A stretch of 63,986 bases of DNA, filler included, from Perkinsus olseni (GCA_013115125.1; 4 parts of 4 records of this genome joined end to end with filler, not necessarily neighbours in it); one strand, 5' to 3'; positions 1 to 63,986 are shown, counted from the whole stretch's first letter. A program made the numbers and translations. The notes: generated by a model not told the origin, from the sequence alone.

Positions 1-1
1 G

Positions 2-69
<68 letters not shown>
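1..69. repeat. (GTT)n microsatellite at window start
   Basis: 23 perfect GTT units read directly. Confidence 0.98.
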
Positions 70-71
<2 letters not shown>

Positions 72-376
72 CGAAGTCCGAAGTCCTACCCGAACATTGG
101 ATAGCCAGACGGCTGTCTTCGATCGATTTGAGGTCGTGACGTCAGTCACTCATCTCCGGCCCTGGCGGCGCGGCGCCGGCACTGCAAAAGACAACTGTTG
201 GATCCTTGCCGGCTCTGATTCCCGTCTCTTGCTGTGGCCCTGAGGGACCCCCCTTACAACTCGTGTCGCGAGTTATTGTCGATGGAAAGCCGTCCTCACG
301 GATAGCTGTTACTTGGAACAACACTAAGCCGAATCGAGCCTCGTCTCTCGGAGCGTAGGCTCTTGTTCCCTTAACA

Positions 377-1171
377 ATGGTGGCCATTCGGTTCTTCCTC
401 TCCCTATCATTGGTCGTGCTCGCCGTCGATGCTCGCAGCCCGCTGTGGTATGGCAATTTTTCCTATCAGTCTCAATCACATGATGGACGTGGGCCAGTAA
501 CGATTACTTTCGACGCCACCAAGGACGGCAGAGGAATGTTCTCTATAGAATGTGAACGACGGTTCGAAGATGGTCGGTTCAAACTGCGTTGGCCTCGCAA
601 AGACCATACCACGCTGCACAGGTTCCGGAAGCGCAGACGCCAAGCCAGGCAATATCGTCGTTGGCGCCGCCGAGCAAAAGCTGTATGTCGCAAACTTCGT
701 ATCAAAAGGAACGATTTCCGCTTCTTCTTTGTTAACTACCTGAGCGATGTAGTGACTCATCTTGGCGGTAAACGTATCATTCTAAAACGGCAGTGGTCCC
801 GGTTGAACGAAGGGAACTACTATTCTGATGATTCGAACACGCTTTTCCGTATGCGATACAAAGTTCAGGCGGATGGACTCGTTAATGTGAGGTTACAGTG
901 CAAGGAGAGCGACGGGGATGCGGGCTATAAGCTATGCCATGTATCGGATACGTATCGCCTGGTGAAGGATGATGATGGCTATGAGCTGACCGACATTCCC
1001 GGTGGTGAAACGGTGGAAGATCTTCTCAGCAGGTTCAAGAAAGCACGCCCCGCCCATGCTAGCTTATTAGATCACATGGTGCAGTCGAAGAGAGTCAAGT
1101 TCGCCAATGCTGATGTGATGTACGCCATGGGAGACTACGTTCCCAACCGACTCTACAGGGCAGTGCCCTGA
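377..1171 (+). CDS. Intronless putative secreted protein (264 aa) with an Arg-rich segment
   Basis: ATG ORF with hydrophobic N-terminus MVAIRFFLSLSLVVLAVDA (signal-peptide-like). Apparent internal duplication (GNFSY...DGRGMFSIEC vs GNYYS...DGLVNVRLQC). No family recognised. Confidence 0.7.
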   Translation: MVAIRFFLSLSLVVLAVDARSPLWYGNFSYQSQSHDGRGPVTITFDATKDGRGMFSIECERRFEDGRFKLRWPRKDHTTLHRFRKRRRQARQYRRWRRRAKAVCRKLRIKRNDFRFFFVNYLSDVVTHLGGKRIILKRQWSRLNEGNYYSDDSNTLFRMRYKVQADGLVNVRLQCKESDGDAGYKLCHVSDTYRLVKDDDGYELTDIPGGETVEDLLSRFKKARPAHASLLDHMVQSKRVKFANADVMYAMGDYVPNRLYRAVP

Positions 1172-2861
1172 TCGTGTTTGCTCTTAATAACACGAACGTT
1201 GTCGCTGAGAGAGTTCTCCTGGAAATCCGCCTGCGTCGGAAGCAGGCCAAGATTTTTTGTAATGGTTTCGCATGTTTTCCATCACCTCTGTCATTCTTGC
1301 CGTTTTTCTACGAGTATGCACGTAGCACGGCCTCAATCCTGTAAGATGGCGTTCTTCTGATTCGGTTCTTCACTCACCTTCCTGTGACGCGTTGCGTTAG
1401 TGGTGTTGTCGATCATCTCATCCAATCCTCCACAGTCAGAGACCAGTCAGATACCTGGCGCAGACAAATTAGTAATTTGCTCAGTCCAGTATGTGAGCCG
1501 ACGGCTGCGAAATCTGTGCGTTTAAAAGTTTCAAGCAGCTTGATCGGAAGATTTGTCGCTTGCTAACAGTAAGCAGCTAACTAAAGGAGAAAATCAGCTG
1601 ATTCGGGAACTTTCCGAACTCTGCCAATGGTGCTTGTGGTGGCGCATCGTTGCGAGAATTATGCAATAGTGTCGTTGCGCTCATTCCCTCGACTGTGTAG
1701 GCGGATCCTGCCAGTTTGAATGAACTCTCTGAGGGCCGCCTTGATAAAGCGTCAGATGAACAGACTATGATATGTATCACTTTTCATCAATACCGCTACC
1801 GCTATGCGCGATGCGCCAGTGTGGTTGGAACCTTGCTGTCAATGGCTCCGTGGAGATGCGCTATTCGGATCACGCGGTGACATCATTCTAAAATTCCACA
1901 ATCTGAATTGTCAAGCTTCGACGAGAATGGCCTCTCTCCGACCTTCAGGACTCGACAAGCCTGAACTAATATCCCGGTCTCATACAACGATAGTCGTCTG
2001 GAGTCTGTGTGCGGCCCCAAGCCGATCTGGAATCCACAGCTTATGTGACGCCACTACAAGACTCGCCGCGACAGCTAAGTATCCGGAGCTTCGCGAGCGT
2101 GTACTCATGACCAGATCTCTACGCTCCTTCCCGCATTGACTAAGGGCAATAAGCACCCGGCCATACAGAAAGGCGAGCCTATCAAGACAGGCGAGACGCA
2201 GCTCGACAGATCGTCCAGAAGGCTCCTAGGCGGCACTTAACTCGAGTCGGACGAGGCAGTCAACAAGAGTTGGCAACATGCTTCAACATGGTGGTGATGA
2301 CAGACGAGATCTTCGTCATGATGTTCACACTAGTACGAGGTCAAATCCGAGAAAGAGCGTAATGCAATTTACGCATCCCCGCAGCCTTCAGACCTGCGGC
2401 GAAGGAACTGGACCACATAGAAGCAGCAGTGCGGGACTCACCTTCGCTTGGCAATGAGCCACTATCGTTCTCCTCGGATATCGACGATGGTGTCGAGCCG
2501 TTAGACGGCGTGACTAGAACGGCAGAAGGACCATCTGCTGCAGGTCGTTGGTAGGCTAGTTGGCGTGCAGCATCGGGTAACTCATCAAGAGCTTTGACTC
2601 GCCACCCTGAGGAGAAGCCTTGACGGGGCCCGTTGGCCCGGAAGGAAGATTCTCACGCCGAGCCTGAATAGCATCTAAGCTTAACCGCGAGAAGAGGTCG
2701 GGCTCTCACAATACAAAGTTGTTGTGAGACTGCTTTGGACACCAGGGATGATCGTCGGTCGCTCATTTCACACGCCGATGTTCTCTAGAACCACAATTGC
2801 ACCACATTTGTAATTGCAAGTCCAATTTGTGCAACTACACTTCAACTCCTATCAATACCCC

Positions 2862-5800
2862 TCACCAGCAGCTACGGCCGCCGTACCATTGTACCCTCAT
2901 CTCACCTCCAGGATCCGCACTGTTAGTCACTGATGAAGCAGATGGCTTGCCCGAGGCCGTTGGTTGGTCGGAGGGACCCTCTCCGTCGCCAACCATCACG
3001 CTCTCATTACGATGAGATCTCATCGTGTCGTTGATGTGGAAGCCGCCCTCCATCGTGTGACCAGCATGATTCTGCGTGTAGGTGCCGCCGTGGATGTTGA
3101 GGTTGGCTAGCTGCTGAGCCTTCGACTTCGAAGTGAGGTCTCGATGCCCGTCGACGAGCTTCACTTCACGAACTCGCCAACCTGAGAGCGCATTTCCCAC
3201 AGAGCCATCGAAGTCCATCTTACCTCCGGAAGCCGTATTCCCAGCGCGATGTGAAGAGGACTCAGCTCGCTGGGAGTGTGTCGAGTTAAGGAACGATCCT
3301 CCTTCCTCCACACTGCCCGCCCTGTGCTGTGTCGTCGTACCACCTCCCAGTTGGACGTTCTGCTGCCTCGGAGCAGTCGCTACAACAGTACCATCATCTC
3401 CGGCAAAGTCAAGAGTGCCGGTCGTCTTATCTGAGGCCCACAGCTCGATCTGCTAGGACCACGCAAAACTTCAATTCTAAGCTCACCCTCCTCCGCCTCG
3501 ACGATCCCGGCATGCTCGCTGAACTGGAGCGGTGCCGAGGGCCGATCTACGTCTGCTTCTACCACCTCCCCCTCCTCTTCCTCAGTGGCCACATCCGTGG
3601 ATTCTGCAACGCGCAAGTGATCGCCGAAGCAAGCCAGGGAAGGGACGTACCGTGTGGTCTGACGCTTCCAACGTCCTCCTCGAAGGTCGTGTCTGAGTCG
3701 CACAGTCTGCCAGCCCATCTCGTCCGAGAGCCAACCTCACCAGGCACCTCCTCCTCTGGTTGATGGAATCGTGTCGATTCAGTCTTATTAGTGGTGCGAT
3801 GGTCCCGAATCTCATGGCCGCCCTCCTCGACTCTATGTCCGCCTGAAGTCAGCATCAACTACCCTGTACAAACCCTTCGCTGCCCACCTTCCGCCACGTA
3901 AGTACCGCCACCCAGTCTGACCCCTTCACCTGACACCAACACTGCAAGACACGTCGGACGACAGAATCGATAACCCTACCTTCAGGCTCTACCTCTCCGT
4001 CGTCCTCCCCGAACTTAACGCGGGGTCCGCTGGTCTCGGGAACTACAATGATGGCACTGCTTCCGTTGCAGAGGCCCTAAGGATTTTGATATCACCTCCA
4101 GCTTCCTCAACTTCGCCATCAGACTCTCCGAACAGCACGCCCGCCGCCGTAGTGGTGCTTGGAGCGATGGTCGTGGTGGGCGACGGTGCAGCAGTGGTGC
4201 TGCTGATCGCCACGTTCGATCTCGACTCGGCGATGCTCTCAGCCTCGCCCTCCTCCATGCCGAAGCGTAGTGGTGCCGCGGTTCCTTCGGGAGCTAAAGT
4301 CGCGACATCCTCAAGAGAACCGCTCGTCCGCCAACTCACGTGAGGTCGTAACAGCACCGGACGCTTCTCCGAAGTGGACACCAACTGGAGCTCCCGTTGT
4401 CGTCGCTAAGGGAAAGGTGGATCCAGAAGCGCATCCAAGGTCGAAGCCTGACTCACTAGGAGCTGCAGTGGTAGTCGTCGATGCAGGAGGAGCGGTGGTA
4501 GTCGGGGCAGCGGTACTGCCGATTGCGTTGTTCGATTTCGACTCGACAAAGTGCTGAGCTTCACCCTCCTCCATGCCAAAGGTGAGACGTCCTTCGCTCT
4601 CTTCAGGTGCTGAACGAACGGCGATTCGACGAAAAGTTGATATGAGACTCCGACACGGAGACTCACGTGAGTTTGTGATAACACCAGCGGACTCTCCGAA
4701 GTCGATGCCTGCAGGGGTTGTGGGAGCCGCTGAAATACGACCGAGTGCCCAGAGGGCTACGACAGAGTCGAGAGGACACTTACGGGAGGTCGTAGGAATC
4801 GGCGCTTGACTGCTCTCCTTCTCTTCCGCGACTAAGAAGTGAATACTGGTCCACAGGAGTCCATCCCCTTCACCCAGCAGCGAACTGCCCTCAATGAACC
4901 ACCAATTGGGTACAACTAGACCAACCCCCAGCCGCTACGCGGCCTTCGAGATCGGCACACCTATCAGCTGCTTGAGAAGAAGGTGCCGCCGCTATACGGG
5001 CTTTACTGCGGTGTATAATATGGCCGGGGGCCCACTTCCACAGGGAATTCTCAGCTATCGACCCCTCGCCGAGGATACGGCCCATCCAATCGAGCAGCCC
5101 CCTTCTCACCCTCCTCTCCTTCATGCTTGTCGAATGTCAAAGACGGACTGCTGGAGGCTGGCGTGGTTGGTGGAGGAGTCGTAGCTGAAGACGGAAGAGC
5201 TCATCGCCACCGAAGAGAGACGAAGGCCCACTCGAAGTGACGGTTTTTGTTGTAGTGGTAGTGGTGGTGGTCTCCCGTCGTTTGATAGTCTCGCCGCTGT
5301 CCGCCACCTCACTGTCGCCACTCAAGCTGTCAGACTGGCCTAAAGAATGACGAGTAATTCTCCTCATGCATGACACAACAGAAGACCTCCTCCCTTGCCA
5401 CTGCCCCCTCCTCCCTCAACCTCCACTTTGGAGTCCTCTGAAGACGAGGGCCGGGTGAAATGATGGGAGCATCCTTCAAAAAGTACACACCTTTCCTAGC
5501 AGCCTCGCCGTCCTCTTCCCCAAACAACACCCGGACTGGTCCCTCGGGGGCCTCTGAGATCACCAGCCCATTCCCCAACGTACAGAGCTGGCCGCCCTCA
5601 CCTTCGACCTCCCCGTCCGACTCGCCAAAGGTGACTCCCAGCGTTGTGGTACGCGGGGATTCGGTGGTCGATCCAGGCGCAGTCGTAGTAGTAGTGGTGG
5701 TGGAAGCTGTCAAAGAGCCCTCCCAGACGCAGTCCGATTCCTCTCTCCCTACTTGTGTTCTTTACGGCGGTAGTGGTGGTGGTCGGGGGCGGCGTCGCAA

Positions 5801-7690
5801 CTTCATTCGACTGCTGCTGCTGGGTATCGACAGCCTCTCCCTCCTCCACGCCAAAGCTCAGGCGGGATCCTTCCTCTGAGGACAACGCCGTCAGGAACAG
5901 CTTGCGATCGGGTCGGCTCACCCCTAGGCTCCACGTGCCCGTCATCCTCGCCGAAGACGAGGCCGGCTGTGGTCGTAGCGGGGCTTGGACGTTCTAACCG
6001 CAATTTCGTGGCGCAGTGAAGCTTTTCGGGCAACCTACGCGTTGTCGTGGTTGTTGATGGCATTGTAGTGGTCGTTGGCCGGGTGGTGATGGTGACTTCC
6101 TCGGGCAGCTTCCCCGTGGTTGCTGAGGGACCAACGCCTGACAGCGGCCTACGCTGCACCGACGCCCTACCTTCGAAGATGTCCTCATCCTCCTTCTCCT
6201 CGACGATCCCTTCTTCCTCAGAGAAGTTCGGGTTCACTGCGTTGCTATTGCGACTAATGGGGACCTCTTCGATATCCTCGTCGCCCTCCTCCTCTGTCCA
6301 GACGCGACTTCAATGCTACTCCCTTCAGAGAAATACCAACCCACCTGGCAAGCCGTGATCCTGCTTGTCCTCCCCTACGGTTTTCTTCTCCTGAAATCAT
6401 GGGAATAATGGAAAGAATTAACGACACAGAGGGGCCTACGAAAATGAAGACGAGGAAGCATCTCATCGCCCTCCGATCCTTGAAGCGGAACTCGACGATA
6501 TTGCCGTCCTTGAGGATGGCCGTGAGGAGAAGGTCGGAGGGGGCCGGGCCAAAGTATAGGGTGCTTAGGATGATGTCCAGCTTGTAGGGGGCGTCCGCAT
6601 GCTCGTCACTGATGGGGATAGGGGCACCCGAACGGCTGTCATACACTCGAATGCTCTGGGGGTCGCCTGCGGACGGGGAGTTCCACGACCAGCTCAGACG
6701 GAGCCCATCCTACTGTGACAGGCGGGTTTGTTGACGCCGGTGGTGGAGTTGTCGGGGACCACCACTGGCTGTAACGTCTCTTGACTTGAGTCTGGGGGAA
6801 GGATGAGCTGGTCTCGTAGGGCAGGGGACTTTCAGACTCACTCAATCGCTCTTCAACATCGCCCTCTTCCTCCTCGAAGTTGACGCCACTCGGGGCAGTG
6901 GTCGTAGTGGTAGGAGCAGCAGCTAAACGATGAAGCATCTCTGCAGGTTGCGAGGCGTCAGAACTTACTAGTCGTAGTTGAGGCCGCCTCCTGCTGGCCG
7001 GACTGGTGCTCGCTCTTACCTGAGGAGAGCGGTGGTGTCCAAGGCGGCCCGAGCCCTTACTTGATGTCTCTTCCTTGACGCCATCCTCGCTGCCAAAACT
7101 AAGTACGGCGCTGCCTCTCCTCGGGGCTCTGGTCGGCGGCTTGAGGGTAGTGGATATCGGGACTGGAAGAACACAGCAATCGACAGTGTCCCGACGGCAG
7201 TGCCAACCGACTTGGAGTGGTCACATCGCCGCCCTCCTCCTCGAAGAGCAACCCTGGCGTGGTGGTCACCGCCACTGAGAGTGAGAAGCTCAGCAGCCAC
7301 CGTTGGCGAGCCGATCGCTTACCTGTTTGCTGCTGCTGTCGGCCTGTCCCTTGGCCGTGGTAGTGCACACTCGAGGAGCCTGGCAAGAGGAGCAATTTCG
7401 TGGCGCAGTGACGATAGACGAGTTCCTGATCTCACTGGTGCGTTCGATCTCGCCAGACTCTCTGCCGAAGCTAAGACTTCCTCGTCTTGCATAGGTCACT
7501 GATGCCACTAAAGATACTTTTACGATTGCTCGAAGGCAGCACGGTGTTGAGACCATGGCTGTCAACGGAATGAAGGGGCCTGTGGGGATCCAACTATTAC
7601 GTCCATTGACCAACGGAACAACACTCGGCGGGAGGAAAGGATGATACTGTCGTTCCGATACCACACCAAAGGCAAATCTCGGTGAGCATC
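2862..7690 (-). CDS. Large multi-exon Thr/Pro-rich (mucin-like) repeat protein; possibly more than one gene
   Basis: Successive minus-strand ORF segments with TTTT/AP runs, each followed by a motif such as GVLFGESDGEVE, LRFGMEEGEA, GLVFGEDDGHVE or GVNFEEEEGDVE. Segments are separated by short GT-AG introns (e.g. ~5994-6038, ~7380-7435). Ends approximate. Confidence 0.65.
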
Positions 7691-7789
7691 TTCGGTGAAT
7701 TCTCGACAGAAAGTGACGGCAGAACAGGTTGGGGAGATTCCGCGACAGCTCTGAGGACAGACTCCGGCGTGAAGGGGGCCCGGGCTGCT

Positions 7790-9812
7790 ATGCGCTAAAT
7801 CAAACCAACTATGTTTGCCCGTAGTGCCTTGCTAACGTGAGGGGAGCCCTTCCGACCGGAACGCTCGAACGGTCGCAACGGAAACTGTCGGGGCGCAAGG
7901 TCGGCAAAGCATGATGGCATTTCGGCTGGGAGAGGGAGATGAGGGTTGTGCTGGGCTATGAGTGTAGACTGCGATGTAGGGTGCAGCGAGAGAGTGTACG
8001 TCAACTGGACACAAGAGGTTCTCGGGAAAGTGCGCCGAAGGCTGGCGTTGAGGAATAGTAAGGTGAGCCGAGAGCGCAAGTCTCGTGTAAGAATGGTTAG
8101 AGATGCTCGTGTCGAAATCGACTTACCACGGGATTCCGGACAGTTCCTGAGAGTCGGCATCGACAGTACGACAGTCTCCGGAGTAGCGGCACAGTACGAC
8201 GCATCAGCAGCTTCAGCGCTCTTTATTGATCGCTCATCGCTTTGGCGATAGTCGGTACTCAGCGCTGATTGCCCCTGAATGACGGTGCTCACTACAGTAC
8301 AGCGTGACACCTTCGTGAAGTTCAAAGAGCTGTACCCCACTCGGGGCCTGCCGCTGGCAAAGCGGCTTTACCCTAAGGAGTTCGCAGAGGTCACCAGCCA
8401 CGACTGGAGCCGCCTTGTGCATGAACTTGGGTACAGTCGGAGCGGCGACAAGAGGGTTAAGACCTCAGCGGTGGGTTACCGCTGCCATCACGATGCCAGC
8501 TAGTGACCTTCTTCAGGCGCCAAGACGCGGTAGTCGAGTAGTGCTGACTGGTGACACCACTCCGACCAGTGCCGATGACCATCGTCGCCGGAGCTCGGCA
8601 AGTAAATCCAGTGGCAGAGTAGAGAATGGCGAGGTAACCTTCCCAGGTGAACCTGCCTCGCTGCCGGATGGTGTCCGTGACGGTCAAGCTCCGACCAAAG
8701 ATCCCACCGAGGGCTCCGACAGCCCCTCCAATTCCCAACGTAGGGCTGGTTCGAAGACACGACCAACTCGATAGGCCGAGGAATGCTCGTTTTTCTCTTC
8801 ACTGCAGCAACACCCTATATGAAGTTCCTAGCCGTCCGGCATCGCGAGCTCAAGGAGCAAGGAGCACTCAAGCTCATCACACCGCGGGACATCACCGCCA
8901 CCATCCTATGCGAGTGGGAAGCCATGACGGAGTAGGGTGCTGCGGTAGAGCCTTCGAGGAGAATCGTCCTCGTTCAGAGACCAGCGGATAGCCTACGGGG
9001 CCTCTGCGCCTGTCCAGGTGAAGACGGAGGCCCCTAGTGGTGATGCTGTTGCCAAGGACGACGAATGCGCAGAAGCGGAGGTTGTGTTTGTCGAGGGAGG
9101 CCCTCCTCCAGGTGGCGGCATCCCCGTCGACTCCACAAGAGATTGTATCATTCGTGCGGAGCTGTGCTCCGATGAAGAATAACCTGCGAATGCACATCAC
9201 TAACCTTGCGTGAAGTTTCAACACCTCACGGGTCGCTCTGAGAATTGGTGAAGATGCGGTACGGCACTTAATCAGGAGAGTTCCTTCACTTTCATCGCCG
9301 CCTTCACGTAGTAGGTGGATCCCTCGCGTGGCCTTGCCCATGACCAGTTTATGCTACCACTCCATTGCCAATTTATATTCAAATCCGTATACCTGGTCGG
9401 TGGAGGCATAGTTGTTGCTTGCCTCTTTTTGACAATGTCGATGGCAGCACCCTCCCTGGACCACCTGGCACGACTTGACATTGCCCGTCTCGTGTCACCA
9501 TCGGTCACCATAAAGTCCACGAAGGCCCCCTTCCCTGACGGCCGCGAGAGGGCCACTGTACGCTTGCTTGCCACTGCTGGTAGGGCCACTGCACTCAGCG
9601 CTCCCTTTATCTGCTTGACAGGTCGGAGTCTGTCCCATAGAGTGCTGGAGCGAGAACTCAGCCTCCAGCGAGAGCCTTACCCCTCGATAGCTAAATTCCG
9701 GTACATCCACCGCACCCTCAGTCACATGAGTGTAGGCCGTCCGATCCCCGCTGCGGTCTTGTCTGCATCACAGTCGACTGTGTGTTGGACCATCGACTCC
9801 TCAGTAGTCTAG
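7790..9812 (+). CDS. Hypothetical multi-exon protein
   Basis: Chain of protein-like + strand ORF pieces (VYVNWTQEVLGKVRRRL, VQRDTFVKFKELYPTRGLPLAKRLYPKEF, IARLVSPSVTIKSTKAPF) separated by short GT-AG intron-like gaps. No family recognised. Confidence 0.35.
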
Positions 9813-10295
9813 AACCCAAGCAAACATGGCGAGGGCGGATTTAAAAAGCACTGTTGGCGTATTAGTGTCGATCAGAGCGATGCCGTGAGCGTTGGTGGAG
9901 AAGCGTATACCATCTCTTAGAGTATCATACTTGAATTTCAGTTCGCTCTTGTTCACGCATTGTGAGTCGCGCACCTCTTACGCTAATAATTTGTGGACGG
10001 GTTCCTAATTATTAACATGCCCTTGTGTCTTGTCGAGACCTTCAAAGTCTGAAATTACCATCTCAAACTACCCTGATATAGCTGGTTCGATGGCAGCCTC
10101 CATGGTGTCAGGTCAGCCGGTTCGTAACGAAGGTGATGAGTATCGGGGCTGCCTTGAAGGGAACCAGCTGCAGGAGGAAAGCTGTAAGTGCTGCTCACTG
10201 AGGACGGAGCTCCTATTCGTCGAGCCCAAATTGAATGGCCATCATGTCCCACTCAGCTAGGTGACGTTCTTCGCCTTCGTGGGTTGGGCGGCGCC

Positions 10296-12565
10296 ATGCC
10301 TGATGCAGGGCTATCATCACCACGCCTGGCTGCTCAGCCTCCTACAACGTAACCATCTCTAACAGCCTCGGAGAATTCCGACTGTGGGGGTAGGTGTGAC
10401 CGAGGAGAGTACTAGCGTGAATCCAACGCTAGTCGAAGAGCTAGCTGCTGAGTTTGAGGTGGACTTGGAGGAGGACTCCGAGCTCAAGGATGTCCTTTAT
10501 GAATGTCTAAGATATGACGGAGAGGAGGGCAGGGCGGCTGAGGCAAGGCGGAACGTGGAGGCTTCCAGAACGTCTCAATCATATTGAGCTAACATTGAGA
10601 CTTGTTCTCTCTGATATTCATAAGTACACGCGTGCTACTAGCATTGACAGAATCACAAGATTCCAAGTTTCGGGAACGAGTTAGTGCACTAGAGTGGAAT
10701 GGATCGGATAGGAGATAAGGCGATAAGCGTAGAGAGTACAAGAGCCAAGGGGCGACAGCTTTGGAGCTATTCTAAGGAATTGCGTGACGGGAGGAGGGCG
10801 AATTATGGTATAGAAATTGGATTAATGGACGACTACGAAGGGAACGGGAGCGACGAATATTATTAAGTCGAATGCCTTCGATCGCTTAGGGCGAAGGGCT
10901 GAGGATACTGACAGACGGCTACACGGACCTTCTGCAGAGACTGGACCCGCAGGAGAGTCTCGTGGTTGCCCAGGACCCTGAGTGCCAACCCTCTGCTGCT
11001 GTCGTGTCGCTTCGTCACTCTGAGGCTCCTCAGTTCGGTCCTTCCCACGGCCTGGATCGATCTCTACGCCGAGGCTTACCTCAAGTTGGAACCTCTGGTC
11101 AGGGCAGGGCGTTATCCCTGCTCGCCTCGTGGGGCCTTCCTCAGGGCCATCGCCGCCATCGCTCCGTCGAGGCCAGGTACAGCCGATCTGTCCTCAGCTA
11201 TGCCGGCTGCAGGCTTGAACGTGTTCAGATATTATCGTCACCCGCATACGTCGGGTACATCTGCTGCACTCACTGGCCACACTGGAGGTACGCAGACTCG
11301 ACACCCGTATTGAGGGCATTGATGAACCGACTGGCGAGGACAGCGTTGAAGCTCCGTCGGCGGTCGCCCTCGAAGACAACCCAGACCCGTCCGCCTCCTC
11401 GCCGCGGAGTGCGGTCGAGGAAGTCCACTCGTCCACAAGTCTCACTCGCCCTACTTCGGTCTCTTCCCTCTTGTCATCCTCCAGCTCGGAGTCGGTCGGT
11501 GACCTGCCTGAGGAGGCACCGAGCGTGGCGGAGGTCAGCTCGCTGAACTACTCCGCGACAGAACACGGGTCGCCTCGACTGAAATGGCGCGGCCCGGTGG
11601 AAGATACGCGGTTGGATGTTGAACCTGCTGGGGATGTTGAACGATGCCATCGAGGAGGCTCGGACGAAGGGAGACGACGTAACAAGACTCGAGGGCAGTT
11701 TCGGCCCCGAGTCCTTGTCCCGCCGGTGCGCCCTTACCCGGTGAGTGAAGAGGAAGCAAAGTGCGACGGCGGCCTGCACGCGATGCCCCCAATGGAAGCT
11801 CCTCCGTCGGGGACTTCCGGCGATGAACCGGTGGAGTCTCCCATTGTGAGAGATTCGGACGAAATTGTAGACAACGAGCTCCGCTCCGCCCTACCAAGTA
11901 CCACTGGATCATGCCACCCGCCAGTGGAGCCCAGCTCGATCGTCGAAGATAGTGCCCGTAGCAGCAGGGGTCGCAGACGCCTCGTGAACGGCATCAACAT
12001 GCGCTTCGGATTCTCGTCGGTGAGGGAGCTCGAGGATGCCCTCGTGGCCAAGCGGAAGTCACTCGGGTTAGATGATAGCGATGCTGGGCGTCGCATTGAA
12101 GCCAAGGTGGCCGAATCCAGATCAAAGGTCGACCCTGGTCGAACACAGTTTATGTCGGAGCTGCGGGCGAAGGTCGCCCAGATGCAGCAGCGGATGGACG
12201 CCTTGAGGTCCTCGCCCGCAGGGGTATCGAAGGTCGATCCTGGCACGAGCAGCCTCGAGGATACCGTTGCGAGGTCGTTGGTATGGGATGGTATGGATCC
12301 GGTCGAGGCACGGATGTTGGCCCGCAAGGTTGACAAGGCCAGGGTCAGTCGGGTCCTCGAACGCCTGGCAACCCATTCGAGTACCCTTACCGGAGCGAAG
12401 GGAGAGGTCCAGAAGTTGCAGAAGCTTGCCTCCCGACGTAGGGCAGCTAGCTCTGTTCAGGAGCAGGATAGGATCAGCGATATGAACATTACACGGTGTT
12501 TTCCTCCTCAGGTGAACTGCAAGGGAGAACCGATACCGTCGTTGGCAGGGGGCAAAACTAATTAG
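10296..12565 (+). CDS. Hypothetical multi-exon protein with low-complexity and coiled-coil-like C-terminal exon
   Basis: 364-codon open frame 11471-12565 (FMSELRAKVAQMQQRMDALR) preceded by exon-like pieces (LVEELAAEFEVDLEEDSELKDVLYECL; DGYTDLLQRLDPQESL). Boundaries uncertain. Confidence 0.45.
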
Positions 12566-12650
12566 CAAGCATACTCGGCAACTGTCTCTCCCTCCGCCGG
12601 GCTGCTGCGTTGTAGTTCCTGAGAGGGGGTGACCCTCTCCCTAGTCCCTG

Positions 12651-14285
12651 ATGCTCTACTTTCTGATATGGCTGCTCCGCCCAACGCCAGTGTCTACCTT
12701 GGCTGCGGATTACCCTCTTCCTCCCTGCAGTGCCGAGTGCACCATCGAGCTGAACCCTAGCGTCCTCGCGAGGAGTGGAGACCCGCTGCACTTGAAGTGG
12801 TCCGTAGAGTCCAACAACGAGTCCGACTGGATAGGCTTCTTCGCTCCGCCCTTCCATTCCCCCACCTATGACGATTACGTTATGCGCTTCAAACCGCACA
12901 TGATCGGGGCCTCGGAGCACACGTTGTCCCTGACGAACCTTCGGGCTCCTTTCTATGACGTCCGCTACATCTCAGCCGCGACCGGGCAGTGCCTTTGCCG
13001 AGCCAATGAGAGAGTGAGATTCGAGATGGGCCATCATGAGCCAAGTCAGGGCCACGTCACCGTGGATACCACAACTGGTGCTCTTAAAGTCCACTGGGTC
13101 AGCGGGGATCCGAACCCAGGCTTCGTCGAGTACAAGGCGGCAGGCGATGCGGACTGGTCTGTGAGGCACGCCACTGTTGCTACGTACGACTTCCACGACA
13201 TGTGTGGTGGTGATATGGATAACTACTACGACCCGGGTTACTTCTACTCGGCCACTTTGCCCGGGGACTTGAAGGGTGAGATCACTGTACGCTTCGGCAG
13301 CATCTTTCACCGTTCGAAGGCATTCATTGTTGCCACCCCTGTCCCACCGGGCTCGGCCGAGGTCCACAGCGTAGCGCTGTTTGGAGACATGGGGGTTCAG
13401 AGTTTTTATCGAGGGCCCGATAAGGTGGAGGTCCCCAACGGCCGCTGGGATACCTACTGGGTCCAAGACCACATGCGGGCCAACCCGAGGCTCAGGATGG
13501 CGGTGCACTTCGGCGACGTGTCTTATGCTATGGGGCGCTCTCGAGTCTGGGACCTCTTCGGCACAGCTGTTGAGGACGTGGCCATGAGGATGCCTTATAT
13601 GGTGAGCATTGGTAACCATGAGTTCGACTATGTTGACGGAGGTTGGCACCCGTCGTGGGGCAACTTCGGTATGGATTCTGGCGGCGAGTGCGGTGTCCCG
13701 ACCAAGCATAGGTACCAGTTTCCTTATTGGTGGTATGCCTTCTCCTTTGGCCTCGTCCGCTATGTTATGCTGTCCTCTGAGCATGACTGGACGGAGGGCA
13801 GTGAACAGTGGCAGTGGTTGGATGAACAGCTAGCTGAAGTCGACAGATCGGTGACGCCGTGGGTCATCGTCACCGCCCATCGCCCAATGTTGGTATCAGG
13901 CTATGACCCGTCCGAGCGGGCTGTCGAGGACCACATGTATCCTGCCCTCGGCCCCCTGCTCAAGAAGCACAGAGTGAACCTGTTTGTTGCTGGCCACTGG
14001 CACTACTATGAGAGGACACATCCGGTGGACGGCACGGTGCACGTGCTAGCGGGAAGTGCCGGGGCCTTCGACCTTCATGACGTCTTTGAGGACCTGCCTC
14101 GAGTAGCGGCGCGATGGCCCGACGTCCGTGGGTATCTCGAGCTCAAGGTCACCAAAGACGAGCTCGAAGGCACCTTCTGGGGCATCAACAACACCATGAC
14201 AGATAGACGTATGGCTGTGTTCGACCACTTTACAGTTGCCCCATGGGCTGAGGGCCCCTTGGAGATCCACACCGAGACCTCGTGA
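12651..14285 (+). CDS. Purple acid phosphatase / metallophosphoesterase (nucleotide pyrophosphatase-like PAP), secreted, intronless, 544 aa
   Basis: All five PAP metal-binding blocks: FGDMG, GDVSY, GNHE, VTAH, GHWH. Also DSGGECGVP and hydrophobic N-terminus. Confidence 0.93.
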   Translation: MLYFLIWLLRPTPVSTLAADYPLPPCSAECTIELNPSVLARSGDPLHLKWSVESNNESDWIGFFAPPFHSPTYDDYVMRFKPHMIGASEHTLSLTNLRAPFYDVRYISAATGQCLCRANERVRFEMGHHEPSQGHVTVDTTTGALKVHWVSGDPNPGFVEYKAAGDADWSVRHATVATYDFHDMCGGDMDNYYDPGYFYSATLPGDLKGEITVRFGSIFHRSKAFIVATPVPPGSAEVHSVALFGDMGVQSFYRGPDKVEVPNGRWDTYWVQDHMRANPRLRMAVHFGDVSYAMGRSRVWDLFGTAVEDVAMRMPYMVSIGNHEFDYVDGGWHPSWGNFGMDSGGECGVPTKHRYQFPYWWYAFSFGLVRYVMLSSEHDWTEGSEQWQWLDEQLAEVDRSVTPWVIVTAHRPMLVSGYDPSERAVEDHMYPALGPLLKKHRVNLFVAGHWHYYERTHPVDGTVHVLAGSAGAFDLHDVFEDLPRVAARWPDVRGYLELKVTKDELEGTFWGINNTMTDRRMAVFDHFTVAPWAEGPLEIHTETS

Positions 14286-14964
14286 TCAAGTTGTTTATTT
14301 TCTACTAATCCTCGGCCCACTACTTCTTGAAATCGATTTCAGAATAGATATAACATATTATAATGTATGGAGTTTCGTGTCTTGTTCGACCTGTTGCGGT
14401 ACGCGAAGGATTCTACGGCAGCCGCGTGGATCGGCCTCGATCGTACCACTTAGAGGCAACAGAATGTCGTGACAGGCAAGTTGCCTACTACGCATCCTTC
14501 CACCCTTATGGGTTTGTCCTGAATCCCTCGAAGGACGCTCCGAGGGACGGTACTTTGTAATCGTCGTGGAAGCTGGTATTTTATCACGAACTGAGTAACC
14601 GAAAGGCTGAGCGAAGACCCAGCTAGTGCATCACTGTCGCTGCCCCAATTCATTCAGAGTGAATGAAGCCTATCGCAGCGACTCGTCCACCTCGTGTAAG
14701 GCATTCCCCCGCTACTAGATTCTGCCCAGTGTTAACTCATTAGGCGAATCAATGTCACCTAGGACTTCGGATGCTGCACTGAAGAGATATCATGCGTTGT
14801 TGGCTCCCGCGAGTACCACACAATGCCACGCGAATTCTGAAAGACTGGGAATTATCGTCGAAGTCATGTACAACTTGTCACTGATTTTTCTGGAAGGAGT
14901 ATTCAATAGGCCAGGTCGTCGCGAGGCATCGGTCGTGTTAGAATCCTGGCTTCTGGTCCCCTCC

Positions 14965-16775
14965 ATGGAAGAAGTTAACTTCCGCGTTGCTGGTCGGCTG
15001 CATGGCGGTCGGCTGTGCCTGGGCTCGGTGCATGACCCTTATGACAGCGACACCGGGAAGGGCCCGCGGTCCAGTATCCCGGCGAGACTGCAAACTGTCC
15101 TGTCCCGAGGACTCAGAGAACCCATCGGCTTTGGCAGAGAATCGTCGCGGTTCGAATCTCCTCGAGTAGCGGATGGGCCGGGCCCTGGAGCGTACGTCCC
15201 CTTCTGCGGTCCGCAGCGTGAGGGAGTGGTCGCAGGTATATTGGTGCCGTTAAGAGGAGACCTTTCGGACACGAGAGGCTCACTTCGGATAGCTGGTCGA
15301 AGAGAGGGACGGGCTCCTTCGCGTCAAAGTCTACAAGATTTCAAAGAAGGCCATACCCAGCTGTCGTACCAGGTGAGATTCATCCGCACCTCCTGTCTGG
15401 ACGCCTTACTAGTGACATCAATGCGGTCAGAGCACCATGAAAGACCCGCTTCTGCGGGCTATAGGGCTAGCAGCACCACCCTTGGGGATCTGTCACAAAA
15501 GCGCTTGCAGTGCAAGGCTCGCACCGACTGGTCGGGCTTCACAACTCGCCTACAGCATCTGATTTCAGGTCCGGGTACCTACAGGGTTTCGGTCTCTGCC
15601 GACCAAGCCGCGAGTTCGGGGAGTACCGCAACCCTGTCGTGTTGCGGTAGAAGTGACCTCAAGCCAGAGTCAAAACCAGGGCCCGGCCAATACGACCCTC
15701 TATACCCAAACTTGCCTCGAATTAGAACAGCGCTGCTTAGCATGAGCGACTCGAGACTTCCCAGACTACAGCCACAGAGCGCTCCAGGGCCGGGGGCCTA
15801 CGACCCCGCGATCGTCGGCCGTGTTGCTGCAGAGCCTACCATGGTCAAACTACTCCCACCGACCGGCTCAGCTTCGAATCAGTCGAAGTATCACTTGGGT
15901 CTCACGAGGATGACGAACTCTGACAGTGTGAGCATCACCAAGGGCACTAGTATGGCGACGCTAGGCGGGCAAGTCTAATCCATTCGATAAGATGTGCTCG
16001 TGTCGGAAATATTGCGATCCGTGACGAACAACAGGCTCTCTTGTGACTAGAGAAACTCGCGATTGCCATACAACAGATGTCGTGACTCTCCTCGTTGACA
16101 GATCTCTGGACCTTCGAGTACCATAAAATGCAATAATCGCTCCTACGTCGTCCCTGGGCCAGGACACTATAGCGGTAAGCGCCTGTCGTGAGCTGTCGAA
16201 TCGTTCGAGGGCTCACTGAGATTCTCAGCAGTCTTCCCTCAGTGAATCTGCCACCTTTTTCGAGTGACTTCTCGAGCCAGTTTAGCAGTGCCTTCCAGAA
16301 GCCATCGAGAGCCCCTCGTGCAGGGAGCACGCTTGTCAGCCCGTCTCCCGCGCCCGGCCCAGGTGGATTATACATTCGCAGCTCATCATGACCATAGCCA
16401 CGGCGACTCATCGTCACATTTTAGGAGAATACACGGCAATGCTCAGCTCCAGCGTGGACAATCGAGCCACGACAAGCTTCTTGTCATCTCCCGTGCAGCG
16501 GAGCATTTTCCCAGTCGCGAGCGGTGCTCCCGGGCCGGCTTACTATCATCCGCACGGATAGTGGCCGGGAGAATCCTGCCAGGCTCAGAGTTACCGGTAG
16601 GCTCGCGGACGGTCAGTCCTATCGAGCCGCTGATAATCTTCTCCCTCGGCTCCCTTGTTCGGAGTTGTGGAGGTTCTGGGCAGGACCATCAGTATTGTCA
16701 TCCTCATTTTCTCGCGCGTTGCCATGGGCGTGTTCTGACGTGTATGAGCACTCCTGCAGACGGGTAGTCTGTGGA
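14965..16775 (+). CDS. SHIPPO/ODF3 (sperm-tail PG-rich repeat) axonemal protein, multi-exon
   Basis: Repeated PGPGAY-type motifs: PGPGAYVP (~15178), GPGTY, PGPGQYDP, PGPGAYDP, PGPGHY (~16152), APGPG (~16350), APGPAYY (~16525). Ends approximate. Confidence 0.8.
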
Positions 16776-16914
16776 TGAGCCCCTTTGGGCCAGCAGGTTT
16801 CCATGGAAGATTTTCAGGCGCGCCCTGGGAGAGAAGTTTCACGCCGGGTTTGGCGCAAAGTAGATGTGTTAACATGTCGTAATGCTGCGTTCATACTGCT
16901 AAGCTCCTAGAGGC

Positions 16915-17200
16915 ACGAGTTGCAAGTTGGGCGTCGTGCCGTCAAAATACACCTATAAGCCCCTGATGCCTGGTTTTGAGCCGACTAGTGATATGTCAAT
17001 CGTTAGTGAGCATCAATCTCAAGCCATCTGGACCCGTGAACAGCGAGCAAAGCGTACAGAAATCCTTCGATCGCCACCACACGGACTTTCAGCCTAACTA
17101 GAAATATAGAAAAGGACAACCCGTGTGGATGATCGAACCACTCGCTTTCCGAGGCGCGCGACGAATGCGTGGTCCCTACCGTCTCTGGCTCGAACTCCGT
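16915..17200 (+). mobile_element. Degenerate Ty3/Gypsy-type integrase C-terminal (GPY/F) fragment
   Basis: Translation with a frameshift and a stop: ...KLGVVPSKYTYKP...KSFDRHHTDFQPN*KYRKGQPVWMIEPLAFRGARRMRGPYRL. Matches the YD...F..GD.V...GPY pattern. Confidence 0.55.
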
Positions 17201-17440
17201 GATTCCGCGGCGAGGATGCTTATACCCCTCCGCGCGATGGTCACTCTGACATGAGATTATTATGATTATTAACTCTCAGCTTGCCTCAAACCCAGGCTTC
17301 AGGGATTAAGAATCCTCCATGGTTCGAGCCTTCCTTCTATTACGAGTCTGCAGCCTGGCCGTACTATTGTCGGATACTCGTGTCCCTATTTGTGTGCCTC
17401 CGTATCCCTTGGCTAAGCTATGGCTAGTAGTCTGCCCTAC

Positions 17441-17540
17441 NNNNNNNNNNNNNNNNNNNNNNNNNNNNNNNNNNNNNNNNNNNNTTAATTAATTAANNNN
17501 NNNNNNNNNNNNNNNNNNNNNNNNNNNNNNNNNNNNNNNN
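17441..17540. other. Artificial contig linker (N44-TTAATTAATTAA-N44)
   Basis: Identical 100-nt spacer with stops in all six frames, present three times. Confidence 0.98.
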
Positions 17541-17689
17541 TTATAATAGCCCATCGTCTATCCACTATCACCAATGCTGATTTGATACTGGTTATAGCTG
17601 GTGGTCGTCTGGTGGAACAGGGCACTCACTCCGAGCTACTGGCGAAGGAAGGCGTTTACTACGACCTATACCAGAAGGGCAGCTTGTGA
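17541..17689 (+). CDS. 3' end of an ABCB/MDR transporter paralog (truncated by contig start)
   Basis: Encodes [48 protein letters not shown]. Nearly identical in DNA to 27123-27271. Confidence 0.9.
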
Positions 17690-19209
17690 TATATCCTGGG
17701 GGCGTACACTCATTACTGTCTGATAAATTGATTTGCACCAGTTAAAGTTGTATAATCGCTACAGGTCCTCGGGAATCCCTCGATTCTTGCGGTTCTCATA
17801 ACGTGTCTTTGCCATGGGTCTTCATGTCGGTGATAATAGCTTTGTTGTGTTAGCTGCGGGGTGCTGGATTGCTGGGGTTATCGCGGGTGCTTCAATCAAT
17901 AAGGTTGAATAGCTTACATTGCATCTATGGAGTTCGTCGGTGTAGAGTTCACAAACTTCACGGAATGGTAGTGGTCTTCACATGCACTGCTCTCGGCCGA
18001 CAATACAGAGCGACTGAACGTCTCGGTCATGGTTTGACAAGCCTCCCCCCTGCCTGAGGCAGGCTGCCTCTCGAGCCTCCAGTTGCCTAGGATTTCAATC
18101 TCTGCGCTCTCGGATCGGAGCTCGATCATCGAACTGAGTTTTCGTCATATGCGTCAGATCAACACATCATTCTTAATCATCAGCTTGGCCAGCAGTGCTG
18201 AGGGAGCTAATAGCTTCGAGCTATCCTCTCGTGGGGATGTTATTCTGGGAGGCGAGCATGTCATCAATACAGTCCGGTCAAAAACTTGTCCAGAGCTGAT
18301 CTGGATTATTTGAAGTATGAACATTCGGAGGGCCCAGAGCTCATTGGACCAGAAATTTGTAGAGCTCTCGATTGGGGTAAGTTCCGTGGAACAGCTCTCA
18401 CTTCTCATTGAGAAAAACGGTTGGAACGGCTCAACAGTGGTACGCCTATGCGCTGTCCTCCATTGGCGATGCATACGGAAAGAACGACCAGGCCGTCTGC
18501 AGTCAACTACAGATCGCTGGTCTGGTATGTCAGGCGGTGATAATTCACTTCTGAGTCATAACTTGTGACCATCATCCTCATTTTCTTTGAATTAGTACTA
18601 GTTGCTTCACTATCCGATACTTACTATTCGTCGATCGGAGCACGCATGCACAGCTACATGGCTGGTCCCTGGTGACATCTTGGACGTATCACTGATACGG
18701 TATCAGAGCAGTTTAGAATGCTCGCAACCCGTATTCCAATGTAGGATCTCCGTTTTCATGATCGAATTACGTGCGGCTACCAGTATATGATGGTCAGCCG
18801 AATGGACTTCAGTTTAGTTTCTTGGCATCTCTCGTTACACCGGAGATGTGGAAGTATCATCAGTGGCTTCGACGGAACCTGTCTCAAGAGGGCTGTCCTT
18901 TTCGTATTGACCTCGAACCCAAGTGACCCTCAGAATTGGAAGCAAGTATATGTAAATCTCGAAGCACTTCCTATTAGGAAGTTCCTAACTGCCAACAGCA
19001 CCTCGAAAACTTCGTCTCGATTGATCCTAAGTCTGAGTGAATCAGTGCTTCGAATCTGTTACGGAGGTTCCCACCGGATGAGGGCCCCGCGCAGGTACAG
19101 AGCAGAGAGAAGGTATGGAGACACCGGGGAGGGCAAGCATGCAGAAAAAGTGTTCGCAAAAAAATGGATCATGTAAGCGTCATGTTGTTCAGACACAAGC
19201 CGCCGCGCT

Positions 19210-19578
19210 TTAACGGCTACTCTGTCTATACTCTTCTGGGCTACCATCGGCGTATGTGACCGTAATGATATTCTTCTTGTCATCGAACTTGACGGTGGTG
19301 AAGGTTGTCGAATTTATTTTCTTTGGGTACTTCTTCTCCAGTGCACCCAGGCTCTCGTCACTCAGCTTTATCTCCAAAGTTGTCCCTTTCCGGAAGGACG
19401 TGCCTAGGTGCGGCTGGAAGTCTCTGTCGGCCAGTTTCACATATATCTGACTCTCGAAGTCGAGAATGCGTATCGGATAGTCGCCTTCAACTTGGCCTTT
19501 GGGCACATAGCCGCCTAGGGGACCGGCGTCAAGGCCAGCACATGCAGTTGCAAAGAGGAGAGCACAAGCGTAGATCAT
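19210..19578 (-). CDS. Small secreted protein (122 aa), family A copy 1
   Basis: Signal-like MIYACALLFATACAG. Clear paralog of 31349-31717 (shared L.xKYP.KIN.TTF.T..FD...NI....YADG). Confidence 0.8.
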   Translation of the reverse strand: MIYACALLFATACAGLDAGPLGGYVPKGQVEGDYPIRILDFESQIYVKLADRDFQPHLGTSFRKGTTLEIKLSDESLGALEKKYPKKINSTTFTTVKFDDKKNIITVTYADGSPEEYRQSSR

Positions 19579-21390
19579 TGTTCGAATATGGAGGGCTACA
19601 CTGAGAGAAGAGCTACTGTCACTTTGAATATATTCCGTTATGGACCCCGGGCACGCTATCATTATCTCTTGAGAGACAACCGGCGGGTGGCCGCTGATAT
19701 TCCCCCAATATGAGCGAGATTCCGCGTCCCGCAGTGGACCAGCACCCATGGAGCGGCCTCGCAGGCACAAGAAAAACCGCGCAGGCGACTCTTGGGCCTG
19801 CGACTGCTGCTGCGCACAGCCGTCTGAGGGAATGGCTCCTTATTGAAGCCCAACCTACCTTTCATGAATGTGCTGATGACCGCTCCGCTGCACGCAGGAG
19901 CATAGCGGACTGAGCTATGTACATGCATGCTGCAGCTGCATATCACTCCCGAATCATCGGACTATGAGCATGACTCATTTGACGATGCCCCATTCTTAGT
20001 TAGTATCACTCTCATTTCCTAATGGTTAACTCCGTAGTCAAGGACGCCTTCGAGTTAGCACTTGAAAGACTCGACCAGGTCGAGCCGACCTTGAGCCAAG
20101 AGACGCTGCAGGCCCTGTTCCTCCGCAGCGGCTAAGCTGCGCACGCACCAGAGGCGTCACGGTGACGCCGTCACCCTGTCACGACTCCACAATGGAGTAT
20201 AAGTCGGTTCTGTGCGCGGAGGAGTTGGGCTACCCATATCGCGGTTGACAGCAACCCGTGGGGCTTTTACTCTCGGCGATGTCACCGCACTTTCGAACGC
20301 CGATTTATCCGTTCTAGAATCGTGTTTGCTTGATTGACGATGTATGCATAGCTTAAGGGCATTTTATTGGTGACGCCGTGTCACCAAATCACCAATTTTC
20401 TCAGCTAAGAACGGTTTTGACCCGTATCCTTCTTCGCTGCTCTGGATTATATATCTGTGATCCGAGCAGGTGGATTCTAGGTGACCTCAGCTTGTTGAAG
20501 AGCTTTCAATCTGATCCAACTGCAGCTTTCTCTGCTTACCAGATTTAGAAGGCTGAATCGATTACCAGCATCGCGTGTCGGTGGTCCAGATGCATGGGTC
20601 GAGCCGGGACTCAGTTACTCAACCAGCAATGGGTCTCGCTGGAGTGTCAGGCGCGCAGTGACTGGCGAAGAGATGCGGACAGGAGAGAGGTGCTGCGATC
20701 TGCTTTCGTCCTCGACAAGGAGCTGTGGTATACGGGAAGTCCAGCCCGCTTGATGTGATCGCTCATCGCAGCTGGTGGACTTAGACTGCTAGTGTGGCTT
20801 TGCAGGGCTAGCACTGAGTGTTTTGCAAGAGGACTCCTGTTGTAGAGCATTTCTAGATGGGGCCCCCGGTGTTGGAGATGCTCTCAGAGACCCCAGGGGC
20901 ACTTGAGTCAAATGATTCGATGCCGGACGAGCCCAGCAGGCGAAGCGAGTTCTGGGATCATGCGATCATGGGGCCAGCTTAGCTGCCGAATTGAGGAGGG
21001 TGACAACGAGGCTAGGCTTCCTGGGGTCTCTTCCCCCCTGGGCCCATCACCGGAGAATTTAGAGAGGCAACGAGAGGCTAGGTTCGAGCAGCTTCGCCAT
21101 GAAGTGGGAACGAGTGAATTAACGTATTCTACCACCACTTTCGCCCGATCGTATCAATAAGCGAATCCGAGAAGCCCTTCGAGGCTGCAAGATGCGCTCG
21201 AAGCATTGCGTGTTCCTGTTGAGCGGAAGCACTTCCTGAGGTCGTCGCGTTTCCCTCATCTTCATCCAAACATGCATACTGACCGTTTCGCATCCGTTCG
21301 CGGCCGTTTCAATTTCGGTGTGTGCAGGGTTGCTCGCTTTGGGTGCAATCATCTTTCTTGTTCCTTTCGGCAGTTGGATCCCTCCCTCAA

Positions 21391-24300
21391 ATGATGACAG
21401 CGTCAAGCTCAGTAGTGGAGTCCTCTATTGGAGATCTGGACGTGTCAGACAGACCACTAGCTCCATCACAGCCACTAAGGACGTCTAAGAAGCGCTTAGT
21501 GCCCTTCTATGGACTCTTCCGTTTTGCGACTAGACGCCAACTGCTGTCGATCGGTGAGATCTCAGCCCATCTCCAGCACGGCCACTTCTCCCATTCAGTG
21601 GTCGCTCTCGCCTCCGCTGTTATACATGGGCTAGCAATGCCCCTCTTTGCCTTCGTCTTCGGCGACCTCGTTGGTAAGGACCGTGCCAATCAGAGTGTCA
21701 TGAGGCGCTAACGGCTTTCGTCAATGGTCAGATGTTCTCGGTACGGGAGAAGCCGATTTCGTTGATGAAGTGTCCAAGCGCTGCCTGTATATGGTAGCGA
21801 TGGATACCTCTTGCTGTCAGTAACTTGCGAGGCCTATGTACAGGTGTATATCGGCCTTGGGGCCCTATTCTTTGCCTTCACCTGGCACGCGATACTAACG
21901 TCCACTTCGCAGAGCCAGGCAACTACTATGCGGATAAGATACTTTGAGGCTGGTACGTCCACTCGAGCTCTTGGAAATGACTTCTGATGCAGTGCTCTCG
22001 CGCGATGTGGCTTGGTTCGACAAGACATCCCCCGCGGAACTGCCTACAAGAATGACCGAAGATGTGTCCAAGGTGACCTCCGCTACATATTGGGGTTCGT
22101 CACAGATGTTATGATATGACCCACCGCCGAATCCATCCTGGTCGCTGTAACAGGTTCAAAGTGCCATTGGCTTCAAGCTCGGCGTCTGCATAGTAAACGC
22201 TTCGATGTTCATCTTCGGCTACGTCATGGGCTTCGTTAGAGGGTGGCGGGTAAGACAAGTCTGAGCCTTGGCCTGCTTATCTCACAGGGGATCTCAGAAT
22301 TACCCTGTTCTTCCTGGCATCTCCAACGGGCTTACTCAGGTATCACTGGTGGCCACAGCGTCGATGCCGATCGTTATCGGGGCGTCCGCTGTTCTGGGAT
22401 ACGCTATGGCGCAGTCAGCGAACGAGTCCCAATCTTGGTATGCTAGAGCCGGCGCCGTTGCTGAGGAGGTAGCTACCGCCAGCGGTTCCCACGGCATGTA
22501 CTTGGTCGAGCTCATCAGGTTCTAAGTTCAATACGTACAGTGACTATGATGGGCACGCAAAGACGTGAAGTTGAGAGATATGCATGCAAATTAGAGGAAG
22601 CTAGAAAAGGTGCGAACCTGAGCCCTTTTCTCCTCTTTAGGAGATGGCTCACTACTTAGGTGGAACAAAACTAGGCCTGCAATCGGGACTCGGGCTCGGG
22701 CTGACCTTTGGTGCGGTTTACGGGGCCTATGCCATCACTTTCTGGTAGCCTTCTTGTTATTCTCCATCGGTTATTCTACTCTCTGCGACAGGTTCGGAGG
22801 CACTCTAGTCCGTGATGGAGTGATCAACGACTTCACCGACAAGCCTTATACAGGAGGAGATGTTCTCGCTGTTTTCTTCTCTCTTATCATGGGTAGCCAG
22901 CTCCATAGCTCGCCCCTCCGAAAGCAACACCCTTTCAGGGACGTTCGGCTTGGGTCAAGCTCTGCCACCACTGCAAACGTTCCAGATAGGGCGATCAGCG
23001 GCGACGGATATTCACGATGCCGTTGACGACAGCAGTGACGTCATCGAACCTTCGATACCGCCACCTGCTGCTGATGGTGAACGTTTCTCCTTTACTGAGG
23101 GGACTATTTATGGCTATCAGGTACCGCAATAGCCGACTACCCCGTCCCCAAGATGGATACCATAACCCTCGAGAATGTCTTCTTCACTTACCCCTCCCGT
23201 CCCGAGGCTCAGGTCCTGAAGGGCGTCTCCTTGGATATCAAGATAGGCACTAAAGTTGCTTTCGTCGGTGAGAGCGGCTCAGGGAAGAGTAAGTTCGATA
23301 TGCTTCACTCTCATACCACACCTCCGATATTCGGCTATCCACCAGTATACTACCGCTGTGAAGGTACGATAATCTGCTTGCTCGAGCGTTTCTACGACCC
23401 CGTTATCGGGAGGATTCTCTTGAACGGAGAGGACCTTCGCGGTATCGCCGGAAGCCCGCAGTCGGTCCGGTCAATTTTCGGGTGGGAGACTTACGAGATG
23501 GTAGTCGAGGCTGTAGCTCACCTTTTCCACAGGTATGTTGGCCAAGAGCCCATCCTGTTCGCCGGGACAATACGTGACAACCTGCGTTATGGGCTGCCTT
23601 ACAGTCCATCAGATGAGCAGATGGAGACGGCATGCAAGAAGGCGAATGTAAGAGTCATAAACGATGCACGCTTGTGGCTTTAGTCGATGACTGTTCGGGA
23701 AATCTATCGCTTCTATCGGAATTCATCTTTCTTCCCTCAGGTTCATTCCTTTATCTCCTCCCTACCAGAAGGGTATAATACATATTGTGGAAGCTCTAGT
23801 GGTGGAGGTAGTCAAATCTCGGGAGGACAGAAACAGCGTGTAGCGATAGCACGGGCATTACTCAGAAACCCGCAGGTGACATTAACTCACATTAGTAGAC
23901 TAAAACGTTAATGATTACTGAACAGATACTTCTTTTGGATGAGGCAACATCTGCTCTGGATAATGAAAGTGAACTTATGGTACAGGAGACGATTGATGAG
24001 TGAGGGACGTGTCGTCTGATTAGTCGGCTCGGACAACTGCTCCGAGTCCTGCAACTTTCACTTACCACAGAACTTGCATGTCCATCACGTCTAAGATACT
24101 CCCTTCTTTTGCTTCGCAGGCTGCAACGCACTGACCGGCTCACCACCATATCGGTCGCCCATCGTTTGTCTACCATCCGCAACTCGGACACCATATTCGT
24201 GCTGCAGTCGGGATGCCTGGTGGAGCAGGGCACTCACGATGAATTGATAAGTAAGAACTTTGTTTGTCGGATCTGACTGATCTATGTCTACTGCGACCAG

Positions 24301-27271
24301 CTGATGCTCATCGACAGGTAACCCAAATGGAAGGTACACGAAGTTGGTATCTGCACAGCAAGCCCAGGCGGCGGAGCGGAGACAGAGCGATCCCCGTCCG
24401 AGCCTCCTTCGAAAAGAGTAAATCACGGAGGGCTCTTCCCTTGGTTCAGGTTGAAGCTCAGGTCCCATCGTGGTGACCCAGCAGCTGCCGTCAAACGTAC
24501 GTGGGAGGAATCGAGTTCTGTTGCTGATTAGTTCTCTTTGTCAGTCGCTAAACGCAGTGAGGTTGAGAAACCCGAGAAGGCTCGAACTGACAAAGAGATA
24601 GAGCGGGAACGTGTCAAGAAGATCGCCAAACACTATCGAGTAATGCGCGAGAAGCATTGCTAGAAAGATGATTCTATCGTGATGCACTACACTGAGCGCT
24701 GAAGTCACGGGCTGAGTTATCGCTGCTTTTCAGGTCCCCTGGGCTCGGATCTTGCGACTATCTAAGCCTGAGTGGCCCTATTATATACCAGCGCTCTTCG
24801 GGGCAATAGTTTCCGGGTGTGTGATGCCTCTCAATGGCTTTGTATTGTCGCGCGCGTTGAGGGCCTTCTACAACGAAGACATGGAGGAGATGATGGATGG
24901 CGTATCTTTGGCGTCTATCGGGTGCTTGCTCAGCCTATACTCTCCCTACATGAGCCGATGCTGCCAGGTTCGTTATTCTCGCCGCATCTGCTCTTGTCGG
25001 TGGCGTGCTCCAAACTGGCGGCTTCTCCTACATTGGAGAGCATCTCACGAAGCGCATCCGCCGTCTCTGTTTCACTAAATTTCTCGAACAGGTGAGCTGT
25101 TTGACGCCTGCTCCGTAGCGGCAGGAGCCTCAGATCCACCCGTCCTTGTTTTTAGGACATGGCCTTCTTCGATGACCCCAACCACTCCTCTGGGAAACTA
25201 ACGGCTGCCCTCAGCACGTACGCTCTTAAGATGAATTCTATCAGTGGCGTTCAGCTCGGTGAGGGATCGACGTCGAAGCGCCAACATATCTTGACTTTTT
25301 TACAGGTGCGTACTGCCAGTTCGCAGCGTCGCTGATCTCGGGATTGATAATTGCATTCCTGGGCTCCTGGAAATTAACGCTGGTCATGATGGCTGTCCTG
25401 CCCCTGATGGCTGGAGCTGGTGGGGTTGAGAAGCCGACAGGCCACTCATGAGTGTGAACAATGAGCGCCGCGCGCGTTGATGGTCAGGTGCGGTACAGAT
25501 GGCGGCTGGTATTGGAATGGACAAAAGCAAGACATCAGACTCCCTCGCAGCCAACCAGATCGCGTCGGATGCGGTGCAAAACATTCGCACCATCCGGGCG
25601 CTGGTCTCGGAAGAGTGGACTAGGAACGCGTAAGCCGTTCGAAAGCTGCACAAATTGCTGATTCAAGATTCTCTCGCTCTCGCGCTAATCTCAGTGTCCT
25701 CCTGGCAGGTTTGCTAAGCTGCAGATGCACTCCAGTCCGCGGCAGCTGCGGTCCTCGCTCTGGGCCGGATTCTGGTACGGCGTCTCGCAAGGAGTTCTCA
25801 TGTTCTTCAGCATTGCACTCGGCATGTGGTAAGCCGCCCTCCCGAGTCAGCCAGAGCCTCTATGGCCCGGTACCTGCCTAGGTACGGAGCGACTCTGGTC
25901 GATGATGATGGCTTGCAGTTCCATGAGATGATACAGTCCTTGATGGGCGTTTTTCTGGCAGCAATGGCCGCCGGTCAAGCTCTGGCCTTCCTTGGCGATG
26001 TGAAGGAAGCTAAGGCAGCAGCTCATGACGTCTTCGAGCTCCTCGACAGCGAGAGCGCGATCAACCCGCACAGCGACCTTGGCAGGAGAAGCAGCGTTTG
26101 GGGCCCAGGGGTGCAGACTTCTTATTATTCGCGGTGGAGATGTGGTTACTGCCCCTCAGCATACTGCCATACCAGAAGGAATTGACATAACCTTCGAAGA
26201 TGTGAAGTTCGCCTACCCTCAGCGCCCCGAAACAAAAGTGAGTGCCTCTTCGATCCCCCTTGCGGAGTTACTGTCTCGTAGATTCTGAAGGGCCTCACCT
26301 TCAATATTAAAGCGGGCCAGACTGTGGCACTCGTTGGGCCGAGCGGAGGTGGCAAGTCTACCGTTTTTGCCCTTCTACAGAGGTTCTACGACCCAATTGG
26401 AGGGCATGTCAGTCTCAGGCCCCACGACGCGCGGTTATTCTTGTTGTTCTAGATTCTAGTAGAGCCATCTCAAACGAGGTTGGATGATGTTAATGTTGTC
26501 TGGTGGAGGGAGCAGATAGGTTTTGTTGCCCAAGAGCCTGTACTCTTCGACCTCACCTTGGAGGAGAATGTCCAATACGGGTAAATGCTGTATGCTGCAT
26601 GAATGGTCATTCAGCTCGTCACCCCCCTCTTCAGTGCGCCTCCTATCGAGCGACCGGAAATGTTCTCTATCTGTGCTCGTGCCGGTATGAATGACTTCGC
26701 CGGCAATAAGGTGGCTTGGGATGCTGGCTTGGGCCCTCGTGGAGGTCTGCTGTCGGGAGGACAGAAGCAGAGGGTCGCTATAGCCAGAGCACTGATGCGC
26801 CATCCAAGGTAGAGCGTGGCTCGTCGCGCGCCTTGCTTCGCAAGAACAGGGCTGCCAAAAGCGATCCCTCCGGCAATCATCTACAAGTTTTTTTGTGCAC
26901 CCTTCAACTTTTTAATCGCAGGTTGCTACTTCTCGACGAAGCAACTTCCGCGTTGGACTCGGCGTCGGAAGCAGTAGTCCAAAAGGCACTCGACGAGCTT
27001 GCAAATGTCAGGAGCAGTCCTCACGGTGGGCTTCTTCTCTCTCTCCATATGATTGCTCAGAACGTCGAGCATGGGATCGCTTTGCGTGGTTCCTGTAGGC
27101 CCTAAGAGCAAGCCGACAACGCTCATAATAGCCCATCGTCTATCAACTATCACCAATGCTGATTTGATACTGGTCATAGCTGGTGGTCGTCTGGTGGAAC
27201 AAGGCACTCACTCCGAGCTACTAGCGAAGGAAGGCGTTTACTACGACTTATACCAGAAGGGCAGCTCGTGA
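21391..27271 (+). CDS. ABCB1: Full-length ABCB (MDR/P-glycoprotein) transporter, TMD-NBD-TMD-NBD, many short introns; may have extra 5' exons from ~20867
   Basis: NBD1: [46 protein letters not shown]2: [44 protein letters not shown]-terminal [10 protein letters not shown] and TMD2 LSKPEWPY are typical of ABCB1-like proteins. Confidence 0.93.
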
Positions 27272-28437
27272 GAGTATGCATTGTATCCATAGTGGGGCCT
27301 ATCCGCATGTTGCATGAACGGTGCGATTGACTGTCTTAAGTTGGAAGCTAAGTTAGTTTTTTGGTGTGTTACTTCGACCGTGTTGAGTGTAGTCTTTCTA
27401 TTCGGTGAGTGCTGGTGGATAAGACTTGGATAGCACGTTGTAATTGTGCCGGTTTACTGATATTATACAAGGACGTGTGTACGGGAATGATGACCACCTC
27501 ATCGAGAGGGGATGAAGCCTTCTCAAAGAAATGCTAGAGACCTTTCGCTGCATTCATCTTTAGCACCCCATAAAGCTGCTTCAGATGTGCAATTTCCTCA
27601 CGTGCAGCTTCAGCAGTATTTTGTCCTGTTTGAGTGTATTCGCACAATCGCCTTCACCGCGAGCCACGCCGACTCGCGCACTCACGTCTCTCCTTTACGA
27701 ATCGACTAGACCTTGGTTGTGGTGCAACGATCACTCACCATGGGAAGCTCAATTCCATGATTGAGGGAATCAGTTTCGCGTTAAGGACACCGGTTTCGGA
27801 ATCAACGTCAGTCACGTCAGTGTCGCTTCCTGCCGCGGTTTACAACCTGAGAAAACTGCGCGACAATGCACGAATCGCGCAGCACGACATTATCTCAAGG
27901 CATCATGTACATGCAACTCGATGCACCGTCAATCTCTGGGGCTCAGAGTCGGTGGGCTCGTTGGGTGCCGTGTGCGAAGATGTACAGCACACGCGTGCTA
28001 ATCCAGGCGTGACACGGGCCTCACACCCAAGGCCCCTGGGCCAAGGAATCTGTTCCTGCGTGCTAAAGCACGATAAAAGTGCACAAATAATCATTGCCAT
28101 GGACTTCACGGTCTATGTTGAGTCGTAAAACTATAAAAAGGCTTCTGCGAGTCGGAGACTGCGACTCTGAGGGATCTTTGACCCAGAGGTCCTCTGCGCG
28201 GATTACGGCGTCACCGACATCGTAAATCATGACGTCATCAAGGTGACGTCGTCCCCCTACTTGTCTCTCTGCTGCCTCCCAGTTCTATTCCTACATTTTT
28301 CTTGATTCTCACTCATACGGCGCGATAGATACTGATCTCGACGTGCCCTCAAACCTGCGGGTGTATTGGGATCTTCTCTCACTGTTGTTTTTCCCGAAGG
28401 GTTCGTGAGAAGTTTGTAGATTTGAGTGATCCCTTTG

Positions 28438-29226
28438 ACTATACCATTCAGAAGTCTATTTGGCGGATAAGGCCGCCTTTATGGGGGTCGAGGATTTCAC
28501 GTTGGCGGTTTGAGACAGCAAATTGGCGGTGGGGTCGAGACGGGGGTATACAATTGGCGGATAAAGAAGTCATTTTAGCGGCAGGCCGCGAATAAGGAAA
28601 TCAATTCCGCGAATAAGGCACGCAATTTCATGATTAAGGAAATCAATTCCGCCGATAAGGACATCACTTTCGGGGCGGGAGATGGACAGTCCATCATGGA
28701 TTTCAACCACACCGGAAATCTTCCCACTGCGATTCTCAGCCTGACACAACTGCGCGGCAGTGCACGACAGTATCTTGGCGAATCCTGTGCATGCAATTGA
28801 GAGCTTCTTGCGATGCAGATTTAACAATCGTTGAGCAACGGTATCGTAGTGATGTCATCCATGGCATGTGAAAAGCTGAAGTTAGCAGCTAAACCGGTTT
28901 CCCATTGTCGAGTAGGATTGCGCTTCGCTGAGGTCGTGTGGAGTTATATACGCGAAGATTCCAGGTCAGAGTTGATCCCCGAAATTGATGTCCTTATCGG
29001 CGAAATTGATTTCCTTAATCATGAAATTGCGTGCCTTGTTCGCGGAATTGATTTCGCAAGTCGAGGTCTGCCGCTAAAATGACTTCTTTATCCGCCAATT
29101 GTATCCCCTCATCTCGACCCTACCGCCAATTTGCTGATGTCTCAACGGCCCGCCAACGTGAAATCCTCGGCCCCCATATAGGCAACGGCAACCTTATCCG
29201 CCAAATAGACTTCTGAATGGTATAGT
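28438..29226. mobile_element. Non-autonomous foldback/MITE-like element with ~240-bp terminal inverted repeats
   Basis: Left arm 28438-28675 is the imperfect reverse complement of right arm 28977-29226. Termini ACTATACCATTCAGAAGTCTATTTGGCGGATAAGG. About 300-bp spacer and no transposase ORF. Confidence 0.88.
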
Positions 29227-29322
29227 GTCGCCGACTTCGTGCGTGCGAGTTGACCGGCAAAACATGACGCGATCGAGATAAGTTGGTCAGTTGACTACCA
29301 AATTCAGCCTTCTCGTATAGAC

Positions 29323-30192
29323 ATGAAGTTCCTCTCCTTCGTGACACTGAAGTTCCTCTCCTTCGTGACACTCCTGCTTTCTATCTCTGTTGGCAGTGCC
29401 ATTCAAGACGACGACGCCCAGGCTACGGGTAACGGCGGTGGTGACATAGATGATGGTGGACATACTCACACTATTGCCGACTATCCTAGCGGCTGCTACG
29501 ATGGTCCAGGTCCGGCTCAGGGTCACAGCTTTCAATTTTTGGACGAGACAGCTGTCTGCTTCTACATCAGGAAGGGCTTTAACTCCAACGGTCGCTTCCA
29601 AGAAAGCGCCGGCGTTATTTTCTCGACCAACGCACCTGGGCGCGTTGGCGAGAAAGCGAAAGTGCAGCTCAATGTTGAAGATCTGGTTCCCCCATTGCCG
29701 CAAGGGCAAGTCAGGGTCGAGACTTCTGGTTATGCGTTCGTAGGGATCGCTTTCGACCATGGGAATTACACGTGGACCATAGCCCTGGGTACCCGAACTT
29801 ATGTCGGAACAGATGATGGAGTCACTGTCGACATTCCAACATCTACCGAAGGTCAAGTCTCCGGGGGTCAGAGAGGATTCGCCGACTATCCTGATCTAAC
29901 CACCACGGGAAGAGATGGTGTAAAGCCAACCAGGGATGGTATGCGGCTCGTTTCCTCGGCAAAGAGCAGAGACGACTCGCCCATATCATTCGAAGTTCGG
30001 CAGGGAGTGTTCATAGAGAGGAATATAAGCGGAACGGCTGGTTGGCAGTTCCAGGTCTTCCACGATGTGATATATAAAAAAGGCGGCGAGAGCAGGATTT
30101 TTGACGGCAAGCGACTTGGCTGGGGTTACTTGAATGGCGGATGTGAGGAGCATCTTGTCTATTCTGTACCTACTGCTGAGTCTTTATCATAA
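29323..30192 (+). CDS. Intronless secreted protein (289 aa), family B copy 1
   Basis: Signal peptide MKFLSFVTLKFLSFVTLLLSISVGSA. Core IADYPSGCYDGPGP...DETAVCFYI is shared with the 34529 paralog. Confidence 0.8.
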   Translation: MKFLSFVTLKFLSFVTLLLSISVGSAIQDDDAQATGNGGGDIDDGGHTHTIADYPSGCYDGPGPAQGHSFQFLDETAVCFYIRKGFNSNGRFQESAGVIFSTNAPGRVGEKAKVQLNVEDLVPPLPQGQVRVETSGYAFVGIAFDHGNYTWTIALGTRTYVGTDDGVTVDIPTSTEGQVSGGQRGFADYPDLTTTGRDGVKPTRDGMRLVSSAKSRDDSPISFEVRQGVFIERNISGTAGWQFQVFHDVIYKKGGESRIFDGKRLGWGYLNGGCEEHLVYSVPTAESLS

Positions 30193-31348
30193 GTTAGTCG
30201 CTGGTCTCAAAACGGGACCTAATTCTCAACACTGCCTTCATCGATGTCGATTCTCCTTTCGATGTCAATTCTCTCTAGATCTCACTTAGGAGTGTGGTGA
30301 TGTGTCGGACGACGCGATGCACCGGTTTTTGCTCGATATTCATCCTTAATCTACCAGGGTGCTGTGTTCTCGGAGTCTCAATGCGCTAGGGCGGGGATGG
30401 CCGAGCTCTTCCCCTAGCTCTGTCAATAGCGAACTACCAGCCTCTGGTGCTTCAGATTCTAAACCTAATAGGGGAAGAGAGCAAAATCTGACTTGGAGCA
30501 TTGAAAGCTCAAAGGGCAACTTTAAGGGCGCTGCTTGATCAGCCCTCGCCGTAGACGAAGTCAGCACATTGAAATGCCCCAGCAAATAATCGTCAAAAAG
30601 TCAGAAGAACAGGAGGGGATTCACCGTCCTCTATCATGAGCTCAGTCTCGAGCTGGCAGCCGATCACTACGAAAGAGAGAGCTGCGGCTCATCGGGAATT
30701 CCGAATCGGCATCTCAACCTCTCTAGTTGGCTATTCCGGAATCGATATTTAGGACCGATGCGATCCTTATGCGGCCGAAGGTCGGCTCAGTCGCGAGGCC
30801 TACTTAGGCACTGTTTACTGTTTAATAACCAAAGGCTTGGGAATGTTAGATGCAAACGTTGCCATTCTCGTCCTGAGCGGACACTTTCACTTAGTGATGC
30901 AACAGCTATTTCTCTCGTGTTCGTCTGTCACATACAACGAGACGCCGGTACCGGCCTCACACCACTGCGCCGATTTCTTGGGGGCCTCATACACAGATCA
31001 ATATGAAGCGACCGTTCTCTCTCGTTATTGACGCCCAACCAAAATCACTCTCGCACAACGATAGGAAATAATAAAATCCACTTCAGATCCGAGGCGCTGG
31101 TTTACGAAAGACTGTGGGTAAAGGCAACCTCGAGACAGAATGGGCGAGCAGTGTTTGCCCAGCGCTATTTTAGCGTCGTCTCTCCTGCAGCAGATGACCG
31201 ACTGTCGATGAGGTCGATGCACTAAAGGCTTCAAACCTACGTGTGCTATCACCGCATGCGGGACCTCAAGTGAAACAAATAAGAGAAGGGAAAGGCACGA
31301 GAAGGTCTTTGTCCTCTCGTCATTAGGCCATTCAACTTAGCGCTGAGT

Positions 31349-31717
31349 CTAAGGTGCGATGTGTACATAACGTGTCACCTTACCATCCGCATAGGCTAAG
31401 GCGAGGATGTTGGCACCCCCATCAAACAGGATGGTCATGAAGGTTGTTGGGTTTATCTTCTCGGGGTACTTCTCCTGGAGAGTCTTGAGATCATTTTCTT
31501 TCAGAGTAATGTTGACCTTAAACAACTCATAGGTGGAATTACCGGTATACAGGCGGAGATCACTGTCGAGCAGGTCCACCTTCCCCACGCGGAAATTGAA
31601 ATCTTCAATAGGGAAGTCGACCGGGGGCGCGCCTTTATCGCCCTGGTACAGGCCTTGAGGGGCAGCGCTCAGCACTGAGAGGCTCGACGCGACGAGGAGG
31701 AGGCGAAAGGAGATCAT
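31349..31717 (-). CDS. Small secreted protein (122 aa), family A copy 2
   Basis: Signal peptide MISFRLLLVASSLSVLSA. Same length as and shared motifs with 19210-19578. Confidence 0.8.
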   Translation of the reverse strand: MISFRLLLVASSLSVLSAAPQGLYQGDKGAPPVDFPIEDFNFRVGKVDLLDSDLRLYTGNSTYELFKVNITLKENDLKTLQEKYPEKINPTTFMTILFDGGANILALAYADGKVTRYVHIAP

Positions 31718-34528
31718 TGCAACAAAATACTGAAGCCTGAGCAAGATACAGCACGAAGATATCAGGTTCAGGCGAGCTTCTGGGCTGGTTCGGAGTGACT
31801 ATATTATCGCCTGAAGAAATGTACGTCGAGGACTCCTTCACGTGAACACCCCTGTGTACTCACTGGGCGCCTCGCGAACGGAATAGGAGAGCAAAGAATA
31901 CCGTAGGCTATGGTCATCAGCGATGTTACCATACTAAGCTTGTACTGTCCGATTGCTAAGTTAACTCATTATTTATAACGAGATTACGAAGCTCATCTTC
32001 TCCTCATGAACAAACCGCTAGCGTCCAGTGGTTGGGCTATGTACGCGTGCGCTAGCCCACTGGAGAGCAGTCTTCTCGCTCGGTGACAACTTACAAGAAC
32101 AACGCCTCCTGATGTTCCCGTCGGCACGGTCCATGAGGTTCCTATCTTTGCTTGGTGCACTCGGTGAAAAGATGCTGAAGCAGCGCTTCCTCAAGTTCTG
32201 CCCTTGATGCACGCATGTGTTGAGTACCGTTGGGTAATCTCGATCGGAGACTGATCATTACTAGGACTGAATCGGTCGGTAATTCACAGTAATAAGCACA
32301 GCATTAGCCCGCGACCAGGTATTTCAGCTGACCACGGTGGGAAGAAGCTCACCAGGGGCAAAAACTACACAAAGGTCCTCACGCGCATGAACAGCTCGAA
32401 ATCTGTCTCCTGGTGACACGATGGACATATCTAGTTGCTCCTCCAACATTGAGGAGGACTGGACCTTATGCGAGAAGCCTTCTCGGAGGGGGCCCTATTA
32501 TAGGGGCCCCTCTTTTGCACCTTCTCGAAGAAGGTGCAGAAGCCCCCTCGCCACAACGGATTCAGTTGAGGAGAAGAGTTCAAGAATTAGGGGCTGGAAC
32601 AGACCGAATGAACAGACTGCAAAGTCTTGAAGCGGTGAGCCGCTCTCACAGCACAGTTTCCGCTGTCAGAGACTCTCGGTTTCAGAGGTTGTGATTGCAC
32701 GACGCCCCTGTACGAGCATTCTAACACGCGTCGTGCCCACAGTGCCCCTGGGGCAGCGAAGTGAGAGAGTCCCGCCGGTCAGACATAGATCCGCATCCTT
32801 TCGAAGAGCTGCCCGGGGAAGGGATGTCGAATAAATCACCGACGTCGGCAGCTCGTCCAATGAACGGACCGATCAGGACGGCACAAAAGAGACTACAGTA
32901 TGCTGTGCTGGCGTGAAAGCAGTATGTTGCTCCCTCAAGACCATCACGACGACCAGGAGAGTGGTAAAGTACTGCGTAGTGTCATTGTCGCACCCCCTGT
33001 TGTGCAAGGTTCATTCACTTATGATCAGCGATCGCCCCTAAGTCACCAGAGAGCACATGATGGCCGAAAGTTGCTGTACACGCTACATAGGAGTGAACGG
33101 TACAGCGAGCATCCCACTCCACGCAATCCGCAGAGGAAATCTGCGTGCGCTTGATTTTACTGCCCGAACTCTCCATACACGGCCCCATGACATCTTGTGA
33201 TGAAGCCGGGTAAGAAGCATCATGTCGTTGAGATGAAGTTTAAGAGGAGCCCCTTCTAGTTTGTTATCCAAACCTCGATGGAGATGGGCCGCAATAAGCA
33301 GCTTACCAGCTTATTATAAGCTCCGAAGCAGGCTAGGCCAGGTGTTCCGGTTCGAGTTTGAATATCTACTGCGTCTTGTTGTGGAGTTTCCACTCGTAAT
33401 CTCACCCTAATCACAAGTAAGAAAGAGCGTCGATCGAGCTGACTGCGTGGCGAGCATCCTGTCAGCCAAGCGATGAACATACTGTAGACGAAGTCCCGGA
33501 TTCACTCTCGGCCGACTTAAAGTCGGCGACTTTAACTCTTCTTGGCATCAGCAAACCAATCCTGCCGCGGAGGAAACTATATTTTGATCCCAGTTTGTCG
33601 CAGGGGTACCCAGCATTACGGCAGCACGCACCACGCACTCTGACCATAACCAAGTCCGCGACCCTAGCAGTTAATCGAGAAGATCTATCAGGGTTACTGA
33701 CAGTAACTTACTGTAACTCCGATAGATCTCGAGTTAGAACCATCTGAGAGGCTTAAGAGTAGAATCCACGCTGGTCCGCTCAGTGGAGCTCGGATTTCAC
33801 GCCCAAAACAGTTCTTCGCGATGCGTTTTTCGCGAAAACCGCGATATATTGTGTTGCAATAACACTTCGCGTCATAACGCACGCGTGAAACGCAATAACG
33901 CGAAGAACGCAAACGAGATAGCGCGTCCATGGCTTAGCCCACCTTTTCCTTTGTGTTGCCTCCAAAATCACCCGATACACCCGAATGGCACAACAGATGA
34001 ACACCCGAGATCCAGCTTCGGGAGTGGAGGGACAGGCCAAGAATTGAGTATAGCCAAAGTATACCGCCTCTTTGAGGAGTGATGCCATGAGCGGGTTCCG
34101 CTTGATGAAACACTACAATAGCGCTGGAATGGGTTATTGAAGTCTCAAGCTTACAAGATACGAAACTATTCGCAGTCTCTCGTTCATATGACCTGCATGG
34201 GCTATGGTGAGTCAGACAGTGCGCGTGCATCCGCTAACGGGACCTGACCCTCCACGGAGCCCACAAGTTCTCTGCGCTCGGGACAGCATGACGCGATCGA
34301 TTTTTGCATAGCAGAAAGCAAGCCCAACAGCGGAGAATTGGGTGATGCCGGACAATAGGATGGCGATGCCAGCGTGGTCGATTTCTAGTCAGCTGAAAGT
34401 AATCCCACTCGAGAATTGGTGCGTTCCCTGCTTTGACTGGCGTCGCATTGAGTGAAACTTTTGATTGTCAAAAGACTTCGGTTCGGCTCGGGTCGACTAT
34501 CGAGTACGTTCAGGTTCTTTGCTCAAAC

Positions 34529-34924
34529 ATGAAGTCCTTCTCCGTTGTGACAACTCTGCTCCTCATTTCTGGTGCCAGTGCCACTGAAGACGATGGTTTG
34601 TTGACGAGCGATGCTCTTCGCCTCCTCCAAGGCAATAACGAAACTAATGGTGGCGAACTTGCGGCTCCGTTGTTTCGTCGCAGGCGGCCAAGGCGCCCGC
34701 CGCCGACGGAGCCACCGCAGCCCCTGCCAACGGAGCCACCGCAGCCCCTGCCAACGGAGCCACCGCAGCCCCCGCCGACGGAGCCGCCGCTGCCGCCGGG
34801 AATCCGTCCTATCGCTGATTTCCCCCCTGGTTGCTTCGATGGTCCAGGTCCGGTTTTTGGTGAAAATTTCAACCGCTTCGAGGAGACAGCCATCTGCGTC
34901 TACACCATTTCCAGACCTACTTAG
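34529..34924 (+). CDS. Secreted protein family B copy 2 with Pro-rich repeats; truncated near contig end
   Basis: MKSFSVVTTLLLISGASA signal, (P[P/L]PTEPPQ)x~4, and IADFPPGCFDGPGP...EETAICVYTI homologous to the 29323 protein. Confidence 0.75.
   Translation: MKSFSVVTTLLLISGASATEDDGLLTSDALRLLQGNNETNGGELAAPLFRRRRPRRPPPTEPPQPLPTEPPQPLPTEPPQPPPTEPPLPPGIRPIADFPPGCFDGPGPVFGENFNRFEETAICVYTISRPT
34698..34797 (+). repeat. 24-bp coding tandem repeat (PxPTEPPQ units)
   Basis: cc[g/a]acggagccaccgcagccc units repeated about four times. Confidence 0.9.
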
Positions 34925-34973
34925 TAAAACCCCAGACCAAATTAGTAAATCCCCAGAGCAATTTAATGAAGCC

Positions 34974-35073
34974 NNNNNNNNNNNNNNNNNNNNNNNNNNN
35001 NNNNNNNNNNNNNNNNNTTAATTAATTAANNNNNNNNNNNNNNNNNNNNNNNNNNNNNNNNNNNNNNNNNNNN
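34974..35073. other. Artificial contig linker
   Basis: N44-TTAATTAATTAA-N44. Confidence 0.98.
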
Positions 35074-35415
35074 ATCCCGAGATTCCATCATATGAGTCAT
35101 ATATAAGCATAAATGTCATTTGCATATCAAACTGGCACACACAGTAGTACGTATTAAATATATCAAACAACGCATACGTGTATTGAATTGCGCCGTACTT
35201 CAAGTACGGCGTACCAGTACGGTACTTGGGAACCGCTGCGACCGGTAGTACGGTTACGGAACCGTACTCGTACTAGACCGTACTGTCGCCCACCTGTAAC
35301 CCTTATTTTAACAACATATTTCTAATTATCCTATATTCACGCATCTCTTATTCGTTATGATAACATCAATCGAGTTTGATCCGTGGCGTAGAAAACACTG
35401 GTGAAAAACGCCACA

Positions 35416-35511
35416 TTTCAATTCGCGATTTTCCCGGTTTTTCAGTTCGCGATTTTCCCGGTTTTTCAGTTCGCGAATTTCCCGGTTTTTCACTTAACGA
35501 TTTTCCCGGTT
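35416..35511. repeat. 24-bp minisatellite, 4 copies
   Basis: Unit TTTTTCAGTTCGCGATTTTCCCGG with minor variants. Confidence 0.9.
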
Positions 35512-36096
35512 TTTTTCACTTTGCCAAGAACGCCAAATACAGTACCAAACAGTTATTGCAGAGCGCATTCTCTCACCTGACGACTATCAACTACCGACCG
35601 TACTTGGGTGTGCAGTTGTCCAGCCGGATCCAGAACAGGTACGAAAACGAATAGAACCCCAGTCGAGAGCCCGCAATCCAAGAATCTTGCAAAAAAAACT
35701 CAGCGCGAACAACCGCCAAAAAAGGCAAAAAGGACACCCGTGAGGATCGAACCTGGAACCTCGTCTTTCATGGAATTCCGTAAACGAAGGCCCCGCCCTT
35801 CGTCGCAAGGGAACCACTCCCTTCTTAACTCACCCATAAACTCAGCTCCCTGCTGGGACGAAATTTTTCCGGAAAAATGTATAATCCTAGCCTGGAGAAG
35901 GAAATTTCAGTAGCAGAAAAGTTTCGCACAAAAAAAATTCTTGTAAATTCTCGAAAAAAACCGTTCCCGTCTTAGCATGAACAACTCGAACAAAAATCCT
36001 TCGCACTGCAGTATCACCGAAACGACATAAATGTACAAACATATCCAAATCGATCACGCGATCGATTCCGATTTTACAAGCTATACACTGCAGTCA

Positions 36097-39000
36097 TCAA
36101 CCTCTTCCCAGGTCAAGGCCGTCCGCATTTCGAAGTCGCTGTTGGCCATCCATGTCGCCGCCATCCGGGTTCATCACAGAATTTCTAAAAAAAGATCAAA
36201 TCGATCGCGTGATCGATTTGCCCGAACCCAAACCTACGAAGCCTGATCATCTGCATCATCCTCCATCGCTAAACGAATATATCTGAAAACAAACGTTTTC
36301 TTGTCGCTCGCGAAAAATCCCCGAAAATTTTAGGAAAAATTTTCGGAAATTCGCCCAATATAGTAAAATCCTCACGTAGCATTGAACTCATTTTATTTCG
36401 TAATTCTCCAACCCCCCAAGCAATTACGGAAAAAATCTCAAAAATTTCGAATATTTTTCTGCAAAAATTCTCCACCAAACCAGCGGACCACCCCAAAAGA
36501 TTTCAACTGCGGGCAGAAAAATATTTTTACGAAAAATTCGCAAAAAATTCCGCCAATTTCCTCACTCTTGCGCGCAAAAACGGTCCCAATCGCTGTAGTC
36601 CGGATGCTCCAGCTGCTCCTGTTTTATAGAGAAGGGGTCTCGTTGCTCGTACCTGAGCACGGATAAATCGATCACTCGGGCGCGCGCTGAATTAAATCGC
36701 ACCAGAAAAAGAGGATACTATTAAATACGGACTGAGAAGATTAGCGTCACCACGCCACGAAATTGAGAGCGACTGTACTGCAGTTGGTAGTCGTCAAAAC
36801 ACATTTGGCGTTGAGGAAATGCAAGAGAGCAAGTCATGGTGCTCTGCTGCGAATCTTTAAAGTGCGCAGGTTCAAAAGATACGTCATCCCTGCTCACGCT
36901 AGGAACTTGTTCAAGCTCAGCAAAATGCTGAAAAAGATTCCCGAAATCTTCCGCGTGCGCTTGAAATCCTCCAATTCAAATTGACCTTCCTGCTCCGGCC
37001 TGAACAAGAAAAAAAATTCCGGAAAAATTCCGGAATAATTTCGGGGCGCGCGACGGTGTTACATGATTAGATCGTTCATTTGACACAGAATATCTTGAAA
37101 TTGGACAGCTTCTTGATGAAGGCACTCAAGCCGTTGAACTTGCTCGAGATAAAAATACCTGCTCACATCAATGGTGACCAAATCGATCACCAGGGCGAGC
37201 GCTACTTACGCCATCTCATGATCCCTGATCACACCGTCACCGTCCAAGTCAACCAACTTGAAGAAATACTCCAATGACGTGTCAGTCGTCTTGTCCTCGT
37301 CCGAAATCAAAAACCCTGACAAATCGATCAACTGGGCGCGCGCTTTTTACAAATATGAGGGGGCTCACAACAGAAGTCTTCGTAACCCATTTTTCCGGGG
37401 ATGCCGGAGATGAACTTTGCCGGAATTTCCGAGAATATCCGGTCGATCGCTTTCCGAGAAAACGCGTGGCCATCGTACTTGAGCAGATCATCCTGACAAG
37501 AGTATCTTTAGGTCGAGCATGCAAGATGCAGACGAGGTTCGTGCAATTGAATCTTCAGGTCAATCACGTAAGATACAGAAGAGGTCAAGATACGTGATCT
37601 TGACGTGTGAATAATTTCCGCAGAGTGAACGAATCTTCCCCTCAATCATGTAAGATACAGAAAAGGTCAACACGAAACAATTTCCGGGCGCGCGAGAAAA
37701 CCCTCGAACCGTTTCTTACTTTATCCAGTAGGAAATCATGGTCTTCATCCAGCTCCCAAAATTTGCAATATAAAACGTAAAAATGTTCATAGGAAAAGTA
37801 CGCGCGTATCTTGTTGATATCTTCGCACTGGTCGAGCTCGAGCCAGGTATCCACCAGGGACGGTCGGGACCTCTGACAATGACCGAAAATTACGATAGGA
37901 AATTTTCCGAGAATCACAAGAAAAATCACAAAATAATTACAAAAATAATTGCAAAAATTTGCCGAAAAATACCGAAAATCTAAAATTTAATTTCAGGTGA
38001 ATTTCGTCGCGCAGTTTGAAACAAGCGTGAAAAAATATGAGTAAAACAGCGGAGCGAAAATCTGAAAATGAAAACATTCAGCGATAACGGTAACTGAGAA
38101 GTCCACGGTCGTTTCTGAAGATTCCGCATTCTCTGTAAAAATTCTAACATAATATTTTCCCAACATAATCGATCAACCGTTTCACAATGCTCACATTTAA
38201 ATCTCTCAAAGTAATTCGTCCCAACTGTCGCGAATCGCAACAGTAGAAGATTCTACACAAAACCGTGTCCGTGTACCGATCTTGAAACTCGGGCGTATCT
38301 TGCAGGAACTCCAAACCCGGGTGGGTGTCCAGCAAAACTGATAAGAAAAATGCAATGCAATTAGCGCTCGCCCAGTTGATCGATTTACCCCAAACGAACT
38401 CTCGGAAGTCGTTTTTAACGATAAACTCGCACGTATCTTTCCGCACTATATTGAAGAAGTTCTCATAGGCCTTGCCAAGCTCCAGGCCGATACCGCGCCA
38501 GTATCTAAAAAGTTGAGAAATTGCAAGATTGCAAGATTCAGAAAGCGTCACTGCGCCACGAAATTACTTCACAAACATATCTTTTGTTACGGCCGCGCTT
38601 TCATCAGCTCCATTGAAAGAGCGTATCCGACGCAAAATAGGGTCTGCGAAATACCTGGCAAAATAATGTCGCGCGCCACGAAATTAAAAGTGGCGAAAAA
38701 AGAAGGCGGAGCGAAGCACAGCTCACATCGACACGCAAAGTTGTTCACTGCAGAACGTCTGCCATATAGAAAAGCAATCCTCGTCCATTGGGTCGATTGG
38801 ACCTGAGTAAAAACGTCACAATCCCGGAATAAATCCCCCACTCAGACGATTCTGACGCTCCTCTGGCGCCAAGTTACTCAACCGATCCGGACGCCGAGAA
38901 TCGCGAGAAAAACCGAAACAAAAAACGCTTCGCTCCGCTAACCTCCCAGTTCTTCAAACAGTTGACTGATGACCTCCTTTTCTCGCGTCGTCAACGGATC

Positions 39001-41152
39001 TGTCGCGCGCCTCGATTTTACCGGTATGTAAAATCTCGGAATTACATCAGCACCTCGACCGATCAATGAGGGGGCCTGAAGATGTGCATGCGTGCAAATA
39101 CTTCATACCACTCCTTCCGTAACTCTCAGTTGACATATTCAAAAGACTAAGAGATTTCTCGGGATCACCACCATCGAAGGTCCGCCCACAAATCATGGTC
39201 AACGACAGTGGGCAATTTCATATCGAATCATGATACCACTACCTCCGTAACTCTCAGTTAACATATTCGAGAGAGTAAAAGAGATCTCCGGCATCATCAT
39301 CATCAACACTAAAGGCTCACCCTCGATTTATGACGATAATTCTGGTAATTTTTTTTCGAATTTTATACCACTCCCTGCGCAACTCTCGGTTTACTTATTC
39401 GGAAGATGGAGGAGTGATTCACTAAGAGATATCTTTGGAATCATCACCATTGAAGGCCCTCCCTCGAATCACATACGTAATCTTCATAAAATCTTCGCGG
39501 TGCGCGACGAGCGTATCAAAGATACGAGCGATAAGTGAGTGATATCATACCGCTCCTTCCACAATTGCCGATGTGCTCAGTTAGGGGCTCTCTGTAGCGT
39601 TGACATGCAGTGCAATCAGACAGATTGTCAGGAAGCTTTCCTCAGGGGTACATTCAACCAGAGAAGCTTCCTTCCCTCCCAGCAAGATGCGCTTACGCAT
39701 CCGGGAGGCGGTCTTTATATCAAATTTTGATACCCCCCTGATCCCCCGATTTTCTCTACAATTTACCATACCACTCCTTCCACAATTTCTGCTGGATTCC
39801 ACTCACCCCCTCAATGCTGGTCATCATTGCCTTCTTGGGCGTCGCCCCGGACTCCGAGCTGGCCACCGTCAGCTGTCCCGAAGCCGCGCCGCCCTTGGGA
39901 CTCGACCGATTGCTCGGCGAGGTAACTTTCTGCCTGCCGTTCGAAAGGTCGCCGGATCGAATCCTACCCCCTCCCTTACTGTTTTTCCACAACAGGCGAC
40001 TGGTCGGCATCAGATGTCCTAAACATTCAGTACAACCTAATCCGTATCCTCCTCGCTTCAACCTAAGATTCCCTCACCTCCTCCCCGGCGATTTCGGTGT
40101 AATAACTGCACTAGCAGGCGGGCTCGCATCCTTCAAAGTGAAGTATCTGCCGGTAATCGAAAGGTCCCCGGTTCAATCCTCGGCATCTCCATCACGGTGG
40201 CGGTGCTCCGAGCAGCTCCTCTTCCCACGATCCATTGGCGCCTCCCGGGCTATGTGACGGCGACCTGTAAAAATAAAAACTCATCAGAAATTCAGCAGAA
40301 AAAATATTTTTCTGAATTTTCCCAGTGATACCATCTCGATACCAGTATTTCTGATTACTAAATTTTAACTTTCCTCGACATACCCCTCCCCCATTCCCAT
40401 TACATCTCCTGAGCACTTTTCGGCGTCGGCCTTGAAACTCACACTAACTCTAAGAATTTTTTTCGGCTGTGTGGAAGAATTAAACTCTTCCATGCACCCG
40501 AAAAAAATTTTTTTCCACTCCTATTCTTCATGCAATCATTCTTGCCCTTCTTTGAGCGACTCAGTTAGCCTTGAGTCACGACCATTGATGAAACAATTTC
40601 GATTCTCACTGTCTTCCAACAGAAGACAGTTTCGAAATTCCGAAGTCTCGACGAAGACGCTTTCAGGGAGCACTTTCGTGAGCAAAGCAAAATCGCTCCA
40701 ACCGGCCAAGGATATTCATCGCGGGGTAAGAACTTTCCGAAAAATAGTCAGAATTTTTCCTACTCAGAAAAAATAGAATTCCGTCCACCAGAGCAGATTT
40801 CTATACATATTAACCATACAAATCAAATATCAACGGATAATCATCGTCCGCGAAATTTTACGAAAATTTCCCGAAATTTTCCGGAAATTTCCTGAAAAAA
40901 TTTACTTACAATCCAAGACCAGCACTAGGCGATCGAGTGGTCGCCGGAATAGCCGTACCGGACACCGGCGTATTGTGAGGAGAACTCGCTAGGGCGGCGA
41001 GAGTGGCAGCATCTGCGTTGAGAAAATGCAAGAGGGAGCAAGATTGCAAGATCACCGTTATTTGCTAGAGCCACCAGTCTTTTGACGAGCTTCGCTGCCT
41101 GTGGTGTCGAAAGCCAATCTTGGAAGAACTCGTCCATCTTGCAACTCACCAT
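36097..41152 (-). CDS. PPP2R3: Protein phosphatase 2A regulatory subunit B'' (PR72/PR130 EF-hand family), multi-exon
   Basis: Diagnostic blocks: [101 protein letters not shown] (EF hand); EQRDPF...[17 protein letters not shown]. Spliced stop at 36097; start approximate. Confidence 0.92.
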
Positions 41153-41589
41153 ACCATACCTGAAAAAAAACTTCGCTCCGCCGACGTATCTTTCAACCTC
41201 ATGAAAGACCAGCTCAACCTCTGCGTACAATTTTGCTACAAACGGATACGATGCAAGTTCCATCTTGCAATCTTGCATTTCCTCAACGGCCCACTTACAT
41301 ATCCATATCAACCGGAACGTCATCTTCCGGCGGCCTCGTAACGCTGAGCCGTACTTCCGTTGGACTAGACTGAAGGGTCATAGCAGGGAAGATAACATCA
41401 CAACGCTACAGTGGGTAATCCAAAGGTCCCCGGTTCTATCCCCAGTCAAGACACTTTGAACGCAACCCATGCGTGTAAATATTCAATACCACACCCTCGG
41501 TAAATAACATGAAGGCCGCCCTATTTAAAACGCGATTCTCTCGTCCTAAAACCGAAATCGATCGCCAGGGCGAGCGCTTTTTACAACCT

Positions 41590-43070
41590 TCCCAGATCCA
41601 CCTTGCTATGCTAGGCCGGGCAGTTGGATCCTCATTAAACTTCACGAAAGATTTATAGTTTCGAGTCTCGGCGCCGTTTTGGACTCGAGTCGCTTGGAGT
41701 CGCTGAAAGTTATATAACAGTAAAAAATGAAATCGATCAACCGTTTCATACTAATTTTATATTTTGGTGAATTGCATCCGCCATCCCTCGGTCTCTCTCC
41801 AAAATACTCTTCGCACGAAATAACTTCCGTGTCGGCTCGCTCCCATCTCGCCGGGCGATAGCTTCAACCTAAGATTCCCAAAGATTCTCCGGACGATAGC
41901 TTCAACCTAAGATTCCCAAAGATATGCTGTAAGCTAACCTTCGAGAGGTTCCCAGGATACCCAGAAGATATCACGATCAAATTTCCTCTATAAAAGCTAC
42001 ACCAAAACGCTCATATCGATCACCCGATCGATTTACTTCAGGATTCTTCTTCATTATTTTCCACTGACTGTTTAGCAAATCTGCTTTCAGTCGAGTAACA
42101 TCGCTCCGCCATTGCGATGAACTCGGCCTTCCAACTAAGATACCTTGCGATTGCGCACGCGGAAGATTCCTCTGCTCGCCCGAGTGAAAGATTCTCTCTT
42201 CATACCTGCCACCAGCAACCCCACGATTCACCAAAGGAGTGGTATACATTCCCAACCCTCACAGTATAATCGTGCGCGAAATACTCCCATCACCGGAAAT
42301 TTTCGCACAATTTTTCTTACATCACAAGGAGATGCGTATCTTATGTTGATTATGGACGTTCACGAGTGTGGCTCCCTTCCAACCGCGCACTTCGCTCCGA
42401 TTTTCGCAAAAATTATAAAAAATTTTCACAAAATTCCTCGGAATTTTCCGCATGCTCGCCAATAAAGTTTAAAGTTTAAAAACCAAAGTTTAAAAACTGC
42501 AAAACCTCTCCAATAAGAACCACGTCAAAATCAGTTTCTTCTTCATGAAGTATCTTAGGTCACCCTATATACACCACGCTTCAACCTAAGATACCCTTTG
42601 GTACAACTCCTGATCATCCTTCAAGCCTTTCTCGAATCGATATTTCCGGGACGCTTCCTTAAGCGATTTAATACAGATGTCAAAATCAGCCAATATCTTC
42701 TCCCGCCTCGCAGCCCTAGCCTCCTGAAGCAAATCGATCATCCGGGCGAGCGCTTTTTCAAACCGCAATACTACCTTCCGAGCAACGTTCGAATCCTCTC
42801 GCGCTCTTTGCTTCCGCGCATGCTTCAGACGATCCGCCGCCCGGAAAAAAGTAGGAACAGAGCGACTCAACTGCGTTGAGGAAATGCAAGATCGCAAGTT
42901 TCACAATCTTAACTCACCAAAGCCACTCCTGCGATTCCGCTAGAGGCAGGATTTCTGAGGAACACAGCCAGAATCTTGCAATCTCGCATTTCCTCAACGC
43001 ATAAACTTACACTTGCGACTTGCTCGCATGTGACGTAGTTGGAGCTGTCAATGTCTGACAGTACCATAAT
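41590..43070 (-). CDS. Hypothetical multi-exon protein (charged, coiled-coil-like)
   Basis: Minus-strand exon-like pieces (AADRLKHARKQRARED; LQEARAARREKILADFDICIKSLKE; WRSDVTRLKADLLNSQWKIMKK) separated by short introns carrying the same motifs as PP2A introns. Confidence 0.4.
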
Positions 43071-46000
43071 TTCGCTAATTCGTACGAATTCGAAATCCTA
43101 CCCGCTGTCGGCGAGGCCCTTGAGAAGGCCGCGATCTGGCAGTTGACGGCCGGGACAAGCGAGCACCGTCACGCGCCTGAAAAATTTTCAGAAAAGTTAG
43201 ACCGAAAAATCCGAGCGATGATTCGAAGCCAACGCTGCGCGTATCTTTTCAATAACTTCAACCTCCTTCCCACATCAACAGTGAAGTTTTTCCCCGGGTA
43301 AAAACGCCCTGCTGATCGACTACGGTCAGACGACACAACTACCATCACTGTGAGTTTGCGTGCGAAATATGATATATCAGGGAATGAAAATTTGCTGTTC
43401 ACAAGTCAGAGGGTTGAAGCACGGAAGAAACAGAAAAAAAGATGCACCGAAAAATTCAAGCAACTCCCACCTAAGCCCGCCGTTCAATAAAGTAATTCTG
43501 ACAATCAAGATTTTGAAAATTCAAATTCAAAATTCAAACTGAGATTTTGAAAATTCTGGAAAATATTTTTACGCGTAAAATGCGGTTCCAAAATCGCCTG
43601 TGATTTTCAGAATCGGTGTATTAAACGACCCCAGGACGTAAAGGGGGTTCGCGAAAAAAACTGAAAACACTTGGCAAGCCACGCCTTTTCATTCGTACTG
43701 AAACGGTTACACCCTAGAGCTTGAAACGACAATCAAAGATACTTTTCAGTGACACTCATGACATACACGGAATAGGTCGAATCACATACGGATACGCCAC
43801 CAACGTAGCTTAAAACTTCTCTTCCGAAAAAAAACTCGAAAAATTTCTTTCATAATAATACTTTCTTATATAAGAGCATACCGCACGCTCAACAAGAAAC
43901 TCAGTCAACTTTCACAATTATGAATTCTGAATTTTCGGCTTCGACGCCGAAAATCCACAACATCAAAAATACCGTCGAAAAAAGCTCAACAACTCAGTGA
44001 AAATTAATCAACAACAAATGGCAGTTTACTCAAAATTCTATCGTGCAGGGCTGAACGTGTCACCAGCAACTGCTGACGATCATCATCGCTAACTATTACT
44101 ACGATAAAGGTAATAACTATAGCCTACTATCAGAAACGGTTGAGACCGAACATAAATTATGATATACCGTAATCTACGTAGAAGAATTAAATTATCATCA
44201 CGCGCGTACCAAAAAAAACTTTTCATGAAATATATGAATTATTTTTTCTAATTCATGAATCATAATCATGCTCTTATACAGTAGATACGGCATCTCAGCA
44301 CAGAGCAGCAACGACAAGCCGGCTTCGGAGTGCTGACGAGATTTGGGCGTGGTGTGGTACGCCAAAACTGGCGTATCCAGCCCCCGGTCCTTTACTACCT
44401 TTCCGAAACATACGCGCAAAAGGACTTGCGCTATAATGCGGTCGTCGATAATTTCGTGGCGCGTGACGATGACATTGGCTGGAGCACTGAGCGGCCGTTT
44501 GTGATGGTCGTGCTCAACCCCAAGATGCGTCTTAGAGCGACCCGTGCCCTCTGGATACGTGCCTGATCGGATCTGCAGGTCGGAGGAATCTTTTCAACTC
44601 GCGAAAAGCCATGATCGACCTGTCACACCAAAGATACGTTTCTTGATACTCTCAGTGATCGGGCGCAAATTTGAACGACGCATTAGGAAGCAAGCCGAAT
44701 ACAGGCGTATCCAAGGTCGACCCTTGCATCATACAAAAATGATATCAGCATTCTCCCTGCCTATCATGACCAAGACGGTAAGTCATAGTGTGAAGAGCGG
44801 AAGTTGTGGTATTCACCAATTCCCAGGGTCTTAAAACTACGCACGCGCGAGGACCGTTCGTAGTTCCACAACAAGCTACTTCTTTTCCGTGAAAACGAAC
44901 ATTCACAAATACCCGGCGAAAAATTCTCTCCTATTTCCGAAGTCGTACCAGAATCGAAAATTTTTATTTTTGTAACAGGTTACCACTTTTTCGTCCAACG
45001 GAATGAACTCAGAATGAAACGAAATCGATAATTAATATCGAAGATGTATAATAATTCCCACAGTCTGAATTTCGATAATGAATTTTTCAACAACATTCTC
45101 TCCGCGCCAAAAATAAAATTGCAAAAAATTCCGCACAAACTAGGAGAAAACTTTTTTACCGAAAACTTCCAGAACCGAAAATTTGAAGTTCATAACCGGT
45201 TGTGACTTCTCCGACTAACGAAATTTCACGTAAAGCAAGAGAGCGAAAATTTCCATGACGAATGCCAAACATCTCCATCCGCAAGTGGTATCCAAAAAAT
45301 CCTCAGGAGAAAAATTTGACACGGAAATAATTATCGACGGTAAGATATTCTTTCTCGAGTGTTACCGGAGCCGAAAATACTTAATTCATAACACGTAACC
45401 ACCCTTGCTAGGAGAAGTCCCAAAAAGCAATACAATGACAAGCATTAAGGGATGCTCGATAAACTTCAAGTTTCCATCAAAACTCGCGTTCTCTCTAGCC
45501 AAAGAAAAACACAGAAAAAATTCCAAAAACGCCAAGATACAACTTTTCCTCCCAGTACTACCAAAGTCCTGCCCGGCCACACCCGCTGAACCCTTGCAAT
45601 TTCGATTTACATCACCTGATAAGACCATTCTCCATGTTTCGGAAATTCGCCGACCAACCGAAAATCACTGGCGCGTTCCTCTCACGACGAGACCATTTCC
45701 CGATCCAGCAACGGTGTCAGATTTTTCCAGTTCAATAACAGGCGATCAATATTCTGCGCAAATGGGGAAATTTGAGTAACGGCAGTGAAAACAGTACACC
45801 AAAAGAATCAGAACCACAAAACATAAATCACAACAACCAAAGCGACATCCGCTGGCAAAGTATGCCCACTCGATACGCGTTTAATATTGAAGAAAGACGG
45901 CTTTCACGAGTTCTCAGTACGCTCGCTGAACAGGTTTTTGTTGAGTTCTACATTCTCTCGCTATCCTAGGAAACGGGTAACGAGGCCAGTGTCAAGGGTC

Positions 46001-46969
46001 CGACCTTCTCATAGCCGACGATGATTTCTGATGACAAAAGCGTAAAAACGAATGATGACCCTCTCTCCTGTCGTTGTTAACTGTTGACAGCGAACCAGCT
46101 GTGTTACCCGAAGTACCAAGGTCGGACTTTTCGAGAAGAATAATTGCACGAGTCCGCGCGGAAAGCGAGCTCCGCCAGGAAGGGCTCGCGTTGTTTTCAC
46201 TGTAAGACGCAAATGAAAACTGTATCGTGTGATACGGGTGAATCTTAAGTAAAGATACCATCACTCTAGGTTGACCTGCTGAGGCAAGATATTCTGGTAA
46301 TAGAGCTTGATCAGTCAGCGTCACTGCGCCACGAAATTCGCTCCTCCCCTATTACCGCTGTTCGCTACAGACATTCCCGTTTCTACTGCCTGCGACTCGG
46401 CCATGGGTGAGTCATAATGATGGGAGAAAGAATCTCTACAGTGGACTGCTTCGCGAACCCCACCCTTCCCTCCGGTCGAAGTCACCTGAGCGGCTCAATG
46501 GAGGCTTTCCTTATACATCGTGCTGTACATGGTATAATCGCCACGTCTCTCAGCACAAAGGGCGCCGGCTGTCACGCCAATTTTACGCAATACTGGTCTT
46601 CAAAAACTCTTCCGTCGCCAGCTGCTGCGGTCACCTGAGCGTCTCAAATAACTCTTAATTACCTTTCACATTAGAATTGTTGGTACAGTATAAGATTCAA
46701 GATTCGTTGCGTCGCAAAGAAACGCTCAAACGATTCCTGCAGGGCGCGCGCAGATCTTGGCCGGTGGTCCAGTCGGTAGCAACCGGAGTTTGTTTACTTT
46801 TTGTACTGACCTCGGCCCTCGGCCCTCGGCCCCGCGATAACGCTGAGGTGAAACCTGGGATTCGAACGGTGAAGCGACAGGAGAAGCGCTGCGCTGGATG
46901 CCGTGGCGCGCCGAAAAAATACAGGGAAAATGTAAGGTGCCGGGATCGAACCTGGAAGCCCACGCGGAC

Positions 46970-47071
46970 TCAAAATTAATGACATGGAATTTCGGTAACG
47001 ACTAAGGTACCAGGGAGTACCGTGAATCGCGGTACGTGATTATTGTACCTTGCAGGCACTACCTGCTGCAG
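46970..47071 (+). repeat. ~100-bp direct repeat copy 1 (ends in CTACCTGC-T-GCAGGTAG hairpin)
   Basis: Colinear with 48580-48681 at 1610-bp offset with few substitutions. Confidence 0.9.
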
Positions 47072-47411
47072 GTAGTACCTGCAACTTCAAGTAACTTGGC
47101 TGCTAGGTACAATGATTGTTCTACAAATTGTAGTACAATCGATTATCAGGTGACCTGCATGCTAAAAATGAAGGAAAGGAAAGGAAAAGAAGAGGGCCGG
47201 CAGGCTATTTGGCATGTCTACTACAGCCTGTGGTCCACAGAAGGCGGTCAACTTGCTCAGAGCAAGGTGTAACTTTAAGAGTTGAAGTTTAAGCTGCGCC
47301 GTACGAAACTCCAGCCATCCAGTTTATTCGAGGACGCCGATAAACAGTCTAGGAGTGGGCGCGACCGGTTGAGTCACTAACGCTGGTCCATGATGAAGTT
47401 AGTCTCAAATC

Positions 47412-47780
47412 TTGTTTCTTAGACGGCGCACCTTGGCCGTTGTGGACGACAAAACGAGCATCTTAAAAATTTCTGCCGGACACATCTTGGATGCGAATTC
47501 GGCTACAGTCAAGGTACTCTTCTCCGATGAGACAAGCCCTGATACCTGTCTGGCCCAGGCCCAGACAGTCTGGGCGTTGAATGTTGTGTCTTATTCGATG
47601 CATGCCGCTTGCAAATTCCACAACACTATCCACGTTGGGGCCAGATACTACTTCCGTAACGGCAGGGTCGTTCAGGCCCATTTTACGCTTAATAAGGGTG
47701 CCGATATCCAAGTGACTCACTGAGTGAATCCTGTTAGGTTCGTTATTAACGAATCGTCAGCTGAGAGTTGCGCATCTCAG
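47412..47780 (+). pseudogene. RPA70 (RPA1)-like OB-fold fragment
   Basis: LAVVDDKTSILKIS...VKVLFSDET...KFHNTIHVGARYYFRNGRVVQA...FVINESSAESC aligns by eye with RPA70 DBD-A (ARVTNKSQIRTWS...FSLELVDES...[22 protein letters not shown]...FNNETSVMPC). Confidence 0.6.
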
Positions 47781-48138
47781 TTCATTGGATCAAATTCAGA
47801 TCAAATCCGGTATGTCAGACATGGTTGGCCACAGTGGCCCCTGGGGCCACTGTGGCCAGACATACTATGTCTGCTATTATTGAAGCTTCCGACAACGTGC
47901 AGGATAGCATGGAAGTAACTGAGTTGAAGTAAATCCAACGACGGCCTTTTCATCAATCATTATCATCGAGGGTACCTTGATACACCGGCGATATATCGGT
48001 GATAGAAATCAAAACCGAGTTTCCTTAAAGGGAAAGTCATATCATCGAACGATTCCCACTCAACACTTAAAGTGGATTGAGTAATCTACTACTGTTTAGT
48101 TGATTTCTACTCGCACAACCCTAATGAATTCTTTCCAG

Positions 48139-48545
48139 TCAACGAGATGGTCTCGTCGAGACCCATTCAACCACGTGGGCTCTACAAGTTGGGGAACTGT
48201 TGTTATCTAAACGCGCGTTACTACACTGTTTAGGAAACAACGAGCGCTTGAGGGCTGCGATAGTCCACAAAGAGAGTTGCAACCACTCGAACGTGAGTTA
48301 TTTTGAACAACGGTTGTTCAACAACCAGTTGTTTTGGCTAGTCTGAGATATTCAGCAAACGGCATGCACCGAGTGTGCATTATCTCGCCTGCCGACGCAT
48401 CATCCGGATAGTGCCGCTTCGCTTGTTTATCCCACAGAAGTCAGAAATGGGGCCCCATTATGGGGGTCGATCAACCTGTAAGTTGGGACGTACTCAGGTT
48501 GTAGAGATGATGAACCGATCTTTACCTTTGAACGGAAACAACAGG
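48139..48545 (+). pseudogene. Ubiquitin-specific protease (peptidase C19) Cys-box fragment, frameshifted and truncated
   Basis: PRGLYKLGNCCYLNA, then after a frameshift near 48215 ALLHCL (consensus GLxNLGNTCYxNSxLQCL). Followed by CTECAL and FTFERKQQ. No His box before the repeat at 48580. Confidence 0.7.
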
Positions 48546-48579
48546 TGACAAATTTAGGGCACCCGAAAAAAATTCCGAT

Positions 48580-48713
48580 TCAAAATTAATGACTTGGAAA
48601 TTCGGTAACGACTAAGATACCAGGGAGTACCGTGAATCGCGGTCCGTGATGATTGTACGTTGCAGGCACTACCTGCTGCAGCCTGCAGCCTGCAGGTAGT
48701 GTCGTACTACTAG
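48580..48713 (+). repeat. Direct repeat copy 2, ending hairpin-8 nt-CTAG|T (Helitron-like 3' end)
   Basis: CACTACCTGC...GCAGGTAGTG stem, then TCGTACTA, CTAG (48710-48713), then T. Confidence 0.7.
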
Positions 48714-50139
48714 TATCGGACCAGAGAAAGCTCTGGTTCAGTGGTGGCAATACTTAGTCTTGCTGGTTTGGAAGATTCTCGAATAGACACCCGAGCACCA
48801 ACAATGGAGTGGAATCAGCCAACGCGAAGATCGAGGGAGTACTACTCCCGGAGTAGTCATACGGGAAAAACAGCTTATCATAAGCTAGAGGTGCTGACTA
48901 AGTCGAGCACCTCTCGACTTTCCACACCAAAGTCGAGTCGACTTTGGGCACACGGTAGCAAAGAAGTTGTTGCCTACGTTCATCGGAGATGCAAACCCCA
49001 ATGTGTTCGGCGAACAGTTCAGCTACAGGAAATTCAAGTCGCACACGGAGCTTGAAGTGGGGTCCCCACTGTGGGGAAGGTGTATTTCGGGAAGGCCTCC
49101 GATTGGGAGCAAAGCGATCCACTTCCCTGCGAACTGGACTTCCTGAATTCTTCTCTTGTGGTCACGGTGTCTCCGGGGTCGACAAGGAGTACCTGAGCGA
49201 CAACAACGTGAACCGGTCCGGATCAACGGTTGAACCAGTCTGGTTCACGTTCTTGAACTTCAACCAGTTCCTAAGACTTGTTCAGGGCGAGAGAGTGGTC
49301 GACCTTTCTGAGGACTCAAGGGCATATGTAGGAGACTATACGCAACCAGCCTCCTCGGAAAGCTGTCGAAACTGGAGGCAAACTAGTGGCTCTGAGCAGC
49401 TTGCCCATGCGCGGGTTCCCTCAAGCCTTGAGGCTCAAGGATAAGGTTTGTTATCATCAAATCGCAATAGCTTCAAAGTTCGTTGCCATTTTGGCTCAAG
49501 GTCTCAGACTGAAACTCTCAGTGTACGCTTGGTTGACGCAACTTTCCAGCTAGGACGGGTCGTGTTGACTCCAGTGATCATCAGAAGGCATCGAGCAGCA
49601 ACACAAGACTCGTACGGTACAAGCCTTGCGTGACCACTGGTCATTGACCAGCTCCGGGGTCAGTTTTACTGCGGGGTGGCTTGCATAGCAAGCTCCGACT
49701 CGGAGACTCCGAGTCTTGCGCGAAGCTGTCGCAACTCGCGATCGAGTCGAAGCTCGATTTTCGAGCAATCATGGCGGGGTCACCCTGTGTTACTTGGATC
49801 TCGTGAAGACTATACGCTCGTGAAAATCACGCGAAGTGCATGGTTGAAATTATGCGATCCACTAGTAACAGGTGAGAGTATAGTCGCCCTCCTTGGGGAG
49901 CCCATAGCCTTCACATGTATGCAAAACAAAACATGTAAAGGTCAATGATTGGACGACATTTTCAGCACACATCACTCAACTCGTAAGCGCGCTCAATTGA
50001 CAGACATCATGCTAAGATAGCCGTTAGAACGCGTTTGAGACGCTTCCTCGATTCTCACATACTGCACTGCAGGATTTGCAGCGCAAGAAGCCGCAGACAT
50101 CGCAGGAAAGCATTCAAATCCTCAATGGAAAAGCCTTCT

Positions 50140-51111
50140 TCAACTTTTTCGCGGTCTAAACTGAATGTTGAATTCGGGAGGCAGATCGAGATCCCATTTC
50201 CTCAAGTCCGGGCCACTGAGGTGTCTCCTTTCATGCTCTCTCACATTGCATAAAGCTCTTGTATTATAACCGCGTGGTTTCCTCAAACCCATCAATCGTA
50301 GAATTCCAGCAAAAAGGCCTTTATCCCTGCCTCTGACCTTTTTGAGAATCAGGAAAGTATTTCGGCTCTCCGGAACTCTCTCCACTCTTTTCACGAGAGC
50401 GAATACACCGTTGCATATTGGGTGGAATATTACTCTACGATTCATCCCCACACCCTCTTCAACAGTGAGATCAGCGTCTATCAGCTCACCCCGACGGAAA
50501 GCCAACTGGAGAGTTCTCTCTTTACGACTACCCGCGTAGATTCCATCCAGTACGGAATGATTTGAGGTGGACTGAAGCGCCGAGAAACCGTTGGCGCATA
50601 TCTGTTCTATTTCCTCCCGGACAGACTGCGGAACCTCTTCTCTTACAGGCGGGCCACCACTATGAAAAGAAGATTCAATCAGTGTGATATTCTCGAAACA
50701 ACGGCCGTGCCTAGCGACGTCAGCCTCGTACTCCAAAGTCTCGCCATATTGTAGTCGAAAAAGTTTAGCTTTGGCAACCCTCTCATTGTAGTAGTCCCAC
50801 ACGTTGAAGGGGTAGTAATCGTACACTATTAGGTTGCTCTTCATTGCTTTGGCGTCTCGGCTCCGTGCCGCTTCCAGGAATCTCCCTTTGAATTGGCTGA
50901 GGCCAAGTTGTTGTGCATCATGGAGGTCAGTAACCGCGCCCCAATCTCGCGGCATCACAAGATACTCCACGTCTTCGCGAACTTGAGCGTACAGGACTTC
51001 ACCTTCTCTGTAAACCACGGTGGTGGAAGGGTGTACCACTGGTACACCGTGATACAGTACCAGTAGGCGTCCAAAGAAGGCGGTCAGGAGAGAAGACTTC
51101 GAAAGTGCCAT
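50140..51111 (-). CDS. Intronless hypothetical protein (~323 aa), possibly secreted
   Basis: Long uninterrupted ORF, ATG at 51111, hydrophobic N-terminus (SLLTAFFGRLLVLYHGV). No family recognised. Confidence 0.6.
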   Translation of the reverse strand: MALSKSSLLTAFFGRLLVLYHGVPVVHPSTTVVYREGEVLYAQVREDVEYLVMPRDWGAVTDLHDAQQLGLSQFKGRFLEAARSRDAKAMKSNLIVYDYYPFNVWDYYNERVAKAKLFRLQYGETLEYEADVARHGRCFENITLIESSFHSGGPPVREEVPQSVREEIEQICANGFSALQSTSNHSVLDGIYAGSRKERTLQLAFRRGELIDADLTVEEGVGMNRRVIFHPICNGVFALVKRVERVPESRNTFLILKKVRGRDKGLFAGILRLMGLRKPRGYNTRALCNVREHERRHLSGPDLRKWDLDLPPEFNIQFRPRKS

Positions 51112-52161
51112 AACCCGGAGCGGCTGAAACAACTCACTTCAAAAAAGGTGGCGGCTGTAACCAAGGTGGCCCACAGAGCTGCCGCTCATCTATACAAGCT
51201 AAGATATGATTCTACACGAGACTGAACACAGGGAATGCCGCAGCAAAGCCCTGAGTTTCTTGTAGCTCGTTCTCGGGACCCTCGAGGAGGGTCACTGAGT
51301 CTGACTCAGGTTGAAAGGCTCCTCGTGGCCATGAAAGAGTTCAGTGAGCTCGAGGAAGTCAAAGCGAGTGAGGTAGTCATCACGCGTTTGTCAAGGTTTC
51401 ATCGTTCGCAGGGCTGCCTAGCAGGTCACCTGCTGCAGGTGGGGCCTAGAAAATTCCTAGTAGGAATCGCACGTGCTGACTCCCAATTGTACTAGCGAGG
51501 GAAGAGTCCAGCGCTCGAATGTCGGATGTCGCACGCCTTCGGAATCCGTATGCACCGAGGGCGTTCGCTGAGCGAACTTCGCTTAACGCTTCCACAAACT
51601 TTGTCGTTTAACGACAATTCCTCGTCTCCTCGGAGCCCTGCTGGGCCTACGTAGAGTCTGCCTGTACAGTATGTGAATCCAGAAGAGATCCTTCAGTGAA
51701 GAATCCCTCCTGGGTGACTCGATTCGGGATCGGATCCCGGGGATCCCGCTGCGATTTTACGCTCGTCAAGATTGGCGTTTTTGATTTGTTGCAATCTGCT
51801 CGTCCCGAGCGGCTTGTGACTAGAATTTTTTGGAGCATCGCGACCATTTCTTCAAACTTGATTTCAACTATTGAGAACTCAACTTGATTATCCTAGAAAA
51901 TGATGTTTCGAATGAATTGTGCACTTTAAGTTACGAAAAGCGCGAGATGAAAAAGAACGAAGCAATGGGTCTACGCCAGGGTCCGGGTTGGCGACAAACG
52001 CCTTATGGATCAGGGTCCGTTCTGACCCGAGGTCAACAGTCGAGGCTGTCTAGTCAACAGAGCACAAGACCCACCACCATACCCTAGGTGCTCACCGATT
52101 CACATTCGATTATCCGGGCTAGGCCTGGCCGAACACTGCAGCCGAGTGATAAGCTTACTGG

Positions 52162-52488
52162 TCATATGAGTTTGTAGACATCATACCCATTTGACACAGT
52201 CGGTACATAAAGGGACTTGTAGGTGGACACTATGAGGGAGTCATTCAAGAGCCGACCGTCGTAATAACCGATGGAATCTATGACTATCTCGCTGCACTCT
52301 CTTACCAGCGTTAAAATATACCTAGCGTGGTTCTGATCGATGTAGTATCCGCAATCGTATTCACCTCTCGGCAGACGGCCTTGGATAGAGGTCATGAAAA
52401 CCCTGCCACCCTGCTCCCGGGTGAAGTGGAAACTCAGAATGGCTGCCTTCCCCTTAGAGGCGTGCAGCGTATATGTCTTATCGATAGG
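52162..52488 (-). CDS. 3' part of a hypothetical protein truncated by contig end
   Basis: Frame open from the contig edge (PIDKTYTLHASKG...LPRGEYDCGYYIDQ...YKLI*). Confidence 0.45.
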   Translation of the reverse strand, partial: PIDKTYTLHASKGKAAILSFHFTREQGGRVFMTSIQGRLPRGEYDCGYYIDQNHARYILTLVRECSEIVIDSIGYYDGRLLNDSLIVSTYKSLYVPTVSNGYDVYKLI

Positions 52489-52588
52489 NNNNNNNNNNNN
52501 NNNNNNNNNNNNNNNNNNNNNNNNNNNNNNNNTTAATTAATTAANNNNNNNNNNNNNNNNNNNNNNNNNNNNNNNNNNNNNNNNNNNN
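52489..52588. other. Artificial contig linker
   Basis: N44-TTAATTAATTAA-N44. Confidence 0.98.
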
Positions 52589-52828
52589 TCCCCATATGTT
52601 CCCTCCCAATCGCGATCGCGCGCGCCTCGCTTTAAACTCGCCCAATAAATTGACCGGTCAAGGAACGCATTTAGTGGCGCGCGAAAATTATCAGCATCAG
52701 TGACGATGAAAGATCCCGGGTTCAAATCGCGGGAGGTGCATTTTCTCAAGAAGGAATCCTGCTAGGCTAAAAGTCGTCCCTTCCAAAACACAATCATCAG
52801 TTTGTATATTCATAATTTATTATCAAGC

Positions 52829-55471
52829 ATGGCAGAGAAGACCTGCGTCGTAGTCGGTGCCGGTGTAGTCGGGTTGGCCATCACTCGCGCTCTTGCAAGA
52901 TGTGCTGCTACTCAAGTAAGAAGTTCGCGGATTTATGGTATAACGTTTTCATACTAGTAATAAAATCATACTCGTTCACCACGGACAAAAACTCTTGTCA
53001 AACCCCGAAAGGTAGTTGGACTCACTATCAGCTTTTTGGGAACTAAAAATATGTATAAATGCTCCGTTCGTGCCGCAAAAGCTCTTAAAGAAGCGCTTCA
53101 CTCGTAGGCTTGTCGATAGCACGATCGTTCAACAAGCATGCTGTTCTGCTTGGTGGATGCTGATGCTCTCTCTTCCCCTAGGTCATATGCATTGATAAGC
53201 ACTCACGGTTCGGTGAGGAGACCAGCAGTCGCAACAGCGAAGTCCTCCATCAAGGTAGACATAGTCGAATGACATCCACCTATCAAGACTGGCCTAGGTA
53301 TTTATTACAAGAAAGATTCCCTCAAGGCCAGGACGTGTGTCCGGGGTGCACGATTGATGGAGAGCTTCATCCACCAGCACAACATCACCACACTTCCATG
53401 CGGTACTAACGGGCAGACCCTCCACAGCTTCGGGCCATCTCCCGTCCCGGCGGCGTCTTAGACTCGACAGAGGTCTCCTGACTATCCCGGATTTTTTCTC
53501 CGCCCGTTCCGTAAACTGAGGATTTTCAATAGACAGCCTCTCCTGAATTGCAGGTGCGCTCTCAGGATTGAATTTGTCGTGTAAAGACGAACCTGGGGGG
53601 CGCTTACGGAACTAAGTAGAGATCTGTTGAACAGCCGAACTAATTTTGAAACTCGGGATTCATTTTTCCACGAGTATTGGTCTATTGAGTAGTTCATCAT
53701 CATTCTGGTAGGTGCGTATATCGTGGCGCGTGACAGAGAGCAGCTCGGTGAACTCCTCCGTAAAGCACGAGTGAACGGTGCCAGAGACGTCGACTGGGCC
53801 CCGTCCCTGCCTGAGGGGGTGAGAATGCCCCAAGTCTTGCCCGAATTCTGATCGGTGCCCTCGCAGGTCCCTCCCGATTTCTCCGCCCTTTGGAGCGCCA
53901 ACACTTCTATTTTCGACTCCCATGGTGTCATGGAGGCCTTACGAGACGACGCAGAAGAGCACGGCGCTATGATTGCCACTGATAACAAAGTGACTAGTAA
54001 GAATAGTAGTACTAGTATATGCTGCATAAAGATCGTGCACTGAATCAGCGTAGTGTCAGCGTGTTCAGTAGTCCAAATGTTATCACCATTATTGCTTGTT
54101 GTTCTCTCTGCCCGTCGTCCGATGCGCATGTGCTCTAGTTGATAGAAGTAGTCCTTGCCGGTGGCGTCCCATCAGGTGTATCTTACTCCGAGGCTGCTGC
54201 CTCCAGTGGTGAGCCTCCCTTCACTTTACTACTCAATGGTGGGGAGGACTCCATGCCCTGCGATATCCTGATCAACGCCGCTGGTCTGCATGCTACTCAT
54301 TTTTCTAAACTATGGCTCGAGGACAGCGACACTGTCCACATTCCCACCACCAGGTCCGTCTTCCCTCGTCTGCCGTCTAACCACGCTGATTGGTTCCTTC
54401 AGGTTCGTTAAGGGTAATTATTTCAAACTGAAGAGCGGTATCAAGTTCCCATTCAAGAGCTTGGTCTACCCCCAGCCAACAGCGACTGGACTCGGTAATA
54501 CCGCCCCCCCCCTCCATCTAGTGAGGACGCCTCTCTCCTCAGGCACACACTGCACCCTCAGCCTCGATGGCAAGGCTTTGAAATTCGGTCCTAATGGGGA
54601 ATGGCTGGCGGATGATGTCGATTTGGGTGAGTTGTGGTACTTGTCTGGTGGTCTTATATATATTGACTTTGATCTTGTCCGATATTACCGAGAGGCTAAT
54701 GTGGTTCATTATCATACTTTATTAATAGTTGTGGAGCGAGCGGAGCATCTCCTGTCACTTGTGTGTTTTTCCGTGCGTGGGTTCGTTCAAATTGTTGCTC
54801 GACGACTATGTTGACTGAACTCGCGGGATGCGCACCATTCGGGAGCGCGCGGTCTGTGTATTCTACAAAAATACGAATTGGTTATCATTCACATTCTACC
54901 AGCCAAAATCGTTGTGCGCTGTGGTAGATGGTCCCGAAAAAATACAGAGAAAAGCCCGCGCTAGGGTTCGAACCGGGGAAGGTTGTGTCGAGCTCCGCTT
55001 TTTCGTTATGAAGGTCTAGTGGTATGATCTCCCCTCGAAATAGGATTGATCAACAGAATTTAGCACTTCCATAATATATCTAGTATAATAAGGGGACGTC
55101 ATAGCATAAGTCGATTGTCATCAGATGACTTCAAAACTTATCAAGTTGACCCGGCCATGGCCGATGAGTTTTACGACAGCATCCGAGACTACTGGCCTGA
55201 CCTCCCGGATGACTCCCTTGAGCCCGACTACTCCGGCATTCGACCAAAAATCGGCGAAGGCGATTTCGTTATCGACGATCATGGTTACACTGGAAAGCAC
55301 GTGTCACTGTGAGTGTCTCGACAAGTTTCACTGCGCCACGAAATTGCCCCGGCTTCGGTTAGATACGGCATAGAGTCCCCCGGCTTGACTGCTTCATTGG
55401 CCATTGCCGAGGAGGTATTGGATAAGTTGGGGATGAAAACAGAAGAGCCTCTGCCCGAGACTGTCGAGTGA
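52829..55471 (+). CDS. L2HGDH: L-2-hydroxyglutarate dehydrogenase (FAD-dependent oxidoreductase), multi-exon
   Basis: [11 protein letters not shown] (GxGxxG), [77 protein letters not shown]. Confidence 0.92.
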
Positions 55472-55795
55472 ATGCCGTCTTTTGTTGATCTTCCTTTTGA
55501 TGTGTTTCTACCGTGATAATGATGATGGTGGTTGTCGTTGTTGTTATTCAGTAAAGTGAATCTGCTGAGAATCTTGTGGCCAAAATCATATGATCAGTAA
55601 CACTCGTGTGCGACAGGGGTCTCACTCTTCAATTGCTGATGTATCCAATCGACGTACCAAGAGTTCACTCGCTAGTACAGCCGGACAGTCTACGTTGCGG
55701 AGCTGCTATTCAATTCGCTCGATGAACACCTAACTTACCGAACAACGGTCCGTCCAATAAGGGAAACAAATAAGCCGGAAATAAATAAAAGAATA

Positions 55796-58196
55796 TCATT
55801 CGTCATGCATGACAACTTGAGTGGGCCATGATCCGAACTTGTCATTCCATTGGACATACTCCTCAAGCCTAGCCTCACTTGCATGGCTATGAGTCAGGGC
55901 ATCCTCGAGATCTGCCTCAACCAGCGGTCTGGGACTGAGGGCAGGAGGGTCTGCATCTCCCTCTGTCGATGATGCTAACTTAGACAATGTTTCCCGAATG
56001 GGAATCTAAAAGATTCATCATGAGCATGGTTCGAGTTTAGAAGCTGATACCATCGCAGCCGCACACATCAGCTGTTTGATGTCACTTCCCGAGTACCCCT
56101 CGGTACTGCTGGACAAACGGTCGATCGCTCCATCGTCTACACTGCTCGGCAGCCCTCCAGTCGACACCATACTGGAATGATGAAGTTGTAGAAGCCTTGT
56201 GATGAGGTACCTCCGGGCCTCCATGCCGGGCAGGGGGGTGTATCTGCTCACCCCGGTGTAACCCTCACGGTGGCTGCTGCAGCAGCAGGAGGAAAAGCAG
56301 TTATTCTCATCAGAATAGTTGTTGACGGAAGCGCAGCTGCAACGGTTTCAAATGCTATTATGATAAAATAAAATTTCATGAATATAACGTACTATCAAAG
56401 TCGATGTATTGTTACATGCAATTACATAATTTGCAGCATGAAAGAGTATTCAGGAGGCGCTCTTGAAACTAAGGAGAGGCGGTCTATTGAATACCGAGAA
56501 TTCATTCTCTTCACTTTGTAAAGTTAACCCTTCACACAGTAATACCTAGTAACAACCAAGTTCTAACCCTCCCAAGACCAACCCCTTACAGCTTCTTCGG
56601 GAAGCGTCTCAATGCGGCGGCGTCGATCTGCCACGGAAGGTTGGTCGCCCCCAGGAACAATATTCGAGACTCGGGTTTGCTGGTGACACCATCGAGGGCG
56701 GCCAGGAACTCATTCTTCAACCGTCGTGTCGATTCATGATCACCCTCGGATCTTGCTCCGAGGATACTGTCTATCTGATCACACCCGATGAGACTGCCGG
56801 CCCGACCAATGGCAGAGGAAAATTAATCGAACGATAAGCATCCTCGCATGCCGCGATCCCTGAGCCCCTGGATGATGAAGGCTCTCGTCTCACCTCGTCT
56901 ATGAAGATAACTGTGGGTTGGTAATGATCGGCCACTTGGAACAAAGTGTTGACCATCTTCTCGCTCTCTCCGATCCACTTCGAGAAGAGTGTCGACGCAG
57001 ATACGTTAATGAAGGTGGCATTGACCTTAGAGGCTATCCATCTCCCCAACATGGTCTTACCGGTGCCTGACAGAATGAGCCAGTGCGTGGTGAGGAGTCG
57101 TATCAGTCAAAGACGAGAAGTGGGCAGCACTGCTGCGGACGATCGGAGGGACCCACCAGGCGGTCCGAAGAGTAGGATGCCTCTTGGAGGCCTCGTCAAG
57201 GGGGACGCGAAGAGCTGTGGAAATCTCTGTGGCATTATGAGCACCTCCGTGATTGTCTGTTTGGCAAACTTCAACCCTGACAGCGATGCTATCAGGTTTG
57301 GACCGTCCAGCGCGCTCACCGGCGATGTCGTCGTCTCGGACCATGGTAGCTTCCGAAGGGCTCACTCGGAGGGCCTCGATCGCTTCAACCATCTCAGGCT
57401 GTAAATGGTCAAGTGATGTGCCTGATACGATATTGTCACTGCAGCAACGTAGTGGATTTTGACTGTATTCTGATAGTGAATTGTGGTGACACGGAGGAAG
57501 GCTGTTGACCATCGTGTAACCATGCATACCACTCGCTGCGGAAACACCGTAGAATTGAACGATAGGGCAGCCTTGCTCCGGGCCGAGAGTGATGCTGCTT
57601 GTCAGAAGACCCTACTTTTCTCGCTCTCCTCTACTTCATCCTTCACGGACTTCAACCTAATCAGACAGGAGTCGTGTCGATACCCCACCCAACGAGACCC
57701 ACCCTTTCCGCAGCTGTCCGCCCCTTGTCCTCCCCCGAGCTACGCTCGAAAGGATACCGTTGATGGGTCTCTTGTCGGTCATGGGCTCGACCCTCTCTGC
57801 TTCTTTCCGTTTACCATGGTTAGTCTCTCTTCTCGTGAGGCTCAGCTCGGACATCAATTCATCACAGATATCATCAACTTCGATTGCCTTCGAGGAAGGC
57901 TCTCCCGTTACCGACACCTGCCAGGATGGTCGCCTCCCATCCCGGCACAGCAAGACTACAATCTGTTGCCACAACAACTTCTCCTTCTCAGCGCGATCGT
58001 CCAGTATGATCTTCTGGTCTATCCACCTCCGCTCCAACACGCATCTCAAATACGCCGCGTCAGCGGGCGAGGCGGCGAGCTGTGGGGCTCCGACCTCCAA
58101 CAGGCTCACGGCCGACTGACGAGAAGGACGTGAATGGAGGCGTCGGGCAAGTGCATCCCACTTGGATGGCCTTCCTCGTAGCCACGCCATCATCAT
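55796..58196 (-). CDS. FIGNL1: Fidgetin-like / spastin-clade AAA+ ATPase, multi-exon
   Basis: GLKFAKQTITEVLIMP, PRGILLFGPPG|TGKT (Walker A), SKWIGESEKMV, VIFIDE|IDS (Walker B), GATNLPWQIDAAALRRF, TEGYSGSDI, C-terminal YVQWNDKFGS. Confidence 0.88.
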
Positions 58197-58683
58197 TACT
58201 CTGCTGTTGGCGCAGATACGCGAGGAGAGATGATAAAACTTCTGTTGTATAGGAATAAGACATTCTACTGCGTGTCTGGATATCAACACTCGACTGGCCA
58301 GCAGGCTTGCCGTGCCTGCATGCCGGCGTCGATTCGGACCGAGCGGTCCAGAACCACATAAGTCGGAGACCCTCCTGCTGTGTCGTGAGGGAGTCGGATC
58401 CCACTCGGGCCGATGCCCGTTCGACTGTTACAACGAAAGCAGCACAGAGGCGGGACTGGGAATCGATTGATTTATGCAAAGTCTTTAACGACAAATTTAT
58501 ACTCATTATTAATACACCGGCCGCCATTAAGACCGGTGGGTGCTTCTTTCACATGCTCTTCGGCCGGGTCGCGATTTATCGATACTTCAACAATTCTACG
58601 GCTACACGACATGGCCCTCGACCGACGTATCTTTAGGTCGACTATGGTCCTCCGCAGAATGCTCGACATTAGTCAAGACCTGA

Positions 58684-61600
58684 TTACACCAGTAGGAAGG
58701 CAGGGGACTCCATCGCTCCGCTCACGTCTCCGAACGCTTCGAAGACCAAACCAGCAGGAAGTGAGAATAAGGCAACCCCGAGGAGGGCTACAACCACACA
58801 GAGACCCTTACCGGCTGGGGAGAAATCTACCATACCCCAATCACCTGAGGGGAAGGGAAGATGAGCGACGGCGGAGACGACCGAGGCGACTACCGCCTAG
58901 GAAGACTGCCGAGTAATACATACTGGACGGTATCGACTCAAAAGGGGAGTCCTCAACAGCAGCACCGGAGGGCGGGTTCTCGAACTCATAGAAAAGGCAG
59001 GAGACGAACAACCACACCTGGAGGGCGAGGCTAGGGCTAGCTCGACGTCGAGGGGCAGCTCACCACAGCTGCGATGACGCCGGTCGAGATGACGGAATCC
59101 TTGCATTCGTACCATACCAATGATAAATGACGCCAGGCTATGAAGAAGTGCTCCAGTAGAAGAATCTGAGGGGCCGTCCGACGACCGAAGTTGAAGCGAA
59201 CTCACCCGGAAGATTCTGAAGACGCGAAAGATACTCGCATCGGCTAGCCCTCCGAGGGAGGGGTCCAGCAAGTAGACGAGGCATTCGACCCAGAAGGGCA
59301 ATATTGATATCACGTCCACCAGGCCGAGGAAGGACTTTATGTACCTCCCCCGTCTACAGCCGACGAGGGGGTTGGCTGGGGCGCTGTAGAGCCTGGCCAA
59401 GTAGTCCACAGTGAAGAGGGTTACCTGAGGGGTAGGTCACAGGGGAGACGAGCGACGCTGCTGCTGACCGATATGAACTCTAAGTAGTCGAAGAAGGCCT
59501 TGCCAATGACGGACAGGATTGCCGCGTCGCTCTCTAGGAGGACAGCGAGGATGTTCAACAGTATAAGCACCATCATCAAACCGCGGTAGAATCGCTCGTG
59601 GTGTATCAGACAGTGGACACGATGAACCAGCGTTCCTGAGGACAACTGTCAACTGCAGCAGGCTGCTTTCAACCTACTTTTGCGCCGCTCCGCCAGCTCC
59701 CTCATCTGCATCAGGCGGGCCTCCATGGCGATGCCTTCGAGCCTCTTCCGCACCATATACCTCCGAACGTGCTTGCCGATGATACCGGCAGCCTCCCTCC
59801 TCCGGGCCCGCTCCCTCTCCCGCCGACTTCGAAGAGCTGTCGTGAAGGCAGCCGCCAGCAGGCCCGCAGGCACCGCCGTGACGCCCACCGCGAGGACAAC
59901 AGCAAAGGCCAGCACGACCTTACCGCTGGCCGTGTAGTCGATGATGGGAAAGTCTCCGGTGAGGTGTACCATAGCGTAAGGGAACGAGGAAGATATCAAC
60001 GACCCATAGCGCACGTCCTGCGGTAAGGGAGGATCCCCAGCCAGCTGCCTGTCGGTGTGCTCAGTGAACCACAGCAGACCACCGAGTGACAGCCATAGGG
60101 CTAGCACTACGTATAGGGCACGGACCAGGCACCTCCGCTGGGCCTTCACGACCCTCAGGAGGAGGGAGCAGGTCGAGGAGAGGAAGTCCAAGTTGAGTAT
60201 CCGACACAACCGTAGTAGTCGGAATTCGCCATCATAGCGATCGGTGAGGGAGGAGTTGGTGGACACTGTTATCCACCAGGGGAGTATGGAGAGCAAATCC
60301 ACGACGGCGAGGAAGGTGGTGGCGTAGGCCCAGCGCATCGAGCTCGGAGTGACGTACCCTCGAGAGGCCCACTTGCCAACACCCAATGGGGCACAGTACA
60401 GCCGCATGCCATAGTCAAGAGTGAAGACCAGAACAGCAGCAGCCTCGCCGATCGACATCAGCGTCCGTGACCAGAGCGGCCAGGACTGGTGGTATGAGGC
60501 GAGTGTTTCTAGTACTGCAACTAGGGTACTGATGGCCAGCCAGAAGCCCAGCCAGTGCTGATAGCAACTCGACCAGTATTGCATCGTAGCTCCTTTGAAG
60601 CAGTCAAGTTTACTCCGGTCGTCCGTCTCTCGAGGGTTGACTATTGCAAAGACTCGACGCTGCAGTGGATAGGTGGTGCGAAGCGCTTCCGAGGTTGCCA
60701 TCATAGCCTGCTTGGAAGTAGCTGCCGCGGCGGGGACGTCCTCATCAAGCAGGGCTTCTAACCTGAGAGAGCTGCAATCGTCTTTGACCGGTCATTTGTC
60801 TGTGTGACCTGTCTTGCATGCCCGTGCCGAGCACTCCCAAGGGGACACCGACTACTCCCACGGCGAAGAGCCCCAAGCCAGCAGTGATGATAGAGCCCAG
60901 GAAAGAGTAGTCGCCCAGAGGAGACTCTCCAGACAGATTGAGGAGAGTCAGCCACAAACTACCATCAAGGGTTGAATAATACCGACCCACCTGAAGGGGA
61001 TCTGCGAGTCCAGGAGGAGATCAGGCCAGCCTCACCTCAGGGTCGATGGCGTATCTTTCGGTGTAGTACATGACCTCCGCTGAGAGCAGCCAAATGCCCA
61101 CAGCCAGCCCTCCAGAGTAGAGCAGCATCGCCCTGTTGTCCCGCAGGATTTGCCGAAAAAAGGCGAATCCCGCTACGTATCGCTCCGCCTTGAAGACTCG
61201 GACCAGCAAGAGCACCCGAAGGTATTCATTCGTCGGCATGAACCACAGGAGCAACCCCGGTAGGACCGCTAGGACGTCTACCAGTCCATAGGCGGTACCG
61301 AAGGCATACTCGCAAAATCTTGCCTGTGCGCGAGGGAATCTTGTCGCTCGGCTGGTATAGAAGATCGTCGAAGTGGCGGCAGAGTGGTTGAACTCAGGCA
61401 TGAGCGGAGCGCAGTAGAGCCTCACTAAAAGCTCCACTGTGAAGACCAGAGTGACGATGACCCCCAGCGGGCCGAGGGCGTAACGGTCCAGTGGTGGTCT
61501 GGTGGGTGGAGGCAGGCCGAGCAGCAGAGTGTGGATGAGGGAGAGCGGTAGCAAGATCCAGCAGGTAATGAACCTGAGAGTCGCACGATTAGCGCTTCGA

Positions 61601-63525
61601 CGTCGTATTGAATGCGCAGGCTACTACCGCGTGAACTTGCCGAGGTCGACTCGCCAGCCCTCACCCCCTCCGGTGGAGGTGAGCCGCAGTACCATCTCAC
61701 CGTGATGGCCGTCGAGGGCGCGCATGATCCGGAAGAGGGCCTCGTGGTCCAAGCCGACCCTACAGCCGATCCATCATCGCTATAGAGGAATCTTGGGTTG
61801 ACCCCAGCGCTACCTAGCTGACAAAGATTCTTGAAACTCTAGCCTTGTTATGACAGGGAGCCGCTGCCTCCCACTGGCTGGGGTCTCTCCAGTTGATAAC
61901 GATGCTTCCGGTGTGGTGATGACGTCATGGATCGCCCGAAGACGCGACTGTATGCCAGCACCAAGCAGACCTACAGATGAGTGAGGTCCTCCCATCAAGA
62001 AAGAGGAGTAGTCTCGCTTCAATACAGCCCCTGCTGTGTGCCGGAGGCTGACTTCCCATACCACATCTCAGTGAACGCTTCGTGGAATCGCACACTATAC
62101 TCTGTGTTATCTGGTCGGACATGAGTCGAGCTCTTTCCTCGTAGTTTTCAAGTTTGAGGATACCGTTGATAATTTTCATTATAGAAACAGCTCATGGAAT
62201 GCTTTCGAGTAGGGTATGGTCCATTGAGGGGATGTCCCGTCCGGCGACGGTCGAACTGTGAAGGGCCGATGGACTCACCAGCGGGTATGGCCACCACGGC
62301 TGCTCCAAAAATAACTGCAAAAATTGATATAATACGTCCGCCGGTAGAGTAGTCTGATATGTGGGGGAATTCCCCGAGTAATACGATGAGAGTGTGGTAC
62401 ATGGAGAGGGGTATCGAGGAGTACCTGAGGGGGCCTACCAACCAGATCGGCTAAGCTGAAGAGGTACCTGTTGTAGCACAGACTGGGAGCTAGGGGCCCC
62501 TCGGGACAATAGAGCATACGCGGATTGTTCTTCTCAAAGTAGTAGTAGAGGCTGCTGAAGACCAGCCAGCAGCTGAGGCCTAAGAACCCTGAGAGGACGA
62601 GGCATTGGCCGGTGAAGCCACACTGAATGCTACTCGCACCCGTGGTGATAAAAAAATGCCTTTGCCTGCTGAAGGCCTCCTGGAGGGTCTCCATGCCCTC
62701 GACTGGAGTGTATCGCTCGCCTTCGACTGGAATACCATGATGATCATAGTCGTAGTACTCATCTTCAGAGGTAGATTGACAAAGGAGTGGTATGAGAGTG
62801 GACATCCATTGTGAGTAGATAACATAAGGCCAGCCTAGCAGCGGTACCAGGATAGCAAGACTGAGGTAGTAGGGCACGACGGCAACTGCCAGTACCTGGT
62901 GAAGGGACAACGATAAGAGTGCCAAGCCGAGTAATCAGAATACATCGACTCCGGCACGCAGCTCAGTCACACAAAGACCGGGCAAGCCGCCCGCAGCCTT
63001 CCACCGAAAGGTTACCCACCCAGATTCGTCGTTGCACCCCTCCTCCCCCGTGTAGCTCCTTGACCACTGCAACTCCAAGGATTGTTGTTAGTGCTAGAGC
63101 CAAGGCCAGCTGATAGGCTTGCAAGGCGATCCATGCCCAGAGGGGTAGGGAGAGGTTATCACTGTTGGTGATGATACCGAAGACCACGAACGAGAGAGCA
63201 CCCAGGAGAGCTAATAACCAGTCTGATCGGAGCAGTGCGGCCAGACGAGCCTGACAAGCGGCAGCTAGAAGTGTCAGAAAAGTCCCGAAGCAGTCTTCAC
63301 CTTGCCTTTCACCTTCAATGCCATCTGGCTCTTGCACAAGGCCTCAGTGACTATGGTTGGAGGTAGCTTCTCGCTGACCCTCCGTCGCTGCTGCTGCTGG
63401 TCCTCGAGCATATCCTCCCCTACTACTTGGTACTGGTTTCCCTCATTCTGATGATTAACAAGTAGTGGCGTGTCCAATGACAAAGGTGGTATCTCTCGAT
63501 GGTCCTTCGTCGTCAATAATGCCAT
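58684..63525 (-). CDS. Voltage-gated ion channel superfamily protein with four tandem 6TM repeats and an IQ-like motif, multi-exon
   Basis: Repeated S2/S3 (FTxExxxRLY...VDxLSILP), S4 (RLLRLCRIL; FRVFRIFRVL; RVLLLVRVFK), and pore-S6 blocks (LLGEFP, LSGESP, LTGDFP, LGGDWG, each followed by DY/F-S/T..G and xPxG). In-frame splice joins can be traced between repeats. Confidence 0.8.
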
Positions 63526-63971
63526 CAACTTTCAACAATTTGAGAGCCCTTCGATCATCTAAGTCCTGATTGATAGAGCAGAGAACACCCAAGCCGTGAG
63601 GATCCCATCGACTCGCTTGCGACTGGGGTCGCTTCTGCTTTGCGCCATTCGGACGCCCATTGTGACTGAGTAATGAACCAAAGGCCTTCGTATCCGAGGA
63701 AGCGAACATATGTGACATCTAGAGTAAAGACGACGACTAGGAGGATGATGATTGATGGATGGATGGCCGAATGGTTGATAGCAAACCAGACCGCTACAAG
63801 TGAAAACGTCTTTCTAAAAAGGCTACGGGTGTAGCTGTCGATCGGAGCTTGAACGCGACACCAAGAGCAGCGGAAACAATGGAATTATCATCAACGATGA
63901 TAAGAATTATTGTTGAACAATATTCGACCGAGAACGCAGAACCATGAGAGCCCTTTGGGCTGCTGGCTCTG

Positions 63972-63986
63972 GTTGTTGTTGTTGTT
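63972..63986. repeat. (GTT)n microsatellite running to window end
   Basis: Five GTT units read directly. Confidence 0.85.

Follow-up and report, generated by a model that had tools for sequence, protein, structure and literature searches.

An ultra-short repeat with an invariant 18-bp core in short introns of Perkinsus: a putative interspersed family

The window analyzed here, a stretch of 64 kb in total, consists of four contigs joined by N44-TTAATTAATTAA-N44 linkers. One protein encoded in it is 92% identical to a P. olseni protein and the genome can be described as Perkinsus olseni-like; furthermore, the exons of a mucin-like gene agree almost perfectly with P0121, which is a public P. olseni gene prediction and not a transcript. 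Perkinsus, a parasite of shellfish, represents an intron-rich sister lineage of the dinoflagellates. Introns of this mucin-like Thr-rich repeat gene, of a PP2A B''-type gene and of a DAO-family (L2HGDH-like) gene harbor copies of the 18-mer TCACTGCGCCACGAAATT or of its variants, which we refer to as M1. An earlier note on this DNA had listed five exact copies on three contigs together with variants at 36747-36764, 38669-38685, 44450-44466 and around 38000. All five were recovered with identical positions and strands, the copies are indeed distributed over contigs 1, 3 and 4 of the four, and each of the variants is present. The copies and the introns surrounding them are as follows:

6002..6019, minus strand: exact M1 copy, sense, in a 45-nt intron of the mucin-like Thr-rich repeat gene
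5994..6038, minus strand: this 45-nt GT..AG intron; P0121 lacks these 15 codons
7394..7411, minus strand: exact M1 copy, sense, again in the mucin-like gene, in an intron of 56 nt
7380..7435, minus strand: this 56-nt GT..AG intron; its removal is needed for the frame, and P0121 joins ...ERTS to SSSVHY... exactly there
36747..36764, plus strand: antisense M1 variant (2 mismatches) within the 245-nt intron 36653-36897, which has RNA support
37037..37053, minus strand: M1-like 17-mer with 1 mismatch in the core, sense, in the RNA-supported 63-nt intron 37000-37062
37679..37695, minus strand: M1-like 17-mer with 2 mismatches in the core, sense, in the RNA-supported 227-nt intron 37493-37719
38000..38017, minus strand: sense M1 variant (3 mismatches) within the 322-nt intron 37873-38194, which has RNA support
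38548..38565, plus strand: exact M1 copy, antisense, on the gene strand directly after the GT donor
38505..38567, minus strand: 63-nt intron with RNA support in the PP2A B''-type gene, composed of antisense M1, a 9-nt spacer and antisense M2
38669..38685, plus strand: 17-mer variant of M1, antisense; it stops 14 nt short of the 3' end of the 72-nt intron 38655-38726, which has RNA support
44450..44466, minus strand: 17-mer variant of M1, outside gene models, covered by run X7 without a joint
46321..46338, plus strand: exact M1 copy in a candidate 74-nt GT..AG interval (46297-46370), outside gene models
52668..52680, minus strand: match to the core with 2 mismatches, some 150 nt upstream of the DAO-family gene's ATG; may be chance
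53717..53729, minus strand: match to the core with 2 mismatches in the DAO-family gene, within the coding exon with YIVARD; probably chance
55328..55345, plus strand: exact M1 copy in sense orientation; the DAO-family (L2HGDH-like) gene carries it in its last intron
55309..55362, plus strand: this 54-nt GT..AG intron; its removal links ...GKHVSL to the next exon, and retention leaves an in-frame stop

Five exact occurrences of the 18-mer in the window compare with 0.03 expected by chance, and if up to 3 mismatches are allowed, 7 matches are found, whereas 100 dinucleotide-preserving shuffles gave 0.03 on average and never reached 7. The assumption that the exact copies exceed chance is therefore confirmed. 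A search with the 13-mer core GCGCCACGAAATT at up to 2 mismatches resulted in 13 matches, compared with a mean of 1.78 and a maximum of 5 in 50 block shuffles, and added the members at 37037-37053(-), 37679-37695(-), 52668-52680(-) and 53717-53729(-); as the shuffle mean is 1.78, about 2 of the 13 core matches may be chance. Shorter cores of 11 and 12 bases ending in CACGAAATT occur 8 times in the window, and the 17-mer variants at 38669-38685 and 44450-44466 are real, each being one base short of the 18-mer. About 11 copies can be considered credible and 9 of these 11 are intronic, 6 in sense and 3 in antisense orientation to the host gene, in agreement with the earlier view that the motif resides mostly within introns of unrelated genes. 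Six of the intronic copies belong to the PP2A B''-type gene (three sense, three antisense), two to the mucin-like gene and one to the DAO-family gene; since 6 of the 9 are located in a single gene, these counts do not establish an enrichment in introns over other non-coding DNA. The two good copies at 44450 and 46321 lie in transcribed DNA without a gene model, where the X7 cover (43011-46383) consists of unspliced contigs at low depth. For the ORF across the 44450 copy, no homologue turned up among longer proteins, which is a weak sign of non-coding DNA.

The introns of the PP2A B''-type gene were delimited by 13 CT..AC joints on contig 3, corresponding to GT..AG on the minus strand, which are present in runs X7 and X10 and absent from the DNA runs X1 and X8. 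X7 and X10 were treated as RNA, a label that is a guess only, and the RNA mapping, like these joints, concerns contig 3; regions without RNA cover, such as 49018-51341, were not counted as evidence. An M1-family copy is found in 6 of these 13 RNA-supported introns and 7 are devoid of it. The joint 38504>38568, which removes the intron with antisense M1 and M2, is likewise seen in X7 and X10 only. In the mucin-like gene both M1 intervals are skipped by the P0121 model. The DAO-family intron 55309-55362 is defined by frame and homology, its flanking exon matches Pfam DAO, and it is the only one of 8 delimited introns of this gene that contains M1. As the analysis covered the 64 kb window and the other-locus contigs from runs mapped to contig 3, every figure for genome-wide copy number, location classes or strand bias is an extrapolation from 64 kb and one contig.

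A detailed comparison of the copies revealed a unit of about 22 bp in the strict sense (AGCG plus the core), or of about 30 bp together with weakly conserved flanks, and the flanks are different at every copy beyond about 10 nt upstream and about 2 nt downstream. Over their 18 positions the five exact copies are identical, and at the 10 positions upstream the commonest base occurs in 2 to 5 of the 5. In the 8 copies that keep the 12-mer every difference falls into the first 6 positions, and GCGC and GAAATT are nearly constant across 11 copies. Similar edges are found at other loci: in DNA run X1, 16, 17 and 26 other-locus contigs begin or end at 38686, 44450 and 44468, respectively, with a flank agreement of 0.38-0.40 versus 0.61-0.97 at ordinary repeats in the same table, but X1 may be the source of the assembly and is therefore not independent. 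Other-locus contigs also carry two M1 copies 6, 8, 27 or 40 nt apart, and in the contig data M2 or M3 is joined to M1 at other loci.

The earlier note had named a fragment of a known larger transposable element as one of the findings that would overturn its interpretation. As the flanks are unrelated at all copies in the window and at dozens of other loci, we conclude that M1 is not a piece of a larger transposon. Neither terminal inverted repeats nor flanking target-site duplications, the hallmarks of MITEs, were detected at any M1 copy in the window, and for the introns 5994-6038, 7380-7435, 38505-38567 and 55309-55362 the downstream exon does not repeat the four bases with which the intron begins. 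A stable RNA fold is also missing, with z values of +0.17 to +1.04 for M1 introns and of -0.68 and -1.62 for introns with M1 variants. Scanning of metagenomes for the exact 18-mer gave 9 loci (three of them being one locus) with flanks unlike those of the window; by estimate, chance would give roughly as many in a collection of that size, so that no relatives emerged from it.

Together with M1 there are at least four such families, M1 to M4, which occur as modules in various combinations inside neighbouring introns. The siblings M2, M3 and M4, at least three in number, are short repeats in introns neighbouring M1; the modules are 19-27 bp long and occur in either orientation. M2 to M4 are as sharp-edged as M1, abut M1 in varying combinations and form local pile-ups within 7 kb.

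Two of the M1 introns are alike beyond the core. Introns 5994-6038 and 55309-55362 match at 38 of 45 positions with one 9-nt indel, and 12 of their first 19 bases agree, whereas control pairs (17 introns, 136 pairs) match at 7.5 on average and reach 12 in 1 of 136. They also have the GC that follows the core and the final six bases in common, which is seen in none of the 17 control introns. This whole-intron likeness is suggestive, not strong, and would fit an introner-like origin for this pair. Two introns read TTCACTGCGCCACGAAATTGC...GGTTAG, as had been pointed out before. In the other intronic copies of the 64 kb examined the common part is restricted to the core of 18-22 nt, or about 30 nt with the weak flanks. 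The proposal of an introner-like family thus holds in part: the one pair alike over its whole length speaks for it, while the short common part of the remaining copies, the three antisense copies at varied sites, the two copies without a gene model and the lack of terminal repeats, target duplications and folds in the copies examined speak against it as a general account.

We tentatively favor, at a probability somewhat short of even, the interpretation that M1 is an ultra-short interspersed repeat family present genome-wide, with the 18-mer as its invariant core, and that it was spread by copying and its core is under selection. The copies would be located in either orientation in transcribed non-coding DNA, mainly in short spliceosomal introns. 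M1 appears to have spread by copying because there are discrete subfamilies with identical members (five identical 18-mers and a separate 17-mer subfamily), tandem copies elsewhere and one intron pair of whole-length likeness; we infer its mobility from this sequence pattern, as neither an insertion footprint nor a presence/absence polymorphism nor a mobilising enzyme was seen in the material covered. Copying might have been achieved by a mobilising enzyme or by templated insertion or gene conversion in the course of break repair. Selection would then keep the 18-bp core while the flanks drift, and the core could be the putative recognition site of a sequence-specific factor; as both orientations are kept, a factor acting on DNA seems most plausible. 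In sense orientation a unit of about 45-55 nt could by itself make up a complete intron that can be spliced, and in this respect the family would be introner-like.

The invariant core with drifting flanks would be explained about equally well by an immobile site selected in place, that is, a purely cis-regulatory or architectural DNA motif with a long protein-recognition sequence, which would be mostly intronic since the genes are intron-dense and the spacers short. The occurrence in both orientations, the sharp edges next to unrelated flanks and the restriction of variation to part of the positions, GCGC and GAAATT being almost unchanged across 11 copies, are all in line with such a motif, and so is the clustering, with 6 copies within 2 kb of one gene and tandem copies elsewhere. 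However, 5 of about 11 copies are identical at 18 of 18 positions and there are discrete subfamilies, a pattern more usual for copied sequence than for binding sites of independent origin; an immobile site also does not account for two introns alike beyond the core, nor for at least three other equally sharp short families that behave likewise and abut M1 variably. Moreover, there is no apparent position relative to gene starts and no M1-binding protein is known. We regard a DNA motif of this kind as unlikely, but as an alternative that deserves serious consideration; the genome-wide protein-binding element considered in the earlier note may still apply.

A role in RNA splicing, as part of the branch-site region or as intronic enhancer of very short introns acting in sense near the 3' splice site, is distinctly improbable. 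The earlier note's description of the sense copies is accurate: in the introns of 45, 56 and 54 nt the exact motif ends 8, 14 and 17 nt, respectively, before the last intron base, and in intron 5994-6038 its start lies 19 nt downstream of the donor's first base. The candidate interval 46297-46370 would put the motif 32 nt before an AG. In two introns the base preceding the motif gives TTCAC, which, read by eye, is their sole branch-like pentamer. Within introns of 45-56 nt, however, any 18-mer is necessarily close to a splice site, and in the introns of 227 and 322 nt the sense variants lie a long way from the acceptor. The three antisense copies differ in their sites, as one abuts the donor, one is 14 nt from the acceptor and one lies mid-intron. 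A splice signal should be present in most introns, in sense only and at a fixed distance, but M1 is found in 6 of 13 and 1 of 8 introns, 3 of 9 intronic copies are antisense and the positions vary; the 7 of 13 RNA-supported and 7 of 8 delimited DAO-family introns without a copy have ordinary branch-like motifs. As most introns do without the motif, M1 is not a splice signal, and the splicing element considered in the earlier note is unlikely.

It is just as doubtful that M1 is a functionless by-product of break repair, in which templated insertions or gene conversion tracts from a common template came to rest at harmless sites and no dedicated element was involved. Modules of 19-27 bp in either orientation without terminal repeats or duplications would be expected from such a process, as would the local pile-up of M2, M3 and M4 within 7 kb. 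But M1 recurs with identical sequence on three contigs that are not linked, and at dozens of loci elsewhere, which needs a common template in trans, and the contrast in conservation between core and flanks is unexpected for neutral filler. The relic of a longer known element, be it a transposon end or the head of a tRNA- or snRNA-derived SINE, is very improbable: antisense M1 bears, in our assumption, some likeness to the initial 18 bases of a tRNA (A-box region), or to an Sm site plus a small stem, and tRNA-like fragments followed by T-runs are present near 46905-46960, 52700-52740 and 54925-54975, but the M1 flanks are unrelated at every copy in the window and at other loci, ARAGORN predicted 0 genes, and Rfam gave 0 matches at the gathering threshold and, in two sub-regions, no tRNA at E <=5. 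Two further candidates were rejected: the accessible part of the paper on the Dada transposons of P. marinus draws no link to M1, and the leader sequences of the spliced-leader RNA contained in the accessible part of PMC9399869 are unlike M1.

Returning to M1 as a copied family with a selected core, a more far-reaching scenario, which we consider rather speculative and improbable, is that Perkinsus possesses undescribed ultra-short modular elements of about 20-45 bp (M1 to M4) without terminal repeats or target duplications. These would insert either way, bring along donor- or branch-like sequence and thereby build or remodel a considerable part of the many tiny introns of this lineage, and the M1 core would in addition be selected as a putative factor site. 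In the accessible portions of the literature, leaving aside supplements, which could list such families, we found no paper with the M1 motif and none on intron repeats in Perkinsus. If M1 is a repeat family, modules of 18-30 bp that fill tiny introns in both orientations and without the usual marks of transposons would extend intron-associated repeats to a much smaller size, and the M1 family would provide a sequence handle on the origin and the recognition of very short introns. Should the core instead be a binding site, it would count as one of the first candidates for a genome-wide cis-element in perkinsids, about whose gene regulation little is known.

M1 shows features of several known systems. 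Sites for insulator proteins or transcription factors can be dispersed by SINEs, and like such protein-binding sites M1 is long and sharply bounded and recurs identically many times, clustered and in either orientation; unlike them, it has no carrier repeat around it and no known binding protein. In Dothideomycetes, introner-like elements take the form of near-identical short introns of unrelated genes, which become ordinary introns as they decay; they are alike over their full length and have predicted stable folds. In contrast, the M1 copies of the 64 kb have no full-length likeness, except for one pair, and no stable fold. Massive intron gain in dinoflagellates is thought to be driven by intron-creating mobile elements.

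In Amoebophrya, introners are repeated elements that invade the introns of an alveolate parasite, with no clearly responsible transposase according to the accessible text; inverted repeats of 8-20 nt pair the intron ends, direct repeats of 3-5 nt span the intron borders and the splice sites are non-canonical (PMC7789003). As far as these elements are described there, M1 resembles them as an intronic repeat of an alveolate parasite without a clear transposase, but M1 introns are GT..AG, lack such repeats and fold no better than shuffles. The introner-like elements of the dinoflagellates Symbiodinium and Polarella glacialis, as portrayed in the accessible part of the report, are of similar sequence in introns of unrelated genes, are alike over their whole length and use target-site duplications of 4-8 nt to supply a splice site, and some classes give rise to introns in either orientation (bioRxiv 10.1101/2020.10.14.339549). 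Compared with that description, the M1 unit is far shorter, most copies share 18-30 bases, the four introns inspected have no duplication that supplies a splice site, and the canonical GT..AG sites are at varying distances from M1. The occurrence in introns of unrelated genes and in both orientations, and the one whole-intron pair, are what M1 has in common with the dinoflagellate elements as they are portrayed there.

M1, the short repeats built on the 18-mer TCACTGCGCCACGAAATT, is a real, non-random short interspersed repeat family found chiefly in introns of Perkinsus. The five exact copies and the variants reported in the earlier note were all found again at the positions given there, and its claim that the motif recurs beyond chance holds, with seven matches at <=3 mismatches in the window against 0.03 expected. 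Eight of the 11 eleven-mers occurring at least five times in the window come from the motif, and its 13-base core (<=2 mismatches) has 13 matches compared with 1.78 in shuffles. Two core matches, one ahead of a gene (52668) and one within a coding exon (53717), are probably due to chance, and about 11 credible members remain, which fall into two subfamilies: the 18-mer itself and a 17-mer with one base fewer (TCRCGCGCC.. forms).

The four contigs occupy 1-17440, 17541-34973, 35074-52488 and 52589-63986, and are separated by TTAATTAATTAA with 44 N on each side. The lengths of contigs 1-3 (17440, 17433 and 17415 bases) suggest an ordering by size, so we take the contigs to be unlinked loci. A 546-codon purple-acid-phosphatase ORF in the window shares 92% identity with a Perkinsus olseni protein (77% with P. 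marinus, 70% with P. chesapeaki). Exons of a contig 1 gene match the predicted P. olseni gene model P0121 almost perfectly, and both results place the DNA in P. olseni or a very near relative. Contig 3 was compared with four sequencing runs, X7 and X10 (RNA by guess), X1 (DNA, which may be the source of the assembly) and X8 (diverged DNA). (GTT)n microsatellites lie at the start of contig 1 (4-69) and the end of contig 4 (63972-63986). X7 depth is very high at 51893-52488 (3037 vs 10-300 over the rest of contig 3), and in one contig covering this segment sequencing-adapter sequence is present at 51904. Two repeats of about 120 nt, both multi-copy (39565-39693, 46504-46620), gave no Rfam match; at their borders 19-45 contigs per run stop and the assembly graph breaks, and a direct repeat of about 19 nt brackets the second (near 46484-46502 and 46630-46650). 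At 46905-46960, 52700-52740 and 54925-54975 lie fragments similar to a tRNA T-arm, two of them followed by a common T-rich tail (AAAAAATACAGRGAAAA, plus strand); ARAGORN and Infernal called no tRNA at these fragments.

Nine of the roughly 11 credible copies are intronic, six in sense and three in antisense orientation to the host gene, as are four of the five exact copies. On contig 3, 13 joints with CT..AC ends are present in X7 and X10 and absent from X1 and X8; they correspond to GT..AG introns of a minus-strand gene. One exon of this gene matches Pfam EF-hand_13 (E = 2.9e-16), the EF-hand domain found in regulatory subunit B'' of PP2A, in agreement with the PP2A label proposed earlier. M1-family copies occur in six of these 13 RNA-supported introns. 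The intronic copies are as follows:

36747, 38548, 38669: M1 antisense to the contig 3 gene, in RNA-supported introns
37037, 37679, 38000: M1 sense to the contig 3 gene, in RNA-supported introns
7380-7435: M1-bearing intron, contig 1, skipped by P0121 (...ERTS joined to SSSVHY...), a skip also required by the reading frame
5994-6038: M1-bearing intron, contig 1, skipped by P0121 (...TTTTT joined to QRPSPATTT...)
55309-55362: M1-bearing intron of the DAO-family oxidoreductase gene, contig 4, with an in-frame stop if retained

The exact 38548 copy directly follows the GT donor when read in the direction of the gene, and copy 38669 ends 14 nt short of the intron 3' end. Excision of 55309-55362 connects ...GKHVSL to an 18-residue stretch of DAO-family oxidoreductase. 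At copies 44450 and 46321 the X7 cover shows no joints and no gene was found; 46321 lies inside a candidate 74-nt GT..AG interval.

The product of the minus-strand contig 1 gene (2344-7556), of about 1100 residues, is rich in Thr and Pro and has many repeats ending ..FGE(E/S)DGEV..; the gene has about 20 short introns, and some repeat units contain introns while others lack them at comparable places, a possible sign of recent intron turnover. Within the DAO-family gene, ...VLHQ-G can be joined to IYYKKDS at an AG acceptor only by a 43-nt intron starting with GA in place of GT (53255-53297), which, judged from the reading frame only, would have a non-canonical donor. Donors of this kind have been reported in dinoflagellates.

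Self-comparison of the window revealed at least four sharp short families, M1 among them; the other three, M2-M4, are confined within the window to 36-43 kb:

M2, about 27 nt, CGTTGAGGAAATGCAAGATTGCAAGAT, either orientation: 36808-36834, 38510-38537, 41015-41052, 41262-41288, 42873-42900, 42971-43001
M3, about 24-30 nt, AGCGCKCGCCC-NNN-TGATCGATTT: 36665-36687, 37180-37203, 37321-37344, 38363-38386, 41555-41578, 42731-42754
M3 palindromic half-copies: 36046-36067, 36197-36220, 42012-42034
M4, 19 nt, GCTTCAACCTAAGATTCCC, all plus strand: 40055-40073, 41861-41879, 41899-41917, 42578-42596

Inside the contig 3 gene all M2-M4 copies are intronic, in either orientation, and its short introns consist mostly of M1-M4 modules: 38505-38567 combines antisense M1 with antisense M2, 41013-41055 is approximately one antisense M2, and 37159-37209, 37316-37368 and 38338-38388 each contain one M3. 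In antisense orientation, M1 and M3 both lie immediately 3' of GT, giving the donors GTAATT and GTAAAT, and in two introns the CTCAAC end of antisense M2 lies a few bases upstream of the acceptor. Two M2 copies with 68 nt between them form a 31-nt inverted pair (42872-42902, 42971-43001). M3 has a variable central triplet, and a donor-like GTAAAA often precedes the repeat; the GC-rich half of M3 is also present in the M1 17-mers, so that M1 and M3 may belong to one superfamily. A strong hairpin (-19.5 kcal/mol, z -3.44, 1/200 shuffles equal) is predicted for the 51-nt M3 intron 37159-37209, whereas M1-bearing introns fold no better than shuffles. In contigs of other loci, M2 stands 14 bases from an M1 variant, M3 abuts M1, and paired M1 copies are 6, 8, 27 or 40 bases apart, which indicates that the modules are genome-wide and variously combined.

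Identical copies, discrete subfamilies and tandem or mixed arrangements suggest that M1 spread by copying, as does one intron pair, 5994-6038 and 55309-55362. These two introns agree in 12 of their first 19 bases (control pairs: mean 7.5, with 1/136 reaching 12), and also in the core, the GC after it and the last six bases, which are seen in 0/17 control introns. The introner-like family proposed in the earlier note fits this pair and is too narrow for the rest of the evidence. Selection on the core is suggested as well: among the five exact copies 18 positions are invariant while neighbouring bases drift, and in the eight copies that retain the whole 12-mer every difference falls within the first six positions. 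As to function and mode of spread, we infer from both combined that M1 may be a repeat disseminating a functional site. The persistence of both orientations makes a role at the DNA level, putatively as a protein-binding site, more likely than one at the RNA level.

A splicing element, the other earlier suggestion, does not agree with the absence of M1 from 7/13 RNA-supported introns and from 7/8 delimited introns of the DAO-family gene; introns of both genes without M1 have ordinary branch-like motifs. Since M1 is missing from most introns examined and antisense copies occur, it is not a splice signal. Nor is it a fragment of some longer repeat, as its unrelated flanks show: the five exact copies, when aligned, share upstream only about 10 bases, weakly conserved, and downstream only GC, and in X1 the 16, 17 and 26 contigs of other loci beginning or ending at motif places have a flank agreement of 0.38-0.40, against 0.61-0.97 for ordinary repeats. 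M1 matches no tRNA or other Rfam family.

The M1 family is apparently new to the literature; our search, supplements aside, found neither the motif in print nor a description of Perkinsus intron repeats. The nearest described systems are dinoflagellate introner-like elements, whose target-site duplications provide splice sites (bioRxiv 10.1101/2020.10.14.339549), and Amoebophrya introners, whose inverted repeats pair the ends and whose splice sites are non-canonical (PMC7789003). Compared with these accounts, M1 is much shorter and lacks splice-site-supplying duplications as well as end-pairing inverted repeats and non-canonical sites; neither terminal inverted repeats nor target-site duplications were seen at its copies in the window. 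Therefore, we assign M1 to neither group as described there, and the intron pair 5994-6038/55309-55362 is the one part of the family that behaves like introners.

What the first reader, a model, noticed from the sequence alone, without database searches (positions are those of the whole stretch)
58684..63525. Four-repeat 6TM channel with K-channel-like repeats but an acidic E-E-D-D pore signature
Seen: four pore/S6 modules LLGEFP (~62370), LSGESP (~60925), LTGDFP (~59955) and LGG|DWG (~58840-58900). In-frame joins can be traced across each linker (...FTR|FITCW..., MQDR|LEALL..., ERRK|RTLVHR); the join after repeat I needs a GAG acceptor. Each module has Kv-like context (F/Y.SI..S.Y, G[R/K]..., xPAG hinge) yet lacks TVGYG. 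An IQ-like motif (EAAGIIGKHVRRYMVRKRL) follows repeat III. Established: Cav/Nav are 4x6TM, T-type Cav has an EEDD filter, and K channels are single-repeat GYG tetramers. Inference: an independently concatenated pseudo-tetrameric, possibly Ca2+-permeable, calmodulin-regulated channel outside the Cav/Nav/TPC lineages.
Basis: partly seen in the sequence, partly recalled or inferred. Interest (0 to 1): 0.8.

Follow-up and report, generated by a model that had tools for sequence, protein, structure and literature searches.

The report
Kv-derived four-repeat acidic-pore cation channel
This Perkinsus gene encodes one long protein built from four potassium-channel-like units whose pore carries acidic residues instead of the potassium filter, and it belongs to a widespread, apparently unstudied protist channel family that seems to have become four-in-one independently of calcium and sodium channels.

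Summary
Spliced contigs from two public runs and a script-built model give one minus-strand gene: ATG at 63525, stop at 58602-58604, 16 exons, 15 GT-AG introns, 1293 aa. It has four 6TM repeats with pore motifs LLGEFP, LSGESP, LTGDFP and LGGDWG. Two details need correcting. The CDS ends at 58602, not 58684. The intron after repeat I is an ordinary GTGAGT..TAG intron. The closest named proteins are from Perkinsus olseni (94% identity) and P. chesapeaki (70%). The gene belongs to a large family. Of 162 proteins retrieved, 144 carry the acidic motifs and no GYG. Consensus pore residues are E/E/D/E, and D in repeat IV is rare. Named members come from dinoflagellates, diatoms, Mesostigma and Thecamonas. 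Single-domain forms occur in red algae and a euglenozoan. By sequence the repeats are Kv/KCNQ-like. In a tree, twelve Cav domains form a separate clade, and pairing repeat IV with Cav domain IV is rejected (p-AU 7e-5). The modelled fold is a Nav/Cav-like 24-TM pseudo-tetramer with a single pore helix per repeat. Conductance and calmodulin control are inferred. I found no description in the searchable literature.

The parts
58602..63525 (-). Whole CDS: 16 exons, 1293 codons plus stop
   Evidence: Spliced ORF built. 14 of the 15 introns are listed as joints in contigs of X1 and X2.
63301..63525 (-). Exon 1, coding part; contigs extend upstream to at least 63690
63020..63250 (-). Exon 2 (N-terminal helices of repeat I)
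   Evidence: Joints 63249/63300 and 62893/63018; GT-AG ends
62640..62895 (-). Exon 3 (repeat I, degenerate sensor region)
62468..62588 (-). Exon 4 (repeat I S5)
   Evidence: 51-base skip 62587/62639 and 43-base skip 62420/62464
62279..62424 (-). Exon 5 (repeat I pore helix, filter, S6)
61814..61970 (-). Exon 6 (I-II linker)
   Evidence: 308-base skip 61968/62277
61628..61759 (-). Exon 7 (I-II linker insert)
61036..61573 (-). Exon 8 (repeat II S1-S5)
   Evidence: Pfam Ion_trans E 2.6e-5
60809..60990 (-). Exon 9 (repeat II pore and S6)
   Evidence: Intron 60991-61035 has GT-AG ends. It is implied by the pieces of X1 record 2 and X2 record 6; its joint is not among the 15 listed.
59678..60762 (-). 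Exon 10 (II-III linker, all of repeat III, IQ-like helix)
   Evidence: Pfam Ion_trans E 1.3e-10; 43 of 43 PDB matches are Kv
59469..59635 (-). Exon 11 (III-IV linker, repeat IV S1)
59206..59424 (-). Exon 12 (repeat IV S2-S4)
   Evidence: Pfam Ion_trans E 8.5e-8
59064..59165 (-). Exon 13 (repeat IV S4-S5 linker)
58894..59017 (-). Exon 14 (repeat IV S5 and pore helix, ends ...FLGG)
58726..58844 (-). Exon 15 (DWG..., repeat IV S6)
58602..58679 (-). Exon 16, coding part and stop codon (58602-58604); contigs extend to 58457
   Evidence: 46-base skip 58677/58724
62364..62381 (-). Repeat I filter LLGEFP (aa 293-298)
   Evidence: G, E and P are invariant in 30 family members.
60919..60936 (-). Repeat II filter LSGESP (aa 621-626)
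59946..59963 (-). Repeat III filter LTGDFP (aa 930-935)
   Evidence: D is invariant.
58834..58900 (-). Repeat IV filter LGG|DWG (aa 1227-1232), split by intron 58845-58893
   Evidence: E is usual at this position and D is rare.
59739..59795 (-). IQ-like helix after S6 of repeat III (aa 986-1004)
   Evidence: The KCNQ2 alignments run into this stretch. Pfam IQ does not match.
61177..61224 (-). Repeat II S4, 4 basic residues
60186..60227 (-). Repeat III S4, 3 arginines at every third position
59148..59232 (-). Repeat IV S4, 3 arginines (spans intron 59166-59205)
62782..62823 (-). Position of S4 in repeat I: no basic residues in Perkinsus
   Evidence: Other family members carry R/K here.
61570..61860 (-). 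Insert of about 60 aa in the I-II linker, shared with P. chesapeaki, no Pfam match

Best explanation
The gene encodes a single 1293-aa polypeptide that folds as a pseudo-tetrameric, domain-swapped 24-TM cation channel. It is a member of an old eukaryotic family that appears undescribed. Each of its four repeats descends from Kv-like (KCNQ-like) 6TM channels. The four were joined in one chain separately from the event that made Cav/Nav/NALCN. Shown here: one spliced ORF; four Ion_trans repeats; Kv as nearest solved relatives; position-specific, conserved pore signatures; each repeat class forming its own clade across taxa. Inferred mechanism: the P-loop is a K-channel loop that is two residues shorter and keeps the first Gly. 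It places an invariant acidic residue under the Tyr of GYG, followed by Pro (G-E/D-x-P). This is the pattern of the metazoan CNG 'TIGE' filter. The four repeats therefore offer an E/E/D/D ring (family consensus E/E/D/E) in a short filter. I predict that this filter passes monovalent cations without K+ selectivity, and binds and passes Ca2+. Repeats II-IV keep 3-4 S4 charges and S4-S5 linker helices, so gating is probably by voltage. Repeat I has lost its S4 charges in Perkinsus. The helix after S6 of repeat III matches the KCNQ post-S6 helix, recalled to be the calmodulin-binding helix A, so calmodulin control is likely.
For: Single ORF. 14 of 15 GT-AG introns are listed as joints in contigs of X1 and X2. 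X1 record 2 (2992 bases) runs from repeat I through repeat III. X2 record 6 bridges the II-III and III-IV linkers, and X2 record 7 bridges I-II. The spliced frame is open for 1293 codons.
Family. Of 162 retrieved proteins, 144 have acidic motifs without GYG, 10 have GYG only and 8 have neither. G/E/P of repeats I and II and D of repeat III are invariant in 30 members. Each of 8 four-repeat members scanned shows 4 Ion_trans stretches, except the P. chesapeaki gene model with 3.
Kv kinship. For P0004, the best 60 of 69 PDB matches are all Kv. For the window's repeat III, 43 of 43 matches are Kv. The family profile scores Kv4.2 at 139 bits in one stretch against Cav1 at 113.8 bits over four stretches. 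The single-domain profile gives only Kv in its best 60 of 72 matches, with KCNQ1 first.
Independence from Cav. The 12 Cav-like domains lie on one side of the tree with SH-aLRT 100. The tree that joins repeat IV with Cav domain IV is 160 log-likelihood units worse, p-AU 6.8e-5.
Fold. AF2 of homologue P0004 gives pLDDT 81.4 and pTM 0.79. Each repeat has one pore helix, then a 10-residue coil, then S6. S4-S5 linker helices are seen as separate helices in repeats II-IV. Foldseek gives Nav/Cav/NALCN at TM 0.59-0.66.
Filter register. HMMER puts G under the first G of GYG, and E/D under Y, with a two-residue gap before it. 'TIGE' as the CNG filter is from PMC7576140 (passages read).
Against: No ion selectivity, gating or calmodulin binding was measured. 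I could not see model coordinates, so I do not know whether the acidic side chains face the pore. The model is of a homologue (P0004), not of the window's protein. The pore module of repeat III alone finds no channel in the PDB, so the Kv signal comes mostly from the sensor, S6 and the post-S6 helix. Pfam IQ is not matched. The deep order of the branches is unresolved. A tree holding all GYG and single-domain acidic channels together is not rejected (p-AU 0.47). Supports among the repeat classes are 80-93 on a 'quick' tree with long Cav branches. Only three Cav-like proteins served as outgroup, and there was no TPC, CatSper, BacNav, CNG or HCN. The group tested was named after the tree had been seen. 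No single contig spans the whole CDS, and X1 and X2 are on record only as 'RNA?'. Their lack of introns is what marks them as cDNA.
Confidence: 0.6

Rival explanations
1. It is a very divergent member of the Cav/Nav/NALCN four-domain lineage. On this view it shares their ancestral concatenation, and its Kv-likeness is convergence or retained ancestral character.
For: It has the same 4x6TM single-chain, domain-swapped architecture. Foldseek's best 50 are all Nav/Cav/NALCN (TM 0.59-0.66). It has an acidic ring in four non-identical repeats. The family profile still reaches Cav1 at E 5e-32. Test A did not reject a tree with the family and Cav together on one side.
Against: The 12 Cav domains group together apart from all family repeats (SH-aLRT 100). 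Pairing repeat IV with Cav domain IV costs 160 log-likelihood units, p-AU 6.8e-5. One Kv domain outscores four Cav domains summed. The model shows no second pore helix. Sequence identity to Nav/Cav structures is 11-15%. Foldseek favours any 24-TM single chain, so its ranking says little about descent.
Confidence: 0.06
2. It is a K+-selective (or otherwise Kv-like) channel in spite of its unusual filter.
For: The nearest relatives by sequence are K+ channels. The first Gly of GYG and the S6 PAG hinge are kept.
Against: None of the 144 acidic-motif proteins has GYG. The loop is two residues shorter and an acidic residue replaces Tyr. Pfam's K-pore model Ion_trans_2 is absent from the precomputed Pfam lists of the first 27 single-domain hits (25 of which carry the acidic motif), while the GYG hits below them carry it. 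The one clade-level exception cited among Kv/CNBD channels, CNG with TIGE, is described there as non-canonical. That CNG channels are non-selective is recalled.
Confidence: 0.12
3. The four repeats are separate neighbouring genes, or the locus is a decaying pseudogene, and the long ORF is an artefact of optimistic joining.
For: No single contig covers the whole CDS. One odd 54-base joint with non-canonical ends lies in repeat IV. Repeat I has lost its S4 charges.
Against: Contigs bridge all three inter-repeat linkers with 79-232 letters on the shorter side. All 15 introns have GT-AG ends and removing them leaves no stop in 1293 codons. Identity is 94% to P. olseni and 70% to P. chesapeaki proteins. 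Transcriptome-derived homologues of 1128-1311 aa have the same four-repeat order.
Confidence: 0.03

Closest known systems
Kv channels, especially Kv7/KCNQ and Kv4 (single-domain voltage-gated K+ channels)
   Same: They are the best sequence matches for every search. Shared features are 6TM repeats with charged S4, S4-S5 linker helices, the PAG hinge in S6, and a post-S6 helix after repeat III that aligns with KCNQ2 (AAGIIGKHVRRY against aagliqsawrfy).
   Different: Four non-identical repeats lie in one chain instead of four subunits. There is no TVGYG: the loop is two residues shorter, with an acidic residue under Tyr. No KCNQ C-terminal domain was found by Pfam.
Cav/Nav/NALCN four-domain channels
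   Same: Both are 24-TM pseudo-tetramers with four specialised repeats and an acidic ring. They are the best structural matches (TM 0.59-0.66).
   Different: Identity is 11-15%. The Cav domains form a separate clade, and positional orthology was rejected for repeat IV, the one position tested. The model has one pore helix and no second one. The protein is much shorter, at about 1100-1300 aa. The filter motif is G-E/D-x-P, not the T-x-E/D-x-W type seen in P0192-P0194.
Metazoan CNG channels (TIGE filter)
   Same: The filter has lost the YG of GYG and carries G-E followed by Pro. The 2020 survey names TIGE as the only clade-level departure from TVGY/FG.
   Different: There is no cyclic-nucleotide-binding domain (Pfam). 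The model has S4-S5 linker helices of the swapped type. CNG is not among the PDB sequence matches shown. The likeness of the filters may be convergent.
CNGK channels (four 6TM-CNBD repeats, K+-selective)
   Same: Another four-repeat chain inside the K-channel superfamily. It is cited as the 4x6TM representative there (PMC6259924, passages read).
   Different: CNGK has four near-identical repeats, each with a CNBD and a K+ filter, as that paper describes. Here the repeats are old and specialised, lack CNBDs and lack GYG.
[quoted passage not shown]
   Same: Kv-like 6TM units joined in one chain in SAR protists.
   Different: Those have two repeats and TVGYG-type filters (passages read). This family has four repeats and acidic filters.
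EukCat single-domain channels
   Same: Protist voltage-gated cation channels outside the classical families.
   Different: EukCats resemble BacNav and have filters such as TLDAWAD (PMC6509283, passages read). The single-domain relatives of this family carry LTGE(F/Y)P and match KCNQ best.

Membership tests
Cav/Nav/NALCN four-domain channels | Four homologous 6TM repeats in one polypeptide | tested here: met
   Spliced ORF with four repeats; 4 Ion_trans stretches in homologues
Cav/Nav/NALCN four-domain channels | Repeats orthologous by position to domains I-IV | tested here: not met
   All 12 Cav domains lie on one side, SH-aLRT 100. Repeat IV with domain IV is rejected, p-AU 6.8e-5. Only position IV was tested, with three Cav-like proteins.
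Cav/Nav/NALCN four-domain channels | P-loop with two pore helices and a T-x-E/D/K-x-W type filter | tested here: not met
   The AF2 secondary structure of P0004 shows one pore helix, a 10-residue coil, then S6. Motifs are G-E/D-x-P, against the Cav-like motifs. That the two-helix P-loop defines the family is recalled.
Kv (voltage-gated K+) channels | TVGYG-type selectivity filter | tested here: not met
   No GYG in the window protein or in the 144 acidic-motif proteins
Kv (voltage-gated K+) channels | Closest sequence kinship of the 6TM unit | tested here: met
   the next hits below the acidic clade are GYG channels (89 of 93)
Kv (voltage-gated K+) channels | Tetramer of separate single-domain subunits | tested here: not met
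   Four repeats in one chain. Single-domain relatives do exist.
Kv (voltage-gated K+) channels | S4 with basic residues at every third position | tested here: met
   Repeats II-IV carry 3-4 R/K; repeat I carries none in Perkinsus
CNG channels | Filter of TIGE type (GYG shortened, acidic residue after Gly) | tested here: met
   G-E/D-x-P in all four repeats, with the loop two residues shorter than in Kv. This rests on sequence pattern only.
CNG channels | C-linker and cyclic-nucleotide-binding domain | tested here: not met
   No cNMP-binding match in the window exons or in 9 homologues
CNGK channels | Four 6TM-CNBD repeats with a K+ filter | tested here: not met
   Four repeats are present, but there is no CNBD and no GYG
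TPC (two-pore channels) | Two 6TM repeats per chain; kinship with TPC domains | tested here: inconclusive
   Four repeats, not two. No TPC is among the best 60 PDB matches of the family profile. No TPC sequence was in the tree.
Calmodulin-regulated channels with an IQ motif | Recognisable IQ motif that binds calmodulin | tested here: inconclusive
   The stretch aligns with the KCNQ2 post-S6 helix. Pfam IQ is not matched. 35% of one diatom Atlas cluster carries Pfam IQ. Binding is not testable here.

The most novel reading that the evidence does not exclude
This is a third, independent and ancient origin of 24-TM pseudo-tetrameric channels, beside Cav/Nav/NALCN and CNGK. It would have been built from Kv/KCNQ-like units whose K+ filter was converted to a CNG-like acidic filter before or around the time of concatenation. 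On this reading the single-domain form survives in red algae and a euglenozoan. The four-repeat form occurs in alveolates, diatoms, haptophytes, a streptophyte alga and an apusomonad. It would then be a major unrecognised route of voltage-gated Ca2+/cation entry in protists, including lineages said to lack four-domain Cav channels.
Probability: 0.45. Interest if true: 0.85.

Novelty: new variant of a known kind. Interest (0 to 1): 0.72.

Why it matters
Four-domain channels are usually treated as one lineage (Cav/Nav/NALCN), with CNGK as the only other 4x6TM chain (PMC6259924). A second old lineage with specialised repeats, derived from Kv-like units, would show that concatenation and repeat specialisation arose more than once. 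It would also offer a natural case of a K+ filter turned into an acidic cation filter in four different versions within one protein. The family occurs in ecologically important protists (diatoms, dinoflagellates, haptophytes) and in a mollusc parasite. No named hit in my searches came from an animal, but absence from animals was not tested. Surveys of protist Ca2+ channels may have missed these proteins or misfiled them as 'Kv', 'Shal' or 'KQT', which are the automatic names they carry.

Tried and rejected
Raw RNA runs X22 and X24 laid no reads, so they give no test; no RNA holder was listed for the stretch.
Searching the pore module of repeat III alone against the PDB gave only chance matches to light-harvesting proteins at E 0.4-0.8.
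The literature search for the motif strings found 8 papers, none about ion channels by title or abstract (four concern chlorophyll-binding or light-harvesting proteins). None of the 8 was opened.
The accession search found 0 papers.
Four word searches and one more found no description of a four-repeat Kv-like acidic-filter channel.
An alignment of 91 family members failed inside the tool, so the 30-row alignment A1 was used for the fold.
No whole genome is held for this window, so I could not count paralogues or canonical Cav genes in this organism.
The 'longer' protein search with A1 covered only 2840-5000 aa. Ordinary 1800-2500 aa Cav/Nav were therefore not sampled, and only three Cav-like proteins were available as outgroup.
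Pfam found no EF-hand or other domain in the I-II linker insert (P0003).
The search of earlier findings returned nothing by place, sequence or words.


Full report
WHAT IS THERE. The region holds one minus-strand gene of a eukaryote. Pfam's Ion_trans model matches the exons of repeats II, III and IV. The closest named proteins are hypothetical proteins of Perkinsus olseni (94% identity over the repeat-III exon) and P. chesapeaki (70%).

GENE MODEL. I derived the introns from homologue alignments and GT-AG ends. I then laid public runs on the stretch. Contigs of runs X1 and X2 lack the introns. Fifteen joints are listed. Fourteen coincide with my introns and have GT..AG ends on the minus strand. 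The fifteenth intron (60991-61035) is implied by the pieces of X1 record 2 and X2 record 6.

Two of the introns were new to me (62589-62639 and 63251-63300). A last one (58680-58725) moves the stop codon to 58602-58604. After splicing, the frame is open for 1293 codons from the ATG at 63525.

X1 record 2 (2992 bases) runs from the N-terminal region through repeats I, II and III. X2 record 7 bridges the I-II linker. X2 record 6 bridges the II-III and III-IV linkers. No single contig covers the whole CDS. The runs are on record only as 'RNA?', and the absence of introns is what marks their contigs as cDNA. The two raw RNA-seq runs laid no reads at all and so give no test.

The intron after repeat I is GTGAGT...TAG.

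THE FAMILY. An exhaustive profile-free search with the repeat-III exon found 1363 proteins at E <= 0.001. Of the 162 proteins I held at that point, 144 carry the acidic motif and no GYG, 10 carry GYG only and 8 carry neither. Full-length members are about 1100-1300 aa with four Ion_trans stretches.

The pore signatures are specific to position:
- Repeat I: (L/F)(F/L)GE(F/Y)P
- Repeat II: L(S/T)GE(S/C/A)P
- Repeat III: L(T/S)GD(Y/F)P
- Repeat IV: L(G/A)GEW(G/A)

G, E and P of repeats I and II, and D of repeat III, are invariant in 30 members. D in repeat IV, as in the window, is rare: 1 D against 57 E by pattern, plus the P. olseni model. The window's E/E/D/D is therefore a variant of a family E/E/D/E.

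Named four-repeat members come from Perkinsus, Symbiodinium (auto-named 'Shal'), Cyclotella cryptica, Thecamonas trahens and Mesostigma viride. Atlas clusters point to diatoms and haptophytes. Single-domain proteins of about 300 aa with LTGE(F/Y)P occur in Porphyridium (auto-named 'KQT member 4/5'), other red algae and Petalomonas. Among the hits of their profile, 25 of the first 27 have the acidic motif and none has GYG. After a score gap, 89 of the next 93 have GYG, and several of the named ones are bacterial.

KINSHIP. By sequence the repeats are Kv-like.
- For the homologue P0004, the best 60 of 69 PDB matches are all Kv.
- For the window's own repeat-III exon, all 43 matches are Kv, with Kv4.2 best at E 9e-6.
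- For the 30-member profile, Kv4.2 scores 139 bits in one stretch and KCNQ1 130 bits. The best Cav reaches 113.8 bits only as the sum of four stretches.
- For the single-domain profile, the best 60 of 72 matches are Kv, with KCNQ1 first.

I built a tree of 76 rows. It held the four repeats of 12 family members including the window, 4 single-domain acidic channels, 13 GYG units, and the 12 domains of three Cav-like proteins: Chlamydomonas CAV2 and two others with D/E filters. All Cav domains fall on one side of a long branch (SH-aLRT 100). Repeat IV forms one clade across all 12 members (SH-aLRT 98). Repeats I-III each form a supported clade (98-99) for 10 members, with the rows of P0031 and P0049 unresolved.

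Forcing repeat IV together with Cav domain IV costs 160 log-likelihood units (p-AU 6.8e-5). This speaks for a separate concatenation that predates the split of the lineages sampled.

The limits of this result:
- The tree is a 'quick' search with long Cav branches.
- Only three Cav-like proteins and no TPC, CatSper, BacNav or CNG were available.
- The tested group was named after the tree had been seen.
- The deep order among the repeat classes, the GYG channels and the single-domain acidic channels is unresolved. Supports are 80-93, and a tree holding GYG and single-domain forms together is not rejected (p-AU 0.47).

FOLD. AlphaFold2 on P0004 with the 30-row alignment gave pLDDT 81.4 and pTM 0.79. 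Each repeat shows one pore helix, a 10-residue coil holding the motif, and then S6. There is no second pore helix. Repeats II-IV show separate S4-S5 linker helices, which indicates a domain-swapped build.

Foldseek's best matches are Nav1.7, NavPaS, Cav3, Cav2, Cav1.2 and NALCN (TM 0.59-0.66, 11-15% identity). That is what any 24-TM single chain would give. I could not read coordinates, so the direction of the acidic side chains is unknown.

PORE AND GATING, INFERRED. HMMER aligns the motif to Kv filters with a two-residue gap before Gly. Gly falls under the first Gly of GYG, the acidic residue under Tyr, and Pro under Asp. A filter of the form G-E-x-P that lacks YG is the pattern of metazoan CNG channels. 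The 2020 survey calls their TIGE filter the only clade-level exception among Kv-like and CNBD channels (PMC7576140, passages read).

I therefore expect a short, non-K+-selective cation filter with a Ca2+-binding acidic ring. The behaviour of CNG and of engineered NaK-CNG pores is recalled here, not tested.

S4 keeps 3-4 basic residues in repeats II-IV. The S4 position of repeat I has none in the window. The P. chesapeaki protein aligns poorly there, while other members keep R/K.

After S6 of repeat III the window reads AAGIIGKHVRRY. The KCNQ2 alignments run through this stretch, opposite aagliqsawrfy of KCNQ2 as printed for P0004. That this KCNQ helix binds calmodulin is recalled. Pfam's IQ model does not match here or in 9 homologues, though 35% of one diatom cluster carries it.

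LITERATURE. In the open library I found no description of this family.
- PMC5824947 (outline and Results read): surveys Cav/Nav-type four-domain channels and has no mention of Perkinsus or diatoms in the main text.
- PMC6259924 (passages read): names CNGK as the 4x6TM chain of the K-channel superfamily.
- PMC6509283 (passages read): describes EukCats as BacNav-like, with filters such as TLDAWAD.
- PMC11085791 (passages read): lists diatom Ca2+ channels without this type.

Motif and accession searches found nothing relevant. Subscription journals are not covered.

VERDICT. The evolutionary reading (Kv-derived, four-in-one, not of the Cav lineage) is supported by sequence, tree and test, within the limits stated. 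Ion selectivity and calmodulin control remain inference.

Noticed in passing
window 59290-59343: A contig joint skips 54 bases in frame inside repeat IV (S3 region). Its ends are non-canonical (CC..TA on the plus strand). Its depth is much higher than its neighbours (251.8 in X1 against 48-77), and the depth bins 59136-59503 are raised as well. It could be an allele, a paralogue or an assembly artefact.
   Followed up: no
window 61945-62263: X1 record 3 (320 bases, depth 10.7) lies wholly within the 308-base intron after repeat I, while the main contigs skip that intron. It is unspliced RNA or some DNA in the run.
   Followed up: no
window 62782-62823: The voltage sensor of repeat I has no basic residues at the S4 position in the window. 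The P. chesapeaki protein aligns poorly there. Other family members keep 3-4 R/K at this position.
   Followed up: partly
window 61570-61860: The Perkinsus I-II linker carries a helix-rich insert of about 60 aa that P. chesapeaki shares. It has no Pfam match and resembles a degenerate EF-hand pair only by eye.
   Followed up: partly
protein P0079 (metagenome, not in the window): A 1493-aa protein with four tandem Kv-like units, each with TIGYG. The four units group together in the trees (support 100), which suggests a recent internal quadruplication. [quoted passage not shown]
   Followed up: partly
proteins P0138, P0228, P0213-P0215 (not in the window): Red-algal single-domain channels auto-named 'KQT member 4/5' carry LTGE(F/Y)P instead of GYG, so the automatic K-channel names are probably wrong about selectivity.
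   Followed up: partly
window 17441-17540, 34974-35073, 52489-52588: Three pairs of 44-base N runs, each pair split by 12 bases, lie about 17.5 kb apart. They look like masked or withheld stretches rather than assembly gaps.
   Followed up: no
window 34001-46000: GC content drops to 0.43-0.47 with a strong negative GC skew (to -0.20), against 0.50-0.59 elsewhere in the window.
   Followed up: no
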